Shown here one piece after another: positions 1 through 64,000 of a stretch of 64,000 nucleotides of DNA. Under the pieces are notes generated by a model that saw only the letters and a list, made by a program, of their open reading frames with translations, was not told where the DNA came from and made no database searches. The first letter of the stretch is position 1. Every line of letters starts with the position of its first letter. The position numbers and the translations under genes are program-made. The stretch is from a virus, in IMG/VR virus record IMGVR_UViG_3300017917_001176, positions 1 through 64,000 of that record. The stretch is one strand, 5' to 3'.

Positions 1-1
1 A

Positions 2-475
2 AAAGCAAAACCAGTAATTAAAAACAAGTTCTGGATTGTTGAACAGGATGGCGAAAAGGTTGCCACCATACAGGCCATTGAAGAAGGCGGATTTGTGTAT
101 GTGCATGATGACCAACGTGAACAGTTTCCCACAGTGAAGCTGCTCAAGAACAAGTTGAACATTGTGTTTGACAAATCTGCTGTTCGCAAACGAGAATCAT
201 TGTCTGTGACCAACGATGTATATGGATATCCAGCTGGTTTCAGGACCTACAATTGTTTGTATGATGTGAGCAGACGACTGCCTATTTTTACTAAAACTGC
301 AAAAAGCAAGAGCTATTTCTGCGCTGGACACTATGCAGTGAAATTCAACAACACCTGGACTCGCGCCTGCTGTCCAAAACTAATTACTCTACAGCGTTAC
401 CAGTTCATTGGTCCATTCAAGACCAATGAAGAGTTAACAGTAGAACTAGGAAAACTATCATGCAAAACAACCTAA
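2..475 (+). CDS. hypothetical phage protein, 5'-truncated
   Basis: Frame is open from base 2 (KAKPVIKNKFWIVEQ...) into ORF 95..475; the true start lies outside the window. Confidence 0.75.
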   Translation, partial: KAKPVIKNKFWIVEQDGEKVATIQAIEEGGFVYVHDDQREQFPTVKLLKNKLNIVFDKSAVRKRESLSVTNDVYGYPAGFRTYNCLYDVSRRLPIFTKTAKSKSYFCAGHYAVKFNNTWTRACCPKLITLQRYQFIGPFKTNEELTVELGKLSCKTT

Positions 476-681
476 CATACCACATCAACATGTTCAATGA
501 TCGTGTACGTGCAATGAATCAAACGCACAAACAGGATCTACGTTTGACCGCAGTAGAAGCAAATAACCTGCAGGCTGATATTTTTGCAATACTGTCGCAG
601 GTTTCAGCTTTGCAGTCCAAATTGGATGCTGCCGAAAGCAACGTGGTAGAAGTGGTTATGGATGGCGGCGGCTTTAAATAA
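460..681 (+). CDS. hypothetical protein (coiled-coil)
   Basis: 73-aa ORF overlapping the upstream stop, same strand. Confidence 0.7.
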   Translation: MQNNLTYHINMFNDRVRAMNQTHKQDLRLTAVEANNLQADIFAILSQVSALQSKLDAAESNVVEVVMDGGGFK

Positions 682-726
682 TATACCCACTTTATGTCAT
701 AAATAATAGATACTAGGATATCGATA

Positions 727-1014
727 ATGTCAAGACCCAAACCAACAGTGTTGCTGGAGTACGTAAACAAGAGCAACTACAAGAGTGAACAAGTACTCAG
801 CAGCGAAGGCATCTGGGCAGTATTCTACGAAGGCAAGCCCATCAACCTTAAGAACCAGAATGTACTGATTGCGTACCCAGGACCAAAATACAAAAAGGTC
901 AGCTTTAGCAATCCGGGCCATGCAATCAACTTGGCCAAAAAGCTAAACGTACTGTTCAAGACCGACAAATTCACAGTGGTCATTCTCAAGCAAGGTGAGC
1001 AGATCTACCCGTAA
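727..1014 (+). CDS. hypothetical phage protein
   Basis: 95-aa ORF with AGGA upstream and a TAAATA motif near 700. Confidence 0.75.
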   Translation: MSRPKPTVLLEYVNKSNYKSEQVLSSEGIWAVFYEGKPINLKNQNVLIAYPGPKYKKVSFSNPGHAINLAKKLNVLFKTDKFTVVILKQGEQIYP

Positions 1015-1345
1015 ACCAGGGCGTCAGCTCAATGCAGAAGCAGGGATGTTTCGTGGCCCTGTACCAAGACAAATTTGGCATAATACTCTCAATCCCGACA
1101 GTCTCAGACTAACCACCGAAGCATATGGTGCGTTGACTAAATACGAAAATAACAAGAACTATTCTTTCAAATTAGAGGTTGCAATGAGCAACCGCATGCT
1201 GCTACAATTAGACAGGTTGATGACAGCTCCTTACTACATAAGCGGCAGGAAGCAGATTCAATTGTTTGGCGAAGCTGATGCAATCATGCTACAATTGCAT
1301 GGTAGCAATCTAGCACAGTACCTGGAGAACTTAGCAAATCAGTAA
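995..1345 (+). CDS. hypothetical protein
   Basis: 116-aa ORF coupled to the previous gene. Confidence 0.65.
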   Translation: MSRSTRKPGRQLNAEAGMFRGPVPRQIWHNTLNPDSLRLTTEAYGALTKYENNKNYSFKLEVAMSNRMLLQLDRLMTAPYYISGRKQIQLFGEADAIMLQLHGSNLAQYLENLANQ

Positions 1346-1408
1346 CACTATTACTTTTTTACTAAGAAAAATATTTTTAAGAAATCTATCCAAAAAGATG
1401 TAAACAGG

Positions 1409-1437
1409 TTGACAGCAGGACTAAATAAATATACAAT
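1409..1437 (+). promoter_or_regulatory. sigma70-type promoter for the leader/tRNA region
   Basis: TTGACA-17 nt-TACAAT. Confidence 0.75.
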
Positions 1438-1491
1438 ACACACATGAACTAGCAACTGCCGGTTCTGTTAAACAAGGAAATGAAACAAAAA

Positions 1492-1629
1492 ATGAAAACG
1501 ACATTCGCTCTCTTTAGCAAATCACATACCCTAGGCTATTCAATGCCTGTGGCCTGTGCGTCTGCGTTTGAGATTAGTAATGATCGCACACCACAGGGAA
1601 ACCGGGGTCCAGGAGACCATGTAAGTTAA
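1492..1629 (+). CDS. putative attenuator leader peptide, 45 aa (MKTTFALFSKSHTLGYSMPVACASAFEISNDRTPQGNRGPGDHVS)
   Basis: Translated by hand; AAGGA at 1474, in-frame ATGs at 1480 and 1492; 3' end overlaps the antiterminator strand. Confidence 0.55.
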   Translation: MKTTFALFSKSHTLGYSMPVACASAFEISNDRTPQGNRGPGDHVS

Positions 1630-1656
1630 CATACCAGTTACTTCCAAACTCCAAGG

Positions 1657-1690
1657 ACCCTAGGATTAAAAACCCTAGGGTTTTTTGTTT
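1657..1690 (+). terminator. intrinsic terminator / attenuator hairpin
   Basis: ACCCTAGG-loop-CCTAGGGT followed by a T-run. Confidence 0.75.
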
Positions 1691-1915
1691 TGTAGCAAGT
1701 GCAATAGGCAACGCGAGCCTGCAGGGCACTATAAACATCCTGCTATTAATGTGGGCGGCAACGGGGATGATAAGTCTGTGGCGATAACGCAGATGTGTAA
1801 AATCCGTTAGTATTAAAGCATTCTCTACCCGCGAGGGGACAAGTGGGTTCATCCATGAAGAGTGCTTTAATACACACTTTGGATGAATCGATATCTGCTC
1901 CTGACGCGGATTTAC

Positions 1916-1943
1916 TTGACAAACAAGAACCAGAGTGTATAAT
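1916..1943 (+). promoter_or_regulatory. sigma70 promoter directly upstream of the first tRNA
   Basis: TTGACA-16 nt-TATAAT. Confidence 0.7.
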
Positions 1944-1952
1944 GTAAATATT

Positions 1953-2036
1953 GCCTCGGTGGTGTAATGGTAGCCACGCTGGTCTTAGAAGCCAGTGTCG
2001 AGAGACGTGTCAGTTCGAGTCTGACCCGAGGCACCA
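1953..2036 (+). tRNA. tRNA-Leu(TAG)
   Basis: Cloverleaf, long variable arm, encoded CCA. Confidence 0.92.
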
Positions 2037-2043
2037 CGTTTAT

Positions 2044-2119
2044 TCCCCAGTAGCTCAGCGGTAGTAGCACTTGACTGTTAATCAAGGTGTCGGTAGTTCG
2101 ATCCTACCCTGGGGAGCCA
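2044..2119 (+). tRNA. tRNA-Asn(GTT)
   Basis: Cloverleaf, CCA. Confidence 0.93.
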
Positions 2120-2120
2120 A

Positions 2121-2277
2121 TTTTCTGAGATAGACGGTAGGATTGCGAGATCCAACGAGTCCTTAGTAGCGGATGCTGGTGAACCAGCCTTTGTTTACCG
2201 TGAACACAAGTACGTACTCTCCTATGCGAGACAATCCAGCGAGGCCCCACCAAAGGGATAGCTGGGCACTCAGAAAA
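2121..2277 (+). ncRNA. unidentified structured RNA between tRNAs
   Basis: Closed by TTTTCTGAG/CTCAGAAAA; internal hairpins such as GCTGG-TGAA-CCAGC. Confidence 0.45.
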
Positions 2278-2287
2278 CCTTTTCAAT

Positions 2288-2365
2288 GCGGGTAGACAGG
2301 ACAAGGGGCGTCCAGCAGCCTTCCAAGCTGAAGATCGCGGAGTTCAACTCTCCCTACCCGCTCCA
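2288..2365 (+). tRNA. tRNA-Gly(TCC)
   Basis: Cloverleaf, T discriminator, CCA. Confidence 0.88.
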
Positions 2366-2370
2366 TACAT

Positions 2371-2445
2371 GGGCTGCTAGTGATAATGGGAGCACGGGGG
2401 CTTTGCACGTCTCAGGTCGGGGTTCGATCCCCCGGCGGTCCACCA
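2371..2445 (+). tRNA. tRNA-Ala(TGC)
   Basis: Cloverleaf, G3:U70, CCA. Confidence 0.92.
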
Positions 2446-2453
2446 TGTTTTAT

Positions 2454-2527
2454 TGCGGGTAGGGTGGTCACCACACCGGTCTCATAAGCCAGGTGCATCG
2501 GCAGTTCGAATCTGTCACCCGCTTCCA
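2454..2527 (+). tRNA. tRNA-Met(CAT), initiator-like with a reduced D-arm
   Basis: CAT anticodon, 1:72 mismatch, T-arm, CCA. Confidence 0.75.
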
Positions 2528-2534
2528 GTTTTAT

Positions 2535-2610
2535 CTCTCTAAAGTGTTATCAGGTTGCATCCGCGGTTTGGGGCCGTGTGGTCTTGGTTCGAATCCAAGT
2601 AGGGAGACCA
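2535..2610 (+). tRNA. tRNA-Pro(TGG)
   Basis: Cloverleaf, CCA. Confidence 0.9.
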
Positions 2611-2617
2611 TTTTTGT

Positions 2618-2691
2618 TGGCGTGTGGTGTAATGGTAACACAACAGACTTTGACTCTGTCGTTCCAGGTTCGAGCCCTGGCATGCCTGCCA
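2618..2691 (+). tRNA. tRNA-Gln(TTG)
   Basis: Cloverleaf, CCA. Confidence 0.92.
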
Positions 2692-2698
2692 AATTTTT

Positions 2699-2776
2699 GC
2701 TCCCGTAACTCAGTTGGATCAGAGTACCATGCTACGAACGTGGGAGTCGGAGGTTCAAGTCCTTCCGGGAGCGCCA
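2699..2776 (+). tRNA. tRNA-Arg(ACG)
   Basis: Cloverleaf, CCA. Confidence 0.93.
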
Positions 2777-2781
2777 GTTAT

Positions 2782-2856
2782 GCCCTTGTATCCTTAGTGG
2801 TAGAGGTCCTGTTTTGTAAGCAGGGTGTGGTGGTTCGATTCCATCCTGGGGCACCA
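2782..2856 (+). tRNA. tRNA-Thr(TGT)
   Basis: Cloverleaf, CCA. Confidence 0.9.
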
Positions 2857-2862
2857 TTCAGT

Positions 2863-2936
2863 GGTGTTGTTGATGTAGTGGTTGCATACTTGACTGTGAA
2901 TCAAGGCGAGAGGGTTCGATCCCCCACAACACCCCA
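2863..2936 (+). tRNA. tRNA-His(GTG)
   Basis: Cloverleaf with G-1:C73, CCA. Confidence 0.9.
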
Positions 2937-2944
2937 AATTTTAT

Positions 2945-3020
2945 GCCTCGTTAGCTCAGCGGTAGTAGCGTCCTCCTTACAAGTGGAATGTCGGCGGTTC
3001 AATCCCGTCACGAGGTACCA
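2945..3020 (+). tRNA. tRNA-Val(TAC)
   Basis: Cloverleaf, CCA. Confidence 0.92.
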
Positions 3021-3025
3021 GTAAT

Positions 3026-3103
3026 GCCCCTGTGGACAAATTGGTAAAGTCGGCTCTCTCAAAAGGAGCAGTTGTCTCCGTTCGAATCGGAGCAGGGGTA
3101 CCA
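3026..3103 (+). tRNA. tRNA-Leu(CAA), short variable loop
   Basis: Cloverleaf, CAA anticodon, A73, CCA. Confidence 0.85.
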
Positions 3104-3110
3104 GTACAAT

Positions 3111-3186
3111 GCAACTTTAGCTGATGTGGTCATAGCGGCGGTTTGAAGCACCGTTGAAGTAGGTTCGATTCCTACAGGTTGCACCA
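3111..3186 (+). tRNA. tRNA-Phe(GAA)
   Basis: Cloverleaf, CCA. Confidence 0.9.
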
Positions 3187-3190
3187 TCAT

Positions 3191-3264
3191 GCTCTTATAG
3201 GTAAATGGCATACCGCATCCATGGTAAGGATGTATTCTAAGTTCGATTCTTAGTAAGAGCACCA
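3191..3264 (+). tRNA. tRNA-Thr(GGT)
   Basis: Cloverleaf, CCA. Confidence 0.9.
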
Positions 3265-3275
3265 GTAAAGTTTAT

Positions 3276-3350
3276 GCCCCCGTAGCTCAGTGGTAGAGCA
3301 TCGTCTTGATAAGGCGAGGGTCGGTGGATCGTTCCCACCCGGTGGCACCA
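3276..3350 (+). tRNA. tRNA-Ile(GAT)
   Basis: Cloverleaf, atypical T-loop ATCGTTC, CCA. Confidence 0.88.
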
Positions 3351-3354
3351 ATTT

Positions 3355-3429
3355 GGAAATGTAGCATAATGGTAGTGCAGCGTCTTCATACGGCGTACAG
3401 TGAAAGTTCGACTCTTTCCATTTCCACCA
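3355..3429 (+). tRNA. tRNA-Met(CAT) elongator, or Ile2
   Basis: Cloverleaf, CAT anticodon, CCA; Met vs Ile2 not resolvable by eye. Confidence 0.85.
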
Positions 3430-3436
3430 GTTTAAT

Positions 3437-3511
3437 GCAGGTATAATTCAGTGGTAGAATGTCTCGTTGCCAACGAGAATGTCGTCGGTTCGAACCCGAC
3501 TACCTGCTCCA
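3437..3511 (+). tRNA. tRNA-Gly(GCC)
   Basis: Cloverleaf, CCA. Confidence 0.93.
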
Positions 3512-3518
3512 GTTGTTA

Positions 3519-3593
3519 CGGTCTTTGGTGAAATGGATATCATCTCTGGCTTCGAACCAGAGGGTGTGGGTTCGATTCCTGCAAGACCGGCCA
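3519..3593 (+). tRNA. tRNA-Arg(TCG)
   Basis: Cloverleaf, CCA. Confidence 0.9.
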
Positions 3594-3599
3594 AGATAT

Positions 3600-3689
3600 G
3601 GAAGTGTGGCTGAGTATGGCTTAAGGCAGCAGTCTTGAAAACTGAAGGCTCGAAAGGGTCCGTGGGTTCGAATCCTACCACTTCCGCCA
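3600..3689 (+). tRNA. tRNA-Ser(TGA)
   Basis: Long variable arm, G73, CCA. Confidence 0.93.
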
Positions 3690-3695
3690 AACAAT

Positions 3696-3783
3696 AGAGA
3701 GTTGCGCGAGCGGCTAAAGCGTCCTGTTTGCTAAACAGTGAGTCCGAAAGGGCACAAGGGTTCGAACCCCTTACTCTCTGCCA
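3696..3783 (+). tRNA. tRNA-Ser(GCT)
   Basis: Long variable arm, G73, CCA. Confidence 0.92.
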
Positions 3784-3803
3784 GTTTGTTGTATTTTTGC
3801 TAC

Positions 3804-3859
3804 TGTTGTAAAAATACAACAAAGTTTTAATTGACCAGAATCCGCTATCCATATACAAT
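3804..3859 (+). promoter_or_regulatory. sigma70 promoter with upstream palindrome
   Basis: TGTTG-N8-CAACA (3804-3821), then TTGACC-17 nt-TACAAT (3831-3859). Confidence 0.7.
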
Positions 3860-3919
3860 AGTGGCTTAGTTAGAAAATACCACTAACTAGCTGTTCATTA
3901 AAAATTTGTTGTGTACATT

Positions 3920-3995
3920 GCACCGTTCGTCTATCGGTTTAGGACACCAGCCTTTCACGTTGGTAAGATGGGTTCGATTCCCATACGGTGTACCA
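3920..3995 (+). tRNA. tRNA-Glu(TTC)
   Basis: Cloverleaf, CCA. Confidence 0.92.
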
Positions 3996-4078
3996 TATTG
4001 AAATACATTAGCAGCGTCGTACCGGTCGCCGGACTTGGGTTGAATTCCCAATAGTGTGTTTCAATATGGTAAAGTTTT

Positions 4079-4165
4079 GGATGTGTAGGAAAATTGGTAA
4101 CCCCAGTGGACTGTAAATCCGCCGCCCTCCGGGCACTGCTGGTTCAACTCCAGCCGCATCCACCA
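4079..4165 (+). tRNA. tRNA-Tyr(GTA)
   Basis: Long variable arm, CCA. Confidence 0.92.
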
Positions 4166-4356
4166 AATTTCCGTTCCCGCTTACGTTAAATGCGGGCGCT
4201 TGATTAGCGATAGAGATCCGGTGTCCAGAAGACCGTTAGCGCAGACGTAAGCAGAATCTGGTAGCATGATCCACACAGGCGAACAAGCAAAGGTGGCGAC
4301 AGGGTTGTAAACTCAGTACGGGGCGACACGAAAAACGTAGCCGTGCAAAGAATTTA

Positions 4357-4431
4357 GGTCTCAAAGTGTTCATGGACGCACGTAGCACTGTCACTGCTAA
4401 AGAAGGGGATCGTTACCCCTTGAGACCGCCA
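4357..4431 (+). tRNA. tRNA-Asp(GTC)
   Basis: Cloverleaf, atypical T-loop ATCGTTA, G73, CCA. Confidence 0.88.
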
Positions 4432-4436
4432 AGTTT

Positions 4437-4519
4437 GCAGATAACGGATAAGGCGGGCGCCGCTTCGGGGGCGTCTAATACCGGTTGCCACAAAGGTTCG
4501 AGTCCTTTGGTCTGCACCA
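4437..4519 (+). ncRNA. tRNA-like RNA lacking a normal anticodon arm
   Basis: Acceptor stem GCAGAT/GTCTGC-ACCA and T-arm AAAGG-TTCGAGT-CCTTT; central hairpin capped by cTTCGg. Confidence 0.6.
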
Positions 4520-4576
4520 ATTTAGAGGAGACTTGCATCCGTGCTCAGTCTTAAACAACACAAGTGTCCTGTAGCA

Positions 4577-4783
4577 AGACGTTCTGCCTAATCAGCAGAT
4601 AGTATGACCCGTACGATGAGAAGTGGTGTGATAGCCAAGGGTGGTAGTCTTCTTACCGAAAGGCCGCTGGCAATGCGAGAACGGAACCTGTCGTGGAGAG
4701 GGTGGAGGCCGTGCGTGATGGTGTGCGATGTAAAGATCGTCACTTGATGCGGTATAATTACCTCCGGGGTTCGCAGAGCATCT
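4577..4783 (+). ncRNA. unidentified ~205-nt structured RNA
   Basis: Closing stem AGACGTTCTGC/GCAGAGCATCT; GC-rich with internal hairpins; no credible ORF. Confidence 0.45.
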
Positions 4784-4885
4784 AATTTAACAAGGAGAAA
4801 GACATGAAACGAGGTAAACTCTAGTGTCACTCTGAACTTCCATGTGGTTCAGGGTTGGCACGTTAAATCAATAAACATGACCAAC

Positions 4886-4962
4886 CCCTCGCTGGCGTTA
4901 ACGGTTAGCGCATCTGACTCTTAATCAGCAAGGTCCAGGTTCGAATCCTGGGCGAGGGACCA
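4886..4962 (+). tRNA. tRNA-Lys(CTT)
   Basis: Cloverleaf, CCA. Confidence 0.9.
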
Positions 4963-4965
4963 TAT

Positions 4966-5042
4966 GGGAGTATAGCTCAACTGGCTAGAGCAACCGGCTT
5001 TTAACCGGTAGGTTCAGGGTTCAAGTCCCTGTGCTCCTACCA
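4966..5042 (+). tRNA. tRNA-Lys(TTT)
   Basis: Cloverleaf, CCA. Confidence 0.93.
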
Positions 5043-5177
5043 TATGAAAACTCTTTGTAGTGGCTACACTGGAACAACACTAAACTTGACCTATTCTGCA
5101 GAACAGTCAAGAGGTGCCAGGAAGAGCGGGGCCACCATGGATTCAAGCGCCACAGAGAGTTTCCATATGGTAAATTT

Positions 5178-5252
5178 GGGCTGCTGGTATAATTGGGAAC
5201 ACACCGCCTTTGCACGGCGGAGTACGGGGTTCAACTCCCCGGCGGTCCACCA
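5178..5252 (+). tRNA. tRNA-Ala(TGC), second copy
   Basis: Cloverleaf, G3:U70, CCA. Confidence 0.9.
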
Positions 5253-5255
5253 AGT

Positions 5256-5466
5256 TTTGTAAGTGTTAGCAAGTGAAGTCACGCTACAAAGGTTTCTTCG
5301 AAGGACCGATGTAGTAGAAGGTTACGGGTTCGATGCCCGACGGATCGGAAGATCCGGGTGCATGGTGGCGCACAGACTGGATGAATCCTAAGTAACGTAC
5401 CGAGTCCCAGCCGGCCTTGATAAATGGGTGAATGGTGCATATAACGATGGTTGCACTACTTACAAA
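5256..5466 (+). ncRNA. unidentified ~210-nt multi-hairpin RNA
   Basis: Closed by TTTGTAAGTGTTAGCAA/TTGCACTACTTACAAA; TTCG and GGAA tetraloop hairpins inside. Confidence 0.5.
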
Positions 5467-5474
5467 TTCAATAT

Positions 5475-5549
5475 GTTGCATTAGACTTCTGGTGAGGTCA
5501 TCACCCTTTCAAGGTGACCAGACGGGATCGTAACCCGTATGCAACTCCA
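5475..5549 (+). tRNA. tRNA-Glu(TTC), divergent second copy
   Basis: Cloverleaf, T-loop ATCGTAA, T discriminator, CCA. Confidence 0.8.
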
Positions 5550-5613
5550 GGCCTCGCCCTAACACATGGCGTATAATAGGACAAATAGTGTGTTGTCTAC
5601 AGACCCCCGCTTT

Positions 5614-5648
5614 GCTAGGTTGTGCGGCAAACAATCTAGCATTTTTTC
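5614..5648 (+). terminator. intrinsic terminator
   Basis: GCTAGGTTGT-loop-ACAATCTAGC followed by ATTTTTT. Confidence 0.65.
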
Positions 5649-5656
5649 AAAAGTTG

Positions 5657-5685
5657 TTGACAGGTATTCGTATCTGTCTTATACT
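5657..5685 (+). promoter_or_regulatory. sigma70 promoter for the large ncRNA
   Basis: TTGACA-17 nt-TATACT. Confidence 0.75.
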
Positions 5686-5701
5686 AGAGACTTAGTTAGA
5701 T

Positions 5702-5834
5702 AACTTTATTTGTTCTGTCTTCTGTAAGCTCAGAAGCAAGATCAAGCATTATGTAACCAAAGCAAACATTCCAGTAAACTCGAGTAAAGCTGGTGAGCGA
5801 GGCATATAGTGCAGAAGGCAGAACAAATAAAGTT
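5702..5834 (+). ncRNA. long-stem-closed RNA element
   Basis: 25-bp stem AACTTTATTTGTTCTGTCTTCTGTA/TGCAGAAGGCAGAACAAATAAAGTT. Confidence 0.5.
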
Positions 5835-5835
5835 T

Positions 5836-6715
5836 AAGGGCAGTTTATTGTCCTCTGGGCGGCTTGCCGTCTAGGAAGAATAAGAGGGGCGACTCTCCCA
5901 AAGCTGGAATGCCTACATACCAGCGCCGCTTGCGGTTCATGTAAACAAGCCTGCTCACTGGGGTGACCCAGCGTTCACTGATAAGACCGGTGGATGTAAC
6001 AGCAAAGCTGATGTATGGGGAAGAATGTGCGTCGACTGGCCCGCAAGGGAACCAGGGTGCATGAAAAGTAACAGGTGGTGCTGACTTCCATACAAAACCA
6101 ATCAGTCAGTTGGTATGAGAAAGGGTAGTGTATTGGTTCGAGGGGTCGCACCCAAGGGCTCGTGCGCAATGTTCGTGGTTGATGGACTGTTTTGATGCAG
6201 GACATTGGTCGCAAAACATCACTGAGTAGCTCGCGAGGCAAAAGGTATGTGGTGAGTTGTATTGGGTAGTCCAAAAGATTATTCAGCAACAGAGGCAGCT
6301 CATCGCGGTAGGTTGATATAGCGTAATGGTAACGCGATTGCCTTTTAAGCAATTGACTGTAGGTTCAAATCCTACTATCAAATAAAAATGCAAAGACTGC
6401 CTCGGTTGTATGTGAAAAGTATCTAACTCTCAGAGCTTTGGCTAACTGAGACTAATGAAGCTCGCAAGGTGACATTAGTTTGTGGAGGGGGGTTCGTAAC
6501 GGTTTAGCGACTGTGAATGGCTCGCAAGGTCAACGGAATGGAATCCGCAGAATAGCATGCAGCGACACGTCTACTGCCTGACGTTAAAAACGGCGATACT
6601 GTAAGCAGACTAGGAGATCCGCAAGGACCCTAGTGGATGTCTAGAGAAGGGTTGCTCGCAAGGCGGCTTATAATGCTAGAGGTGCTTATGGGTAGGATGT
6701 AATCTCAGTCCGCCA
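5836..6715 (+). ncRNA. large structured RNA, probably GOLLD family
   Basis: About 880 nt with no credible ORF, many GCAA/GCGA tetraloop hairpins, located in a phage tRNA array and containing a tRNA; family assignment is from context only. Confidence 0.6.
6312..6383 (+). tRNA. tRNA-Lys(TTT) embedded in the large RNA, no encoded CCA
   Basis: D-arm GCGT/ACGC, anticodon arm ATTGC-CTTTTAA-GCAAT, T-arm GTAGG-TTCAAAT-CCTAC. Confidence 0.78.
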
Positions 6716-6784
6716 CTATACTAAAACACATTGCCGAGCGACGAAGGAAATGAGTAGTGTGTTTTAGTATATCTCGTTTGATAT

Positions 6785-6859
6785 CTGGCGTTCGTTCAAT
6801 GGATAGGACAGCATTCTTCTAAAGTGCGAATAGAGGTTCGATTCCTCTACGCCGGGCCA
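6785..6859 (+). tRNA. tRNA-Arg(TCT)
   Basis: Cloverleaf, CCA. Confidence 0.92.
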
Positions 6860-6861
6860 GG

Positions 6862-6890
6862 TTTACAAAAAATATATTCCGTGTTATACT
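6862..6890 (+). promoter_or_regulatory. sigma70 promoter (extended -10)
   Basis: TTTACA-17 nt-TATACT with TGn. Confidence 0.6.
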
Positions 6891-6915
6891 GCTGTTTTAC
6901 TACAGGAGGCAGACA

Positions 6916-7215
6916 ATGAACGACACCAACGACATATTGGGTACTCCCATTGAAGTAGGTTCCACTGTTATAACATGCCACAATGGTAGAATAATTGTAG
7001 GACGCATTGCAGAAATATACGAAGAAAGAGGCAATGTAAAAGTTGAACCTTTGCTATTTGATACAAATGGCAGAAGACCTCCGCCCGGAATGAAACCATT
7101 CCGCCGCGCAGACTACAATGTGTTTGTAGTAAACGATCAAGAATTGGTTGTGGGCACTCTTAAAGGATATTGTCATAATACAGGCGAATTTGACGAAGAT
7201 TACGAAGAAGATTAA
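6916..7215 (+). CDS. hypothetical protein (small beta-barrel-like, acidic tail)
   Basis: Strong RBS AGGAGG, 99 aa. Confidence 0.75.
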   Translation: MNDTNDILGTPIEVGSTVITCHNGRIIVGRIAEIYEERGNVKVEPLLFDTNGRRPPPGMKPFRRADYNVFVVNDQELVVGTLKGYCHNTGEFDEDYEED

Positions 7216-7222
7216 AAACAGT

Positions 7223-7300
7223 GCACCGGTGGCAGAGAGGCCCAATGCAAGGGATTGCAAATCCCTAAAACCGCTGGTTCGAATCCAGCCCGGTGCTCCA
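7223..7300 (+). tRNA. tRNA-Cys(GCA)
   Basis: Cloverleaf, U73, CCA. Confidence 0.92.
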
Positions 7301-7323
7301 GTAGTTAACATAGAAAGCAGCAT

Positions 7324-7809
7324 ATGAAAATTGGATTTAGTTTTGGTAGATGCTTGGGCAGTATCATGCGCGGAGAAGTGGCGTTTGAAGATGTGCTGTG
7401 TATCATTGCTCGCACTCGCATGGAAACTGAACAGCATGTTCGCGAGGTAGTTGACGGGTACATGTATCAACCTGGTTATCTCATAGGTCTGGATCAAGCT
7501 GCCTGTGAAGAAATGGGTGTTCGTTTGTTCAACTCAGGCAAGATTCTTGAACCACGTGCCAACGGAATCCGTCCAATGAGTGTACCACGTGACTATATCT
7601 GGATGGATCTATTTCCTACTGCGCCCAATGGCGCAAACAGCGATGCAGTAAACTCTGCATGGGATCACTATCGCATGTTGATCACACTCACAGAACAACT
7701 GCCCGAAGCTGGGTTTGTTCCTGAACACAGTGAAAAAATCAAACCTCCAACCGAGGAAGAGCAATTGGAAATGCAACGAGCTGCACAAATGCTAATGAAT
7801 TCTATCTAG
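7324..7809 (+). CDS. hypothetical phage protein
   Basis: 161-aa ORF. Confidence 0.8.
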   Translation: MKIGFSFGRCLGSIMRGEVAFEDVLCIIARTRMETEQHVREVVDGYMYQPGYLIGLDQAACEEMGVRLFNSGKILEPRANGIRPMSVPRDYIWMDLFPTAPNGANSDAVNSAWDHYRMLITLTEQLPEAGFVPEHSEKIKPPTEEEQLEMQRAAQMLMNSI

Positions 7810-7818
7810 GAGTAGGCC

Positions 7819-7983
7819 ATGGACTCACCATTTCGCCGCTGGTTACAACAGATCTGGTACGAGAACTGCAAAGAGTACGAAGGCTACAATCAACTGCCTT
7901 ACACACTTCAAGAATACTGGAGTCGATACAAGTATTGGCTCAAACGTGAGTACAGGCATCAACATGGCAAAGAAAAAAGTTAA
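7819..7983 (+). CDS. small aromatic-rich hypothetical protein (54 aa, MDSPFRRWLQQIWYENC...)
   Basis: Hand-translated; RBS AGGAG; fills the gap between neighbouring genes. Confidence 0.7.
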   Translation: MDSPFRRWLQQIWYENCKEYEGYNQLPYTLQEYWSRYKYWLKREYRHQHGKEKS

Positions 7984-8356
7984 GAATCATTCTTTTTTAC
8001 TCAGTTGGGACTGCAACGGTCTCGAAGTCTGTGTACCAATCCACGAACTAGAAGAAAAATACAAACAAGCCCAAAAAGAACGTATGTGGCACACACTGGC
8101 CAGTCCAGATGCCCAGGACCCTGGTAATCCCATGGACCGTGAAATTGGTCGCATATACCACAGCATAATGATGCGGGCCAGAGTCAATCCGCAACGTCAC
8201 TACGAAATCTACACCATCCAGACCACACCTGGCACCACTGCACAGGATCTACAAGAAATGTTTACCATGAATCCACAGTCAGCCGCAGACTTGATACGCA
8301 AACATGGTAACAAGCTATACAGCGATCGTAGCAAAAATACAACAAAAATTGTGTGA
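7964..8356 (+). CDS. hypothetical phage protein
   Basis: ORF 7946..8356 with likely ATG at 7964. Confidence 0.75.
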   Translation: MAKKKVKNHSFLLSWDCNGLEVCVPIHELEEKYKQAQKERMWHTLASPDAQDPGNPMDREIGRIYHSIMMRARVNPQRHYEIYTIQTTPGTTAQDLQEMFTMNPQSAADLIRKHGNKLYSDRSKNTTKIV

Positions 8357-8405
8357 TTTTTACAACAAAATTCCGGTTGATTTAATTCTTGTTTGATGCT
8401 ATACT
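8350..8405 (+). promoter_or_regulatory. sigma70 promoter with upstream imperfect palindrome
   Basis: TGTGT-N8-CAACA, then TTGATT-17 nt-TATACT with TGn. Confidence 0.6.
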
Positions 8406-8454
8406 TGTCTTTGTGCTAATATTTGCACATTCAACAATTTAATGGAGAAGCTCA

Positions 8455-9510
8455 ATGACCAAGCGAATTTCGCGTCTTGTAATTGAGGTCGCTCAAGAAG
8501 TTCACACAGAACTCAAAGAGAAATACGGCCTTACTGACAAGGAACTTGAAAAACATAAGGCACGTATTAAAGCAAGCGGCTACGGATTCCCTATTGGGCT
8601 TGCTCTGTTAAAACTTGCAGACATTCACATTGACTACGAAGTGCAACGTGATGTCATTGTCAAGCATGTACTCAACATCATCCGCAAGTTTGACCCACGC
8701 ATTGTCGGTGCGGCATCGTGTGTGCGACTGCCTAAGAGTAAATTTCCCAATCGTTACTATGCCTATGATGGCCAGCATCGTACCATTGCCATGGCAATTC
8801 TGGGCTTTACCGAAATCCCTGCATGTTATGTGGAAACAGAGGACGAGCGTTTTGCTAGTCATGCGTTTGAGATTCTCAACGACAGCGGCATTAAGAAAAT
8901 TGGCAAACCAGACCTGCACCGTATTCGTTTGAATCTGTTTGCAAAAGGCAGTGAAGACAAAGCAAATCTAGAAGCTCGTAAATTGCAAGACCAGTTTGAT
9001 GTACTCAAAATTGACTTGCAAGAAACTGCAAAGCGCAACAACCCTAACCAGTGCGGACCCAACAAGTATTGGTTCAGTCACTTTGACTATGCTTACAAAG
9101 GCATCAAACAGGATGCCAGCGGCGCTACACTGCACGACATCCTTGACGCTATCAAGACCACCTGGCCCAACGAAGAAGAAATTGACCAAGGTGTGTTTAT
9201 TGGCCTGTGGCAGTTGAACAACTGGAGCAAGGAAATGTGCATTGCTCAGCCTGCGGGGTGGATGAAAGCAGTGCTCAAGGAAGTGGGCAAGACCTTTGGT
9301 AACAGTCATGTGGTACATGACATGGCCAAGGCTCAATGGGGTCATGTGGTAGGTAACTGGTCGGCACCAGACGGTGCGGCCAAGTTTATCCGTGAGATCT
9401 ACAAACTGCATGGTGGCAAAATAACTCTGCCCTTCAAAGGACACGAGATTGGCATTGCCGACAAGAGCAACATCTGTGATGCAGTTAAGCCTGCTGTGAA
9501 AGGACTGTGA
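8455..9510 (+). CDS. ParB/Srx-superfamily DGQHR-domain protein
   Basis: Motifs IDYEVQRD and YAYDGQHRT; RBS GGAG. Confidence 0.7.
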   Translation: MTKRISRLVIEVAQEVHTELKEKYGLTDKELEKHKARIKASGYGFPIGLALLKLADIHIDYEVQRDVIVKHVLNIIRKFDPRIVGAASCVRLPKSKFPNRYYAYDGQHRTIAMAILGFTEIPACYVETEDERFASHAFEILNDSGIKKIGKPDLHRIRLNLFAKGSEDKANLEARKLQDQFDVLKIDLQETAKRNNPNQCGPNKYWFSHFDYAYKGIKQDASGATLHDILDAIKTTWPNEEEIDQGVFIGLWQLNNWSKEMCIAQPAGWMKAVLKEVGKTFGNSHVVHDMAKAQWGHVVGNWSAPDGAAKFIREIYKLHGGKITLPFKGHEIGIADKSNICDAVKPAVKGL

Positions 9511-10064
9511 TGAGTGACTTACAAAAATTAGTTGAAGGTTTTAAGCCTGTTACATACAGTCGTGTGCAACGCGGTGATCAGTCTTATAAAGAAACGTATG
9601 AGCTTACAGAAAAAAAGTTGAAGCTTCTTGTGGCCGAATATAAAGAACTTCAACAGGTTGGGCAAACTGCACGTCTGTTACGTGACGATATTGATCATTG
9701 GATTCGACGTTACCATGGCTACTGTATTGAAGGTGCCATTGGTGCTCACTACACCGAAGTGGGTGTGGATCGTGCTAACTGTGTGTTTGAACATGTGCTA
9801 CCTGCTGCCAAGGTGCGCGACATGCTACTGCAAGGTATTCTAACAGTCAAACAGGCTCTTAACACACCAACCTGTTTTATCAGCAAACGCAACGATGAAA
9901 TCTTACGTGAAGAAGGGCATGTGAGTTCTAGTCCAGATTACTGGAACTTCTTCAAACGCTACGAGATGTTTGACGATGCCAAGTTTGTGACATATAACGG
10001 CGAAGAGATTACCGATCCAAGTACCTGGACACTTGGTAAGCATTTTGAAAAATTTGGAGTTTAA
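9507..10064 (+). CDS. HNH-like (DUF1524/GmrSD C-terminal-like) protein
   Basis: FEHVLP...N motif; overlaps the DGQHR gene stop. Confidence 0.5.
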   Translation: MMSDLQKLVEGFKPVTYSRVQRGDQSYKETYELTEKKLKLLVAEYKELQQVGQTARLLRDDIDHWIRRYHGYCIEGAIGAHYTEVGVDRANCVFEHVLPAAKVRDMLLQGILTVKQALNTPTCFISKRNDEILREEGHVSSSPDYWNFFKRYEMFDDAKFVTYNGEEITDPSTWTLGKHFEKFGV

Positions 10065-10065
10065 C

Positions 10066-10497
10066 ATGAACTTGGATAGACTAAAACGATTTGACAAAGG
10101 CAAACACGATCAGCTGGAACAACTGATTGCATGGAGTCAGATGATGGGCTTGTCAGGCAAGGACCTAGTAAGTCTGGGCGGACACATTGCACGTAGTGAA
10201 GCTAGATCTCAAGCCGTTGCTAACCGAAGTGCAGTTGATGCAATGGGTTGCGAACCCATCGGCAAAGACTCACGTATTGAAGAACGTTGGAAACTTCAAA
10301 GTCATGGCGTTACCTACTGGTTTGAAATCAACGGGTACGGTGATCATGTGAAGGTGACTAACGCCAAGACCAAAGAATCCAGACGACTAAGGTTTGATCT
10401 ATATGGTCCTGAGCTCGGTCGTTTGCACTGGCGTAAGAGATACTTTTATGCTGTAATGACTGCGGTACGTGTTGGACAAATCCAACTGGGATTTTAA
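10066..10497 (+). CDS. hypothetical protein
   Basis: Start MNLDR preceded by GGAG. Confidence 0.7.
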   Translation: MNLDRLKRFDKGKHDQLEQLIAWSQMMGLSGKDLVSLGGHIARSEARSQAVANRSAVDAMGCEPIGKDSRIEERWKLQSHGVTYWFEINGYGDHVKVTNAKTKESRRLRFDLYGPELGRLHWRKRYFYAVMTAVRVGQIQLGF

Positions 10498-10502
10498 CCC
10501 AG

Positions 10503-10530
10503 AAGCCCTGCAAATTGCAGGGCTTTTTTT
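10503..10530 (+). terminator. intrinsic terminator
   Basis: AAGCCCTGCA-AAT-TGCAGGGCTT followed by a T-run. Confidence 0.8.
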
Positions 10531-10533
10531 GGG

Positions 10534-10562
10534 TTGACAATAATGGTCCATTTTGCTATACT
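10534..10562 (+). promoter_or_regulatory. strong sigma70 promoter
   Basis: TTGACA-17 nt-TATACT with TGn. Confidence 0.8.
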
Positions 10563-10591
10563 GTGGGTTCACAAATAAAAAAGGAGCCTAA

Positions 10592-10879
10592 ATGCAATAT
10601 ACTACAAAAGCCGCCAATTGTTTATTTGTTAACGTTAGCATAAAAGCAAGTCCGTATTCAAACACACCCGTTGCAATTCGTGTAACAGCACACAATTTTG
10701 AGGACTGTCCTGCAAACAAAGCACTATATTATACAGAATTGCCTTTTCACAGTACTACTACTCTAAAAGTTATACAAGCAAAAATTGAACAGTTTCGTGC
10801 GCAAAATAACAGTCAATCTGTTGCTGTAAAAATGCAACCCAAAGTATTAAAGTTTTTGCAATCATTTAATGTTGCATAA
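10592..10879 (+). CDS. hypothetical early protein
   Basis: RBS AAGGAG, 95 aa. Confidence 0.75.
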   Translation: MQYTTKAANCLFVNVSIKASPYSNTPVAIRVTAHNFEDCPANKALYYTELPFHSTTTLKVIQAKIEQFRAQNNSQSVAVKMQPKVLKFLQSFNVA

Positions 10880-10924
10880 AAGCAACAAAAAACGGTTGAC
10901 CAAAATCAACCGTTTTGCTATACT
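10870..10924 (+). promoter_or_regulatory. sigma70 promoter with two palindromes
   Basis: TGTTG-N8-CAACA; TTGACC-17 nt-TATACT; inverted repeat AAAACGGTTGA/TCAACCGTTTT over the -35. Confidence 0.7.
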
Positions 10925-10956
10925 ATAGGCTAAGTTAAACAAGCAAGGAGCTCGTA

Positions 10957-11340
10957 ATGACAAATTGGACAGACCCTGTTATCCACTGGAATCAACTTGG
11001 TTCATCTCAACTCAAGCGTCTAGTAGACACCTGGGGCAAAGACGAGGCGTTCATTGCCAAATACGACAAGAAGCATGGTATTCCCCACACGCCAATTGCT
11101 ATGCCTGCAAAGGCAGTGACCAAGACTACATCTAAAACTGTGGTCAAGGTGCCGGCTAAAAGAGTTGCCAAGGCTCCTGTGCGTCAAAAGCATACTGGTG
11201 CGGATGGTGAAATCAAATTTGTAGAACACCGCAATCTGTTTGTGGGCTTCATGGGCGGCAAGGTTGTTGTGACCAAGCGCACCGAGGCCGCATGCCGCGA
11301 GGTATTAATTAATCAGTTCGGCGCCAAGTGTGGCGAATAA
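10957..11340 (+). CDS. hypothetical protein with basic K/T/A-rich linker
   Basis: RBS AAGGAG, 127 aa. Confidence 0.75.
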   Translation: MTNWTDPVIHWNQLGSSQLKRLVDTWGKDEAFIAKYDKKHGIPHTPIAMPAKAVTKTTSKTVVKVPAKRVAKAPVRQKHTGADGEIKFVEHRNLFVGFMGGKVVVTKRTEAACREVLINQFGAKCGE

Positions 11341-11360
11341 ACGAACTCAACGAAAACTGT

Positions 11361-11389
11361 TTGACAGTATTTTGTATTTGCATTATACT
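11361..11389 (+). promoter_or_regulatory. sigma70 promoter
   Basis: TTGACA-17 nt-TATACT. Confidence 0.8.
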
Positions 11390-11430
11390 TGTCCTGCAAT
11401 CACAAATTCACAAATTTTTAAGGAGTAAAA

Positions 11431-12534
11431 ATGGCTGCAACCGAATCACGTACAGTAACCTCGCAAGGTGCCCGTAAAGGTATCCTTACTTGTTTTAAAA
11501 CCAAGCGTCCTATCTTCCTCTGGGGTCCTCCAGGTATTGGTAAGTCCGAACTTGTTGCGGGCATCACCGAGGAACTTGGTGGTCATATGATTGACTTGCG
11601 TTTGGGTCAGATGGAACCAACTGACTTGCGCGGTATTCCTTACTTCAACAAAGACAAAGGCGTTATGGATTGGGCTCCTCCAATTGATTTGCCTGATGCA
11701 GAACTAGCCAGCAAGTATCCTGTGGTAGTGTTGTTCTTAGACGAAATGAATTCTTCTGCTCCTGCTGTTCAAGCCGCAGGCTATCAGTTGATCCTCAATC
11801 GGCGTGTGGGCAAATATGTATTGCCGGACAATGTTGTAATCGTTGCAGCCGGTAACCGTGAGTCCGACAAAGGTGTTACATACCGCATGCCGACCCCTCT
11901 TGCCAACCGTTTTGTTCACTTGGAAATGCGAGTGGATCATGCAAGTTGGGAACAGTGGGCCACTGCTAACAAAATCCACAAAGACGTGGTTGGTTACATT
12001 GGCTTCGCTAAACAAGACCTGTTTGACTTTGACTCACGTAGTCCTAGCCGAGCATTTGCTACACCACGCTCATGGAGCTTCGTAAGTCAGTTCTGCGAAA
12101 GCGATAACTGCACTGACCAAGAGCTTACTGACCTGATTGCAGGTACTGTAGGCGAAGGCATTGCAATTAAGTTTATGGCACACCGTAAGGTTTCTGGTCA
12201 GATGCCAAAGCCTTCAGAAGTGCTGTCAGGCAAGGTTACAGAATTGAAGACCAAAGAAGTCTCTGCTCAGTACTCACTTGCAGTTAGCCTGTGCTATGAA
12301 TTGCAGGATGCACACAAGAACGGTACCAAACCCGACGAGTGGAATGTAATGGCAGATCACTTCCTGGCATTTATGATGAACAACTTTAACACTGAGTTGG
12401 TTGTTATGGGTGCTCGTACTGCTCTTACCACATTCAACTTGCCACTGGTTCCTACCAAGCTCAAGAACTTTGACGAGTTCCACAAGCGATTTGGCAAGTA
12501 CATCCTGGCAGCAAGTGCCAAGGATAGCCGATAG
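11431..12534 (+). CDS. MoxR-like AAA+ ATPase
   Basis: Walker A GPPGIGKS, Walker B LFLDEMN, sensor AAGN, arginine finger LANRF. Confidence 0.88.
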   Translation: MAATESRTVTSQGARKGILTCFKTKRPIFLWGPPGIGKSELVAGITEELGGHMIDLRLGQMEPTDLRGIPYFNKDKGVMDWAPPIDLPDAELASKYPVVVLFLDEMNSSAPAVQAAGYQLILNRRVGKYVLPDNVVIVAAGNRESDKGVTYRMPTPLANRFVHLEMRVDHASWEQWATANKIHKDVVGYIGFAKQDLFDFDSRSPSRAFATPRSWSFVSQFCESDNCTDQELTDLIAGTVGEGIAIKFMAHRKVSGQMPKPSEVLSGKVTELKTKEVSAQYSLAVSLCYELQDAHKNGTKPDEWNVMADHFLAFMMNNFNTELVVMGARTALTTFNLPLVPTKLKNFDEFHKRFGKYILAASAKDSR

Positions 12535-12562
12535 TAACAAGGGCTTCGGCCCTTGTTTTACT

Positions 12563-12591
12563 TTGACACAAAAGATTGGTTGTACTATAAT
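12563..12591 (+). promoter_or_regulatory. sigma70 promoter
   Basis: TTGACA-17 nt-TATAAT. Confidence 0.8.
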
Positions 12592-12614
12592 AACTACAAC
12601 TACAAAGGAATTCT

Positions 12615-13940
12615 ATGAGCGCATCTAATACTACTGCTGTTGACCCAAAGCAAATTGCAAAAGATATCCTCGGCAAGGCTGCGTCAGCTGCCGACGACAC
12701 TATTACCAAGACGCCAGTTGATCCTAAAGTGGATGCGGCTGTGCGTGAGAAACTGATCACTGCTCGTATTGCACTCTTGCTCAAGGCACCGTTCTTTGGT
12801 AACTTGGCAACTCGTTTGCAACTTAAGAATGCAGACGACTGGTGTCCTACTGCTGCCACAGACGGGCGTAACTTTTACTACAATACCTCATTCATTAACA
12901 AACTGCCTCCTAAGCAATTGGAGTTCTTGGTTGGGCACGAAGTGCTTCACGCTGTTTATGACCATATGGGTCGTCGCGTGGATCGTAAGCCTAAGATTTA
13001 TAACATTGCCTGTGACTATGCAGTTAACGCAGACTTGATTGACCAGCGCATTGGCGACCGTATTACTGTGGTACCTATGTTGTATGAACCCAAGTACCGC
13101 GGCATGACTTCTGAAGCCATCTACGATGACTTGATGAAGAACGTTAAAGAAGTCACACTGGATCAGCTGGCTGAGATGTTGCTAGATGAACACTTGGACG
13201 GCAACGGTGATGGCGACGGTGAAGGTGAAGGCGACGAAAAAGACGGCAAGGGCCGTCCTAAGTTGAGCGAAGAAGAAAAGGCAGCTATCCGCGACGAGAT
13301 CCGTGAAGCTGTTCTTAATGCTGCTCAACAAGCAGGTGCAGGTAATGTGCCTGCAGGTGTCAAGCGCATGATTAAAGACTTAACCGAACCTGTTATTGAC
13401 TGGCGTGAATTGCTACAGCAACAGATCGAAAGCACCATTAAAAGTGACTTCACTTGGATGAAGCCTAGCCGTCGAGGCTGGCACATGGATGCTGTAATGC
13501 CAGGTATGAAGCCAGGTGAGCAGATTGACGTTTGCATTGCAATTGACACTTCGGGCAGTATTAGCGAACGTGACATCAAGGACTTCATGGCCGAAATCAA
13601 AGGCATTATGGAAGCCTATGATGAGTACAAGATTCATGTGTGGTGCTTTGATACTGAGATTTACAATCCACAGATTTTCACAAGTGAAAACCTAGAGGAC
13701 ATCTCAGCATACGAACCAGCAGGTGGTGGCGGTACTGACTTTATGGCTAACTGGGAGTTTATGAAAGAAAATCATATTGAGCCCAAGAAGTTCATTATGT
13801 TTACAGACGGTATGCCGTTTGGCGAGTGGGGTGAAGAAGAATACTGTGACACCTGCTGGATCATCAAAGGCAATCCTGATTGCGAACCACCATGGGGTGT
13901 TTGGGCACACTATGAAGAAGCAGCCAAAGGAAAGAAATAA
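12615..13940 (+). CDS. HEXXH metallopeptidase-like + vWA domain protein (DUF2201-type)
   Basis: TAATDG, HEVLH, MIDAS DTSGS, GGGGTDF, FTDG. Confidence 0.85.
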   Translation: MSASNTTAVDPKQIAKDILGKAASAADDTITKTPVDPKVDAAVREKLITARIALLLKAPFFGNLATRLQLKNADDWCPTAATDGRNFYYNTSFINKLPPKQLEFLVGHEVLHAVYDHMGRRVDRKPKIYNIACDYAVNADLIDQRIGDRITVVPMLYEPKYRGMTSEAIYDDLMKNVKEVTLDQLAEMLLDEHLDGNGDGDGEGEGDEKDGKGRPKLSEEEKAAIRDEIREAVLNAAQQAGAGNVPAGVKRMIKDLTEPVIDWRELLQQQIESTIKSDFTWMKPSRRGWHMDAVMPGMKPGEQIDVCIAIDTSGSISERDIKDFMAEIKGIMEAYDEYKIHVWCFDTEIYNPQIFTSENLEDISAYEPAGGGGTDFMANWEFMKENHIEPKKFIMFTDGMPFGEWGEEEYCDTCWIIKGNPDCEPPWGVWAHYEEAAKGKK

Positions 13941-14098
13941 TGACCGACGATATGAAATGGATCAGTTTAATCTTTATTTTTGTCTTAGGCATTCCATTGG
14001 TAGGACTTGGTATTGAAAAATACCAGATCCACCAGTGTCGCATTGAAGCAATCAAAGCTAACATGGAGGCTGAGAAGATTTCTCAAGTGTGCAAATGA
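13940..14098 (+). CDS. small membrane protein (52 aa)
   Basis: Hand-translated MTDDMKWISLIFIFVLGIPLVG...; TAATG coupling. Confidence 0.65.
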   Translation: MTDDMKWISLIFIFVLGIPLVGLGIEKYQIHQCRIEAIKANMEAEKISQVCK

Positions 14099-14367
14099 TG
14101 AAAGAAATCATTTATTTTTTACAGTGGCAGTGGCGTAGGTTTGAGACATGGCAGCGTATCTGGTTGTTTGCTGCCATGTGTCTAGGCGCAGCAATTACCT
14201 CAAGACCCGGCACAGCACAGAATGTATTGTATGGTATTGCTGCCGGTGTGTACATTTTCTTTATTTGTAAATGGGTGTTCTGGGATGGCATTCACAGTGC
14301 CTGGGACAGCTATCAAAAAGAGAAACAACAGGTAGTCGATATCATGAAAGATAGTGGAACAACATGA
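14095..14367 (+). CDS. small two-TM membrane protein
   Basis: Hydrophobic segments; ATGA coupling. Confidence 0.65.
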   Translation: MMKEIIYFLQWQWRRFETWQRIWLFAAMCLGAAITSRPGTAQNVLYGIAAGVYIFFICKWVFWDGIHSAWDSYQKEKQQVVDIMKDSGTT

Positions 14368-14555
14368 TCAATTGGATACAGCGTCAGCCTGCATGGTTGT
14401 GGCCATATTTGGTAGCCACTGCACTGTGCCTGGCTGGCACTGTTTCGCATGGTGTTTACACAATACTAGGTCTTGCTTTGTATCTGTTGATTATATTCCG
14501 CAAGGTGTATAATACACTATATAAGATGATACAAAAAGGATCTCATGATGTTTAG
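14364..14555 (+). CDS. small membrane protein
   Basis: Hydrophobic 63-aa ORF; ATGA coupling. Confidence 0.6.
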   Translation: MINWIQRQPAWLWPYLVATALCLAGTVSHGVYTILGLALYLLIIFRKVYNTLYKMIQKGSHDV

Positions 14556-14730
14556 TTTTTTCAAACCAAAGTTGGTTAGATGGGAATACAAGATTCTACC
14601 CATTGGCAGTCATGAATCAGATGACTTTGCAGAAAATACACTGTTACTGGATGCAATGGGCCAAATTGGTTGGGAAATGGTATCTGTCTATGGACAGTAT
14701 GTGATATTCAAAAGACATGTTAAAGCATAA
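14545..14730 (+). CDS. DUF4177-like small protein
   Basis: WEYK...L..MG..GWEMVSV...FKR pattern. Confidence 0.6.
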   Translation: MMFSFFKPKLVRWEYKILPIGSHESDDFAENTLLLDAMGQIGWEMVSVYGQYVIFKRHVKA

Positions 14731-15013
14731 CGAAATCAATCCTCTTAATGTTTTTGGTCTACGTAGACTGGAACATTGTCCAACGCATTTTGAAACTCTG
14801 TTGTTCGATCTGCGAGCACAAGAAAAAGACATAACCGATTGGATATACGAAAATCTTGCAGGCCGTTTTTACTTTGACGATCGGTATGCTATAAACGAAA
14901 AAGGTCAATTGGTGTTGTGCAAGTGTGTGGCGTTTGAAGATGCCAGCGAACTCACATACTTTGCTATGTTTATGGACACAATTAACCGAAACGAGTTCCA
15001 TAATCTAGTCTAA
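14717..15013 (+). CDS. hypothetical phage protein
   Basis: 98-aa coupled ORF. Confidence 0.7.
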   Translation: MLKHNEINPLNVFGLRRLEHCPTHFETLLFDLRAQEKDITDWIYENLAGRFYFDDRYAINEKGQLVLCKCVAFEDASELTYFAMFMDTINRNEFHNLV

Positions 15014-15072
15014 GAAATTTTTCTCCTTGGCACACGGTCAGTAAATACTATGTGTTTATTATGGAGAAAAAC

Positions 15073-15345
15073 ATGCCCGAAGAAACAGCGCAACAGTCAG
15101 GTCCAAATTTAACCATTGGCGACTTGATCCTCACAGCTCAAATTATTCAAGCTGCTGCCGCTAAAGGTGTTTTCAAAGCTGAAGAACTACGTCCAGTAGG
15201 CGACTTCTACGAGCGTTTGGTAACTTTCCTTGAAGCCTCTGGTGCTATCTCAAGACAGCAACCTGCTGCCCCAGAATCCGCACCCGCACCAGCAACAAAC
15301 CCAACACAGGAGAAAGCAAATGCTAAAACACGTAGGAAAGCATAA
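15073..15345 (+). CDS. hypothetical phage protein
   Basis: RBS GGAG before ATG 15073; TAAATA upstream. Confidence 0.7.
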   Translation: MPEETAQQSGPNLTIGDLILTAQIIQAAAAKGVFKAEELRPVGDFYERLVTFLEASGAISRQQPAAPESAPAPATNPTQEKANAKTRRKA

Positions 15346-15988
15346 CGATCGTAAGATCGCAGTTTTATTTAGACAGGTACCTGGTGAAGACCATATGTGC
15401 CTATTGGTGTACAGTGACTTACTGCCACGTATAGTTCATGACGAAATCATGAAAACCATTGAAAGCCCAGCGGGCCAGGCTGCAGAAAATCTAGCCGATG
15501 CACTGTTTCGTACAGTCATGGCAGACGGACGCAACTGTCTTGAGACTCTACACAGAGAAGCATTTATCAAGAAGGTTCCTTGCAACCAAGTTGTAATGAC
15601 TCCAACTACAAAATCAAACGTTCGTCTTGATGAACTAAATGGTATCTTAACTGAAATGGCACAAGGTGCTGAGGCTGTTAAGCGCATGGCCGAACTTGAT
15701 GCTGGTGCAGGTTATACTGGCAAACGTCGTCCAGCAGACACACGCGAAGTAGGTGTACCACGAGATAGTCGCAGCAAACCTGCAGAAGTCCCTTTAACTG
15801 AGTCTGGTGTTTTAACTGACGAGCTGATAGCACAGCAACGCATTGAACAAGCAGAAAAGATGAAAGCAAGTGCTCAACAGCTACTGGCAGAAGCAGAACG
15901 TCTAATGTCTGAAGCTACAGAGTTCAACCCTAAGTTAAAGACCAAGACAACAAATGCCAAGAAAAAAGCCCCAGTCAAAGCGCATTAA
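15320..15988 (+). CDS. hypothetical phage protein
   Basis: Likely start MLKHVGKH after AGGAG. Confidence 0.75.
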   Translation: MLKHVGKHNDRKIAVLFRQVPGEDHMCLLVYSDLLPRIVHDEIMKTIESPAGQAAENLADALFRTVMADGRNCLETLHREAFIKKVPCNQVVMTPTTKSNVRLDELNGILTEMAQGAEAVKRMAELDAGAGYTGKRRPADTREVGVPRDSRSKPAEVPLTESGVLTDELIAQQRIEQAEKMKASAQQLLAEAERLMSEATEFNPKLKTKTTNAKKKAPVKAH

Positions 15989-16280
15989 TATTGATTCTAG
16001 AGAAAGATGGAAAAGCATACTAAAGACGGTTACCAAAGATGAAGTTCCAGTAACACTGATTCAAACTGTTACTGTGAACTTGATTGACGGCACCCGTGTT
16101 GAAATTGATATCCGAGAACTTATTGCCGAAGGCTTTGACAACGACGAAATTGAGGGTATGCTGAACAATCGTCTAAAAAAACTTGATGAAATTATTAAAG
16201 ATGTTGATTTTTTTATCAATGTAGACAGTGTGGCTAGCACAGTACAACCTGTAACAGACGACATCTTGAAAAATCTATAA
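15954..16280 (+). CDS. hypothetical phage protein
   Basis: 108-aa coupled ORF. Confidence 0.7.
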   Translation: MPRKKPQSKRINIDSRERWKSILKTVTKDEVPVTLIQTVTVNLIDGTRVEIDIRELIAEGFDNDEIEGMLNNRLKKLDEIIKDVDFFINVDSVASTVQPVTDDILKNL

Positions 16281-16281
16281 A

Positions 16282-16788
16282 ATGATCGCTAGTTTATTTT
16301 CCGTAGACCAAACAGGTGGAGTTGGTAATCGCGGGACCTTACCATGGAAACATCACCCAGAAGACATGGCGTGGTTTAAAGAACTCACTTTAAATCATGT
16401 TGTGGTAATGGGTCGTAAGACCTGGGACGATCCTGCAATGCCACATCCACTGCCCGGTCGAATCAACGTAGTAGTAACCAATAGGCCATTGGATGGCTAT
16501 CGCTCAGTAAGAACCATTAGGGGCGATAGTATATGCAGTCGCATACTGGAACTACAAACAATATATCCATCCAAAAATATTTGGATCATCGGTGGCGTTA
16601 ATCTACTCATGCAGTGCATTGACATCACCGACCACGCCTATGTAACACATCGCAAAGGTAGTTTTTACTCAGACACTAGAATGCACATGAGTGATTACTT
16701 CAAAGGGTTTCGTGCTCAAAGTGCTAGACCTAGTAGCGATAAAATGTTAAACTTTACAACATACAAAAACATAGATCCTTTTAGATAA
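16282..16788 (+). CDS. frd: dihydrofolate reductase
   Basis: LPW...EDMAWFK, VVMGRKTW, PLPGRINVV, WIIGG. Confidence 0.92.
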   Translation: MIASLFSVDQTGGVGNRGTLPWKHHPEDMAWFKELTLNHVVVMGRKTWDDPAMPHPLPGRINVVVTNRPLDGYRSVRTIRGDSICSRILELQTIYPSKNIWIIGGVNLLMQCIDITDHAYVTHRKGSFYSDTRMHMSDYFKGFRAQSARPSSDKMLNFTTYKNIDPFR

Positions 16789-17699
16789 TGAAACAATATC
16801 ATGACGCTCTACAAACTGTTCTACGAGACGGTACCCAACGCAGCGACCGTACTGGCACTGGTACTATCAGTGTATTTGGTATGCAACAACGCTATAACCT
16901 GGCTGAAGGCTTTCCTGCTGTAACTACCAAGCGACTGGCCTGGCGGTCAGTGGTGTCAGAGTTGCTGTGGTTTATTGAAGGTTCAGGGGACGAAAAACGC
17001 CTGCGAGAGATACTACATGGTAGCAGGGATAGTGACAAGAAAACCATCTGGACGGACAATGCCACAGCACCATACTGGAAACCTAGTGCTCGCTTTGATG
17101 GCGACCTAGGACGAGTATATGGTGTGCAATGGCGTCACTGGCGTACTGCTCAGCACATAAAGACTGGCAGTTTTAAAAATGAATTTGGCAGCTACTTTAG
17201 TCAACAAGGTGGTATTACAATGACCGAAGTTGATCAATTACGTGGCTTAATTGAGGGCATAAACAGAGACCCTTACGGAAGACGACACATATTATCAGCA
17301 TGGAACCCGGGCGAGTTACAAGCCATGGCCCTGCCCCCGTGTCACGTACTAGCTCAGTTCTACGTAGCTGACGGTAAACTTAGCTGCCAAATGTATCAAA
17401 GAAGTTGCGACATGTTTCTTGGAGTACCCTTTAATATCGCAAGCTACAGCCTGCTCACGGCCATGATAGCTCAAGTGTGCGACCTTAAGGTTGGGGAGTT
17501 CGTTCATGTTCTCGGCGATGCACACATCTACTCGAATCACGTTGAACAGGTAAAAGAACAGCTAACACGTGAACCATTGCCTGCGCCAACTCTTTGGCTT
17601 AACCCTGATATCAGAGACATTACCAAGTTCACCATGGATGATATTCGTTTGGACAACTATTCATGTCATGACGCTATCACTGCACCGATGGCCGTATGA
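16788..17699 (+). CDS. thyA: thymidylate synthase
   Basis: DRTGTGT, ELLWF, YGVQWR, LPPCH, YQRSCD, GVPFNIASY, DAHIY. Confidence 0.97.
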   Translation: MKQYHDALQTVLRDGTQRSDRTGTGTISVFGMQQRYNLAEGFPAVTTKRLAWRSVVSELLWFIEGSGDEKRLREILHGSRDSDKKTIWTDNATAPYWKPSARFDGDLGRVYGVQWRHWRTAQHIKTGSFKNEFGSYFSQQGGITMTEVDQLRGLIEGINRDPYGRRHILSAWNPGELQAMALPPCHVLAQFYVADGKLSCQMYQRSCDMFLGVPFNIASYSLLTAMIAQVCDLKVGEFVHVLGDAHIYSNHVEQVKEQLTREPLPAPTLWLNPDIRDITKFTMDDIRLDNYSCHDAITAPMAV

Positions 17700-17947
17700 T
17701 CGTATTCAAGACCCTGCGCATAGCGGATTGTGAAGATCCAGAAATATATGCTGCTGCTCCAATCGTTGAGTGGCAGCATACTGATGAAGGCGCTTGGGTA
17801 ATGAAGCATGCAGTAGAAACTCCTAGTTATCGTATCAGAACCTGCCCCGACACCTGGGGCTACGTTGTAGACATCTACGGCCAGTTGAACGAAGCAGACG
17901 AAGTATTCTACAGATTAAAATATGACGTTCAAAGTTCACATCGCTGA
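17696..17947 (+). CDS. hypothetical phage protein
   Basis: ATGA-coupled 83-aa ORF. Confidence 0.65.
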   Translation: MIVFKTLRIADCEDPEIYAAAPIVEWQHTDEGAWVMKHAVETPSYRIRTCPDTWGYVVDIYGQLNEADEVFYRLKYDVQSSHR

Positions 17948-18146
17948 TCCGGCACCCAACGGATACGATTACAATCAAGATTATTACGACAGCATGGATG
18001 CCTGGGCACAAGAACACTGTGCCAGTTATGTAGGATACATTGTGGTTGATGTTGCAGATGTCAGCGCCTTTTGGGACGAAATTGGCGAATACGAATTTCG
18101 TGACCCAAAAGATGCAATGGCTTTTACATTAAAATTTAAACACTGA
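17922..18146 (+). CDS. hypothetical phage protein
   Basis: 74-aa ORF. Confidence 0.65.
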
Positions 18147-18441
18147 AGCTGCTGCCGCAACCACAGGTTGTTTGTGCGTTGGGATTCTTGATTACAAACT
18201 GACTGCCCATATCGTTTTCTTCGTAGTCTAACACTGCACCAGTTAGGTACTGCATGCTCATGCTGTCTACTAGAACTTTGCCTAATTCAAAGTCATCTTC
18301 TTCTTTGGCTTGTTCAAAATCAAACACATAGTTGAATCCTGAACATCCGCCGCCTTGAATTGATATACGCAGATAAGGTTCTGCATTTTCTGCAAGGCCC
18401 ATGTCAATTTCTTTGACTGCTGTTTCTGTAATTGTGATCAT
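18136..18441 (-). CDS. erpA: A-type Fe-S carrier (ErpA/HesB family)
   Basis: GGGCSG and [14 protein letters not shown]; likely start MITITE at 18441. Confidence 0.88.
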
Positions 18442-18815
18442 TGGTGTTTTCCTTTGTAGTCTGCAATTGCTGCTTTGATTGCGTCTTCTGCTAGAATGCT
18501 GCAATGTATCTTAACAGGAGGCAATGCCAGTTCTTCTGCAATAACAGAATTTTTAATGGTCTGCGCCTCATCCAAGGACATGCCTTTTAGCATTTCTGTT
18601 ACCAGGCTCGAACTGGCAATGGCACTACCGCAACCGTATGTTTTAAACTTTGCATCTTCAATGATACCTGCATCGTTTACTTTAATTTGTAGTTTCATTA
18701 CGTCACCACACGCAGGCGCACCTACCATGCCTGTGCCAATGCTGTCGTCAATGTCGAACTTGCCCACGTTACGTGGATTTTCATAATGGTCAATCACTTG
18801 ATTTGAATATGCCAT
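18438..18815 (-). CDS. iscU: Fe-S cluster scaffold IscU
   Basis: [35 protein letters not shown]. Confidence 0.96.
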
Positions 18816-18817
18816 AG

Positions 18818-19138
18818 TTATACCCTAAAACTTTCTCCGCATCCGCAGCGGTCACGTTCATTTGGATTCTTAAAATCAAATCCTTCATTAAGTCCCTGGC
18901 GTATGTAATCCATTTCCAGACCCGACACGTATGCTAGACTCTTAGGGTCAACAAAAATATTCACGTCGTATGATGTGTATTGTACATCCTCTGGATCGGG
19001 GGTGTCAACGTATTCGAGTTTGTATGCAAGTCCGCTACAGCCTGTGGTGCGAACTCCTACCCTAATGCCCACACCGTGTCCGCGATGGGCGATAGTTTTC
19101 ATGACCTTTTCGGCCGCTTTTTGAGTTAATGTTATCAT
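18818..19138 (-). CDS. iscA: Fe-S cluster assembly protein IscA
   Basis: TTGCSGLAY and NPNERDRCGCGESF. Confidence 0.93.
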   Translation of the reverse strand: MITLTQKAAEKVMKTIAHRGHGVGIRVGVRTTGCSGLAYKLEYVDTPDPEDVQYTSYDVNIFVDPKSLAYVSGLEMDYIRQGLNEGFDFKNPNERDRCGCGESFRV

Positions 19139-19197
19139 GTTGTCTGGGTGTCCTATTGTAAATTAGTGCCAGCTTTGTATTTATTGTAAATATTCAT

Positions 19198-19773
19198 ATG
19201 AAGCCTGTTTTAATGATTCACGAAATGAGTGAGTCTATTTTAGCACTGCCCTTGAAGAATTATGTGCTAACATTTGACGATGCTCTTTACAGCCAGTACT
19301 ACTATTGGCCGCAATTGCGTGATATACCCACGCAAAAATACTTCTTTGTAAGCTCAGACATACTGTGTGTAAATGGCATACAAAGTCAAGAATTCCCTTC
19401 TTGTACCGCAGCACATGCCAAAGCAGCCACGGGCAACTACGAAGATTACATGACCTTGTCGCAGTTAAAAGAACTAGCACAAGACCCCAGAGTAACCATT
19501 GGCGGGCACGGGCATGTTCATAAAGATCTACGCAAAACACAAGGTCTACAAAATCGTATCACTTTCATGCTAGAAGACACAGAACGCATGCTCAACTGGT
19601 TTGACACTAATCTTCAATTTAGACCAACTGCATTCTGCTATCCTTACAACAACGATGTGGATCAATTGTACACTGCGGTTTTACAACGTGCTGGCTTCAA
19701 GCAATTTTTCGGTCGTGAGCGAACACCAGTTGAAACGCTTCTGCAAAACACGCACCTATCTGAGTGCCTCTGA
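19198..19773 (+). CDS. polysaccharide deacetylase (NodB/CE4-like)
   Basis: LTFDD, GGHGHVH, FCYPY. Confidence 0.8.
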   Translation: MKPVLMIHEMSESILALPLKNYVLTFDDALYSQYYYWPQLRDIPTQKYFFVSSDILCVNGIQSQEFPSCTAAHAKAATGNYEDYMTLSQLKELAQDPRVTIGGHGHVHKDLRKTQGLQNRITFMLEDTERMLNWFDTNLQFRPTAFCYPYNNDVDQLYTAVLQRAGFKQFFGRERTPVETLLQNTHLSECL

Positions 19774-20347
19774 GCACTGCCAGTGCTTCCATACTTTCAA
19801 CTGATCTAGCATCAGGATACTCATAGGTCTCGGTGTCATACCATGACAGTACAGTTCTTTTGGTGTCCATGTAATCTGTTATATCCACCCACTGATTGGC
19901 CTGCATGATTGTGCCTGTGGCCCAGTTAACTGAGTTTTCACACATGTACAATCTTTTTACTGTGCAATCTGCTTTTGGTCTGCATGCAACCAGCGCAGCT
20001 TCTGCTGTTAACTTATGATCTCTATGCAGGTCATCACGATGATGTGTGTACACTACATCAATATCCAACTGCTGTACCAACTGAGATATGTGTTCAACTG
20101 CATGTGTATAATCTAGATGCACATCATCAGCTTCACCAATCACAGAGTTTGCCCCCAACATCTGACACACACGTTGAAATGTTTGTTGCCGTGCTTCCTC
20201 AACGTATTCTGCATTTGGTCTATTACCTCTGCACAAGCTGGCTATCCATACTCTATGCCCATCTGCGGTTAGTTTTCTAATGGTACCGGCTGGCCCAAAC
20301 GCTTCATCATCTGGGTGTGCAAATACAAACAGTATGTTCTGTTTCAT
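19697..20347 (-). CDS. PIG-L/LmbE family N-acetylsugar deacetylase
   Basis: AHPDDE, HRDH, AEAF. Confidence 0.88.
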   Translation of the reverse strand: MKQNILFVFAHPDDEAFGPAGTIRKLTADGHRVWIASLCRGNRPNAEYVEEARQQTFQRVCQMLGANSVIGEADDVHLDYTHAVEHISQLVQQLDIDVVYTHHRDDLHRDHKLTAEAALVACRPKADCTVKRLYMCENSVNWATGTIMQANQWVDITDYMDTKRTVLSWYDTETYEYPDARSVESMEALAVLRGTQIGACFAEAFQLVFAHDRKIA

Positions 20348-21282
20348 AGCATGTCCTTGATAATACTGTCTAGGTCGTATGCGGGCACGTATCCTGTTAC
20401 TGTTTTAATCTTGCTTAGATCCGGAACACGCATGTCAATGTCACCGTGATTCTTGCTGAATGCTTGTTCATAGGGTACATGCACTATTTTGCTACCTGAA
20501 CCACTGAGTTCAATCACACGTTCAGCCAATTGATTTATAGTAACAGGCTGGTCGTTGCCAATGTTAAACAGCTCTCCATTTACAGTGGATACTTTGAGCA
20601 ATGCGTTCATGGCATCTTTAACATGACAAAAACTGCGCACCTGTGTGCCACTGCCGTATATGATCAAGTCTTCATTGCGTTTGGCTGCATTAACAAAGCG
20701 TGGCAGTACCATACCGTAGTCGCCCAACTGTCCAGGTCCTGTTACATTAAAGAATCGTACCAGTGTGAACGGAAAGTTACTGGCGCGAATCTGAAACTCA
20801 GTCATTAGTTTTGCTGTGGCATACCCCCAACGCAGTTTGCTACTGGGGCCAATGCTGGCATTGGCTTCTTCGTGGAACGGACCGTTGCCGTATATCTCAC
20901 TGGTGCTGGAGAATACCACATGACGTTTGGCTTTTTGAAAGAATGGAATTAGTTTATTGTTTAGTGCAATGTTGTTGAACAGTGTGCCACTAGGGTCTTT
21001 GTCAATGTGTTCTACTCCAACACTGCCTGCCAGGTGCCAGATCTTGTCGTGCTTGCGCACAATCTGTAACAGTTCATCTTCACTCATGGCAGTTAAATCG
21101 CCTTCGATAAAGCGATACAGGTTCTTATGCACAGCAAACTCCTCGCGAGGATCGCTGCTGGTAGCTAGATTATCAATCACAGTAACGCCCACATGGCGTT
21201 CACGTTGATTAAACAGTGTGTGAGTCAGGTGCCGACCAATGAAGCCCGCGCCGCCCAGAATTAAATGATTCATATATTTCAC
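20344..21282 (-). CDS. NAD-dependent NDP-sugar epimerase/dehydratase
   Basis: GGAGFIG, STSEIYG, YATAK, RFFNVTGP. Confidence 0.9.
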   Translation of the reverse strand: MKYMNHLILGGAGFIGRHLTHTLFNQRERHVGVTVIDNLATSSDPREEFAVHKNLYRFIEGDLTAMSEDELLQIVRKHDKIWHLAGSVGVEHIDKDPSGTLFNNIALNNKLIPFFQKAKRHVVFSSTSEIYGNGPFHEEANASIGPSSKLRWGYATAKLMTEFQIRASNFPFTLVRFFNVTGPGQLGDYGMVLPRFVNAAKRNEDLIIYGSGTQVRSFCHVKDAMNALLKVSTVNGELFNIGNDQPVTINQLAERVIELSGSGSKIVHVPYEQAFSKNHGDIDMRVPDLSKIKTVTGYVPAYDLDSIIKDML

Positions 21283-21823
21283 CTAGTGTTATTGCTTCTG
21301 AAAATACAGGTCTAAGATCTGCCATGGCTCTTACTACATCTCGTACATGTGCAATGGCATGCAGCTGATCCGGATTCTCAGGTTTGTGTGCAGTACCCAT
21401 CACGCAGCGTTTAACAAAGCTGTCCGGATCTGCATCTTCACCGTATACAGATGGCAAGCGATAGTTTACACATTCGCGTCCTGTGTGCTTTAGATAGATT
21501 TCCATGCACCGCTTGGCTACATTATACGCACCTTGCGCCGTTTCTGCAATATGTTCAGCACCAAAACTGCTGGCATTAACAAACACTGCATCGGAGTCAA
21601 TGGCAAGAGCTTTTCGAGTTAGATCCATGATAGTATCCATTACACCTGTGGTATCTTCTTTGATACGTGCAGTTGTAGCAGGGCAAGCCAGGTGATAGAT
21701 TCTTTCGCATGATACAGGCGTGAAATCACGGTCAATCAGCACCACGTGGTGGCCTCTACGCTGCAATTCCACCACTAAATGTCGGCCTATAAAGCCAGTG
21801 TGCCCTGTTACTGCGATTTCCAT
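21209..21823 (-). CDS. short NAD-dependent epimerase/reductase
   Basis: TGHTGFIG, YNVAK, YRLPSVYG. Confidence 0.8.
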   Translation of the reverse strand: MEIAVTGHTGFIGRHLVVELQRRGHHVVLIDRDFTPVSCERIYHLACPATTARIKEDTTGVMDTIMDLTRKALAIDSDAVFVNASSFGAEHIAETAQGAYNVAKRCMEIYLKHTGRECVNYRLPSVYGEDADPDSFVKRCVMGTAHKPENPDQLHAIAHVRDVVRAMADLRPVFSEAITLGEIYESFNSGRRGLHWSAPDSHTV

Positions 21824-22287
21824 ACTGCGTTATCCCATCCTAATCGAATAAATCGTACACCAGGTTTTTGTAATCCTTCTTTGACTGCGCGAACAAAACT
21901 GCTGCAATCTTCTGGTTCATACAGTGGTATGTCTAGCGCATCCATAAGTGCGGCATCATCGGCAACAAGGTGGCCACGCCCACAGATGCTATAACAGCCA
22001 TTATGTCCAGCATTAACAAAAATAATACTGCCCGTGTTTTCGGCCCAACCTTTGATATTAAGTTTAATTTGCTCATATGCTTTGTAGATAACGAATCCTG
22101 CGACTCCGTATATAATTACTTTCTTTCCTTGACTAGCCAGCCCTGCTGCAATGTTAACCATGTTGGGTTCTTGCACACCGCAATTGATTTGTTTATAATC
22201 ACCGTCGGTCCACTTCCACATGTCTCCATGCAAGAAATAAACTTCGCCCGGGTAGCGTGAAAGAAACTTATGTAAGGTTGCTCGCAT
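21808..22287 (-). CDS. transketolase-like pyrimidine-binding (C-terminal) subunit
   Basis: NCGVQEPNMVNIAAGLA, RA/KAYEQIK-type motif. Confidence 0.82.
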   Translation of the reverse strand: MRATLHKFLSRYPGEVYFLHGDMWKWTDGDYKQINCGVQEPNMVNIAAGLASQGKKVIIYGVAGFVIYKAYEQIKLNIKGWAENTGSIIFVNAGHNGCYSICGRGHLVADDAALMDALDIPLYEPEDCSSFVRAVKEGLQKPGVRFIRLGWDNAVWKSQ

Positions 22288-23539
22288 CTGCTAACCATTC
22301 ATGATAGATTTTGCCACGGTGAATATTAATTAATTCATAAGGATCAATTTGTTCCCGTGGAGCCTGCGCCATGCCAAAACCGCTAAGAACATATTCCCAG
22401 GCTTCAGCAGGAAAAATATCAGTTTCTTTGTAGGGTTCAATTGACAGTGTTTTAAAATGATCCCAATACTCATTGCTGCGCTCTGAATATCTATAGTGTG
22501 CAGCAATAAAATTAACAATGGCATCAAAGTTCTCGTTGATCTGTTGATTGTATTCTGCCTCAGTTAACTTACCATCAATGTATGCACCAATCTTTTCAAT
22601 GCTGCTGATGATCAAATAGATGCCTGTGCTTTCCAATGGTTCAATAAAGGTTGCAGCAAGACCAATGCCAACCACGTTGTCCTGTAGATGCACACGATTG
22701 CGACCTGTAATAAAGTTCACTGTGTTAACTTCGGGTGGCTCAACTCCTGTGTAGTCTTTTACGTGGGCAACAAACTCCTGGTGTACATCAAACCGTTTGT
22801 CATGCACATACCCAAATGCTAGCCTATCGCCCAGTGGAATATGCCAGCACCAACCATGTTCCATTGCCTTAAACATACTGTAGGGCTTGCACTGTTTAGC
22901 ACGGTCAGTGTACAGTACACGAGTGGTCAATGCGCAATTGTTTGGAATGATATGACTGAAGTCTTCAAAGTTGTTTTCACGTTTGCTTACATGTCTAGCA
23001 AAGCCTGTGCTGTCGATCAGTAGATCGTAAGTGCCAGCCAGTTCTTCTTTGGTTGCAGTCTTACGGATCACTGTTAGATTGGGCATTTCGTGTAAACGTG
23101 TGTCTAGATATGCTGCCATTTCAGTTGTGCGGAAATGTGTGGCAATGTCTGGGTATTGTAAAATCTCATCCGGTATACGTTCTGTTTCAATGATACGATT
23201 GATACTAGCGGTATTGTGTTTTCCAATTTCACCAATGCCAAAAGGAAAACTAAAACGCTCACCAGGTCTGTTGAACCCATCAAACACAATGCCCAACTTT
23301 AACGTACCGTTGCAATGCTTGATAATATTTTCGTGTGTGATATCAATGCTTTTTAAAAAGTGACTGCTCTTGGGCACTAATGCTTCGCCCACGCCAATTG
23401 GATCATTCACCTCAGGAAATATCCAGGTGATAGATTTGTCTTTGTAGGTTTTTGCAAAGTAAAAGGCTGCTAGGTAGCCGCTAGTTCCGCCACCAACGAT
23501 TGTAATTCTGTTGATGTCTCGATCTTTTTGTAGTGCCAT
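22268..23539 (-). CDS. flavin-dependent halogenase (tryptophan halogenase family)
   Basis: IVGGGTSG, IGVGEA, GTLKLGI, WCWHIPL, FIEPLESTG. Confidence 0.85.
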   Translation of the reverse strand: MALQKDRDINRITIVGGGTSGYLAAFYFAKTYKDKSITWIFPEVNDPIGVGEALVPKSSHFLKSIDITHENIIKHCNGTLKLGIVFDGFNRPGERFSFPFGIGEIGKHNTASINRIIETERIPDEILQYPDIATHFRTTEMAAYLDTRLHEMPNLTVIRKTATKEELAGTYDLLIDSTGFARHVSKRENNFEDFSHIIPNNCALTTRVLYTDRAKQCKPYSMFKAMEHGWCWHIPLGDRLAFGYVHDKRFDVHQEFVAHVKDYTGVEPPEVNTVNFITGRNRVHLQDNVVGIGLAATFIEPLESTGIYLIISSIEKIGAYIDGKLTEAEYNQQINENFDAIVNFIAAHYRYSERSNEYWDHFKTLSIEPYKETDIFPAEAWEYVLSGFGMAQAPREQIDPYELINIHRGKIYHEWLADASNLT

Positions 23540-24189
23540 TTTTTGATATCCTCTGTCATTGATTTTACGCCATGCCCTTTTTGTGTTTTACAAAACACTA
23601 TGTTAGGAATATTGTCCACCAGGTTAGCAAACGCCTGTCCTAGTTTTTGTTTGTCGTGTCCATTGACTTCTTGTACCCACCAATGGTAGTGTCTACAAAA
23701 GTCTTTAACCGGGTTTACCTTAAGCACGTCAGACACTGTTCCTGTAACCTGTGCGTTATTGTAGTCCACAGTAACAAATATGTTGCTGATCTGATGATGC
23801 CCAATAAACTGTAGTGCTTCCAGCGTATTGCCCATTTGCAGTGTGGCGTCTGTGATGTTTACCCACACACGTTGCCCAGGGTCTGCTAGTGCGATCCCAA
23901 TGGCAACACCTAGTGCATTGCCCATGGTTTCTTCACCGTAGTCCACAAACAACAACTCGTCGTGCTTGACTCCTACGCTTAAATCTTCTATTGTTCCTAG
24001 GTAGCCCAGCTTGCGCCACACTAGATAGTATGCTTGTGAACCAAAAGGCTTGCCAATAACAATGTGGTCCTTATAAGGTTTCACAATGCCGTCTGTGAAC
24101 AACACATCCACATAGTCCAGCATGCTCAGGGCACTAGGAATATGACTCAGTTGCTGCTGATAGGAATATTCTAACAGTTCCTTTTTCAT
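23470..24189 (-). CDS. transketolase-like TPP-binding (N-terminal) subunit
   Basis: SHIPSALS, GNALGVAIG, degenerate GDG motif (TDATLQMG), VDYNNAQ, VNGHD, TQKGHG. Confidence 0.8.
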   Translation of the reverse strand: MKKELLEYSYQQQLSHIPSALSMLDYVDVLFTDGIVKPYKDHIVIGKPFGSQAYYLVWRKLGYLGTIEDLSVGVKHDELLFVDYGEETMGNALGVAIGIALADPGQRVWVNITDATLQMGNTLEALQFIGHHQISNIFVTVDYNNAQVTGTVSDVLKVNPVKDFCRHYHWWVQEVNGHDKQKLGQAFANLVDNIPNIVFCKTQKGHGVKSMTEDIKKWHYKKIETSTELQSLVAELAAT

Positions 24190-24902
24190 ACAAACAACTC
24201 CTTGGGCAAATTACCATTCATCATTCTAATGCTGATCTGTTCTCGCTGTACGTCAAATTTACCAAACTGAAAAACTCGTTCAGGAGTATCACCGTTCATT
24301 ATGTACTTGGGTACTTCGTAACTCCACCGCCAGCTGTTCCAAATTGGATATAACATTTTGATTTCATTGTTAACAAATCCGTAGTAGGAAACATCGTTCA
24401 CTGGAAACAGATATAATCGAACGCCATCACGCCAGGTGTACTCTTTTGTTTTAGCATACAGTTGACTGAAACGATGTGCTGCCACTGCGGTTAACTGTGC
24501 AGGTGTTGCCTGCTGTTCTAGATTTGTATAGTAGATAAAATTATCATCTTCGTATTCAATTGGCGGCATGATATCAAATTCGTCACTGCGAGTGATCTGC
24601 TCAAAACGATTGATTATAAGAGCTCGCTGCTCGAGGTCCAGCGCATCACCAAACTCTGCTGGTAGTACTCTATTCCATCCAGACTGCATTCTAGCAAAGT
24701 ATTCTGGATTGTGTTGATTGATTAAATGTATGTACTTGAATGTAAAATTAATTGACCGTGGAACAATTACCTGCTGCGCTGTTCTAAAATGAAAATGATA
24801 ATAACTGTTGTTGCGTTTGGCTTCCTCTACCGTTGCATCAGGTAACAAGGAAGCCAATTGTTCAAACGTTTGAACTAGAAAGTAATTGTCCTGATCAAAC
24901 AT
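24186..24902 (-). CDS. hypothetical protein
   Basis: 238-aa ORF coupled on both sides. Confidence 0.7.
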   Translation of the reverse strand: MFDQDNYFLVQTFEQLASLLPDATVEEAKRNNSYYHFHFRTAQQVIVPRSINFTFKYIHLINQHNPEYFARMQSGWNRVLPAEFGDALDLEQRALIINRFEQITRSDEFDIMPPIEYEDDNFIYYTNLEQQATPAQLTAVAAHRFSQLYAKTKEYTWRDGVRLYLFPVNDVSYYGFVNNEIKMLYPIWNSWRWSYEVPKYIMNGDTPERVFQFGKFDVQREQISIRMMNGNLPKELFV

Positions 24903-25990
24903 TATTCTTTTACGTGTCGGCTTAGGTAGAAGTCACCGCCGCAGTAGTCCCAGCGACAAGTGGTTCCTGTTTTATACAAGATAGACAATTTTGTTACGGC
25001 TAACTTGTCATGCACTAAATTTGTATACGGCGTCTCGGGCTGACTTTCGCGAATGAAGTTGGTCATGTGTATTCCACAATGAAAAACATTGCCATCACCG
25101 TTGATAGTAATTGATTCCTGCCCAGCAGCACACTGCCACCCACGAGCATCTACGCCCAATTTAAACAAGTCGTTGGTTGTGTATATCTTACCATCAATGT
25201 CGTACCGCTGCTCTGTCTTGTTATTTTCTTTATAAAACTCCATGTGCTTCGCCGCAACATCTTCTGGATACACATAGTGACAGAACCCGTATATCATTTC
25301 GCAATTTACTATCTTGTCGTAGGTAAGGTAATACTTAACTCTCTCGTAGAATTCTTCTGGAACTATCTTGATTATTTTGCCCTGATGCCAACGATCACCT
25401 CGTTCAACATTCTCCATCATGACATCCATGTTGTGTATCTCTACACCCAGTTCTTTTAAAACTTCCCAATTGTGGTCAAAGTTCTTGAGTTTGTTCAATC
25501 TCTTTAATTCAAGATAGTGAAAGCTGGCATTAAACTGATCGCAATACGGCAACATCTCACGCAACTTATCTTCGCCAATGGTGAGATTGGTTTGCATTTC
25601 GTTGTATGCCTTAATATCTGTTTCTTTGCCCTTTTGATGTATGTACTTTAGAATGTCTAAGCAACGAGGATGTCTAGTAGGTTCCCCGCCGTGATAATAA
25701 AATAGCACAGACTTAAATTGTTGTTTGACAAAAAATTCAAATAGTCTATCTATGGTTGTTATTATATCTTGATATTCATAGTGTCTACCGCTGTGCCAGT
25801 GACAGTAGTTGCATTTTAGATCACACGCTTCAGTTATACGAAACGTAACCATGTACTGATATTCAACTCCGCCGCTTTGTTCAGCGGGAGACAAGACTTT
25901 ATAGTGATGCTGAGGAACGATCTGCCCAACTTGCATATCCTCTTTATCTCTAATAACTTTGATTTTGCCTAGTTTATCTTTCATGGTCAT
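24902..25990 (-). CDS. radical SAM protein
   Basis: CDLKCNYC, GGEPT, C-terminal Cys (CAAG..C..CRWDYC). Confidence 0.9.
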   Translation of the reverse strand: MTMKDKLGKIKVIRDKEDMQVGQIVPQHHYKVLSPAEQSGGVEYQYMVTFRITEACDLKCNYCHWHSGRHYEYQDIITTIDRLFEFFVKQQFKSVLFYYHGGEPTRHPRCLDILKYIHQKGKETDIKAYNEMQTNLTIGEDKLREMLPYCDQFNASFHYLELKRLNKLKNFDHNWEVLKELGVEIHNMDVMMENVERGDRWHQGKIIKIVPEEFYERVKYYLTYDKIVNCEMIYGFCHYVYPEDVAAKHMEFYKENNKTEQRYDIDGKIYTTNDLFKLGVDARGWQCAAGQESITINGDGNVFHCGIHMTNFIRESQPETPYTNLVHDKLAVTKLSILYKTGTTCRWDYCGGDFYLSRHVKE

Positions 25991-26813
25991 CCATTATACT
26001 ACGTTTGCTTTGCGCAGTCAAGCTACGATTAATGAATCGCATGAGCTCACCGTAATATTGATTGTCATCCATTTCACGACCAGTAATTTTAAAACTGGTC
26101 ACACCCATATCTATTAGACGTCGCATGTTATCGGGTTTGATGTCCATGCAATCGTGCTTGCTGTCTTTACTATAGTCAAATTTTGGAATCCAGCATTCTT
26201 CAACTTCTCTTGAATAAGGGTTGCCCGCTGTGTTTTCGTCTGCAATGGCTTTGAAGTGCTGATCCCAATACTTGCACCCATACACACAGGTATCGTTTAA
26301 CATCACTTCCCATTTGGTTGCATCCAGTTCGTTGCTGCGAGGATCAAAGATATGTTCAAATCTTGGCACTATCCAATCGTAGTCCTGCTCCAACTGTTTG
26401 TAAAATGCAATGTCACTGTCCTGTAGTGGAATGTTCAACAGGCCCATGCCTGTGATACTGTAGATCAAATCATAGTCGGGATAGTGAGTGCGCACATACT
26501 TGCGCAGATCTTCATTCACAATGATCAGTGCGTTGCCCTTGCGATGAAACTTTTCCAACAGTTGATTGCCCAGTTCATCTGTTAGGTCTATCTTGTAGTT
26601 GCTCATGGTCAGTGCAATGCTTATGCCCTTGCTGTAGTAGAACTCCATGAGTCCTTCGTTGTAGTACACACTGCGATTGATACGGCCACCATTCCAACGG
26701 CATTTGTTTATGCCATCGTACACAACCAGCTGAGTGTTGTCCACCAATTGGTTGCTCAAAAACTTTATGATTGGCACGCTCTTACTAAAGGCACCAGCGA
26801 TTAAATATCTCAT
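25974..26813 (-). CDS. U32-peptidase-like Fe-S protein
   Basis: NDTCVYGC...C...C and GVTSFKITGR resemble the U32 family K-I-x-G-R motif; likely start MRYLIAG. Confidence 0.55.
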   Translation of the reverse strand: MRYLIAGAFSKSVPIIKFLSNQLVDNTQLVVYDGINKCRWNGGRINRSVYYNEGLMEFYYSKGISIALTMSNYKIDLTDELGNQLLEKFHRKGNALIIVNEDLRKYVRTHYPDYDLIYSITGMGLLNIPLQDSDIAFYKQLEQDYDWIVPRFEHIFDPRSNELDATKWEVMLNDTCVYGCKYWDQHFKAIADENTAGNPYSREVEECWIPKFDYSKDSKHDCMDIKPDNMRRLIDMGVTSFKITGREMDDNQYYGELMRFINRSLTAQSKRSIMDDHER

Positions 26814-27748
26814 TTTAAATTTTCTTTGGGAAAGTTGAACATATTCTCGCATTTGCAGCAGTCCAACGGGCAAACTTCTTGTTGTATAAAATCCACTGCC
26901 TTGGGCATCAGCTTCCCAACCTTGCGTCCTGTACAGATATTTTCAATCTCTCCGTTTACACTGATTTCGTAAAACAACGGGGTACAGGTAAATCCTTTGA
27001 ACCGATCGAATCGTTTCTCATAGATTTGAAAATCATTTAGATACTCTACTGTGCCATCGTTGAATTCATATTTATGAGTTAAATTGATGTGACTGGCTCT
27101 TTGCGACATGTCAGCAAATGACCAATCCAACTCAGACTGAAACAGCTCGTAAAATTCTTTGGAGTAGGCCGATGTCCAATGGCTAGTGTCTGACAGAATC
27201 TGCAAACTATAATTGACTCCATTTTCTTTCAGTAGTTTAATTCGTTCCAACGTAACGGGCCAATGTTTGCTTTCGTCGCTCATGATCAGCGTGACAGAAA
27301 ACTTTATGTACTGTGAGTCTTTGAGTGACAATGCTTTGTCTATAAACTTGTTGTCTACAAAGTCAGGGTGCAAGGATGCTGCAATTTCAACACCCGTTAA
27401 CTCTGGCCTATCTAATTTTTTGTAATAGTTTAAACTGCGAGATAAGTTTGTAGCAACCAGTACACCTTTACAGTGCGGAATACTTTTTACTTCTAACAGT
27501 ATGTCTGCCATCTTAGGATGCAGTGTAGGTTCACCGCCTACCATGTCTATTTCAAAATCTGTGTCTAATTTTTTCAATCTAGCCAGAGTGAACTTGTACT
27601 GGCTCATGCTGTCTTCGTGTTGCCAATTCTCTGTCATCTTGCCAGCACTGGCACAATAGTTACAGCTGAAGTTACACCAATTGGTTAGATACCAACTGAA
27701 GTGTATGGTTTTGTATTCAGGATTGCCTGCACGAATTATTGAGCGCAT
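26810..27748 (-). CDS. radical SAM protein
   Basis: CNFSCNYC, GGEPTLHP, C-terminal CPLDCCKC; start after AAGGAGG. Confidence 0.9.
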   Translation of the reverse strand: MRSIIRAGNPEYKTIHFSWYLTNWCNFSCNYCASAGKMTENWQHEDSMSQYKFTLARLKKLDTDFEIDMVGGEPTLHPKMADILLEVKSIPHCKGVLVATNLSRSLNYYKKLDRPELTGVEIAASLHPDFVDNKFIDKALSLKDSQYIKFSVTLIMSDESKHWPVTLERIKLLKENGVNYSLQILSDTSHWTSAYSKEFYELFQSELDWSFADMSQRASHINLTHKYEFNDGTVEYLNDFQIYEKRFDRFKGFTCTPLFYEISVNGEIENICTGRKVGKLMPKAVDFIQQEVCPLDCCKCENMFNFPKENLK

Positions 27749-28641
27749 GGTGCCTCCTTGTAAAAATTCAGCATGCTTTCGCACACACAACAATCTCTAG
27801 GACAGCTGACCTTGCGCAGCAGTTGTTCCTGTTTTAAAAACAAACCATTGAATCTTTGTCCTGTGCAGGTGTTGGCCACAGTGCCATCGAAGTATATTTC
27901 AAAGAACTGCGGAGTACAGGTGTACCCAGTTAGTCTGTGTAGGTTTTGATTGTACACTTCCAGACTGCTCAACTGCTGTGGTCCGCTATCAAACTCATAT
28001 GAGAATCTAGCATCTGCTGGTGTCTCAAACTGTTGAAACAAAGCAAAACATTCTGGCGTGTAATCGGGTGTCCAGTCTGTGCTTTCGTGTAACCAATGCA
28101 GTCCGTAGCTGATGTTGCGACTGGACAATTGTTCAATCAATTCCAGCGTGACAGGCCAGTGTGCTGGGTCATCTGATATGTTCACACTCACGCGAATATT
28201 TAGATGCTGCATGCGATTAATGGCATCAGCTTTTTCTATAAAGTCTTGATTGTAATATTCAGGATGAAAACTAGCAGTCACAGTCATGCGACTCAATGAC
28301 GCTTGATCCAAGTCTGAAAAGTAACTTAGTGGTCTGGATAGATTGGTGAACAATTCAATTCGTTGGCAAAGCTCAATGCTGCACAGTTCAGTTAGTATCT
28401 CTGTCAACTGCGGATGCAGTGTAGGCTCGCCGCCTAGCAGTTCAATTTCAAAGGGTGCGTCAAACTTTTTCAGTTTGGTCAGTGTTAGTTTGTAGTTGCT
28501 TGAGCTTTGTTCTTTTTGCCATTTGTCTACCATGACCAATTGTTCATAGCAATAGCTGCACTGGTAATTGCACCAATTGGTCAAGGTCCATGCAAAATGG
28601 AACTTGTTGTATTCAGGATTGCCTGCACGTAGTATCTGCAT
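27736..28641 (-). CDS. radical SAM protein
   Basis: CNYQCSYC, GGEPTLHP, C-terminal CPRDCCVC. Confidence 0.9.
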   Translation of the reverse strand: MQILRAGNPEYNKFHFAWTLTNWCNYQCSYCYEQLVMVDKWQKEQSSSNYKLTLTKLKKFDAPFEIELLGGEPTLHPQLTEILTELCSIELCQRIELFTNLSRPLSYFSDLDQASLSRMTVTASFHPEYYNQDFIEKADAINRMQHLNIRVSVNISDDPAHWPVTLELIEQLSSRNISYGLHWLHESTDWTPDYTPECFALFQQFETPADARFSYEFDSGPQQLSSLEVYNQNLHRLTGYTCTPQFFEIYFDGTVANTCTGQRFNGLFLKQEQLLRKVSCPRDCCVCESMLNFYKEAPCAQ

Positions 28642-29396
28642 CACATCAAAAAGCACTTGTCATGGTTGCAAATACCATTGTGCTTTTCCCTATAGCAACA
28701 GTTGTACAGCTCTAAATTAGGACCATATAAAAAGTACTTGTCATTGTACAAACATGGTTTGCCCCGCGGACTAAATTCTGGATCGTCCCAGAGCTCTGAT
28801 CTATCTTTGCCCAATCGTTTGACTTCTTCAAAACGCACCAACTTTTGATACGCAGGATCCTTGCGCATTTTATTGTACAACGCAGTAGACCAATTGCTCA
28901 CTCCATCACCAAAGTCAGCGATAGGAGTCAGAAACACGTTCACATCAGGGTGTACCAACTCTTTGATTTTGAAATAGTAGATCAATGCTTCCTTGCCTGT
29001 GAACATAACATCAATGGTTCTTATGGTAGCTGTAACGCTGGACAGCACATCCATGAATTCTTCAACTGACACTTCAGTTGGATGCACACTGACCTGCAAC
29101 AGGTACGGGTCTGTGATTGTTTTCATCACCCGAGCACTGTGCGCAGACAGGTTGGTTTGTATTACAAAAGGTATAGAAAACTCATTGAAGCATTGTATGA
29201 TCCACTGAATGTCTGGATGAACAAATGGTTCGCCACCAAACACAAAAACTTCCACACCAGGGTATTGCTCTCCAAGGCCGCGCACAAAGTCACGCACCAC
29301 ATCACGATCCAGAACTGGATGTATGGTTTTATCTAGGTTCGTGCAATACACACATGAGTAATTGCACTTGAGTGTAATTTCCCATTCAACCTGCAT
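28641..29396 (-). CDS. radical SAM protein
   Basis: CNYSCVYC, GGEPFVHP, C-terminal Cys cluster. Confidence 0.9.
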   Translation of the reverse strand: MQVEWEITLKCNYSCVYCTNLDKTIHPVLDRDVVRDFVRGLGEQYPGVEVFVFGGEPFVHPDIQWIIQCFNEFSIPFVIQTNLSAHSARVMKTITDPYLLQVSVHPTEVSVEEFMDVLSSVTATIRTIDVMFTGKEALIYYFKIKELVHPDVNVFLTPIADFGDGVSNWSTALYNKMRKDPAYQKLVRFEEVKRLGKDRSELWDDPEFSPRGKPCLYNDKYFLYGPNLELYNCCYREKHNGICNHDKCFLM

Positions 29397-30291
29397 CTTT
29401 TACCTTTAGCTGTTTGAGCAAGCCATCGCAGTTGCATGCCCGATGTGGACATATCATTGGAACTGTTTTTGTAATGTTCTTAAAGAAGTCAGGTTGTTGC
29501 AATAGGTTAACGTGATTGCATTTATCTAAACAAAACTTAACCACGTTACCATTGACATCAATTTCGTAATTGTTGTTATAGCAACTCCACCCTTGGAAAT
29601 TGGTTAGTTTGTCACGGAACACTATGAAGTCATTGAACAACTGATCGTCGTACACTAGATCCTTCTCATAGTGTTCAAGAAAAGCAAAGTATTCCCAGAA
29701 GTCCTTGCGATAGTTGAACAGTTTGCTGATACTGTTACCGTATAGAAAGTGCGGATGTATCTTGAGTCCATCTATACCCTCACAGATATCAAACATTTCT
29801 TTAATCAAAGGCCATAGCTTCTTATCATGATGCAACATGATGTTGACTTTGCACTGATACCCGCGACTGATCATTAACTTCATGTTGGCAATAAACCGTT
29901 CACGATTGGTACAGTCTGCAGGATGATAACTGAACAAAAAGGCCAACCCTGGATAGTCAGGATGATCTGTAAAATCTTTTTCTGCATTGGTTACCACGTA
30001 CACACGATTGTATGTGGGCAACTGAGTTATCTGTTCCAGTATGTAATGATAGTATGGACCAAGAGTAGGCTCACCACCTAGCAGTCCTAGGTTAAAGCTC
30101 AGGCTACTGCGGCGCAAGGATTCCACAACACCATCAATGATTTCTTTGCTGCTCAACTTGCCCCATTCTTTACCGTATTCATTTCTAGCATAGCAGTAGG
30201 AACATTGCAGTTGACAAATGGTCAGGCTGTCCCAATGCACATTTATGTGATCTGGGTTCTGCTGAATGTGATGTTGTCTACTGTAGTTCAT
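29386..30291 (-). CDS. radical SAM protein
   Basis: CQLQCSYC, GGEPTL, C-terminal CPHRACNC. Confidence 0.9.
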   Translation of the reverse strand: MNYSRQHHIQQNPDHINVHWDSLTICQLQCSYCYARNEYGKEWGKLSSKEIIDGVVESLRRSSLSFNLGLLGGEPTLGPYYHYILEQITQLPTYNRVYVVTNAEKDFTDHPDYPGLAFLFSYHPADCTNRERFIANMKLMISRGYQCKVNIMLHHDKKLWPLIKEMFDICEGIDGLKIHPHFLYGNSISKLFNYRKDFWEYFAFLEHYEKDLVYDDQLFNDFIVFRDKLTNFQGWSCYNNNYEIDVNGNVVKFCLDKCNHVNLLQQPDFFKNITKTVPMICPHRACNCDGLLKQLKVKDAG

Positions 30292-31205
30292 AATTTCTTT
30301 TTTGGAAACTCTAATGTTTGTTTGCTCAAGCATACTTCACGTGGGCAGATTTCTTTTCTAACCAAATTGTTATCGCCCAAACTCAGTCCCACTTCTCTAT
30401 TGGTACATAGATTAGTTATCACTCCTTCGCGGCTGATTGAGTAATAAACCGGAGTGCATTCATAACCCTGGAATTTATTCCAATGGTTTATTTCTATTTC
30501 GTGGTCTTTGAGCATGGCGTGGGTGCCATCTTCAAACTCCACTGGAATCTCAAAAGGATGATCTGTGTCATCAAAGTACTGCCCGAACCTCTCATGAAAT
30601 TCTGATGTATAATTGGCAGTGAAGTTTTGATTGCTGATCAAGAGATTCAAACGTGTTTTTACTTTTTTCTCCAGCAAACGCTCAATTACCAACTGTGTGC
30701 TATCCCAGGTGTCGGGTTGATCTTTAAGATTCAACTGTACCACAAACTCGCGACAGTGTTGATGCAGCTCAATGGCTTTTTCTAAAAACTTGTCCTTGTA
30801 GTACTCTGGATGATATGCTGCCATGATCAGCAACTTGTTTTCATTGAACTTGTTGAGCACGTTCAATGCTTCTACTTGTTTATAGAAGTCCACGCTGCGT
30901 GACAGGTTGGTCATCACTGCTATCTGTACACAGTTGTCTATAGCAGACATCTTGTTAACAATATCCAAGAACTGTGGGTGTAGTGTGGGCTCGCCACCGC
31001 TTAGGCACATCTGAAAGTTTCTTTGCACTGTGCCCAATCTAGCCAGGACCATTTTGTAATCAGCATGTCTGGGCTGTGTGAAGTCATTGGTTACCACGTG
31101 CAGCACTGGACAATAGCTGCACTTGTAATTGCACCAGTCAGTCAGGTGCCATGCAAATTCAATGCGTTGAAAGTTTGGATCGCCGCAGCTCTTAATTGGA
31201 TTCAT
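30288..31205 (-). CDS. radical SAM protein
   Basis: CNYKCSYC, GGEPTLHP, C-terminal CPREVC. Confidence 0.9.
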   Translation of the reverse strand: MNPIKSCGDPNFQRIEFAWHLTDWCNYKCSYCPVLHVVTNDFTQPRHADYKMVLARLGTVQRNFQMCLSGGEPTLHPQFLDIVNKMSAIDNCVQIAVMTNLSRSVDFYKQVEALNVLNKFNENKLLIMAAYHPEYYKDKFLEKAIELHQHCREFVVQLNLKDQPDTWDSTQLVIERLLEKKVKTRLNLLISNQNFTANYTSEFHERFGQYFDDTDHPFEIPVEFEDGTHAMLKDHEIEINHWNKFQGYECTPVYYSISREGVITNLCTNREVGLSLGDNNLVRKEICPREVCLSKQTLEFPKKKL

Positions 31206-31851
31206 GTAAAAAGTCCATGGATGCTGTGGTGTTCACTGAGCTGTTGCTGTCCGGAAAGGATATGTTATCGCCACCGTCTGTGGTTTGAAAGTACAGTACC
31301 CGGTTAGTAGTGCGTATGAGTTTGCTACGTGCTGCTGAGTGCATGACCAGAGCAATGTCGTTGTGAATGTTGTTGTCCATTGGAAATGCGAAATCCACAA
31401 TAGTACTCTTTTTAAATATATGCTGCCCCAATTGCAAACGCTCCAGATCCAGTTGCAGACAAAACTCTCGCGCATCAGTCCACAATTGCTCTTGGTGCAT
31501 GCTCAAACATTTGACCCAATTTGGCTGTTGTGCTGGCATGTAATTGCCAACTATGAGATCTGCGTTCAGCTCTAGCTTGTTAAAGAAGTCTGCAGACACA
31601 TAGTCATCATCTTCAAGATAGTACACATACTCGCCTGTGGCCTGTTGCAACAAAAATTCATATATCATGCTCAAGTTGTCAAACTTCTGATAATGGTACT
31701 GTACCCGGGCATGAGGTATTTCCACAATGTCGTTGCTGTCATTGTTCACAATAACTTCAACGTCAGTAGGCAATTGTCTTAGCACACTGTTTAGACAACG
31801 TTGGAATAGATCAGGACGCTGATGCGTCAATATCAAAATGCTCAGTTTCAT
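31192..31851 (-). CDS. glycosyltransferase family 2
   Basis: LSILILTHQRP, VIVNND, GEYVYYLEDDD. Confidence 0.85.
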   Translation of the reverse strand: MKLSILILTHQRPDLFQRCLNSVLRQLPTDVEVIVNNDSNDIVEIPHARVQYHYQKFDNLSMIYEFLLQQATGEYVYYLEDDDYVSADFFNKLELNADLIVGNYMPAQQPNWVKCLSMHQEQLWTDAREFCLQLDLERLQLGQHIFKKSTIVDFAFPMDNNIHNDIALVMHSAARSKLIRTTNRVLYFQTTDGGDNISFPDSNSSVNTTASMDFLHESN

Positions 31852-32924
31852 TTGAAGTGATTCTTTCTATAGAAAGTCACTTGGGTGATCTTTTCGCCTT
31901 CTTCTGGAAACACTGGAACATTCTTTAGTTCGCGCTCTACACCATCGCAGATGTAAAAATGTTTGCATTTCAAGCAGTCCACTTCTTTGCGATAGAATCG
32001 TACCCGGTGGTCCGCACAGTGATCGTGTGCAAACTTTAACTTCTCTTCTGTTGTGTACTCACGGCTTACATCAATCTTGACGCCACGCTCGTCAATGTAC
32101 ATTTCCTTGTTCCAGTCATACAGGTCGTAGATGTGTTGGTATTGATCACACACATACTGTTCGTAACCTTTCATGTAGCAGTAAGGAACATAGCGCACAT
32201 TGATCAACATGTTCTTGTTCAAGAGGTCAATGCACTTTTTGATGTTGTCTGTCATGTCCTTGTAGCTGACATTGTCTGTGTCAATCTCCACTTGGTCCCA
32301 GTAGTTCAAGGTAATAAAGTTAACTTCCAATGGAGCAATATCATTGATCAGTTGTGCGTACACATTGTCCAACTGAAAGTAATTCTTGTAATATACTGTG
32401 CAGTTGATCCGTACAATCATGCCCAGTTCCTGTGCATTCTTGATACCTTGTAGAATACGTTTGAAACTGCCTTTGCGATTGGTAATGGCATCATGTGTTT
32501 CTGCTGTGCCACCGTGTAGACTGAACAGCACTTCTTTGAGTCCATGTGCTTGTGATTCTCTCAGGAACTCTATGTTGGCAAATTTGCCGCCATGGCTCAA
32601 ACAACTCACATGCTCAAATCGTTCGTTACAGTAGTCCAGTATTTCAAACCAGTCTGGACTCACACTGCTTTCACCGCCGCTGAGATCCACTTGTGTGATC
32701 CCGTATGCTTTTAAATAGTCTGCTCGTTGCTTGACCACTTCCACCGGTGTCTTTACATCCAGCTGATCACGATAGTAACAGAACTCACAATCATAGTTGC
32801 AAAAGGTTCCTGTGTCTAGCTTGGCTCGATTACAACGAGGAGTTTGGTAATCAATTTCAATGCCGTGCGTACTCAACTCATTCAATGAGTTAGCATTAGC
32901 GTTGAGTACTATTGGCATTTTCAT
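31848..32924 (-). CDS. radical SAM protein with C-terminal Cys cluster
   Basis: CNYDCEFC, SGGE, HDAIT..KGSF, CLKCKHFYICDG. Confidence 0.9.
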   Translation of the reverse strand: MKMPIVLNANANSLNELSTHGIEIDYQTPRCNRAKLDTGTFCNYDCEFCYYRDQLDVKTPVEVVKQRADYLKAYGITQVDLSGGESSVSPDWFEILDYCNERFEHVSCLSHGGKFANIEFLRESQAHGLKEVLFSLHGGTAETHDAITNRKGSFKRILQGIKNAQELGMIVRINCTVYYKNYFQLDNVYAQLINDIAPLEVNFITLNYWDQVEIDTDNVSYKDMTDNIKKCIDLLNKNMLINVRYVPYCYMKGYEQYVCDQYQHIYDLYDWNKEMYIDERGVKIDVSREYTTEEKLKFAHDHCADHRVRFYRKEVDCLKCKHFYICDGVERELKNVPVFPEEGEKITQVTFYRKNHFK

Positions 32925-33844
32925 AATGCTTTAACCAATTCTAAAAAGTAATCATTGTTGGTTAACAACAATGAATTCAGGTCCTGTGCTATTGCACGTT
33001 TTCTTGCTTCAATACCAGCGTCCACATAATCAATTTCATACTGCACCTGTTTGCCAAACACAGCGCATTCTACAATGAACCGAGGACTGCAATCAAATTG
33101 ATTAGGAATCGCAGTATATATGTAGGTATCAAATCTGTTAAAAATATCCTGTACAGGCACCTGTGCCAGTGTTACATTGGGTGCAGTCAATGACTGATAT
33201 AGATCAACATTGTTTGTGAGAATCAAATAGTTCTCGTGCTCTTTTCTATCAATGATAGCCTGTATTGTGCGTGGATCCAGTCCACGACAGTTGGTAGTCA
33301 GATACAATAGTGCGGTGTTGGTTGCAACTGACTGCGGCTGTTGATACCGATTCCATAATATCTTTTTGTTGTAGTCAACCACAGTGATGTCTAGATCGCA
33401 GTAGCGTTCGTCATACACATTAAAATCCTGTAACAACCAGGTGTGCTTGATTGTTTTGTGTTGATGAAAATAATCAAACTCATATGCTGCACATCTTAAT
33501 AGTATAACATGATCAGCATAGATTGTGCAAGAATCAAAACGTGGTGCTCCATCAACTACACACAGAGCGTGAGTTATAATAACTTTGGGTTGAGCACACT
33601 CAATGGTATGAGTTGCAAACTGCTCCAGTTCGGGCTCAGTGAAGTTGTATTTGTCTTGAATTGCTTGTATCAGTGTTGTTTTGGTTGTACCATCTGATAA
33701 CAGTATTGCACAGTTGATTTGATTTTGTCTGCACACATGAAAGTAGTCAATCATTTCGTACAAATGACCAGACACCCCGTGAGTGTTTTCAAACGAGGTG
33801 GTGAAGACTAGATCATATTCTTTCAGTTGAAGGATCTTAGACAC
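32921..33844 (-). CDS. hypothetical protein (possibly degenerate GT-B fold)
   Basis: 307 aa; SPRFIVECAVFGK resembles the GT-B E-x-x-x-x-G-K segment. Confidence 0.55.
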   Translation of the reverse strand: MSKILQLKEYDLVFTTSFENTHGVSGHLYEMIDYFHVCRQNQINCAILLSDGTTKTTLIQAIQDKYNFTEPELEQFATHTIECAQPKVIITHALCVVDGAPRFDSCTIYADHVILLRCAAYEFDYFHQHKTIKHTWLLQDFNVYDERYCDLDITVVDYNKKILWNRYQQPQSVATNTALLYLTTNCRGLDPRTIQAIIDRKEHENYLILTNNVDLYQSLTAPNVTLAQVPVQDIFNRFDTYIYTAIPNQFDCSPRFIVECAVFGKQVQYEIDYVDAGIEARKRAIAQDLNSLLLTNNDYFLELVKAL

Positions 33845-33862
33845 AATGAACTTACATTGCTG

Positions 33863-34969
33863 TTAAGCAGTAATTTCAGCGTAGGTTAATGGAGTATATC
33901 CTAATTCAGCAAAGATGTCTTTGGGTACGCGAGCAAGATCTTCTACTGTCAGGTTACCCTTCATTTGCAATGCGCCAGGACGCCATTGCTTTTTAAGAAT
34001 CAGATCTTCAAGAGTAACATATATTAGATCTGTCATCTCTGGATTCCACTTGATCTCACCCGGAACATAGTCTTGGAATCTTCTGTTGAATGTGTCTACG
34101 TCTGCTGAGGTTGTTGGAGAAATTGGAATATGTACATCCTTCTCCCAGGCTGTTAGATACTGATTGCCACCTTCATTCATAGTAGGCGGACATTTGATAT
34201 TACTACCGTTGAAGGTAAATGTTTTATCTCTTAAGATGTCTTCGTATCGTACTGTTTGTACTCCAGGAGTATTCTTAAGAATCATTGCATTAAGAATAGA
34301 ATAGTTCAGCTTGGTAGCATCATCTTCTCTGTTCTGAATTTCACCAGGCGGTACAGAATTTTCGTAATGGGCAGCAGATTTGGCATGCAATAAAGATACC
34401 ACTGATGGATTACGAATGATGTTTAGTACCGAAACATTTTGCTCGCCTAGATCTTGGCGCAAACGTTCAATAAAGAATCTACCAAACATGCCAGTGATGA
34501 CTTGCACAGGGTATGTGCGTTTCTCATATTGTTTTAGTATGTGTTCGTAATCGTGCGGAGTAGGTATATTGTACGTTAGATTGCGTTCTGGAAATGGTGC
34601 ATCTACGTCTTTAATAAATCCATGGTCATACCATACGTCTGCAAATACATCGTAGTAGTGATTGGTACCAGTACCCCGTTGAAATAAGATGTCGCGAATC
34701 TTTTTTGCTTTATCAATGATATCAATTCGAGGACTCACGTTTTCAATTGTGTCTCCAGGAATAGCCAAACCTGCCAATGGATTACCCTCCATGTCAGTGT
34801 CTGAGCTTTCGTTTACTACCAGTCGTCCAGCTGGGTCATAGATTTTAAAATTATTATCAGTAAAGTCAATGGTATATCCGCCCAGTACAAACGTGTTTAA
34901 CTGCGCCAGCAGTTGACGGGCGAAAAACATTTTATTTACGGTTTCTGTTCCGCTTAGGACAACTAGCAT
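33863..34969 (-). CDS. hypothetical protein, sulfotransferase/P-loop-like
   Basis: IIRNP and VRYEDIL segments. Confidence 0.5.
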   Translation of the reverse strand: MLVVLSGTETVNKMFFARQLLAQLNTFVLGGYTIDFTDNNFKIYDPAGRLVVNESSDTDMEGNPLAGLAIPGDTIENVSPRIDIIDKAKKIRDILFQRGTGTNHYYDVFADVWYDHGFIKDVDAPFPERNLTYNIPTPHDYEHILKQYEKRTYPVQVITGMFGRFFIERLRQDLGEQNVSVLNIIRNPSVVSLLHAKSAAHYENSVPPGEIQNREDDATKLNYSILNAMILKNTPGVQTVRYEDILRDKTFTFNGSNIKCPPTMNEGGNQYLTAWEKDVHIPISPTTSADVDTFNRRFQDYVPGEIKWNPEMTDLIYVTLEDLILKKQWRPGALQMKGNLTVEDLARVPKDIFAELGYTPLTYAEITA

Positions 34970-34971
34970 CC

Positions 34972-35373
34972 TTATCTCCTTAGGTACTCTTCTACTATGC
35001 TATTTACGCCGGCTTGATCATTATGATCTGCCAGTCTCTGTAGTTTAGTAATAATATCTTGGTACTCTTGCTTTTTGTGTTCAATCTTTTTCATATTGTC
35101 AGCAAGAGTAATATAACGCTCTAGGTCAATGATCAGACTTTCGTCGCCCGATTCGATAACTTTGATATAGCATTCTTCTCTGTTGTTATCGGTAATAAAA
35201 ATACCTTTGCTGGCAAACTTGTTGTTCAATTGCATAAACGAAACAAAATCAAGCAAAGTAAAAATTAACAGCTCATCACCCATGATTCCACGAGCTTTGA
35301 CTTTGACCGCTACTGCTGCTTTGCCTGCATAGGTGGTGCCATCAATTCCTTCTATTTCTTTTACTTCTTTCAT
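34972..35373 (-). CDS. hypothetical protein
   Basis: 133-aa ORF directly downstream of the Cys-repeat gene. Confidence 0.7.
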   Translation of the reverse strand: MKEVKEIEGIDGTTYAGKAAVAVKVKARGIMGDELLIFTLLDFVSFMQLNNKFASKGIFITDNNREECYIKVIESGDESLIIDLERYITLADNMKKIEHKKQEYQDIITKLQRLADHNDQAGVNSIVEEYLRR

Positions 35374-35374
35374 G

Positions 35375-36025
35375 TTATCCTTCGATCATGTTCACTGGTA
35401 GTTGAGAATAGTCAACAAAGTAATACCCACCGCGGTCGGTACCAAGTGCTGACTCATATTTTGTTCCAAGTAGTTCTTGTGCAATTACACCAATATACTT
35501 TTTGTCTTTGTTCCACTTGTAGGTATATGAATACACATTCAAGTCACCTTCTGTACGCAGGAACTCAACATTGTCTTTTAGACGTTGGTCACTGTAGTTA
35601 CAGTTACAGGTACAAGCATAGTTACAGTTACAGGTACAGTAGTTACAGTTACAGGTACAGTAGTTACAGTTACACAAACACACTGCGCCAGCAGTTTTAA
35701 CTTTCTGAATCATTGCATTAATATTAGCAGCGTACACAATACCATCTACGGCAACGTTGGTAAATCCTGCTGCGTATGGATAACTGCCAGTGGACAAATT
35801 TCCCTGCATGAGATTCAAATGTCTAGCAAGGATGTTTCCATCTGTGTACACTGTTTGTACTGCTCTTGCGGCATTACCTCTGCGAGCAAGTTCAGAGTTT
35901 ACAATTCCGGCCAACTCTGCCATCTTAGATGCTAGTACCCTGCTGTCAACTGCTGCATTAGCTGTTGTGTAGGTTACTGCATCGTTGATTGCAGTTCCAC
36001 CTTGTTGTTCTGGTCCAATTGGCAT
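35375..36025 (-). CDS. fibre-like protein with (CxCNCNY)x4 core and C-terminal Peptidase S74 intramolecular chaperone
   Basis: CLCNCNYCTCNCNYCTCNCNYACTCNCNY-SDQRLKDNV...GVIAQEL...VDYSQL; RBS AAGGA. Confidence 0.85.
   Translation of the reverse strand: MPIGPEQQGGTAINDAVTYTTANAAVDSRVLASKMAELAGIVNSELARRGNAARAVQTVYTDGNILARHLNLMQGNLSTGSYPYAAGFTNVAVDGIVYAANINAMIQKVKTAGAVCLCNCNYCTCNCNYCTCNCNYACTCNCNYSDQRLKDNVEFLRTEGDLNVYSYTYKWNKDKKYIGVIAQELLGTKYESALGTDRGGYYFVDYSQLPVNMIEG
35594..35680 (-). repeat. 21-bp tandem repeat x4 encoding CxCNCNY
   Basis: GTAGTTACAGTTACAGGTACA units on the + strand with one 3-nt insertion. Confidence 0.95.
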
Positions 36026-36037
36026 TTCTATTTCCTT

Positions 36038-36421
36038 TTAAATTTCTTTTTTAAGAAAATCTAAACTGTCAGCTGCTTTGGTCTGCGCTAAAAACTTTTC
36101 GTAGTCGTCTAGATCTGATGTAATAAATTCCAAGGTGGCTGCGTCTGGCACTTTAGTACTCAAAATTTCAGTTTCGGTCTGCAAGGAATTGGTTAGAATA
36201 TGACTGACCAATTGCTCTAGGTCGTATCCCAGTGCCTTGGACACAAAGTCAACCTGCTGTGTGAGATCCACTGTTTCGCGTTTGCCAGCTTCTGCAACTG
36301 CTTGAATGGTATTCACTGTGATGCCAAATCCTTCTAGTAGCAGCGCACCAACAGTTGGATCCTCATCGCTGATCTCTTTGATAAGTGCATAAATTTGTTC
36401 GATTTTTTCAACGATAGTCAT
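36038..36421 (-). CDS. hypothetical acidic helical protein
   Basis: 127-aa ORF, ATGA-coupled. Confidence 0.7.
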   Translation of the reverse strand: MTIVEKIEQIYALIKEISDEDPTVGALLLEGFGITVNTIQAVAEAGKRETVDLTQQVDFVSKALGYDLEQLVSHILTNSLQTETEILSTKVPDAATLEFITSDLDDYEKFLAQTKAADSLDFLKKEI

Positions 36422-37317
36422 GTTAGTTCCTTGTCTTTAAAGTCATGAAATTTTGGAGAGTTTTCGTAATTCTCGTACGTTGTGACATTACCTTCGTCCG
36501 TATAATACGTTTTGAGCTCTTTTCTTTCACCACAACCACTGCACATGTCGCAGAAAAGCTCGCAAACAGGCGTGGATATAGTCTTATTTATCCAGTCCTG
36601 ACGCAGCAGCTTTTTTGCATCTTGCAGCTTTTGCATGTCTTCGGGCTGTAGTGTGCTCCAGGCCACGCTGGTGATCAGGCGCCCTGGGCGGAATGTTTTA
36701 ATAACACGAGTCATGTCTTCATACAGGTGATTTATGTTGCCCTGCTGTATGGTATATCTAATGCGGAATTTTACTCCGTTTTTTAACAGATTGCGAAACA
36801 CCTGTATCATCATAGGAGTGGACTCTGTTCCAGCATGTGTTACTCTGTCCTGATTACCAATACCGTCAAAACTAACATCAATGCTCAACAGTCCACGCTG
36901 GTAGAAAAACGTGTTTTTAACTTCGTCAATAAACCGCTGACTTAGGAATTTGATGCCATTGGTTTCCAAATTAAAATGCACATTGTTCTTTTTATTGTAT
37001 GCGTATTCCATTGCATAGCACACGTTCTCCCATTCCAATGTGGCTTCGCCGCCAAACAGTACAATCAATGTTTGGTTATCTGGATTTTCTCTAGCCAGTA
37101 TCGAATCAATGGAGTCTCGTATGTTTTGCTTTGATAGTATCTGCGGAGGCCGACCTGGCAAATCCTCGTAGCAGTAGGTACACGCCAAATTGCACTTGTT
37201 GGTAAAGTATAGAACATTAACGCCAGATCCTGCGGGTGTAGGAAGATCTGTTTTATCGCCTACATAAAAGTTTAGGCCAGGGTTCGCACCAACAAAGGAT
37301 CCAACAATCTGACTCAT
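36418..37317 (-). CDS. radical SAM protein (maturase-like, short C-terminal Cys motif)
   Basis: CNLACTYC, FGGEATL, SFDG, CELFCDMCSGC. Confidence 0.9.
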   Translation of the reverse strand: MSQIVGSFVGANPGLNFYVGDKTDLPTPAGSGVNVLYFTNKCNLACTYCYEDLPGRPPQILSKQNIRDSIDSILARENPDNQTLIVLFGGEATLEWENVCYAMEYAYNKKNNVHFNLETNGIKFLSQRFIDEVKNTFFYQRGLLSIDVSFDGIGNQDRVTHAGTESTPMMIQVFRNLLKNGVKFRIRYTIQQGNINHLYEDMTRVIKTFRPGRLITSVAWSTLQPEDMQKLQDAKKLLRQDWINKTISTPVCELFCDMCSGCGERKELKTYYTDEGNVTTYENYENSPKFHDFKDKELT

Positions 37318-37634
37318 TGTATAATCATCTTATGTTTGTTTTTGTATCGCTCTTCTTCACGCATGGCTTTTGCTTGTTTGATTATATGACTCATGTTTTC
37401 TAAAAAACGCACATAGTCATATTTGTAGTCAAACAGATGTCCACGCTCGTCGAGTTCAAAGCCAACATACTGACTGTCTACCTTGGCTTTACCTTTACGT
37501 GCTTCATCAATCTGCGCTTGTAACTCTTCTGTGGTTAACACTCGATTGCTTGCATGCTCAACAGGCTGCATCTCAACCTTGATAGGTACAGCAATAATAC
37601 TCTTAAAAGATTTTTTTGGTTTTAGTTCCGACAT
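37314..37634 (-). CDS. hypothetical protein
   Basis: 106-aa coupled ORF. Confidence 0.65.
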   Translation of the reverse strand: MSELKPKKSFKSIIAVPIKVEMQPVEHASNRVLTTEELQAQIDEARKGKAKVDSQYVGFELDERGHLFDYKYDYVRFLENMSHIIKQAKAMREEERYKNKHKMIIQ

Positions 37635-38746
37635 TCCACACCCTCGTTTTCTACACCAACGTTTTCAATGTAATGCAATATCAAGTCTTGGAACAATGGT
37701 TCATCGCGGCATTCTTCAACCACACGCATGGCCTGTTCATAATAGATATGAAACAGTTCGCAGATACTGTCCAATGGCTTGTTATCATTCATAACCTGAC
37801 TATAGGTACAGCCTGCATTACATACCTGCTTGAGATCGCAAGGCTCGCACTTGTCATAGCTGCCTGGATTGAAAATCTTTTGATAGTACTTGAAGTCGTA
37901 TGCTTCGTCCATCTTCATGATCTTCTTGCTGGCAAAACGAGCACAGGGATAAAACTCTCCTGAACTCATTAGCACACCGCCATTGGTTCCTGCGAAGCAA
38001 CCAAACTGTCGCTTGCCTTTGACCAAGCCGTATAGAATATCTAGTATGGCCAATCTTAAAAATCCAACACTGCACGGAACGCCTTCTTTGATCTTCTTGA
38101 TCCAGAATGTTGCTAGACGTTCGCATTCATAGCGGAATTCAACAATGTCTTCTCTGGTCCATACGTCATCTCTTACGATAGAGAAGTCAGGATGCTCGAT
38201 GCCCCAGCTTAATAGGAACTCAAAGTTCTCTACCATGTCCTTGGTGTTGCCAGGCCAAATCATCACCTTGCATCCGTTGGTAAGACCAGTGATCAATTCC
38301 TTCTTGTAATTGTACATGTCCAGAATACCGTCAAACAGTTCACCTGTTTCTGGATTGGTATTTTCCAACAGCGGCAACAAAGGTCGTGTTTCGTTAGAGC
38401 TCATACCGTCAAAGCTCCAACTAACACCCACACCGTTTTCTCTAAGATAAGTGGCTTTTTCCTCATCAATCATGGTGAGGTTGGTAATGATGTTAATACC
38501 CTTACACTTTTTGTCTGCTCTGAGTTTAGGTACTGCATGTTTGATCAAATCAAAGTTCAACAGCGGCTCGCCACCAAAGAAACTCACGTGATACTCTGCA
38601 TCACCTGATCGTAACATCAGCTTGTGCAGATCCACTAGACCTTTGTCAAATATTTCGTTGGTCATCCAAGTAGGACGGTTGGCCACATAACAATACGGGC
38701 AACCTAAATTACATTTTTCTGTTACGCTTACTTCTAGAGTGAACAT
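37622..38746 (-). CDS. radical SAM/SPASM domain peptide-maturase-like protein
   Basis: CNLGCPYC, FGGEPLLN, SPASM CFAG..YPC..CEPCDLKQVCNAGC..C. Confidence 0.92.
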   Translation of the reverse strand: MFTLEVSVTEKCNLGCPYCYVANRPTWMTNEIFDKGLVDLHKLMLRSGDAEYHVSFFGGEPLLNFDLIKHAVPKLRADKKCKGINIITNLTMIDEEKATYLRENGVGVSWSFDGMSSNETRPLLPLLENTNPETGELFDGILDMYNYKKELITGLTNGCKVMIWPGNTKDMVENFEFLLSWGIEHPDFSIVRDDVWTREDIVEFRYECERLATFWIKKIKEGVPCSVGFLRLAILDILYGLVKGKRQFGCFAGTNGGVLMSSGEFYPCARFASKKIMKMDEAYDFKYYQKIFNPGSYDKCEPCDLKQVCNAGCTYSQVMNDNKPLDSICELFHIYYEQAMRVVEECRDEPLFQDLILHYIENVGVENEGVECRN

Positions 38747-39840
38747 TGCTCTGCCTCAAATTTAATCACTGGCTTTTTATAACTCTTGAGTGCAGTACGC
38801 AGTGCATGATGAACGATCTCATTGCTTTTGAATACTTTGCAAACCTGCCAGTTACTGGTGTGGTCGCTCCACTTCTCAAGGTATGTATCTTTCTCAGACT
38901 TTTCATATGTGGCTGCATTACATTTCATACAGAACTGACTGTCGCAGCTAATACAGTCCAGCGGCTGATTCTTCAGCGCATCTCTGTACATGTCTGTTTT
39001 TTCTTTAATCAGTGCATCTAGGTCTGGTGCCTTAAAGATGTTGCCAATCACGTGTGCATGAGATTCTTTGTACATACAACCGTGGCAAGGACTGATATCG
39101 CCATTCAAGTCTACGCTGATATAGTTGATACCAGATGCACACAAGGCACGACTTTGTGTGAACCAACCAAACTTTTCCGGAGGCAGTTTGTTTACATAGA
39201 TGTACTTGGCAATCTTGGTCAAGCCTTCTTTAAGCACTTCCAGGCGCGGCATGAACTCTTCTTCAGTTAACTGTGAGTACATGTCGGGTGTTGGAAAGTA
39301 GTTTTCGTCTAGTTCAATTACATCAAGAAACGCTTCGTAGATCAAATGAAAGTGTTCTGCTGTGAGTACGCTTTTCATGCGCACGTTCAAGCCTGCTTGC
39401 TTGGCAGCAAGGTAGTTTGATTTAACCAATGTAGAACTTGGATTGCCTGCCTTGTCAATACGAGTAATATCGTTTACTGGCTTGCCATCATAGCTGACCT
39501 GAATATTCAAACGATTTGGCATAGCTTCGTGCAAACGCACTAGATCCTTAAGATACTTTTTCAAGTATACGCCATTGGTGTAAAAGAAAAAGCTGTAGTT
39601 GGTGTCGTCTTTGTATTTCTCCATTACGCCACGGCAGAAGTCATAGTTAACAAATGGCTCGCCGCCCCAGAAGTAAATATCCTTCTTGGGATCGCTGATT
39701 TTGTTCATGAACTCTTCGATGTTTTCCAAGGTTACTTCTGTGTTTTCCTCGTATGCTGTGCTCAGACCGCACTCAAATCCTTCTGAACAGTAGGTGCAAG
39801 CTAGATTGCAAGTACTGGTTACATTAATATCAATTACCAT
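38734..39840 (-). CDS. radical SAM/SPASM domain protein
   Basis: CNLACTYC, WGGEP, SYDG, CASG..SPCHGC..CISCDSQFCMKC..C. Confidence 0.92.
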   Translation of the reverse strand: MVIDINVTSTCNLACTYCSEGFECGLSTAYEENTEVTLENIEEFMNKISDPKKDIYFWGGEPFVNYDFCRGVMEKYKDDTNYSFFFYTNGVYLKKYLKDLVRLHEAMPNRLNIQVSYDGKPVNDITRIDKAGNPSSTLVKSNYLAAKQAGLNVRMKSVLTAEHFHLIYEAFLDVIELDENYFPTPDMYSQLTEEEFMPRLEVLKEGLTKIAKYIYVNKLPPEKFGWFTQSRALCASGINYISVDLNGDISPCHGCMYKESHAHVIGNIFKAPDLDALIKEKTDMYRDALKNQPLDCISCDSQFCMKCNAATYEKSEKDTYLEKWSDHTSNWQVCKVFKSNEIVHHALRTALKSYKKPVIKFEAEQCSL

Positions 39841-40567
39841 TTCTATACCCTTTGTTAAGTTCTAATACGGTGTCCAACAATGCTAGTTTGTATTTATGGG
39901 TTAAAGCCTGCGTGTCTTTGGGCAAGCAAGGGCCGCCAAATCCTCGCTGGCCGTCTGGCCCAGGAACTGCAAAGTGATGTGAACCCATCCACGGATGCGT
40001 GGACAAAATCTCTGCCGCAGTAGCATAATCTGCACCCATATCCTGGGCAACATCATAAATGGAATTCATGTATGTTACTTTGAGCGCATAGAATGTATTC
40101 ATTGTGTATTTTATAAGAGATGCCGTGGGAATGTCAACCAAATAACAGTTTGATGTGTCCACAGTTGATTCTCTAGCATACAGATCCAGCAGCTCTTGCC
40201 CACGCCGGCCGCCAATGATCAGGTATTCTGGATTAACAAAATCCTCTAGAGAAGTGCTGCGAGTTAAAAACTCTGGGTTGTACAGCACATCAAACCCTGC
40301 GAGATGCTCTGGCAGCACTGTGCTTTTGACCACCACTAGACCTGTGTAGTTGGAGTCTTTGATTTCTTGTAAAACTGATTTGAGCAGTGCGTAGTCTGTG
40401 CCATCCGAGGGTGTAGGAACGCACACAAAGATTGCATCCAGCTCCATTTTGCAAAGGTGCTTGACGCTTACTGTGTTATATTTAGGGTCTGAGTAAAATA
40501 CTTGAGTTTTGGAAAAGCCGTGTTTGACGGCTCTTCCAACCATGCCGTAGCCAATAATTCCGATCAT
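39830..40567 (-). CDS. UDP-glucose/GDP-mannose dehydrogenase family (lacks C-terminal domain)
   Basis: GIIGYGMVG, CVPTP, KSTV, NPEFL, GFGGPCLPKD. Confidence 0.88.
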   Translation of the reverse strand: MIGIIGYGMVGRAVKHGFSKTQVFYSDPKYNTVSVKHLCKMELDAIFVCVPTPSDGTDYALLKSVLQEIKDSNYTGLVVVKSTVLPEHLAGFDVLYNPEFLTRSTSLEDFVNPEYLIIGGRRGQELLDLYARESTVDTSNCYLVDIPTASLIKYTMNTFYALKVTYMNSIYDVAQDMGADYATAAEILSTHPWMGSHHFAVPGPDGQRGFGGPCLPKDTQALTHKYKLALLDTVLELNKGYRNGN

Positions 40568-40603
40568 AACAATATGTATGCGGCGCTAGGGCCGCATCCA
40601 ATA

Positions 40604-42673
40604 TTATCTAACCTGAACTACGGACATTACCAATGCTTCTTCGGCAGTTTCTTTGTTTTCTAGTGCGCGACCAAGTACATTGAATGCAGTTGCTTCGCCA
40701 TCAGCAGCAGCACGAGCACATCCGTTGCCAGCTGATACCAATCGCTGTCCTTTGGTTACTTGTCCTACCACACGAACATTAACACGACCAGTTAGTGCAA
40801 TAGGTGGATGTGTGTCATTGTCTCCTGCACCTTCATTCATCAGGTACGCAAAGTTATGACTTACTACACCAAACACTGTTTCGCTGGCATCTGTGTTTTC
40901 TTGTGTGACTTCGTGTGTGCCACCAATAGTAACCACAGTTCCTTCTGGGTACGCAGCATCAGCAGCAAAACGTTCTGCCAAGTCAGCGTATGTTGCACGG
41001 AAGGTTGCGCCCGATGCCAATTGCCATGTACCAGTAACAATACTGGTACTCAAGCCTGAGTGAATACCTTTAACGTAAGCATTACCAAACATCTGTGCGC
41101 TGCTACCAATGTCACCTGTTCCGCTGGTGCCACCTTTAACCACACTGTGAACGTTTGCAGCAGTCACATACACAGTACCAAATCGCATGTCTGGCTGGCC
41201 AATATCACCAATACCTGGGGTTGTGCCAGATGTTGCGCCATGCACAATACTGTGTACGTTGGCTGTGTTGGCGTAGAAATCTCTAAAGCGGTTGCCTTCG
41301 TTAGCTAGGTCACGAATGTTGTTTTGGTCAGGTGCTAGTACACCCAAGATACTGGAAGTACCGTCACGTAACAATGATCCGGTGCTCAATGTGCCCAGTG
41401 TGCTTTGAATTGATCTAACGTTAGAGAACATACTGGCTGTTGCAGCAGGTGCAATACCAGGATTACTCAACACGTTGGCATGAATAGCAGCAACGTTGGC
41501 CCACAGTGCAACCACGTTGGCTGCAAAGTTTTGACCAGAATTCATAATCTGATTCCACTGAGTGCTGTTGCCCAACAATGAACCAGCTGTGTAAATGCCC
41601 AACTCGCTTTGTAGTACACGAACGTTACCGTACACTGAATTGGTGTTTGCTGTCAACGCAGTGATAGATGAGTTGATAGTGTTGGTGTTAGACGCAATAA
41701 AACCTTTGATAGCATTATCAGCAGTATCCACATAACCTTTGGTAGCAATACCAAGTACGCCAGTTGGGTCTGCGTTCACTGTGATCAAGCCAGTGTTTCT
41801 ATCAACAGTTAATACGTTAACGGAAGTACCGCCTGCATTTTCTGGTTTGGTTGCAATAATAAAACCATTGCCGCGATATACGCTGGACAGTGTTAGGTTG
41901 TTGTCGTTAACACTGATTTCTGCATAATCAATTGTACCACCAGTTTCTGTAATCTTGATACCGTCAGTGTTCTGAATTTCAATCTGCGCATCAACCACTG
42001 GTGTGGTTTTGGTTAGATAGTTTGCTGCAAGAATACCGCCTAGGTAAGAGGTGTTGTTTGCATTCTCATAGTACACCAGAGCTGGAATACGATCAGTTGC
42101 TAGGTTGAAACCTGGCTTGACTGTTAGGAATCCTGGAATAGCAGGGCTTGGAGTAAACGCTGTGTCCTTGCTTAGAATAGCAACCAAGTTGTTCTGTACA
42201 AAGAACTTAACAACCACGTGGCTAACCAAGCCGCTGTCAATAATGGTGTCAGCAATCGCGCCTGACGTACCAGTGGTGGCAGTAAAGCTAGGACCAATAA
42301 CAATCCAGCTTGCGCCTGAATATGTTTTCAACTGTTGATTAACTGTGTCAAACCACAAGTCGCCTGCAATGGCATTGCTTGGGGCATCGCTGGTGCTTTG
42401 TGCTCCAGAGATAGTTTTCCAGTTACCAAACTTGTCGTATACCTGTAGTAAACGAGTATCAGTTCTCCACCAAAGTTGTCCGACAATTGGGTTCAGTGGC
42501 GCCGATGACGATGCAAAGTTTTCTAGCAGTCGTATAAAGTTCTCATTAAGGAACGTGCCATAACCAGCATAGTTTTTCCCAATCAGTGTCAAGCTACTAG
42601 CAGAACTGTTGGTTTGTCCATCTGCTACTGTAGCTAACGGTGTTCCATCCGTTTTAATAATGTTATAACTCAT
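40604..42673 (-). CDS. tail fibre/appendage protein with C-terminal autocleaving chaperone-like domain
   Basis: N-terminus LIGKNYAGYG...ENF..P..GQLWW; C-terminus YADLAERF..GRVNVRV..KGQRLVS..GRALE. Confidence 0.75.
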   Translation of the reverse strand: MSYNIIKTDGTPLATVADGQTNSSASSLTLIGKNYAGYGTFLNENFIRLLENFASSSAPLNPIVGQLWWRTDTRLLQVYDKFGNWKTISGAQSTSDAPSNAIAGDLWFDTVNQQLKTYSGASWIVIGPSFTATTGTSGAIADTIIDSGLVSHVVVKFFVQNNLVAILSKDTAFTPSPAIPGFLTVKPGFNLATDRIPALVYYENANNTSYLGGILAANYLTKTTPVVDAQIEIQNTDGIKITETGGTIDYAEISVNDNNLTLSSVYRGNGFIIATKPENAGGTSVNVLTVDRNTGLITVNADPTGVLGIATKGYVDTADNAIKGFIASNTNTINSSITALTANTNSVYGNVRVLQSELGIYTAGSLLGNSTQWNQIMNSGQNFAANVVALWANVAAIHANVLSNPGIAPAATASMFSNVRSIQSTLGTLSTGSLLRDGTSSILGVLAPDQNNIRDLANEGNRFRDFYANTANVHSIVHGATSGTTPGIGDIGQPDMRFGTVYVTAANVHSVVKGGTSGTGDIGSSAQMFGNAYVKGIHSGLSTSIVTGTWQLASGATFRATYADLAERFAADAAYPEGTVVTIGGTHEVTQENTDASETVFGVVSHNFAYLMNEGAGDNDTHPPIALTGRVNVRVVGQVTKGQRLVSAGNGCARAAADGEATAFNVLGRALENKETAEEALVMSVVQVR

Positions 42674-42709
42674 TCCTTAAACTCCAATTTGTTTTTAATA
42701 TTTATGGTA

Positions 42710-45124
42710 TTAAATTACCTTCATGATGTAGCAAAGCGCATAGTATGGAGGTATAGTGGATACCACAACACTGTGAGTATGTGCGCCATCAGATGAAATA
42801 GTGTGATCGTGCCCTTGCCCGCCACCAGTGTTTGCTACCAATGTGCTTGTGCCGCCAGTTTGTTGACCAGCCTGGTGTATAAAGTACCCAGTTCCAGAAA
42901 CGGTTAGCACTGTGCCAGACGCTGGGTGAGTATGGTTTGGCATTTGTGCAATGCTCAGTGCTGTATTTCCAGTGATGCCTGCATGGCTGTGTGCGCCATT
43001 GCTGGCTGTAATTGCTGTGTTACTAGCTGCACCGCCCTGAGTATTAGTGTTGTATGCTGCACCTGCTCCAATTACAAATCTGTCACGCAGATCGGGTGTA
43101 CCGTTGTCTCCGTTACATAGCTGCCAACCATATGGTACATTGCTGGTAGTTCCGTACCACATCATGATCATGCCAACTGGTAACACTGTGTGTACAAACG
43201 CTGTGGTTGCCAACTGTGTGGTGTTAGCTGAAATGTTTGCAGTTGGTGCTGCGGGTGTGTTTGTAAAGGTTGGACTTGACAGTGTTGCATACTGGCTCAG
43301 GTCCAGATTAGCAATAGTACTGTTGACCCAGAATGTGCTAGCAATCTGTCCAGAGCTGTCGCCTGGAGCAGCATTTGGTGTTAGAGGAACTCCTGTAAAT
43401 GAAGGGTTCAGTATTGTGGCTCTTAATCCAATTTGTGTGTTTGCTGCATTAAGACTTGCTGTTGTTGCTGATAGATCTGTGTCTGCTCTTGCGGTCACAA
43501 ATGCTGTTGTAGCAATCATGGTATTGGCTGTGCCAGTTGGTGCAGTTGGTGCAGTTGGTGAGCCAGTTAGTGCAGCATCTTGTGCATAAGGTCTTAGAGC
43601 CACGCTTTGTGTTAGTGCTCCAAGATTGCCGTACACGTCAGTGATTATGGTACTTACTTGTCCAAATGTTTGTCTGCCAGCTGGTGCAGAATCAATCAGC
43701 GCAGTTACGTTACTGGCTAGATAGCTTCTTGTGGTGTTATCAACTGTGTCTACATAACCTTTGGTTGCAATACCTAAAGTTGCAGTTGGGTTAGCTAACA
43801 CTGTGGCCAAGCCATCAACGCCGCTGATAGTTAATACTGGTGCAGCAACGTTGGTTGAGATGTTGCTAACAAAAGCAATTCCGCCATCTCTAACAATGTT
43901 CTTTACTGTTACATTACCGTTTAAAGAATTGATCTGCAAATTACCAGCACCAAGTTCTACGTTGCCTTCAAACGTGGTCTTGCCTTCAAAACTGTTGTCA
44001 ATGGATAGTTGCGCAAATGCGTCTGCTGCTAATCCACCTAACTGTTGAGAGTTTGTTGCAGTTCCGTTGAATAAAGTAACTGCACCAGCGCCTCGTTGGA
44101 ATGTAACTGGTTCATTCTCATACACTGTGGTTGAAGTAGCCACGGTAACTGCATTGTTTCCGTACAGTGCAGAAACAGTAATACCGGCACTCAAACTCAC
44201 GTTAGCTGATGTAAAGTAGTCTCCGGTCTGTAAATTCTCAATTGATCCAACTGTGAATGTGGTCGAGCCACCTGCGCCAGTTGCAAAAGCATCAACAGTT
44301 TTTGCAATCTGAACACCGCTGGATGCTCTTGTCTGAATACCAGGCTTGATTGAACTAAAGTTTTCAATCTCGTAAGCTGGTGCTAGAGTGTATTCTAAGT
44401 CTTTGCTGATTGTGGCAACAATGGTGCCATCTGCATACACTAGATCCAACACATGTGAAATGCCGTTGACATCTAGTACTGTGGTAGGAATAATACCATT
44501 GATTCTTTGTGCGCGAGTGTAAATTGGACCAACTGTGTACCAACCAGATCCACGAGTGAATGTGATGGTGTCGTTTAAAATTACGTTTGCACTGGTAGTC
44601 AAACGCAACTGGTTGGTATTTAAAACCTGAGCAATTCGTACATCGTTTAGTGCAGGAATATTCGCATGCGTCACTGTGTCGTTGACCAACAGATCTGATG
44701 TACTGGTTATAGTAACTGTGTTGCCGGTGCTGTTTGATGTGATGTTTCTAGTGAATACTGTTTCACCTGTCCAGATTTTCAATTGATAGTTTTCTGTGTC
44801 CCACCAAAAATTACCAACTTTGGCAGTGACCGTGCTAGGTGCGCTGCTGCTAGAGGTCAAATGACTGATCAATTTCCAGCTGGTTCCAGTCCATAGACTT
44901 AGGTCGCCTGTGGTAGTTGAGAACCATAGTTGTCCACTCAGTGGGCTAGCTGGAGCAGTGCCATTGGCAAAGTTTTCCATTAACTTGACAAAGTTGTCGT
45001 TTAAGAAAACACCATATCCTGAATAGTTACGACCTACCAGCGTTACGCTGTAGTCATCATTTCTTTCAGTATCTGGTACTGTTAGTAAAGTGTCGCCATT
45101 GGTTTTTGTAATTATGTAGGCCAT
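42710..45124 (-). CDS. tail fibre protein with collar domain
   Basis: Paralogous N-terminus; TGxPTAPT..ATTAFV repeats; collar LPVGMIMMW..GWQLCNG..PDLRDRF; PPYYALCYIMK. Confidence 0.8.
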   Translation of the reverse strand: MAYIITKTNGDTLLTVPDTERNDDYSVTLVGRNYSGYGVFLNDNFVKLMENFANGTAPASPLSGQLWFSTTTGDLSLWTGTSWKLISHLTSSSSAPSTVTAKVGNFWWDTENYQLKIWTGETVFTRNITSNSTGNTVTITSTSDLLVNDTVTHANIPALNDVRIAQVLNTNQLRLTTSANVILNDTITFTRGSGWYTVGPIYTRAQRINGIIPTTVLDVNGISHVLDLVYADGTIVATISKDLEYTLAPAYEIENFSSIKPGIQTRASSGVQIAKTVDAFATGAGGSTTFTVGSIENLQTGDYFTSANVSLSAGITVSALYGNNAVTVATSTTVYENEPVTFQRGAGAVTLFNGTATNSQQLGGLAADAFAQLSIDNSFEGKTTFEGNVELGAGNLQINSLNGNVTVKNIVRDGGIAFVSNISTNVAAPVLTISGVDGLATVLANPTATLGIATKGYVDTVDNTTRSYLASNVTALIDSAPAGRQTFGQVSTIITDVYGNLGALTQSVALRPYAQDAALTGSPTAPTAPTGTANTMIATTAFVTARADTDLSATTASLNAANTQIGLRATILNPSFTGVPLTPNAAPGDSSGQIASTFWVNSTIANLDLSQYATLSSPTFTNTPAAPTANISANTTQLATTAFVHTVLPVGMIMMWYGTTSNVPYGWQLCNGDNGTPDLRDRFVIGAGAAYNTNTQGGAASNTAITASNGAHSHAGITGNTALSIAQMPNHTHPASGTVLTVSGTGYFIHQAGQQTGGTSTLVANTGGGQGHDHTISSDGAHTHSVVVSTIPPYYALCYIMKVI

Positions 45125-45130
45125 TTGCTA

Positions 45131-45811
45131 TTATCCTATTGCACTCAAATTGGTCAGCGTCTGAATACGCACAGTGTAATCAATTTGAATCAGTCGATTC
45201 AAACTCTTTTGCACTGGATGGAAAATCACGTGAGTAAGTAATTTTCCTGTACCTGCGGTACCGTCAATTGCACGAGCTTTGATTCCTAGCTCGTCAAAGG
45301 TAAATGTGTCGTTTAGTGTGGTGCTGTTGTCAAACACGCTTTGAGTTGCAGGCTCACCGTAGTCCAGTAAGCAGCTGATAATGATATCGCTGTATGCGTT
45401 GCCTGGCACGTGTCGCACCTGCATTTTGTTGTTGGTTGGATCAGAATTGTTGCTGTCTGTGTCGTCTACAATTTTGTAATAAGTTGGGTTGTACAGGGTA
45501 GCATTTACCGAAGTGGTGTTTGGAATCAAATATGTGATCACCCCAGTGCTGTCCACAGCACTACCACCGTTTCCAAAGTGCATTTCGTACATGTACTGTT
45601 GGTCTCTGTGACTCAGTGCATACGCAATTGCTTCACTCATATTTTCATAGTGAATAGCGTTGGCCTTGTCCACTAGCACAACAGGTGCATCTTTGTCGGT
45701 TACGTCTGAAATTTTAATGTGCCCACGCACATAAATTCCGCCAAATTCGTTTGGGCGTTGAGATTTTTCCATTGGTGCCTCGGGCTGCTTATTTTCTGAT
45801 AAATTGTTCAT
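45131..45811 (-). CDS. virion structural (baseplate/tail-associated) protein
   Basis: FTFDELG..LLTHVIFHPVQKSLNR; structural context; RBS AAGGA before 45811. Confidence 0.65.
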   Translation of the reverse strand: MNNLSENKQPEAPMEKSQRPNEFGGIYVRGHIKISDVTDKDAPVVLVDKANAIHYENMSEAIAYALSHRDQQYMYEMHFGNGGSAVDSTGVITYLIPNTTSVNATLYNPTYYKIVDDTDSNNSDPTNNKMQVRHVPGNAYSDIIISCLLDYGEPATQSVFDNSTTLNDTFTFDELGIKARAIDGTAGTGKLLTHVIFHPVQKSLNRLIQIDYTVRIQTLTNLSAIG

Positions 45812-45837
45812 ATCCTTATTTAGCATGACTATCAATC

Positions 45838-46713
45838 CTAAGAACTAAGTGTTTGTAAGCCTAAAATACTAATCAAGTTTCCAGCGGTTAAATTGCCAGA
45901 AATTGTGCTGTTTGTGGTTCCGCCCACAGTTCGCGTGAGATTAGTTAGGGTGCTGTTTGCTGTCCATACTTTTTCATACCAAATTACTTCTGCTCGTACC
46001 CGTACAGCTCCCACAGTGGGACGGCTGTTGAATTCTATATATTCGCCGGCAGCAAAAGTAACGTTGCCCGTGAGCCCAGATACTTGTACCACGCTGTTTT
46101 GAGAAAATATTTTGGATACTTTAACTAGATTTGGCAGGTCAATTTCAGCAGCAACATTTGCAGTACTCAGCACTGATCCAATGTAAACATTGTCCAAGGT
46201 CTCTAAGGGTAGCAGTATAGTATTTGCAGTGATGCTGCTGGATGTAGTACGTATGGTTCTAATAAATGCTGTTTTTGGGTACAGGTATAATGTTTCGCCT
46301 GATGTAATAGTAGCATTGCCCACACTACCTTGTAGCAATATATTGCTGTTTGAAAATATCTTGACCACTGAAACATTTGCAGCAGTGGTGATATTTGCTG
46401 TCACAGCCTGACTGCCCAAAGTGATTGTGGAAGTAGACGATACAGGAACCAGTAGCACATTTGATAGCAGACTGTTAGCGGTAACTGTGCTGTTGGCAGT
46501 AATCCCGCTGGGATCCGGAAACAGCGAAATATTGCTCACAATAATCTCAGCGTTTGCAAAATTGGTTAAGTTGCCTGCAAGGTAATCGTACTTGGGCAAT
46601 CTTGGATCTGTATTCGTGGTGTACGCAGGGTATGTACGCAAGAATATGCTTTCCAGCGTATTGCTTGCATACAAGCCTGTTCCAGTTACAGTAACGTTAT
46701 TGGTTAATGCCAT
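45838..46713 (-). CDS. putative structural protein (beta-rich)
   Basis: 291 aa, T/S/N/V-rich, lies between structural genes. Confidence 0.6.
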   Translation of the reverse strand: MALTNNVTVTGTGLYASNTLESIFLRTYPAYTTNTDPRLPKYDYLAGNLTNFANAEIIVSNISLFPDPSGITANSTVTANSLLSNVLLVPVSSTSTITLGSQAVTANITTAANVSVVKIFSNSNILLQGSVGNATITSGETLYLYPKTAFIRTIRTTSSSITANTILLPLETLDNVYIGSVLSTANVAAEIDLPNLVKVSKIFSQNSVVQVSGLTGNVTFAAGEYIEFNSRPTVGAVRVRAEVIWYEKVWTANSTLTNLTRTVGGTTNSTISGNLTAGNLISILGLQTLSS

Positions 46714-46720
46714 TTTTCAC

Positions 46721-49700
46721 CTAGGGTCTTTCAAGCCAGATAGTACCTTGTGGTACACTGGAGATTATTGTGCTTTGATACGTTGCAGTATTTGCATTAC
46801 CAGAGAAGCCATTGTTGACTTCAAGGTCTTGTGTAATACTCAACACCGTATCACGAGTGATAATTTGTTCAGCACTTGCATCAGTAATTATGCTGCCCAC
46901 AGGGTGAGCTAACGGAATACTGGTTCTTGCAGCACCACGTCTGATATCAGTCAGTACATTGCGTCCATAATCAATACCAAAGTAATTGATCTTTTCTGCA
47001 TTGATCCAAATAGATCCAGGCTGGTTCTGAGAAGCATTTGGCTCTGGCAGCTTGGCCACATCGTCGACTGCAACTTCTTCTGAATCGTAACTGAGTTCGC
47101 TGGTCAGTATCACTGTGTTAGCAGCTGGCAAACGATAATACACTGTTGGCAATTTGTAATCTGTGAATGCTTTGTAAGCAATCACATTACCGTAGTCAAC
47201 ATTACCATTTACAACATTGGCCGTGAACACGTTCATTTGCAGACTATCAATCACTTGTCCAGGTACCAGTTCTTCTGGTGCATGGCTGCTGAATGTGTCA
47301 ATGTACTTGCCGCCGTTGATGGTAATATCTTCAGGGCGTGTGCCTAGTTCGTTATCAGTGTAAACGCTGGTGATCTGTGTATCCAGGCTCAGAATGTCTG
47401 TTGCTGTTTCTGTATACGGTTGTCCAATTACTCGTGCGCCTGGATAACTGGTACCTGGAACTAGATCTGGAATATCCTTTGCCAGATGATCCAGTACACC
47501 ACCAATGGTATAAGACTTGGTGCTGGTAATTGCCACACCACCTAGTATGCCCAGTGTAGTGTTAGCTTCCAATGTGTACCCTGCACCCAGTGTGGCAGTA
47601 TTTGCAAACGCCAGTGTGTAGGTATCCTTGTTCAAGAACTGTGTGGTTCTCAATTGCAGTTTGGTACCAGTGGTGTCAAAGAATGTTACCAATGCACCAG
47701 CTGGAATATTTGCTGTGAACGGTGTGTTCAGTTGCACTGTGGTTGTGTTCACACTCACGCTGTTGTAGTCAATGTTAACATCTTTACCACTGCTTCGTGC
47801 ATACTGCCATGTAAAGTTTGCAAAGCGACCAACTTGTTTAACTCTTGCACCAGTTGGCATGCCTGTACCTGAAATGGTCCAGTTGCCTAATACTTTGGTA
47901 TAATTGTCTACATAGACAATGTTGTCGCCTTTGCTTGCAGCTCTACTGGTTACCAACTGTATGCTTGCACTGTTTGGTCCAGTGAATGTTAGTGTTGTTC
48001 CAGATGGAATATCATCAACAAATCCGTAACTGAATGACACACGTTGATTAACGCCTGCAGAAACTGTGGCTGTTGCAAATGCAATGGCAATTGACCACAG
48101 TGTGGTTTCTGCATTGTAACTGACTCCTGTTACCAAACTATCGTCTGGTAGCAAGGATGCAGTGACTGTCATGCCTGCAAATACTTCGCCTGCTAGGTCT
48201 GTGGATGGAATCAGCACGGTCAACGATGTTGCATCTGTTACTGCGTCCCAGTCAGCTGATGGAGTTCTTGTACCTGCAGACAACACAGGATTAACTGCGC
48301 CCAGCTCAATGTAAGCTTCACTTTGTACGCCCGGGTAACCCCAGATGATTGTACTTTCGTTGCCTACAACCACAAACTTTTCACCGTCCCAGGTTACGTC
48401 TGAGAAGTTGATAGTCTTAACTGCGGCAGGACTCAGTGGGCTGATAAAATTATCAGCGTTGAATGCTCTGAAGTTTTTAAACACTTCAATACCGTAGTTA
48501 ACCACAGTTTTACCAATAGTGTCACTGCCTAGTTCTGCTGCGCCTGATCTGAGTTGTACTGGACTATCTAACTTGTTCCAGATCAGTGTACCAGCTGAAC
48601 CAACTGCCACCAACCAACGATCTGTTTCGCCACTGAGTGCAATAGCATTGATCTGTTGTCCACTTACACCATCGCCTTGTCCAATTACATCAATTGGGGC
48701 TTTCATTTCAATCCATGGGTAAGCACTGTCTCCAGCTTTGCCTGCATCGTAGTTGTAGCCTTTGGCATAACCCAACAGCGCATCTTCTAATCTAGCATAG
48801 CTGGTAATAAAGAAGTTACCGTTGTTGCCTGCTGCAATTACAAAACCTTGTTGCAAGCGATTGTTGCTGGTACCACTGGTTGTAAAGTATCCTGAGTCTT
48901 GCAGATCCACTGCATAGGTTGTTCCGTTGTTGTCAGTTAGGTCGCCAAATGATTGAGAGAACAATGTCAGGAACTGTATTGGAGTTCCATAAATTGTAGG
49001 CTGTGGTTTCGCACTGTACCAACCTTGATCCAGATCCAATGAAGTATCATACGGATTCATCAGTATGTTGCTACCGTTACCTGCTGCAATCACGTAGTTG
49101 CCTCTGGTGCCAGTTACTTCGGCCACTGCTGTAAAGTCAATTGCCTGACTTGCATTCAACAGTGTACTACCAGAAGTGTTGTCAATGGTTGGTGAGAACT
49201 GATATTCAGTTACAACTTCTTTTGACCAATCCACTGCATTATCACTGGTGAGCAGTGTGGCTTGATTACCAACTGCAATCCAAGTGGTTCCATTGAACAA
49301 ACAAGCATCGCGAAGATTAATTTGGTTCTCTGAAATAAATGCAACTACCCAGTTTGTGCTGTTCTTGCTCAGTGCGATCAGTCCGCGATTACCAACAGCA
49401 ATGTATTGATATTCGTGTGTTGCTGGAACAACACCGCTGTGTTTTACTGCGTTCCACTCATTGCCCTGCGAGCTAACTGCGTCATTGGTATTACTGTCAT
49501 CCAAACGATTGGTATCTGGACTGCTGTACAATGTAGCAATATCTGGAGTACCAGGTTGATTGTATGCAGCCACACGGTCAATTGCATTGTCAATGTCTGA
49601 ACCACGTAATTTTTGTACTACAGTTTCATCGTCAAAAATATTCAAGTTCAGAGTATCTGTGCCCAACACAGTTTTTATTGCTAGGTACACGTTGTTGTAA

Positions 49701-52700
49701 CGTGGTAGCAATTGGTCTGGCAAGTTAGCAAACAGTGTTTTTGTAACATCTGGTACCACAATGATGTCCCCAGGATGATATGTGGTGTATGGCTTCCACA
49801 TACGTACTTTGGAAACATAAGTGGTTCTATCAAAACTCAATGTGGTTGTGATAGTTCTCACAGTCTTGTTTTGAGTAGAAATGTTCACGTTTGCAGAACT
49901 TCCACTCAGTACCACATAAGCACGAGCACCAAATCCGCCGCCGCCAGTGAATGTCACAGTTGGGGTTGTGGTGTAACCTGATCCGGCTGTTACAATATCA
50001 ATTTCTGTAACTTGTCCAGCTGGGTTAATGATTGCGGTTGCGGTTGCACCTGTACCATTACCGCTGATAGTAACAGTTGGAGCTCTTACATATCCTTCGC
50101 CGCCGTCTATAACAATAATAGACTGTACGCTGTATTTGTAATTGTTTAACCAATTAACTGATGCTGAAGCTGCAATAGCGTTAGCATCGCGAGGTACGTT
50201 GATGTTCAGTGGACGATAGGTTCCAGTTATGCTGTCATACACTGATGGGAAGTCAAAGTCGGTGCTGTCAGCCACTGCATATTCAAGGCCTTCATAATCT
50301 AATAGATACTCACGCACCTGTGTACGATATGGTTTAACTTCGTTAATATACTGTTCAAAGTAATCCTGTTGATCTCTGGTGTATGCTGCAAACTGTTCCA
50401 GTTTACGAATCTTATGAACCACAGATACAAAGCTGGTCTTAATTAACCAATCTACATTTTTCTGTTCACTTAAGATGTAGTTGATTAATACAAAGAACAA
50501 TTTGTTAATTTCAACGCTGTCTGTGTTGGTTAATATTCCATCAAACATGCCTTGAATAATATTGCGCAGTTCAATGGCATTGGTCTTGGCAAAACCAATG
50601 TTATCAAAACCAGTGTTGTCAAATCCAACCAATGACAGGTCAGTGTTATACAACGATTCGTTCAGTTGTATTGTTCCGTTTTGAGCACCAACAATTACTG
50701 GAGCAAGTGTAGAGTCAATTGCATATAATTCAAAGTTACCGTTGCCATCATCCAGTACCTTGATAACATCGCCTTCTGCTGCTGATGTTACTGTGGCAAT
50801 ATCCTTGAATTCCTGCACAATGTAGTCCACTTGTGTTTGGTCGTTGTAACCGGTTGTGTACCAGTTAGCATAACTCCAGTATCGGTTAGAGTCATAACTT
50901 TGAATTCTGTTCAAACTCCACTGAGGAGTGTTGGCTTCTGTAAATTCGTATATGGTCCAGTAGCCTTCGTTTTCGCCGTCGTTCAATACCAATACCTTGT
51001 AGCCGTCAATCAAGCCAGCAACCGGAATATAGTTTAATTCATCATAGGTATTCACAACCTGGTTATAGAAACCAGCTGCATCTGGAGGAACTGGTTCCTG
51101 TGCTTGTAGTCCTGTTAGATCTTTGGATCTAACAATTAGATTTTCTGCAAGGAATCGGTTCAAGTAACCTACAAAAATTTGAATTGCTTTTGCAGGATTC
51201 TTTATCATGGTCTGACGAGGACGAACACCAACGCCAACCTGATTGTTTTCTTTCAGACGTAGATCAGGAACAACTTCACCCACACTGTTTTCGCCGCTGA
51301 GACTGTCAATCAGTTTGCTGATGTATTTCTCTGGAACTTGACTCAACGGGTTATTCTGTTGTACCAGCTCGTACTCGCTGTGTGCAATGTTCTCATTGAG
51401 AGTGCGAGCATATTCAATCTTTAAGATAATATCACTTGCACTCAAGTAATTGTTTACATTGTACAAGCTGAATGCGTTAGATGCCACAACCGCAACGTAA
51501 GGAATATCTTGTCCACGTGGATCTTGAATAAAGTCTGCAATCGCAGCCACACTGCTGGTACGAGTGGTATATGACGACTCAATGTTGGTCTTGTTCTTTA
51601 CCCAATAGTAGTACTTGGTTTTAATCAACCCAGACTGACTATCGTAGAACGACTGCTCCACATACGCACTGTCATCTGCATATTTGGCTTCTCCGTTGTT
51701 TGTGGCAGCGTACTGACTAGGCAGTACTAGGCTCTCAACCCACTCACATACTTCAATTGTGCTGCCTGGGAACAATTGACCCCAGTAGGTCACACGATAG
51801 TTGATGTCACCTTGCTCGTAATCAATATAACGACATGTGTCTAGATTCCACCAGGTTCTACCAACTTGAACTTCATTCCAAGAACTGTTGGTGTCGTATG
51901 TTACTGCTGACACTGTGGTACGGTTGTACACTGCTGGGTCATATGCGGTTTTGTAATCTAGGTCTTGATCTGCTACGCCTAGTATTTTGCCTTTGACTGG
52001 ATCAAAATAATCTAGGTCAGTTACAATCAGCTGAGTGTTTTGATCATACAAGAACGCCTGGTTGATGTAGTCAATGTCTACCTTGTCTCCACGCTCACGC
52101 AGTTTTACCCAACCTTTGCTCAGTGTTGGGTTAGTAAACAGATGCACTGCACCTGCATCTTCACGATAGTAATCGCTGCGAGTTGAACCAACCACAACCC
52201 AATCGTTGTTAATTGCAATACCAGAACCAAAGTTATCATTGAACAAGATCAATGAGTTTTGTAGAACTTGATTGTATAGATACTGACTTGGCTCAGACAG
52301 TGTTTCGCCAGGAATTGGCAAATAATCATACACGTATACTGCACCAGAGTTCTTTAGTACGTCAATGAATCGTGTGGTATCACGATCAAACAGGGTACTT
52401 AGATTATCAAATGTACTGGTTTTCAGTGTTGCGCCGCCCAAGCTGCTTACTAATAAAGATTCTCCAGTGGTATTATCTACTTTTACAATAGTACCAAACT
52501 TTTCAGGAGTTCCAGAATCTGGGTGCTCAAATATCTGCACCTGTTTGTAGATCTTTAATCCTAGGTCTGATAGGCCTGTTCCTACGCCTGGTAAAATATT
52601 AATGCGCTTGTCTTTAGAACGCTCGGTTGTATAGATTTTCAACGGCGAACGACTCACTGTAACTGTTGCCAGTGCTGTGGTTGTATTTGCGCCAGTGATT

Positions 52701-55700
52701 GCTACATTTGGTGCGAAGGTGTATCCTGAACCAGGATCGGTTACTTGATAGGTGTTAATTGCGCCATTTGCAAACAATGTGAAATTGCTAATAACTGCCT
52801 GACGTCCTTCAGTCTGGTCAGGTGGATCAATTACCGCAGCAATGTTTGCTTCAAAGTAGCCAGTTCCAAGCACTGGACGATTGTTTTCATCACGCAAAAA
52901 TTCTAATCCGCTGATACCGTCAGTCCTTGCTGCAACGCCAGTGATGTTCTTACTGTTCAGGTTCTTAACAGCACGTTCAGTTACTCCGCCAGTTGATGTT
53001 AATACCACTTCGACATCGTTGATTCTAATGGTGTCACCTAGAGTTGCATTTGGGCTACTGGTTTCAGCTGAGATTGCTCCAAAATTCAAGGCTTGATTTA
53101 GATATCTGTAAACTCTACCATTGTAGTAATTAACGTTTCTATATCCTGGTGCACCAACAAAGATGTTAAGATTGTTAGGACTGATTGCCACTGTGGCACC
53201 ATAGAATGCTCGTGCAACAGGATCTGGATTCTCTATGTCTTGAATCAAGTTGAAATGATTGGTATCAACTTTGATTCTTGCGCCGTTACGTGGAACAATA
53301 TTAAATGCAATAGTTGCACCTGACACTGTGAAGTCAATGCCTTCAAATACTTCAATATCATCAATCGTAACCTTGGCCACTTGGTTAACTGTTTGTGTAG
53401 CAGTAAAGATTGCACCGCTAACACCCGAGCCTGTGAACACCTGATAGGATCTATCAAATACCCAAACTTTTCCAGCTTTGGCAATATCGTCTGTGCCATC
53501 GTTCACAGTGACCTCTGGTGCTCCAACCACAACCTGATATCCGCTTTCTGTTGTGGCAATAGAAGATCCAAACTTACCAATTCTGGTAATGGCTCGATTT
53601 TCTACACCGCGTAACCCAAACCCTGGCGTTGACAATTTTGCATAGATTTCAAAATCATCAAATGTACCATCTGCTTGCTTGTTTAACACCTTGATCAGAT
53701 CGTTTGTGGTCCAGGTGCCCGCTTCCATGTCCGCATAGGTATCCACAGTTCCAGCCAGTGGAATTCTATCATAATCGCTTGCACTGTAACCATTTTCCCA
53801 CAATACCTGTCCGCTTGGTTCTAGTGTATCTACTAGCACATAGTATGAATTTAGAACAATAACTGAAACAGATGCCTGCCCTGCAAATTCTTTGGTCAAG
53901 AAGGTTAATGTTACACCAGCAATATTATAGTCAAGACCTTTTACATACACACGACCATCGGCACCAACCACGCTCAGCTGGTCGATTTCAATCGGAGTAG
54001 TGTTCAATACGTATGATGTTTGTAGTACACCACGAATTGTAGTTGGCACTATAACTGTGGTTGGATACAACTGAGAAACATAAATTGCTGTTTCGTTTGC
54101 AATGGTTTCAAAATTTGTAAATGTCAATGAACCAGCTACAACAACATAGTCAAATCCTGGCTCATATTTCTTTCCTGAGCCACCAACCACTTTAACTTCG
54201 GCATTGGTCTTTACTAATACAAAATTAGTCAGGTAACTGAACTCGCCTGGCACCACTGTGATTTTTTGTGAGTTAGTTGGAGTGAGCTTACGTGCATACA
54301 CATACACACGGTTGGCACCTGGTGCGCCAACATACAACCAACGTTGATCTTTGGTAGTAGCAAGTGCATGCCCATAACGATCCTCTGGATTCAGTTCCAG
54401 TGGGTGTAGTACCTGCGTTGGTTGCCATACTGTTCCGCCGTTTTGTGCAATTGACACTGCACCTTTGCCGTCAAATGATCCTGGCGCACCTACAAATGCA
54501 ACGTCGTATCCAATATCTAATGTGTACCCAAACTCGCTGGCATCAGGGCCAAACGATGGAACGTTTTGAATTTGAGTGAATGTTCCTTCGCCGTATTGGA
54601 ATGCTTTAACAAGACCTGTACTGAAAATAACGTCTAGTTCAACTCCTGTTCCGGTAGCATCGTTACTGGTGTCAGTGACTGTAACACTAGGTGCCGCGGT
54701 ATAGCCAAGACCATATGCTCTAATTGTAACACTGGTAATAGACTGATTGGTTACGTTTACATTACCAGATGCACCTGTTCCGGTGTTGTCGTTGGTATGT
54801 GTGCTAACCAGCAATCGTGGATGACGATAGTCTCTACCTTCGCCTGCTACTACAAAGTCTTTTACAGTGCTAGGAGTAAGTCTAGCTTCTAATATGGCGC
54901 CATGGTTTACGTTTGTAGTAATCAAATTAACTGTAGGAGGATATGTATAACCTGAGCCTGCAGAAGTAAGAATTACTTCGTCAATTGCACCATTTTGATC
55001 CAGCGTCACATAACCTGCTGCGCCAGATCCGTCGCCGCCAATCAGTTCAATGATTGGGTTTGTTGTGAAGCCACCACCGCCATTGATCACCACAATGTTG
55101 GCCAGTGTGGTTGGAGTTAGTCTAGCCTGTACATTACCACCAGTACCTCTAGTGAACGTTAAGGTGCCGCCACTGCGATAACTGATATTTGAGTTCAGTA
55201 CAACAGAACTGCTACCAGTTCCAACTTCTTTAACAGTGGTACTGATAGTGTTACCAAATCCGTCGGATCCAGTAACTGTGTCGTTTACATACACGCGACT
55301 GTGCGTGAATGCCAGTGTTTGTGTGTTTACGTTGGACCAAGTGACATTACTGGTCAGTGTGATCACGTTGGTTGCATAGTTAATGTTTGCAACCAATACT
55401 GTAACTGGTATAGTGTTTCCGGTGCCATCATTACCAAACACTGTGTCACCAACCCATAGATCATTAACACTGTTTAATGTAAGATTTTTAGATTCACTGG
55501 CATTGGTTAAAGGAGTCTTGTTAACCGACACTGTCAACGAACTCAAAGTCACAACGTTAGAATTAATAACATTGCCATTCACAGTTCCTGTGCTGGTATC
55601 ATAAACTTCTACGTTTGGAGTCAGCTGGTAACCACTGCCTGAGGTATTTGTACGACCATACAACAAGGTACCGCTGGTTTCGTTGAAATCTGCTACAGCA

Positions 55701-58700
55701 GTCTGTCCGCTCAGTGCCGATAGATCAGGTGGGCTAAATTCTCCGTCTGCTACTTTATACAGGAATCCTGGATACAGCACACGCACCGTGGTAATTGATC
55801 CAGGGGTAGAATCTTTTGCGCCAGCAAGTACTAGGGTATTGTTGTTGTTGATCTTTAATGCTTCGCCGTAGCCTTCATTGGTACGTGCATCGCCATCTCT
55901 TAGTGGCAATAATTTGTCAAATTGCCAACCTTGACTCTTTTCGAACACTGCCCATTGGTCAGTGGCAGTATCGTTGTCGATCCAAACTTTATCAGCTGAT
56001 CTCCAACCTTTGATAGGAGTAGTAGTTACTAGATCATTAACACGATCAAATCTTACTGAAGACAAGGTTAACAGAATACCAACGCCGGTGATACTCTGTG
56101 CGGAACGCAGTCTTTGAAGATTTCTGTAGCCCAAAACTTTAAATGTGCTTGATCCAGCAACACTCAAAACTTTGTAAAAACCATTGTAGTCTGGATCAAA
56201 GTTCTTGATCACAATCAATTGATCCACTGCTACATTGTGCGGTTTGTTGCACACAATGGTAATTTGACTGTCAAGGCCAATCTGTATCTCGTCAACCAAT
56301 ACATCTGTTTCGTTTGCACGATACACATTCCAACTCTTGTTAAAGTCTTTTGCTACCCAGATTTTAAATCCTGCACCAATACGATCCACTAGAGTATAGT
56401 TGTTCTGGAAGTCGGTGATATCAAACAGTGTAGCATCAACATCATCCAGACGTGGATAGCCTGCGGTTACTGCATCGCCTACTCGTGCTTTGATATCATC
56501 TCTATTGATAATAGGATTACGGTTAAATGTGTCTTCGCTGGTTCTATACAATGCACCTGGGTCTACGTTAATATAGCCCTCAGTTGGTGTTTCATCACGA
56601 TTGATCAACAGCAGTGTCGAAGGGTTGTCAGCAAAATCTTGCTCATTCAATTCAAACTCAATGCTTTGGTCGCTGCCAATTGCACCGTAGTCGCCAATGC
56701 GCAATGCCCATTCTTCGTATAGAGTAATACTGCTGGATAGGTTTCTAAACTGTGCAGTGGTCAACGCATCGATCGAATTGATTGTACCTTTTTGTTTAAT
56801 AAATCCTTGATAGAATTTGGCCTGGCTGGTTAAATCTAAATCAAAGTCTTGGAAGTAACTGCGGTCACGATAACCAGTTACACCTTGTCCTAACAGATTA
56901 AATGTGGTATCAGTTGGACGATTGTCTATGTCATAGATGTTGTTAAACTTTTCTGCATTGTACGCAAAGTTTGGTAGTAAGCCTGTTTTGATATTGTTCT
57001 TATCAACCTGTGACCAATCAGCAAAATTAAATTCTTCGCTGGCAGTTACGTCAGAGATTGCATAGTAATATTTTTCTTTGTAGCTAACCAAACTGCCTTT
57101 TCTATAGTTGCGTCCACTGATCCACTCGTCAATGGCATCACTGTTATAGATAAATCCAGCTGGATTCAACTGCCCTGTCCAGTTGCCTGTCTTGTTACCA
57201 ATCAAGCGTAAACGATACTGTCTATTGCCCAGTTCTGGTTGATATACTACATCTCCAAACACTGTGGAGTTGTCCATCAACAGCACATGTTCATACTGAA
57301 CAACATTTAAACTTGCCAGTGCAATTGTTTGTCCAAATATTGATGTTAATGAAAATGCGTTTTCATCTCTGATAATAGTGTACTGGCTAGGTTTAATGAT
57401 GTTGAAGTTTTGATCCAACACTCTGCTGCCAGTGATAGATGTACCAACTTGATCAATGATACCAGCACTGTTATTAAATTTAAGTACATTATAGATTGGA
57501 CTTAGAATCAACAAACTACCAGAGCTCCAGCCTTGCTGTGCCCAGGTCATAAATTCTCTTGCACTTAATATCCAATCCTGACGCACTTCCATGTCAGAGT
57601 TGAATGTGTCAAACACCATGCCTTGACCAATGAGATATCTACCATAGCTGACCAAGAAGTCTACCACCTGTTGAATGGAATCAAATTCATAGCCATATGG
57701 CACAGTTACTTTGACTGGGTCAAAATCTCTGTACACTGTTGCACTGCGATTAATTGCAGTGATATTAAATCTATTCTGATTGACCTTGCTTGGAATAATA
57801 GTAAAGTAAGGTTGTTCTAGATCGTAGCCAGTTACGCTGTACCCTGTGGCACTGCGTTCAATTACCACTGCACTGTAGGTCAGTCTTGTGATCGGAGCAC
57901 TCTTGTTCAAGAAAATCTTGTAGTTTTCTTGTGGTAGCACAATGCTGCTGCTACTGCTCACTGGAGAGCTTTGATCAGCAACCACGTTCAGGAATTTAGG
58001 ATCGCTGTACCCAGCCATCTTATAACTCAGCTTGACTTCTACATTCTTAATCAATTGAGATATTTTAGCAGTACCGTCGATGGCTTTGTTTGTAAACCAA
58101 TCTCGTACCCAATTGATGTAGCCTGCTGTTAGATTCACAGTACCAGAAACTAAACCATCATCAGGGATACTGAAGTTATACTTGGTAACTCGCTGTTTGC
58201 TATCTTTTAAAATTAATTGATCAATGTCTGCGTCACGTGCGTAGTCAACTGTGTTAAACATCTGACCAAAGTAGAATGCAGGACGACTTAGTGCAATTGC
58301 AATCTGTAGTGCATACGGATATTCGCTGCTGCGGCGCCATGCTGTTTCAGCTGGTGCTTGATCTCCAACTGCCCAGCCTGAACTTAATCTGCCTGAATCA
58401 AATGCTTTTGGAGCAAACTTTTCTGGACTCTTTAGTGCGCCAGTATCGTCCACTGGAATAATTTTGCTCAGCCCTGGGCGAGCAAAACGTGCGTCGTATC
58501 CTTCACGAACTCCGCCAGCAATAAATCCTAGTTCTAGATCGTCCCATAGCACCGAGTTAGTACCAGTGTACGGAGCAGGACCGTAGCGTTCAGTCCACCA
58601 GTCTGGCATTTCATAGAAGCCCAACATTTCCCATGGCGCTGTGTGTGGACGGTCTGTATCAAAATAGTATTGATAGATGCCGCGCCAGAATCCTGGCAAA

Positions 58701-61700
58701 TTTTCACCACTGGCATCTTTAAGATATTTGTAATTCCATGTCCATGGGTTATTGCCCTGGAATGTGGTATTGTCGTTGTAATCAATCTTGTTGTTACCGG
58801 CCCAGCGCAAGAAGTTTCTAGTCAACAGTCTGTTGAACTCTGCTCTTGTGTACCCAGTATCTCTGAACTTGCCTGGTATGCTGTCAATTACATCCAACAG
58901 TGTGTTCTGGTAATCGACCTTGATGTTGTTGTAGATACGCAGTTCAAGTTCCAACAGCAACTGGTCACGGTAGTCACCAAAGGTTGGAGTAATGCTGCCA
59001 TCGTGTCCAATCAATACTTCTGTTGGCACTTGGTACGTGTTGTCAGTATAGATACGTGGAACAAAACGAGGATACAATCCCAGCTTGGTTGGAGTTTCTG
59101 GAACATAGCTGCCAACAGTACTTGGACGATCAATAACATCTAATCGTTGTGTGTATGACAGTGTCACAGTTGATGCAATGTCAATTGCAGAAATATTTTG
59201 ATTAAATGTAAAGTCAATGCCCTTGATCAACTGTTGACGCAGGCCAATTGAATCATCAATCAGATAAACCAACACGCTACGACGACTTGGAACTGTGTCG
59301 TAATAGATGCTTGGAATCTGATAGCGACGTTGGCGAATGTCAAGAATAGGAATTGATGTTGTGGTATTTGCAGTGCCATATGGAACCATGTCGCTGTCGT
59401 ACCATGGCATGGTGGTATTGCGACCCACATTAACAATATTCATCAGCTGGTCAACTGCTGCTGGAATATTCTTAACATTAATTTCTTGTCTAATAGCCTG
59501 GTCTAAGAACTTGTTTTTAAACTTGGTGTATTCTTTTTGTGCAAATTCTGCTGCTTCAATAAACTCAAGTCCTTGATCACCAAAGAACAGCGCACTGTAC
59601 ATTGCAGGCGCTGCATGTTGCATCACTGCACCACTCCAACCTTTTATGTCAATGTCGCGCAGGTTATTGGTGCCTAGCACTGTGCCAGTTAATCCATAAT
59701 GATTTTCTGACATGGTCACCAGGTGCTGTCGTAACTGTCCCAGTGTCAGAGAAGTAAAGTTTGTGTTCTCTGTGTTTAAATCAATATTGGTTGGAATTTG
59801 ATAGTAGCCCAACGATGACACTTGATCACTGTATATCAGTATGTCTACTTTGCTCAACGGAGCATCTACCAACAGGTCCGCATCAATAATAATAACCTTA
59901 CGTTCTTGGAATGTGGTTATTTGATACTGAGTTTCATCAATCAACACATTGTCAACATATACCTTGATGTAGGGAATTGTTGCACTGACCTTAGGGAATA
60001 TATCAATTTCAAAGTAATTGGTATTGCCGTCAAAGAACTTGGTGATGATCTGATACTGTTTGGTTAACTCTGTTGCACGAGTCCAAATGTTTCTAAACTT
60101 GAATCCTGTAGCAGTCTTTTGCTTAAAGAAAAACTCATTGATTGGATTCAATACTTCAATCTTGTTTGACAGGTATGCAAAAGATTCTGTATCATAATTG
60201 TTTTCGAACACAATATCGCCAACGTTTTGGAAATTACGATAGCTCAGTGGGAATCCCAATTGCGGATCATTGCTGCCTGTGCCGGACTTGTATGAGAAAA
60301 TCTTTGTTCCAAAGAATTTGCTACCTTGATACACTGTGGTATCAGAAGCACTTGCGCCGTTCTTGTTAAACACATCAAACAGTGGTGCTTGGTTGTACTT
60401 GCTCTTCTGCTGCGCAGGCAACCAATTGGTACCATCGTACCAGTACTGGTTAAATGTATTAACTCCAACTTGACGCTGTTTGAGTGAGGACACACCTGTG
60501 GTAGGCAGTGCAATAATAACAGTATCGTCTGCTTCGTATGTGTCAGGGGTTTCGTCTGCGGTGATAGTTTGTGTTACGTTCAGACTTTGAATCTGCGCCA
60601 ATGCTTTAGCCGACAGGGTAAAGGTCAGCAACAGACTTTCAAATGCAGGCTGTGTTTGATTTAGATCCACAAAGTAATCAAATGTGTCTGTACCAGTTTG
60701 TACACTAATCAAATCAATAATACGAGGAACTTGTGAGCCAGTGGTAACGCCATCACCGGCCACGCTAAATTCACTGTTCACGCTCATGCCAATTTCAAGA
60801 CCGTCTAGATCATTGACCTGTAGTCTAGCAGTGCCTGTGGAAGTAGCCACTTTAACAATTGCTGGAATTGCAGGTTCAATTGTGATGGTTGGCGCTGAAG
60901 TGTACTCGGCACCAGCATTTTCAATTTGAATGCTTTGAATCTTGGTTGAGTTCAAATTGGTAGTAACTGCGCCCACTGAGCTGAAAGACAACGGAACGCC
61001 TGTGTCAACATTAATACGTTGACTAATAGTAATGCTCTTGTTCACTTGGTCAACAGATACAACTTTGATAACTGATGTTGCTAGTGCTTCAGACAACACA
61101 CGCACAGTCATGCCATGCTGTAGTCCTTCAACTGATGTCAGTGACACTCTTGTGGTATCAAACACTGGCAAACGTGTATAATACGTTGCCTTGATTTCGC
61201 CTGCAGGAGCACTGTCGCCTGTGTAATCTTCTGTAAAGTATCTGCTCTTGGCAGTAAAGAATATGTTGCTGTTAGATGGCAAGTTGATAATTTCGCCGTC
61301 CGAGTCCAAAGAATTGATGTCGCCCGACAGTGTGATTTGCCATTGTGTTTCTAGATTTTCTTCTATCTGTTCAATGCCAACCACAGTTAGTATTGTGGCT
61401 TCAGATAGACCAACGTCCATGTAGTATCTGTAGTTGTTAGGATCTGGACCAGTGATACTGGTGCTGGCATACGGAATTTGTCCAAAGTCAGTGTACTTGG
61501 GCTGTAGATTGTCTACCACTATCAAGAAAGCTCTCCAACCTTCTTTAATGTAGCGAATTTCTTCTGAGTCTGCAAATGTCAGTACTCTTGTTCCATAGGT
61601 AACTTCTTTAATGGTAGTAGCAGTTGCAGAGCTGATGATTTCTGTGGTAATGTTGTTTGCAATTTCATATCCGCTGCCTGCGTCAACAATTTTAAAGTAT

Positions 61701-64000
61701 TCAATTACATTGTCATTTAAGATTGCAGTAGCAGTTGGGGTTACTGTGCCACCAACTGCGGTAATTGTTATATTAGGTGCAGTTGTATATCCAGCACCGT
61801 GTTCGGTTACCTTGATAGCATACACTTCTGTACCGTCTGCAGACACAGTGGCAGCAGCTCTGATACCCACAAAAGATACCACAGTACCAGCACGTATGCT
61901 GATAGCCTCACTTAATTCCAGTGTGTTTTCGTCAATGATCTTGGTAACTGTTACTCCGTACTCAATGGTGTATGATGCTAGCACACCGCTGTCAAGGTAA
62001 TCAGTATAGTTTCTACCGTCTAGTGTGATCTGTAGGGCATCGTCAGCATACAGTCTCACTTGAGTTAGACTAACTACTTTGATCCAATAGGTCTTATTAT
62101 TAAGTTCTTCTGTTCCGTTAACACCACGAATAACAATTTGATCGCCATCAATTAGGCCATGCGGATTCTCAGTGGTTACTACAACTGGATTATCTGTTTC
62201 AACTCCAACAATGTTCACTGGCTGTTGTCCGCCAGTGATATACATGTCTGGGCTTGCAGTGCTGGTGCTGTCCACATTCAGTGTGGTGCTAAAACGCACT
62301 GTTTCAACTGCTACCGCTGTGCTAACTCCGTCTGGTTTAAATGTATATTGTCTTCCGTTCTTTACCAGTATAGAAGAACTCATCAATACACTGGCGTTAC
62401 CAAACACTGTGCTCACTGTGGCGCCAACTGGTACACCTTCACCAAACACACGCCATCCGGTTGCAATGGTACCAACTGCACTCAATGAAACAATGTCTGT
62501 ACTGAATACTACACTGTTAGAGTACACTGCGGTAGCCACTTCCACTGTGGAAGTTGACGGCTTGAACACATATTTGGTTTCATCTAATACAGCAGCAGGG
62601 CTGCTTAATCGTACAGCAGATCCAACCACTTCTTCAACTGTGGTACCACCTGTTACACCATTGGCAAAAACCAATTGGCCAGCACTTACACCGCTGGTGC
62701 TGTCTAGCGTTACTAGGTTACTGGTGAATACCACTGAGTTTGCATAACTTGCAAACTTCTCAAGACTGTTTGGACTTTCAATGCTGATACTTGCAGCGCC
62801 AATACCAGATCCAGCATTGGTAATACGAATATAATCCACATACTTGTAGGCACTGTACACAGGAGTAACCACTGCTGTTGATGTGCTGGTAGTAGAGATT
62901 TTAACATATGGGTCAGCAATATAGTTAATACCGCCATATGACACGCTAACGTTTGCAACAGAAGTTGGGCGCATGATTGCGCTGCCGGTTGTCTGTACTG
63001 CGCCAATACTTGGTACAGGACGGCTGAATGTCACAGTAGGAACGAAGCCGTACACCGGAGCAACTGAGTAACCAGAACCACCAGTTACCAATTGGTAATT
63101 ATAAATTTCGCCGTTTAACAGTTCAATATCAATTTGTGCGCCTGATCCAATACCACCACCAACAAATGTTACTTCAGGCTTGCTGCGATAACCTGCACCA
63201 CGATCACTAAATGTAATGTCTAAAATTTCGCCTGTGATAGAATCCACACTCAGTGTGGCTGCTGCAGGACGGTCAGGATTTCCGCCAACAAAGGCTACAC
63301 TAACGTCTTCAACTAGCTGTGCGCCATTAACATAGTATGTTGGCAATAGTTCTGTGTTTTGACTTACCAAGTGAATCTTGGTACGTTCTGCCACAGTGAT
63401 AAAGTCCACACGATAAATTCTGTTGCGAACTTCGGGGTTAGTGTCTGCGGCAAAAATAATACGTGTGCCAGCAGTCAACGGACGGCTTACGTTGTTTGGC
63501 AGTTGAATAACATAGCTTTCCTGTCCTTCAACTTCCTTGAACGCATCAGTCACTGAATAGTCAAGTATTTCAACTGGTGCTTTGGCCAGTTGTCCATAAT
63601 TGTACAAATACAGGTCTGGCTCAAATTCAATAATTGGTCTTGATGCACGAGTTGCAATTGTTTCACGAATGGTTGGATCGTTGTTGTAGGTCGCTGCTAG
63701 ATCAATCAGTTCGCTGTGGAACCAACGATTGCTACGTGACCATGCGTTTAGATCCAAACTGCCACGACTCACAGTGATGTAGTCTGGAGTGCTTAGGTTG
63801 TCATCTAGTGCATACTGCTCCGGAACAATAAGGTTACCAGCACTGACCAGACGAATACTCTTGCCTACACCTTCAACAATGTACACATTGTTAGTATAGC
63901 TAACAGGAGTAACTGTGCCATCAAAGCGAATCTTCATGCCATTGGTAAACTTAACACCGTTAGGACTGGTATAGTTTGTTCTGCCAATGATGTCTGTTTC
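46721..64000 (-). CDS. giant virion structural protein (>5,750 aa, start outside window)
   Basis: Frame stays open to base 64000; GxGY..P repeats, FG-GAP-like propeller repeats, BNR-like repeats. Confidence 0.85.

Follow-up and report, generated by a model that had tools for sequence, protein, structure and literature searches.

Classical attenuators of amino-acid operons, such as trpL, hisL, leuL and pheL and the multivalent thrL and ilvL, combine a promoter-proximal short ORF with a terminator and an antiterminator that have nucleotides in common, and a stop codon whose position lets a finishing ribosome favour the terminator. To our knowledge, how phages control the timing and level of expression of their large tRNA arrays is essentially unknown. 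In Actinobacteria, the leader of whiB7/wblC, whose target is a WhiB-family transcription factor, consists of a uORF of tens of codons, a terminator and an alternative antiterminator, and a stall anywhere in the uORF leads to read-through. The amino-acid content of the whiB7 uORF dictates which starvations are sensed (PMC10274678). The M. smegmatis uORF contains every amino acid except Cys; loss of the single Trp codon of the whiB7 uORF significantly lowers the response to Trp starvation, and loss of the start codon results in higher basal expression and read-through (PMC10274678). A stall in the leader ORF is also reported to cause terminator bypass in the tylosin-dependent yxjB leader, the msrD/mef leaders and the PA5471 leader of mexXY (PMC6851288, PMC10314930, PMC13041342). 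Moreover, the trn operon of Anabaena sp. PCC 7120, an accessory tRNA array, is silent and becomes induced 100-1000-fold when translation is impaired (PMC8421152). Promoter repeats and a repressor bring about this induction, and no leader takes part (PMC8421152, PMC10272220); a leader ORF or attenuation is mentioned 0 times in the former paper. Phage tRNAs are reported to rescue infection from tRNA-cleaving defences (PMC11555353).

In the present work, we describe a cassette in front of a phage tRNA array that is probably, judging from comparative data, a ribosome-mediated leader-peptide attenuator which would test the decoding of every amino acid. The DNA analysed, hereafter the window, comprises the first 64 kb (64,000 nucleotides) of a 77-kb IMG/VR record of a phage from lake water. 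CheckV places the completeness of the 77-kb record at 17%, implying a jumbo phage, and contigs related to the window phage reach 340-380 kb.

By analogy, the whiB7 uORF attenuator is the closest known system in logic. Both have a uORF of tens of codons, a terminator and an antiterminator alternative, and in the logic that we propose a stall anywhere in the phage ORF would likewise cause read-through. However, the two have no sequence or structural homology, and the phage element would work alike without being a member of that family. The whiB7 leader acts on a transcription factor in Actinobacteria, whereas the phage leader precedes a tRNA array and non-coding RNAs in a phage; whiB7 uORFs are variable and Ala-enriched, whereas the phage leaders mostly hold the full 20 amino acids (see below). 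With the classical attenuators the phage leader shares all of the elements listed above, but it lacks a codon run specific to one to three amino acids and stands before tRNAs instead of biosynthetic enzymes. It also has no 1:2 helix that competes with the antiterminator, and therefore an untranslated leader should read through and not super-attenuate. Like the antibiotic-sensing attenuators, the proposed phage leader would give a general report of ribosome trouble; the antibiotic-sensing leaders differ in that arrest reportedly depends on the drug, occurs at particular peptide motifs and controls resistance genes.

Neither an all-20 leader nor attenuation of phage tRNA arrays turned up in full-text searches of the literature, and the phage leader belongs to no described family in Rfam, Pfam or PHROGs. 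If the attenuator reading is true, it would be the first description of an attenuator that acts on tRNA genes, and it would take attenuation beyond the sensing of one to three amino acids and beyond the variable whiB7 uORFs to a deliberate pan-amino-acid sensor. The idea is directly testable with simple reporters since the promoter is of the consensus sigma-70 type, and the element could serve as a compact translation-stress sensor in synthetic biology.

Architecture of the leader and its relatives

The cassette starts downstream of a coding region that ends at 1345, and all features described here lie on the plus strand. A sigma-70-type promoter at 1409-1437 (TTGACA at 1409-1414, the 17-nt spacer CTAAATAAA and TACAAT at 1432-1437) matches 11 of 12 consensus positions in a sigma-70 scan and ranks second within 8 kb. 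The leader ORF (1492-1629) begins with ATG at 1492, ends with TAA at 1627-1629 and has 45 codons, of which 35 are distinct; 19 amino acids are represented and Trp is missing. An in-frame ATG at 1480 is an alternative start that would yield 49 amino acids, and the homologues align to the ATG at 1492. AGGA at 1475-1478 lies 13 nt from ATG 1492, which is a poor spacing. The last ORF codons run into a hairpin, P2 (1604-1661), built of an outer helix (1604-1610 with 1655-1661), a middle helix (1612-1615 with 1649-1652) and an apical hairpin, and the stop codon lies inside P2. An intrinsic terminator follows at 1657-1691, in which A1657-G1664 pairs with C1674-U1681 (8 bp, 9-nt loop) ahead of U6GU4, so that P2 and the terminator share 1657-1661. 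An earlier note on this DNA had claimed the promoter, the 45-codon ORF with its 35 codons, 19 amino acids and missing Trp, the terminator, and an alternative helix of 1604-1615 with 1649-1661 overlapping the 5′ arm of the terminator. All of these are present and all counts agree, and the alternative helix appears in the minimum-energy fold.

An Rfam cmscan of window positions 1-9000 (E<=1) returned tRNAs and the GOLLD RNA only and nothing at 1409-1915, where no covariance-model match was found to T-boxes, to the Trp, His, Leu and Thr leaders or to other Rfam cis-regulators. Relatives were collected in two ways. A degenerate promoter pattern gave 10 viral and 51 metagenome loci with 41 distinct leaders, and a pattern made of the P2 3′ arm and terminator only gave at least 120 more viral loci with 90 distinct leaders; the union comprises 127 distinct leaders among the matches listed. 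The closest relatives are 76-80% identical in DNA from the promoter through the region 3′ of the terminator. For the protein encoded at 2-475, viral contigs yielded 428 relatives; tRNA arrays occupy the same place in the closest of them, and through this upstream protein the PA5oct group, Phosso and Atu_ph07 were recognised as distant cultured relatives. MIJ3 (PA5oct group) and Phosso gave no match to the covariance model and have no comparable cassette before the main array, and two leaders compared by blastn with 50,697 phage records had no match there. A same-strand tRNA array lies downstream of the leader in 84/84 loci where 1.6 kb or more of DNA follows (among the matches listed), at 200-1211 nt from P2 to the first tRNA (median 466); these arrays vary in order and content, yet they are always present. 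The codon-diverse ORF and covarying helix ahead of tRNA arrays that the earlier note had suggested looking for in related phages were thus both found.

In 127/127 distinct leaders among the matches listed, an ORF of about 35-52 codons opens with ATG and has its end inside P2. The distance from the ATG to the GATCG motif takes nine lengths, from 27 to 35 codons, every one a multiple of three, and in 29 relatives the ATG occupies one alignment column after an A-rich stretch with GGA or GAG. The alternative frames of the leader DNA contain 3.7 stops on average.

P2 spans 44-68 nt across the relatives; its 5′ strand consists of the last ORF codons, the stop codon lies within it, and its 3′ strand reaches as far as nucleotide 4 of the terminator 5′ arm (CCCY). 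The arms were scored sequence by sequence, as alignments by MAFFT and CM are shifted by 1 nt at the 5′ arm and understate the helix. All 7 pairs of the outer helix form in 37/39 distinct sequences of the first set and in 84/90 of the second set (matches listed). Seven covarying arm types occur in the first set, namely GGGGUCC/GGACCCC, AGGGUCC/GGACCCU, GGGGUUC/GAACCCC, GGGGCUU/AAGCCCC, AGGGCUU/AAGCCCU, GGGGUCU/AGACCCC and, in one clade, a 13-bp helix (GGGUUUAAGUUAA/UUAACUUAAACCC), and the two commonest types recur in the second set. At the outermost pair, which uses position 4 of the terminator, 19-22 sequences have G-C and 13-14 have A-U. As this pair covaries by means of a terminator nucleotide, it shows that the overlapping and mutually exclusive form of P2 is itself selected. 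The terminator has 98.6% of its cells paired with three doubly changed pairs (36 sequences) and coincides with the RNAalifold consensus.

It seems that P2 and the terminator form a poised strand-exchange switch. Two copies of the pentamer GGGGU, one in the 5′ arm of P2 and one in the 3′ arm of the terminator, compete for ACCCC. When the two conformers were folded, as the earlier note had proposed, their energies were within about 1 kcal/mol (median difference 0.6 kcal/mol); as they are nearly iso-energetic, the terminator may form part of the time without a ribosome, which could limit the range of regulation. Counted from where the P2 5′ arm begins, the stop codon follows after 21-28 nt (10-15 nt in a few clades); it precedes the P2 3′ arm by 19-30 nt and is 54-65 nt from the end of the U-run. 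By this geometry a ribosome on the stop codon would cover the middle of P2 with the outer 5′ arm just behind its trailing edge, so that blocking of P2 by the ribosome is partly an assumption.

A second hairpin, P1 (1546-1597), lies within the ORF and pairs 1546-1560 with 1585-1597 in the minimum-energy folds. In the relatives, the Trp codon UGG pairs with the Pro codon CCA in 62/102 local folds. There is moderate indication that the change from CUCU(U)GG/CCAGAG to CUGUGG/CCACAG in the window clade is compensatory. Although the Trp codon of the window no longer lies in the reading frame, the P1 pairing is retained there. When the ORF region was aligned by MAFFT, RNAalifold gave a weak consensus or none.

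Amino-acid content of the leader peptides

Taken alone, the window ORF is a weak case: 45 amino acids with 19 of 20 kinds is not unusual, as 8-15% of random or real stretches of 45-47 residues reach at least 19, and short ORFs are plentiful here. It is the conservation and covariation in the relatives that raise the leader above chance. All 20 amino acids are present in 33 of the 41 distinct peptides ascertained by promoter (19 in six, 18 in two) and in 80 of the 90 ascertained by P2 and terminator (19 in nine, 18 in one; matches listed), the shortest noted all-20 peptide of the latter set having 35 residues. For the union, among the matches listed, this amounts to 109/127 (86%), with 15 leaders at 19 and three at 18, or 124/127 with at least 19. 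Chance would give about 2%: sliding windows of the phage's own proteins hold all 20 in 1.4-2.3% of cases, random peptides in 1.5-3.6% and peptides drawn from the pooled composition of the family in 2.9%, while alternative frames of the same DNA do so in 0/80. The difference between 86% among the matches listed and about 2% expected is a clean and quantifiable evolutionary signature. Leader clusters differ at about 65% of residues (60-70%), and a neutral simulation of such divergence retains all-20 content in about 5%. The positions of Cys, His and Tyr shift among the leaders, with Cys at 8 or more alignment positions. On these comparisons, amino-acid diversity itself is under selection.

Each leader uses 31-40 distinct codons with no codon run, and a search of the leaders for a cluster of regulatory codons specifying the sensed amino acid or amino acids found none. 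Selection for rare codons was considered and set aside; the codon usage of the leader differs from that of the window genes, but this is inseparable from the constraints of RNA structure.

Among the 127 distinct leaders (matches listed), that of the window alone lacks Trp; L007, a diverged leader, is also Trp-less and has 19 amino acids in 38 residues. Compared with its nearest relatives, the window leader has lost one Cys, gained another and changed LW to CA. Its 19 of 20 is the degenerate edge of the family trait, and the window copy is a slightly eroded member: it lacks Trp, has one more ATG upstream, and its array has a promoter independent of the leader.

The tRNA array of the window (1953-7300) holds 30 tRNAs that serve 19 amino acids, and non-coding RNAs, a GOLLD RNA among them, are embedded in it. 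The earlier note was right that Trp is the one amino acid without a tRNA in it. Its further claim, that the leader samples the same amino acids as the array, does not extend to a family rule, as all-20 leaders precede arrays that lack several isotypes. A strict match of leader and array was rejected on 43 loci with at least 18 tRNAs, in which the arrays miss one to seven isotypes and the leaders have all 20. The two Trp-less leaders, those of the window and of L007, both precede arrays without tRNA-Trp; in the complete L007 genome a tRNA-Trp is found in a separate cluster 140 kb away. In the initial comparisons, all Trp-containing leaders with well-sampled arrays have tRNA-Trp, and two other all-20 leaders precede arrays without it. 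The coincidence of a Trp-less leader with a Trp-less array is suggestive, a hint from two cases and no rule.

Proposed mechanism and alternative explanations

We propose that RNA polymerase would start at the 1409-1437 promoter and that a ribosome would load on the short ORF, the last codons of which make up the 5′ strand of P2, while ACCC(U) belongs both to the 3′ strand of P2 and to the terminator 5′ strand. A ribosome keeping pace would open and hold the 5′ half of P2 and stop at the UAA; the ACCCU would then be free, the terminator would form and transcription would end near 1688-1691. If the ribosome is late or absent, because it stalls at any hungry codon, because translation is generally inhibited or because initiation fails, P2 would close first, termination would be weakened and the polymerase would run on, in the window through the RNA at 1691-1915 and then the array, and in most relatives through an ORF of about 55 codons and then the array. 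With every amino acid in the ORF, a shortage of any charged tRNA could be registered, as the whiB7 uORF suggests by analogy; the window copy, having no Trp, should be blind to shortage of Trp-tRNA. Extra phage tRNA would relieve the stall, which would constitute negative feedback.

The general sensor of decoding trouble that the earlier note had put forward, acting through the leader ORF and the choice between antiterminator and terminator, is favoured by the comparative data, its dependence on translation being deduced. Support for this core reading comes from the conserved frame, the stop codon inside the antiterminator, the shared ACCC(Y), the covarying arms, the selection for all-20 content and the array context in 84/84 loci. 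More tentatively, it is possible that a single pioneering ribosome tests the whole pool of charged tRNAs in some 45 codons, and that depletion or cleavage of any tRNA switches on a near-complete set of phage tRNAs, closing a negative feedback loop. If true, this would be a phage-encoded homeostat of translation capacity with a built-in trigger for counter-defence, and the triggers would be starvation, host anticodon nucleases and other tRNA-targeting defences.

An ordinary small protein is an unlikely explanation of the locus. In such a case the 45-50-residue product would be highly expressed, P2 would have a stabilising role as a 3′ structure, and the nearby tRNAs would be incidental. This would fit the conservation of the ORF, its terminator and its strong promoters, which are often arranged in tandem, as well as the conserved peptide core ..AKQAGFMPS.W....S.DRTPE and the fact that gene callers report the product in a few metagenomes, where its database relatives are unnamed or labelled 'hypothetical protein'. 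However, the summed entropies at codon positions 1, 2 and 3 are 50.2, 46.8 and 48.6, with no third-position excess, which indicates that translation matters and not the peptide product. Moreover, the reading frame of the last 10 or so codons differs among homologues, the P2 5′ arm being read in all three frames, while the nucleotides GGGUCC are fixed. The equal variation of the codon positions and the frame-varied last codons together point to selection on being translated, on length and on the position of the stop, rather than on a product that folds. As RNA, the codons of the conserved W, P and E residues pair with one another, and the conservation of W...DRTPE is probably due to P1 pairing at the RNA level. 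Searches of Pfam and PHROGs with the 45-residue product matched 0 families, the all-20 content has no rationale at the protein level, and the covarying ACCC(Y) common to P2 and the terminator would be left unexplained. The equal conservation of the codon positions, together with the strong structure of the ORF region, also fits a non-coding RNA switch, in which a ligand, a protein or a tRNA would set the balance of P2 and terminator and the ORF would be incidental. The fold of the whole leader is strong (z-score -3.15, and -1.76 for the 3′ part), and the ORF region of every homologue folds to a long hairpin of -22 to -38 kcal/mol. We nevertheless hold this to be quite unlikely, given an ATG-initiated open frame in every one of the 127 leaders listed, nine length classes that are all in frame, and a stop codon whose place in P2 is fixed whatever the frame of the arm. 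All-20 content does not arise from RNA constraints, as the alternative frames attest, and no Rfam family was matched, T-boxes and known leaders included.

It is also conceivable, if very unlikely as the main function, that the terminated leader RNA of about 245 nt or its peptide is a trans-acting product similar to rnTrpL/peTrpL, with attenuation secondary. Strong tandem promoters would make such a short RNA very abundant, its conserved structure is extensive, and sRNAs derived from attenuators have precedent (PMC6614838, PMC7968998). This possibility is compatible with the attenuator reading, but it explains neither the all-20 content nor the invariable tRNA array downstream. A further idea is that W...DRTP acts as a sequence-specific arrest peptide through which one small molecule would stall the ribosome. 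An invariant Trp 9-14 residues before the conserved DRTP recalls TnaC (W12...P24) and SecM (W155...P166). The spacing from W to P varies over that range, however, and the W and P codons are accounted for by the base pairing of P1, which is kept in the window even though the W is lost. A stall at the P would cover the 5′ arm of P2 and favour termination, an odd logic for an inducer. We rejected the arrest peptide on account of the variable spacing and the P1 pairing, and regard it as most improbable.

Promoters and the region between terminator and tRNA array

The promoter of the leader is the same or almost the same in L002, L003, L005 and L007, its spacer is kept in relatives, and most relatives have tandem consensus promoters 5′ of the leader. 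Tandem consensus promoters also precede the leader in L102 and L099, the two relatives checked for promoters further downstream, and a sigma-70 scan found no promoter-like site in these two from the terminator to the first tRNA. It follows that in L102 and L099 the array can be reached from a recognisable promoter only by read-through of the leader terminator, although the arrays of relatives could also use phage-specific promoters that a sigma-70 scan misses.

The window clade is arranged differently, as a second consensus promoter (1916-1943, a 12/12 match) lies directly 5′ of tRNA-Leu(TAG) and is found in this clade only. The caution in the earlier note that the promoter at 1916 could supply basal expression is correct for the window clade and does not carry over to L102 and L099, which have no such promoter. 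As the promoter at 1916 feeds tRNA-Leu directly, the attenuator of the window can only add to transcription of the array, and what it would gate directly is the RNA at 1691-1915. In many or most relatives, the SD and ATG of an ORF of about 55 amino acids, with the motif HTLT.EQ..KLI, lie 18-22 nt past the terminator, and in most of them some 200 nt separate this ORF from the tRNA array. The ORF is absent from the window clade, where the RNA at 1691-1915 abuts the terminator. This RNA is conserved and structured, of a class not in Rfam, with a z-score of -2.99 and 53 consensus pairs, 15 of which show compensatory changes among 7 sequences.

Sequences downstream of the leader terminator

In the window, a conserved structured RNA (1691-1915) is bordered by the leader terminator on one side and by the second promoter on the other. 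This RNA, which gave no match in Rfam, has 53 consensus pairs, 15 of them with compensatory changes across seven relatives; in the window and its nearest relatives, read-through of the leader terminator would lead directly into it. Its place is taken in most relatives by an ORF of about 55 aa, absent from the window, which starts 18-22 nt past the leader terminator and carries the motif HTLT.EQ..KLI..K..RA..Y (in three related contigs, L102:4820-4999, L099:2660-2827 and L007:7580-7744). The ORF had no match in Pfam and only a weak one to phrog_28270; it looks to be co-transcribed through read-through of the leader terminator.

Promoter and codon usage of the leader

The spacer of the leader promoter, CTAAATAAATATA (window 1415-1431), is nearly base-for-base identical even where the relatives are distant. 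Within it stands ATAAATA, a sequence similar to the late box of T4-type phages. The promoter may be a composite early/late one. Two leader promoters in tandem, spaced about 90 nt apart, are frequent among the relatives. In two clades (L007:7355-7566, L100, L118, L132 and L135) the leader ORF begins with ATGATG about 7 nt past the -10 box, and the mRNA would be leaderless or almost so. The arrangement of the antiterminator hairpin P2 and the terminator is retained in these loci.

The codon usage of the leader ORFs of all relatives is strongly unlike that of the window's long genes, as seen for AGG (16% in leaders vs 1% in long genes), GGG (31% vs 5%), CCC (37% vs 9%), ATA (33% vs 15%) and TAT (98% vs 48%). 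This bias may stem from selection for rare codons or, alternatively, from RNA structure.

The tRNA array and other features

Inside the window's tRNA array lies a GOLLD RNA (6249-6711; Rfam RF02032, 197 bits, E 6e-55), in which tRNA-Lys(TTT) is embedded at 6311-6384. The 168-nt interval between tRNA-Asn and tRNA-Gly (2120-2287) gave neither a tRNA nor an Rfam match; several comparable gaps occur in the array (3784-3919, 4432-4885 and 5550-6248).

The complete relative G001 (354,959 bp) has 29 tRNAs over four clusters, and in the stretches examined the leader cassette stands ahead of the largest cluster only. An amber-reading tRNA with anticodon CTA (L144:1726-1799), labelled Pyl by ARAGORN, sits in a separate tRNA cluster of this genome. 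On the minus strand of the window, a single ORF of 5,738 codons occupies 46721-63937 and extends to the window end.

Follow-up and report, generated by a model that had tools for sequence, protein, structure and literature searches.

Why would a phage encode ten radical SAM (rSAM) enzymes directly behind its tail-fibre genes, and on what would they act? The locus that raises this question lies in a window of 64,000 nucleotides (positions 1 to 64,000 of IMG/VR record IMGVR_UViG_3300017917_001176) from a giant, aquatic phage, in which 31 genes occupy 40567-18136 on the minus strand. A sequence-only reading of the window had described a gene cluster of about 22 kb, mostly coupled and downstream of tail-fibre genes, in which RiPP-like chemistry would tailor a Cys-repeat fibre. 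The layout was borne out, with all listed items in place on the minus strand. From 40567 to 19697 (minus strand), 28 genes overlap their neighbours or lie at most 18 nt from them, and one gap of 558 nt sets the Isc genes apart from this main block. Two genes matching tail-fibre PHROGs stand directly ahead of the rSAM cluster, with gaps of 36 nt, and form one block with rS1 through h133, genes that overlap or lie no more than 12 nt apart.

42710-45124, minus strand: tail fibre gene, 804 aa (PHROG tail protein/tail collar fibre matches, E 2e-31 to 1e-11; weak Collar domain)
40604-42673, minus strand: tail fibre-type gene, 689 aa (tail-fibre PHROG match; C-terminal end like an intramolecular chaperone, Peptidase_G2/IMC weak, E 4e-4)

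The N-terminal 120 aa of the first fibre are common to the second (48% identity). The second ends 36 nt ahead of the next gene (39830-40567), and its homologues are found upstream of rSAM genes in 11 of 39 IMG/VR loci.

The candidate substrate is a 216-aa protein encoded within this block, whose last mature segment would be four CxCNCNY heptads.

35375-36025, minus strand: Cys-heptad protein, 216 aa (P0001; N-terminal part aa 1-115, heptad tract aa 116-144, S74 chaperone aa 145-216)
35594-35680, minus strand: heptad tract VCLCNCNY-CTCNCNY-CTCNCNY-A-CTCNCNY, aa 116-144 (TRF period 21, 3.7 copies, 91% matches)

Translation, TRF and a PF13884 match of 29.7 bits (cut-off 22) agree on the (CxCNCNY)x4 tract and the S74 domain that had been proposed; of the fibre-like N-terminus proposed alongside them, one PHROG tail-fibre match (aa 18-185, E 6e-4) gives a hint. 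The four heptads run exactly up to the S74 cleavage motif, S145-D-x-R-L-K150 at the tract/S74 boundary (alignment A1), and the PF13884 match begins at S145. The family comprises more than 650 clusters. Among 121 members overall identity is merely about 45-55%, while C, N and Y of the heptad are 93-100% conserved (by position, C 100, T 76, C 100, N 93, C 100, N 95 and Y 98%) and 105 members carry four repeats. Conservation of the heptad is, on these alignments, more than chance. The alternating, near-invariant Cys could equally mark the core of a trimeric beta-structure, held together by metal or by disulfides.

If the heptads are instead a modified segment, the end of the protein matters. In the window protein, the S74 chaperone would trimerise the chain and then cut itself off at S145, so that the heptads are left as a free C-terminal tip. 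S74 is not universal, however: 16 of 112 family members stop exactly at the end of the tract and about 20 of the 112 have just a 12-aa stub after it. The proposal of an S74-cleaved fibre tip therefore fits the window gene and not the family as a whole. Relatives without S74 stop precisely where the tract does, so the tract would be the mature C-terminus in both forms, and it is presumed to be the modified segment.

For co-occurrence across phages, we compared 44 non-redundant Cys-heptad loci flanked by 5 kb or more on each side (the flanked set) and, separately, the 39 IMG/VR loci. As the sequence-only reading had predicted, the Cys-repeat gene travels with SPASM-type rSAM genes: rSAM homologues are present in 43 of the 44 flanked loci and all three core enzymes in 34, and the heptad gene almost never stands alone (1/44). 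Locus L033, which is well flanked, encodes a short heptad protein and has no rSAM gene within 10 kb. Distant relatives have shuffled the gene order and kept the gene set. In a phage collection, strong rS2 matches and the Cys-heptad protein occur in 15 records each, and both sets of records come from the same 11 Firehammervirus phages. Our literature search found no paper describing the core cassette in phages.

The core enzymes and several small or variable genes surround the heptad gene.

38734-39840, minus strand: rS1, core rSAM/SPASM enzyme (SPASM 21.4 bits against a cut-off of 21.5)
37622-38746, minus strand: rS2, core rSAM/SPASM enzyme (CX2CX5CX3C at residues 300-313)
37314-37634, minus strand: h106, small conserved protein between rS2 and rS3 (no real family match)
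36418-37317, minus strand: rS3, core rSAM enzyme (one C-terminal 4-Cys motif, CX3CX2CX2C)
36038-36421, minus strand: h127, small acidic protein encoded just ahead of the Cys-repeat gene (no Pfam or PHROG family match)
34972-35373, minus strand: h133, conserved helical partner directly downstream of the Cys-heptad gene
33863-34969, minus strand: h368, variable protein (no Pfam or PHROG match)

All ten rSAM enzymes of the cluster, rS1 to rS10, match Pfam PF04055 and carry CX3CX2C, in agreement with the number first proposed, and none of the ten comes near the curated cut-off of any named maturase family. rS1 (CX3CX2C at residue 11, eight C-terminal Cys) has CteB (5WGG) as its best PDB match, residues 5-305 against 101-413, and homologues in 35 of 39 loci. 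rS2 aligns with CteB at E 2.6e-17 (7-328 on 102-430, beyond the RRE of CteB) and covers 5-322 of the 330 positions of the PapB profile (125.7 bits, cut-off 340). It has homologues in 32 of 39 loci and in CP220 (4e-73) and is the most conserved partner. rS3, with C-terminal Cys at 252, 256, 259 and 262 and homologues in 33 of 39 loci, has PapB as its best NCBIfam match (74 bits), and PapB is the top NCBIfam match of rS1 and rS2 as well. The core enzymes are nearest to peptide maturases that form thioethers. Neither an RRE nor any other known recognition domain turned up, and rS1 and rS2 begin at the rSAM core.

Among the small genes, h106 has homologues in 13 of 39 loci, every time between rS2 and rS3, h127 is confined to close relatives (11/39), and h368 has homologues in 11 loci, mostly of its N-terminal part only. 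Homologues of h133 occur in 28 of the 39 IMG/VR loci and in 31 of the 44 flanked ones, and the one in CP220 (1e-17) adjoins baseplate genes. We considered h133 as an RRE and rejected this, as its AF2 model (pLDDT 91.5) is helical, with five helices; no PDB fold match was found at E <= 0.001.

In the mechanism that we favour, rS1 and rS2 (CteB/PapB-like, with SPASM) and rS3 (with one extra Cys cluster), whose genes lie a short way upstream of the heptad gene, would act on the heptad tract. The likeliest reaction would be removal of hydrogen from a carbon of Thr, Asn or Tyr, followed by bonding of that carbon to a Cys sulfur, giving ranthionine- or sactionine-type thioether staples. With three Cys per heptad and three enzymes, our guess is one enzyme per Cys position.

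The remaining rSAM genes are a less uniform group.

31848-32924, minus strand: rS4, rSAM enzyme (PF04055 74.7 bits)
30288-31205, minus strand: rS5, STM4011-like rSAM enzyme, paralogue of rS8 and rS9
29386-30333, minus strand: rS6, rSAM enzyme, distant relative of rS8/rS9 (22% identity over 300 aa)
28641-29396, minus strand: rS7, short rSAM enzyme, 251 aa (CX3CX2C at residue 11)
27736-28656, minus strand: rS8, STM4011-like rSAM enzyme (41.5% identity to rS9)
26810-27793, minus strand: rS9, STM4011-like rSAM enzyme (NF038073 and viperin-type N-terminal matches below cut-off)
24902-25990, minus strand: rS10, rSAM enzyme with C-terminal Cys pairs
25974-26873, minus strand: U32-like protein (PF01136 16.7 bits)

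rS5 shares 33-34% identity with rS8 and rS9, and its best match is NF038073 (46 bits against a cut-off of 200). rS6 is kept in close relatives (E 1e-154 to 1e-171), rS7 is present in 13 loci, and rS10, which combines a PapB N-terminal match with a TIGR04084 C-terminal match, in 16. rS4, with a CP220 homologue at 2e-88, matches both SkfB (8e-10) and the cytosylglucuronate decarboxylase BlsE (3e-9), and its type is ambiguous between peptide thioether synthase and sugar decarboxylase. Because rS4 resembles BlsE as much as SkfB, part of the ten rSAM enzymes may work on sugars and never touch the Cys-heptad protein; on sequence similarity, some of the seven extra enzymes may be of this kind. The U32-like protein, kept in close relatives (E 1e-121 to 1e-158), fell below the Pfam cut-off of 22.4 bits and its profile had no sequence match in PDB; its ESM Atlas neighbours, 'collagenase and related proteases' (score 0.95), leave that assignment as a lead.

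Sugar enzymes form a second set, one that the sequence-only reading had named in part.

39830-40567, minus strand: short nucleotide-sugar dehydrogenase, UGDH-like, 245 aa (PF00984 and PF03721)
32921-33844, minus strand: h307, GT-B fold (GT4-like) glycosyltransferase (AF2 pLDDT 92.9, pTM 0.92)
31192-31851, minus strand: GT2 glycosyltransferase, 219 aa (PF00535 37.7 bits; weak PglI-like match; 12/39 loci)
23470-24189, minus strand: transketolase-like TPP-binding half (PF00456 and PF02775; NF004559 83 bits; CP220 homologue 7e-20)
21808-22287, minus strand: transketolase-like pyrimidine-binding half (PF02779 weak)
21209-21823, minus strand: short NAD-dependent epimerase/reductase, 204 aa (PF01370)
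20344-21282, minus strand: NAD-dependent sugar epimerase/dehydratase, 312 aa (PF01370 142.8 bits; CP220 homologue 1e-22)
19697-20347, minus strand: PIG-L/LmbE-type de-N-acetylase (PF02585 73.3 bits; best NCBIfam match BshB1, 58.8 bits, below cut-off)

The GT2, the dehydrogenase, two epimerase/dehydratases, the PIG-L deacetylase and a split transketolase-like pair are all present. The dehydrogenase covers positions 76-294 of 413 of TIGR03026 (125 bits, below cut-off) and has homologues in 10 related loci (E 1e-96 to 1e-111) and in CP220 (2e-21), and the longer epimerase matches, each time below cut-off, the UDP-xylose synthase, GalE and RmlB types. Foldseek matches of h307 are GT-B glycosyltransferases without exception, and VIA-align gave Z 16.6 to PimA and 16.4 to BshA, with GtfA and SdgB also matched. 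The model of h307 is confidently of GT-B fold, and h307 is a conserved partner, with homologues in 24 of the 39 loci, in 28 of the 44 flanked ones and, twice, in CP220. We consider the conserved glycosylation arm of h307, GT2 and nucleotide-sugar enzymes to be real. Together with the deacetylase, the split transketolase, the BlsE-like rS4 and the STM4011-like rS5, rS8 and rS9, it would probably add and trim a sugar on the Cys-heptad protein or on a partner fibre.

The remaining genes are an orphan and variable accessories.

24186-24902, minus strand: h238, orphan protein without Cys (no family match)
22268-23539, minus strand: flavin-dependent halogenase (PF04820 219 bits, E 1.4e-64)
18818-19138, minus strand: IscA-type Fe-S carrier (PF01521 68.2 bits)
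18438-18815, minus strand: IscU scaffold (PF01592 173.3 bits)
18136-18504, minus strand: second IscA-type Fe-S carrier (PF01521 60.5 bits)

The halogenase-like protein proved to be a good family member, with GGGTSG (GxGxxG) and WCWHIP (WxWxIP) motifs, and the Isc proteins were confirmed and joined by a second IscA that had gone unnamed. The halogenase has a homologue in only 2 of 39 loci, and no h238 homologue was found in any fetched locus. As the halogenase and Isc genes occur only in 1-2 related loci, the idea of a halogenated fibre finds no comparative backing; both are, by their distribution, variable accessories, the halogenase probably a lineage-specific extra. In locus L004 a homologue of the second IscA is placed between rS2 and h106, within the core cassette. 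IscU and the two IscA proteins could provide the ten enzymes with the Fe-S clusters that they need, roughly 20 or more.

Cultured Campylobacter phages carry related genes. CP220 keeps rS1-rS4, rS8/9-like genes, h133, two h307 genes, the UGDH, the Cys-heptad gene, both transketolase halves, the epimerase and PIG-L, almost the whole parts list, dispersed over 177 kb. Its PIG-L homologue (2e-8) adjoins its epimerase, and in CP220 and CPt10 the gene immediately upstream of the Cys-heptad gene is a homologue of the pyrimidine-binding half (5e-28). In phage IBB_35, the product of gene 3-9 (60,318 Da) was among 38 virion proteins detected by mass spectrometry, at 2.6% coverage in one 2012 study (PMC3322345). 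The mass that we computed for the IBB_35 heptad protein is 60,317 Da. That homologue has 534 aa and no S74 domain, whereas the window protein has 216 aa and an S74 domain, and the match lends weak support to a virion location; the protein may act at the particle surface.

The gene content, its coupling, the conservation across the family, the co-occurrence and the folds are observations; from them we lean, by a little, towards reading the cluster as a pathway, encoded by the phage, that matures a small particle-type protein. Many uncultured phages and cultured Campylobacter phages have the same set of parts, so that these phages probably put staples into one of their own particle proteins and perhaps glycosylate it. 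The RiPP-like tailoring first proposed is supported in part, by the co-occurrence, the CteB/PapB-like core enzymes and the sugar arm; halogenation and a family-wide S74 tip are not supported.

Among known systems, CP220 has its genes scattered genome-wide, so that linkage in the Campylobacter phages is by phyletic pattern only, whereas the window phage holds the same parts mostly in one coupled block. rS1 and rS2 resemble CteB across the rSAM and SPASM domains and differ from it in lacking its RRE. For whole proteins as rSAM substrates, CrpC/CrpA provides a precedent (PMC13692751).

The window covers the opening 64 kb of a 77-kb IMG/VR record whose completeness CheckV estimates at 17%, and it is therefore a fragment of a very large phage; a megablast search of 12 kb against 50,697 phage records returned no DNA-level relative among cultured phages. 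An unbroken minus-strand run of genes leads from an ORF of 5738 aa through two tail-fibre genes into the radical SAM (rSAM) block, where 28 genes from 40567 to 19697 overlap or lie no more than 18 nt apart and are followed, after a 558-nt gap, by three Fe-S assembly genes. A sequence-only reading had proposed that rSAM, sugar and Isc genes cluster here around a Cys-repeat protein, and this was borne out: ten rSAMs (rS1 to rS10), a halogenase, a GT2 enzyme, IscU, IscA, and Cys heptads joined to an S74 domain are all present. The features needed here are as follows.

46721-63937, minus strand, ORF of 5738 aa, possibly open to 64000
42710-45124, minus strand, tail-fibre gene (PHROG tail-fibre match)
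40604-42673, minus strand, tail-fibre gene (PHROG tail-fibre match)
39830-40567, minus strand, nucleotide-sugar dehydrogenase (UGDH)
38734-39840, minus strand, core rSAM gene rS1
37622-38746, minus strand, core rSAM gene rS2
36418-37317, minus strand, core rSAM gene rS3
35375-36025, minus strand, Cys-heptad protein (CYS), 216 aa
40567-18136, minus strand, block holding the sugar genes (profile matches): GT2, the short nucleotide-sugar dehydrogenase, two epimerase/dehydratases, a PIG-L deacetylase and a split transketolase pair
19198-19773, plus strand, ORF with a marginal polysaccharide-deacetylase match (24.5 bits, cut-off 23.1)
18136-18504, minus strand, second IscA, the last ORF of the block
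11431-13940 and 16282-17699, plus strand, nucleotide-metabolism arm

The 5738-aa ORF lies directly upstream of the fibre genes; only 2-7 nt separate it and the next two genes. Its only domain match is an FG-GAP repeat (E 4.5e-11), alongside a sub-threshold E1_FCCH match (29.3 bits, cut-off 29.5). This large phage probably uses it as a giant fibre or adhesin. The plus-strand ORF at 19198-19773 occupies the 558-nt minus-strand gap between the PIG-L and Isc genes and overlaps the end of the PIG-L ORF. The plus-strand arm, which encodes an ATPase (phrog_1297) paired with a phrog_1314 protein, a dihydrofolate reductase and a thymidylate synthase, is ordinary large-phage nucleotide metabolism.

The Cys-heptad protein comprises a conserved N-terminal part (residues 1-115), the tract VCLCNCNY-CTCNCNY-CTCNCNY-A-CTCNCNY (residues 116-144), which has a 21-nt period in the DNA, and, from S145 (S-D-x-R-L-K), an S74 chaperone domain that scores above the PF13884 threshold (residues 145-185, 29.7 bits, cut-off 22). 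S74 domains trimerise the segment that precedes them and then cut themselves off at the Ser. In our alignment of the family (A1), residues S145, D146, R148, L149 and K150 of the cleavage motif are invariant, as are E45, R48, R49, A99 and N103 of the N-terminal domain, and G113, just before the tract, is nearly invariant. The earlier description of a Cys-repeat protein with an S74 domain thus stands, with thin support for the part that called its N-terminus fibre-like; BLASTP found no N-terminal attachment domain common to this protein and the adjoining fibre. The monomer model of the protein in the ESM Atlas is of low quality (pTM 0.39), and all that can be taken from it is that the relatives are viral S74 proteins. 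The family exceeds 650 clusters at 90% identity, its Atlas cluster is 99% viral, and a copy 98% identical to the window's protein lies on a 353-kb contig. Across 121 members, overall about 45-55% identical, the heptad positions are C (100%), T (76%), C (100%), N (93%; D 6%), C (100%), N (95%; D 4%) and Y (98%), with one extra small residue before the last heptad. Exactly four heptads are present in 105 of the 121 (range 3 to 12), and tracts of up to 18 occur in the wider locus set.

What follows the tract is variable. In 48 of 112 distinct ORFs the S74 domain is complete; about 20 others have a conserved 12-residue stub in its place (S-D-E-x-L-K-x-x-I-E-Y-M), 16 end at most four residues after the tract, and the remainder run into more CxC-rich sequence. 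In locus L124, which is syntenic with the window and contains eleven rSAM ORFs, the last Tyr of the tract is nonetheless the final residue of the Cys protein. What the family conserves is therefore a heptad tract at the C-terminus, and S74 is this phage's route for making the tract the C-terminus. Stub-bearing ORFs (in L006, L017, L031, L074, L084, L109, L118, L119 and L122, among other loci) are found mostly where there are 2-4 heptad paralogues; a full-S74 copy may serve the stub copies in trans, or mixed trimers may form. Heptad proteins that lack S74 and end exactly at the last heptad were seen at L124:6203-6685 and in L044, L036, L100, L106 and L121.

The linkage of the heptad gene to rSAM enzymes extends well beyond the window. 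Related loci were fetched from IMG/VR (39), prokaryote MAGs (5) and metagenomes (77), their six-frame ORFs were searched with every window protein, and co-occurrence was counted in the 44 non-redundant loci with at least 5 kb on either side of the heptad gene. An rSAM homologue accompanies the heptad gene in 43 of these 44, the co-occurrence that the sequence-only reading had asked to be checked; at least two of rS1-3 are present in 37 and all three in 34, while h133 and h307, block proteins named by their length in amino acids, are present in 31 and 28. The sole exception, L033, carries a 252-aa ORF with three heptads (9710-10465) among large structural-looking ORFs, and no CX3CX2C ORF was found within 10 kb on either side of this heptad gene. 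In close relatives the gene order is UGDH-rS1-rS2-h106-rS3-h127-CYS(x1-4)-h133-h368-h307-rS4-GT2-rS6-rS7-U32like-rS10; in distant relatives it is rS2-rS3-rS1-CYS-h133-h307 plus extra STM4011-like rSAMs, so that the order changes and the set is kept. Heptad genes are also found on MAG-binned contigs (L044, L045, L046 and L048), which may be prophage, mis-binned phage or cellular: with rS1-3 on those assigned to Thermoplasmata, Erysipelotrichaceae and Chloroflexota, and with no nearby rSAM on an Anaeromicropila contig, which encodes an 835-aa heptad protein.

In the 50,697 phage records, the 15 strong matches to rS2 and the 15 matches to the heptad protein come from the same 11 Campylobacter phages of the genus Firehammervirus. 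The heptad protein of one group II phage, CPt10 gp145, has 534 aa, seven CxC[DN]CNY heptads (six 21-bp units in the TRF annotation), further CxC motifs and no S74; the 2010 genome paper saw these heptads only as the one intragenic 21-bp repeat and called the 11-12 rSAM genes 'highly unusual', possibly a metabolic aid (PMC2853527). For CP220, ten stretches were joined into the full record, against which the window proteins were used as queries. Homologues of rS1 (4e-43), rS2 (4e-73), rS3 (2e-20) and rS4 (2e-88) were found together with rS8/9-like and rS10-like genes, as were those of h133 (1e-17), h307 (two copies), UGDH, both transketolase halves, the epimerase, PIG-L and the heptad gene, all dispersed across 177 kb. 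That CP220 keeps the gene set without linkage argues that the window's extended block is one functional system, beyond inherited synteny. The five-rSAM module of CP220 (66295-77718) adjoins a transketolase half and an h307-like gene, and its rSAM ORFs at 73382, 74359 and 76921 have no window counterpart at E 1e-3.

Published data on a related phage suggest that the heptad family is found in the virion. Gene 3-9 of IBB_35 (1605 bp, 60,318 Da, 'no homologs') is among 38 virion proteins found by mass spectrometry, at 2.6% coverage (PMC3322345). The IBB_35 heptad protein has exactly the position of gene 3-9 and a computed mass of 60,317 Da, which is direct, albeit weak, evidence that a member of the family is present in the phage particle. 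The h133 homologue of IBB_35, AEI88213, lies two genes from the 'minor tail protein' 2-38 and is missing from the 38-protein list (PMC3322345), which fits a helper rather than a structural role. A tie between these rSAMs and phage DNA hypermodification, through the 7-deazaguanine genes of CP220, was rejected: that pathway has only a separate QueE-like rSAM, with no counterpart in the window.

These observations bear on the possibility that the Cys-heptad protein is a true RiPP precursor, its 115 N-terminal residues being a leader, the heptads a core and S74 a follower, with a peptide released (cleavage behind the conserved Ala-Gly that precedes the first Cys being one possibility) to act as a toxin, signal or metal binder. 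The layout, a leader-like conserved N-terminus with a C-terminal core, would suit this, and NHLP and Nif11 RiPPs have long leaders; yet the N-terminal domain, with its invariant residues, is conserved as a folded domain. Some members end right after the core, the near-invariant G113 stands just ahead of it, and 2-4 paralogous heptad genes, which would be paralogous precursors, occur in L006, L031, L109 and L118, but the family is 99% viral and sits beside tail-fibre genes, S74 is a device of trimeric virion proteins, and the Campylobacter phage homologue was detected in virions. Searches of the 31 block genes with Pfam, NCBIfam and PHROGs identified no leader peptidase or exporter, the name 'peptidase' falling only on the self-cleaving S74 domain and on a sub-threshold U32 match. 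We consider a released peptide very unlikely.

The enzymes that are most tightly linked to the heptad gene point to modification of the protein itself. All ten rSAM proteins score above the PF04055 cut-off (32.9-74.7 bits, cut-off 29.5), each with one CX3CX2C between residues 11 and 56. Among solved structures, rS1 and rS2 match best to the ranthipeptide synthase CteB (5WGG), in its rSAM part as well as its SPASM part (E 4e-12 and 2.6e-17); the alignments start at chain residue 101-102, leaving the RRE part of CteB without a counterpart, and no RRE was found in rS1-3. The top NCBIfam profile for all three is PapB, followed by other Cys-peptide maturases and QhpD, with every score several-fold below its curated cut-off: rS2, rS3 and rS1 reach 125.7, 74.1 and 68.9 bits against 340 for the PapB family (NF047865), and rS2 reaches 73.6 against 425 for the SCIFF maturase (TIGR03974). 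Taking SPASM as a C-terminal seven-Cys motif, CX9-15GX4C ... CX2CX5CX3C ... C, with two auxiliary clusters, we found the canonical CX2CX5CX3C of rS2 at 300-313 with flanking Cys and no listed Pfam SPASM match, a CX2CX4CX2C in rS1 with a SPASM score of 21.4 bits (cut-off 21.5), and a single 4-Cys motif only in rS3. From these sequence comparisons, rS1-3 would resemble thioether maturases in action while lying outside every named family.

The remaining rSAMs are less easily tied to a peptide. Three of them, rS5, rS8 and rS9, share 33-42% identity as paralogues, rS6 being a more distant relative, and their best profile is the uncharacterised STM4011 family. The PDB matches of rS4 to the thioether synthase SkfB (8e-10) and the sugar-nucleoside decarboxylase BlsE (3e-9) are about equal; because of this tie, and because a glucuronate-forming dehydrogenase is encoded in the same block, a sugar role is as likely for rS4 as a peptide role. 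The UGDH has only 245 aa, covers profile positions 76-294 of 413 and is missing the usual C-terminal domain; this short form is nevertheless shared with ten related phages (E about 1e-100) and is present in CP220. Sequence and profile searches gave no PDB match to h133, h307 or the U32-like protein. A model of h307 (pLDDT 92.9) resembles PimA (Z 16.6, rmsd 3.5 A, 268 residues aligned), BshA (Z 16.4) and about 50 other GT-B entries (Z 14-16), with the protein-glycosylating GtfA and SdgB among the matches, and on this modelled fold h307 is a predicted GT-B glycosyltransferase, GT4-like. The best profile for the PIG-L gene is BshB1, below cut-off. By analogy, not by membership, h307 and PIG-L together suggest GlcNAc transfer followed by de-N-acetylation, as in bacillithiol and mycothiol synthesis. 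The model of h133 (pLDDT 91.5) consists of five helices and has no Foldseek match at E <= 0.001; we had considered h133 as the missing RRE and dropped this idea because the all-helical model matches no fold.

Fe-S supply appears to be encoded with the enzymes, since IscU (173.3 bits), IscA (68.2) and the second IscA (60.5) all exceed their cut-offs. In L004 an IscA-type gene homologous to window 18136-18504 lies inside the core cassette, between rS2 and h106 (L004:6179-6516), which ties Fe-S supply to the rSAM enzymes. The halogenase is sound as a protein, with 219.1 bits to PF04820, GGGTSG (GxGxxG) at residue 16 and WCWHIP (WxWxIP) at residue 230. Halogenation of the fibre, part of the original proposal, is without comparative support and was set aside because a halogenase homologue is present in only 2 of 39 related loci. 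The protein labelled U32-like is present, although it falls short of the PF01136 threshold (16.7 bits, cut-off 22.4; E 0.0046 over 33 residues), and otherwise the label has only language-model neighbours in the Atlas ('collagenase and related proteases', 0.95), which we treat as a lead only.

Uneven conservation of this kind raises the question of whether everything downstream from h307 is an auxiliary island for the host surface or metabolism (e.g. remodelling of host polysaccharide), placed beside the fibre module by descent, with only rS1-3 concerning the Cys protein. Full 22-kb synteny is indeed limited to the close relatives L001-L008, L013, L031, L036 and L124, and the halogenase, the Isc genes, h238 and h368 are poorly conserved among related loci; h307 and STM4011-like rSAMs nevertheless lie beside the core in distant relatives with another gene order (L030, L035, L037, L045 and L112). 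Timms et al. regarded the five-rSAM block of CP220 as an interchangeable, probably non-essential module (PMC2853527), but rS4, UGDH, the two transketolase halves, the epimerase and PIG-L all persist in CP220 without being linked, and in the window all of these genes are translationally coupled with the core. Such an island strikes us as improbable.

The main rival leaves the heptads unmodified: Cys pointing into a trimer would bind metal or Fe-S or form disulfides, and the rSAM and sugar enzymes would make another glycan or cofactor for the Cys protein or the neighbouring fibre. The alternating C-x-C-x-C with Tyr at position 7 would line up every Cys along a single face of a strand, trimeric beta-structures are what S74 domains fold, and in the tip of the T4 long fibre His-x-His repeats hold iron. 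Asn and Asp interchange at heptad positions 4 and 6, Isc genes are in the cluster, and sugar functions are prominent in it, with sugar enzymes making up at least half of the accessory genes, rS4 being BlsE-like and h307 a predicted glycosyltransferase. Against a pure sugar or cofactor role, rS1 and rS2 are nearest over their full length to peptide thioether synthases and not to sugar or cofactor rSAMs, and the tightest and widest linkage of the Cys gene is to rS1-3 and not to the sugar genes. The existence of heptad proteins without S74 is a further point against this rival. On balance we judge an unmodified metal or disulfide core unlikely.

In the boldest reading, which we consider less likely than not, at least 20 phage genes would serve one small virion protein: rS1-3 would build a ladder of thioether staples in each heptad, and the other rSAMs, two glycosyltransferases and sugar-nucleotide enzymes would add an unusual sugar, the outcome being a chemically hardened, decorated tip. 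The pathway is kept from giant aquatic phages to Campylobacter phages, and on this reading it would account for the dozen rSAM genes of the latter. In the course of events that we tentatively favour, the Cys-heptad protein would be produced together with the late structural genes, and its tract would be modified by rS1-3, loaded by the phage IscU and IscA. Thioethers from Cys sulfur to a carbon of Thr, Asn or Tyr are the best-supported option for this chemistry. S74 would next trimerise the protein and cleave itself off, leaving the tract as the C-terminal tip, and the GT-B and GT2 transferases would probably glycosylate the Cys protein or a partner with phage-made sugar nucleotides, which other rSAMs may tailor. 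Adjacency, phyletic pattern, enzyme type and residue conservation support these putative steps. Precedents for thioether formation are CteB, PapB, the NxxC system and QhpD, and CrpC/CrpA provides one for a whole protein (PMC13692751).

The chemistry class itself is already known. Enzymatic thioether stapling has so far been described on small secreted peptides and, since 2026, on one archaeal protein (PMC13692751). The literature that we searched contained nothing relevant on the CxCNCNY motif or on rSAM enzymes and phage fibres or virions, one cyanophage paper mentioning an rSAM maturase only as an 'antibiotic gene', and no description of rSAM thioether use on a viral particle protein, of a three-enzyme core without an RRE, of CxCNCNY, of the S74 fusion or of so large a sugar/rSAM accessory set. 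What is new here is the extended parts list with its retention in Firehammervirus, the assignment of h307 to the GT-B enzymes, a modelled fold for h133 that is not that of an RRE, the post-tract variants and the link to a published virion detection. If a virus does use thioether stapling, this would add a new class of modification to those of virion proteins, and no larger pathway dedicated to maturing a phage structural protein would be known; the block would also offer a testable answer to a question open since 2010, namely why group II Campylobacter phages have 11-12 rSAM genes. These phages are cultivable and thus a model for the system, and aquatic and gut viromes abound in members of the heptad family. 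Stapling and glycosylation of a fibre tip could influence how the host is recognised and how well proteases are resisted, and could be of use or concern in engineering receptor-binding proteins that are stable.

Several known systems share parts of this arrangement. With CteB/CteA (SCIFF, thermocellin; 5WGG/5WHY) and PapB/PapA (freyrasin), the window shares the alignment of rS1 and rS2, near end-to-end with the PapB profile for rS2, and a Cys-rich, repetitive candidate substrate encoded next door. Unlike those systems, it scores 3-5x below the family cut-offs, has no RRE and has three enzymes rather than one; its candidate substrate is a viral protein (144 aa when mature) with an S74 chaperone rather than a short secreted peptide, and the motif is CxCNCNY instead of Cx3D or the SCIFF motif. 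The quinohemoprotein amine dehydrogenase system (QhpD/QhpC) has a SPASM rSAM that forms Cys-to-Asp/Glu thioethers within one protein chain, a small structural subunit. The QhpD profile TIGR03906 is among the better matches for rS1-3 (E 1e-13 to 4e-20), far below its cut-off of 453 bits, and QhpC, an enzyme subunit, differs in lacking repeats, in having a quinone cofactor and in belonging to a periplasmic system of bacteria. With endosialidase tailspikes and T5 L-shaped fibres, the Cys-heptad protein shares the S74 domain, which in it begins at S145 with S-D-x-R-L-K and is above the PF13884 cut-off; unlike in those proteins, the chaperone here follows a Cys heptad tract in a very small protein, and many family members have no S74 or only the 12-residue stub. 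The pairing of h307 with PIG-L recalls BshA/BshB (bacillithiol) and MshA/MshB (mycothiol), in which a GT4-type GT-B transferase is likewise paired with a PIG-L/LmbE deacetylase, but this likeness is at the level of fold and family only, with scores below cut-off and no Cys ligase in the block. In CrpC/CrpA of Methanococcus voltae (TIGR04463), a SPASM rSAM puts ranthionine thioethers on a repeat-rich Cys protein and not on a peptide, and CrpA, like the Cys-heptad protein, has C-terminal Cys repeats behind a conserved N-terminal part (PMC13692751). That system differs in being archaeal and cellular, in the RRE of CrpC, in its 17-residue repeats with C-x-x-Q/D and in using one enzyme without a chaperone domain, sugar arm or virion (PMC13692751). 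The group II Campylobacter phages CP220, CPt10, CP21 and IBB_35 (Firehammervirus), whose rSAMs the literature has viewed as host-metabolism boosters (PMC2853527), differ from the window in having the genes dispersed and a 534-aa heptad protein that lacks S74 and continues into more CxC motifs. Like the window, they combine many rSAM genes (11-12) with a (CxCDCNY)x6-7 protein, and they share with it homologues of h133, h307, UGDH, the transketolase halves, the epimerase and PIG-L.
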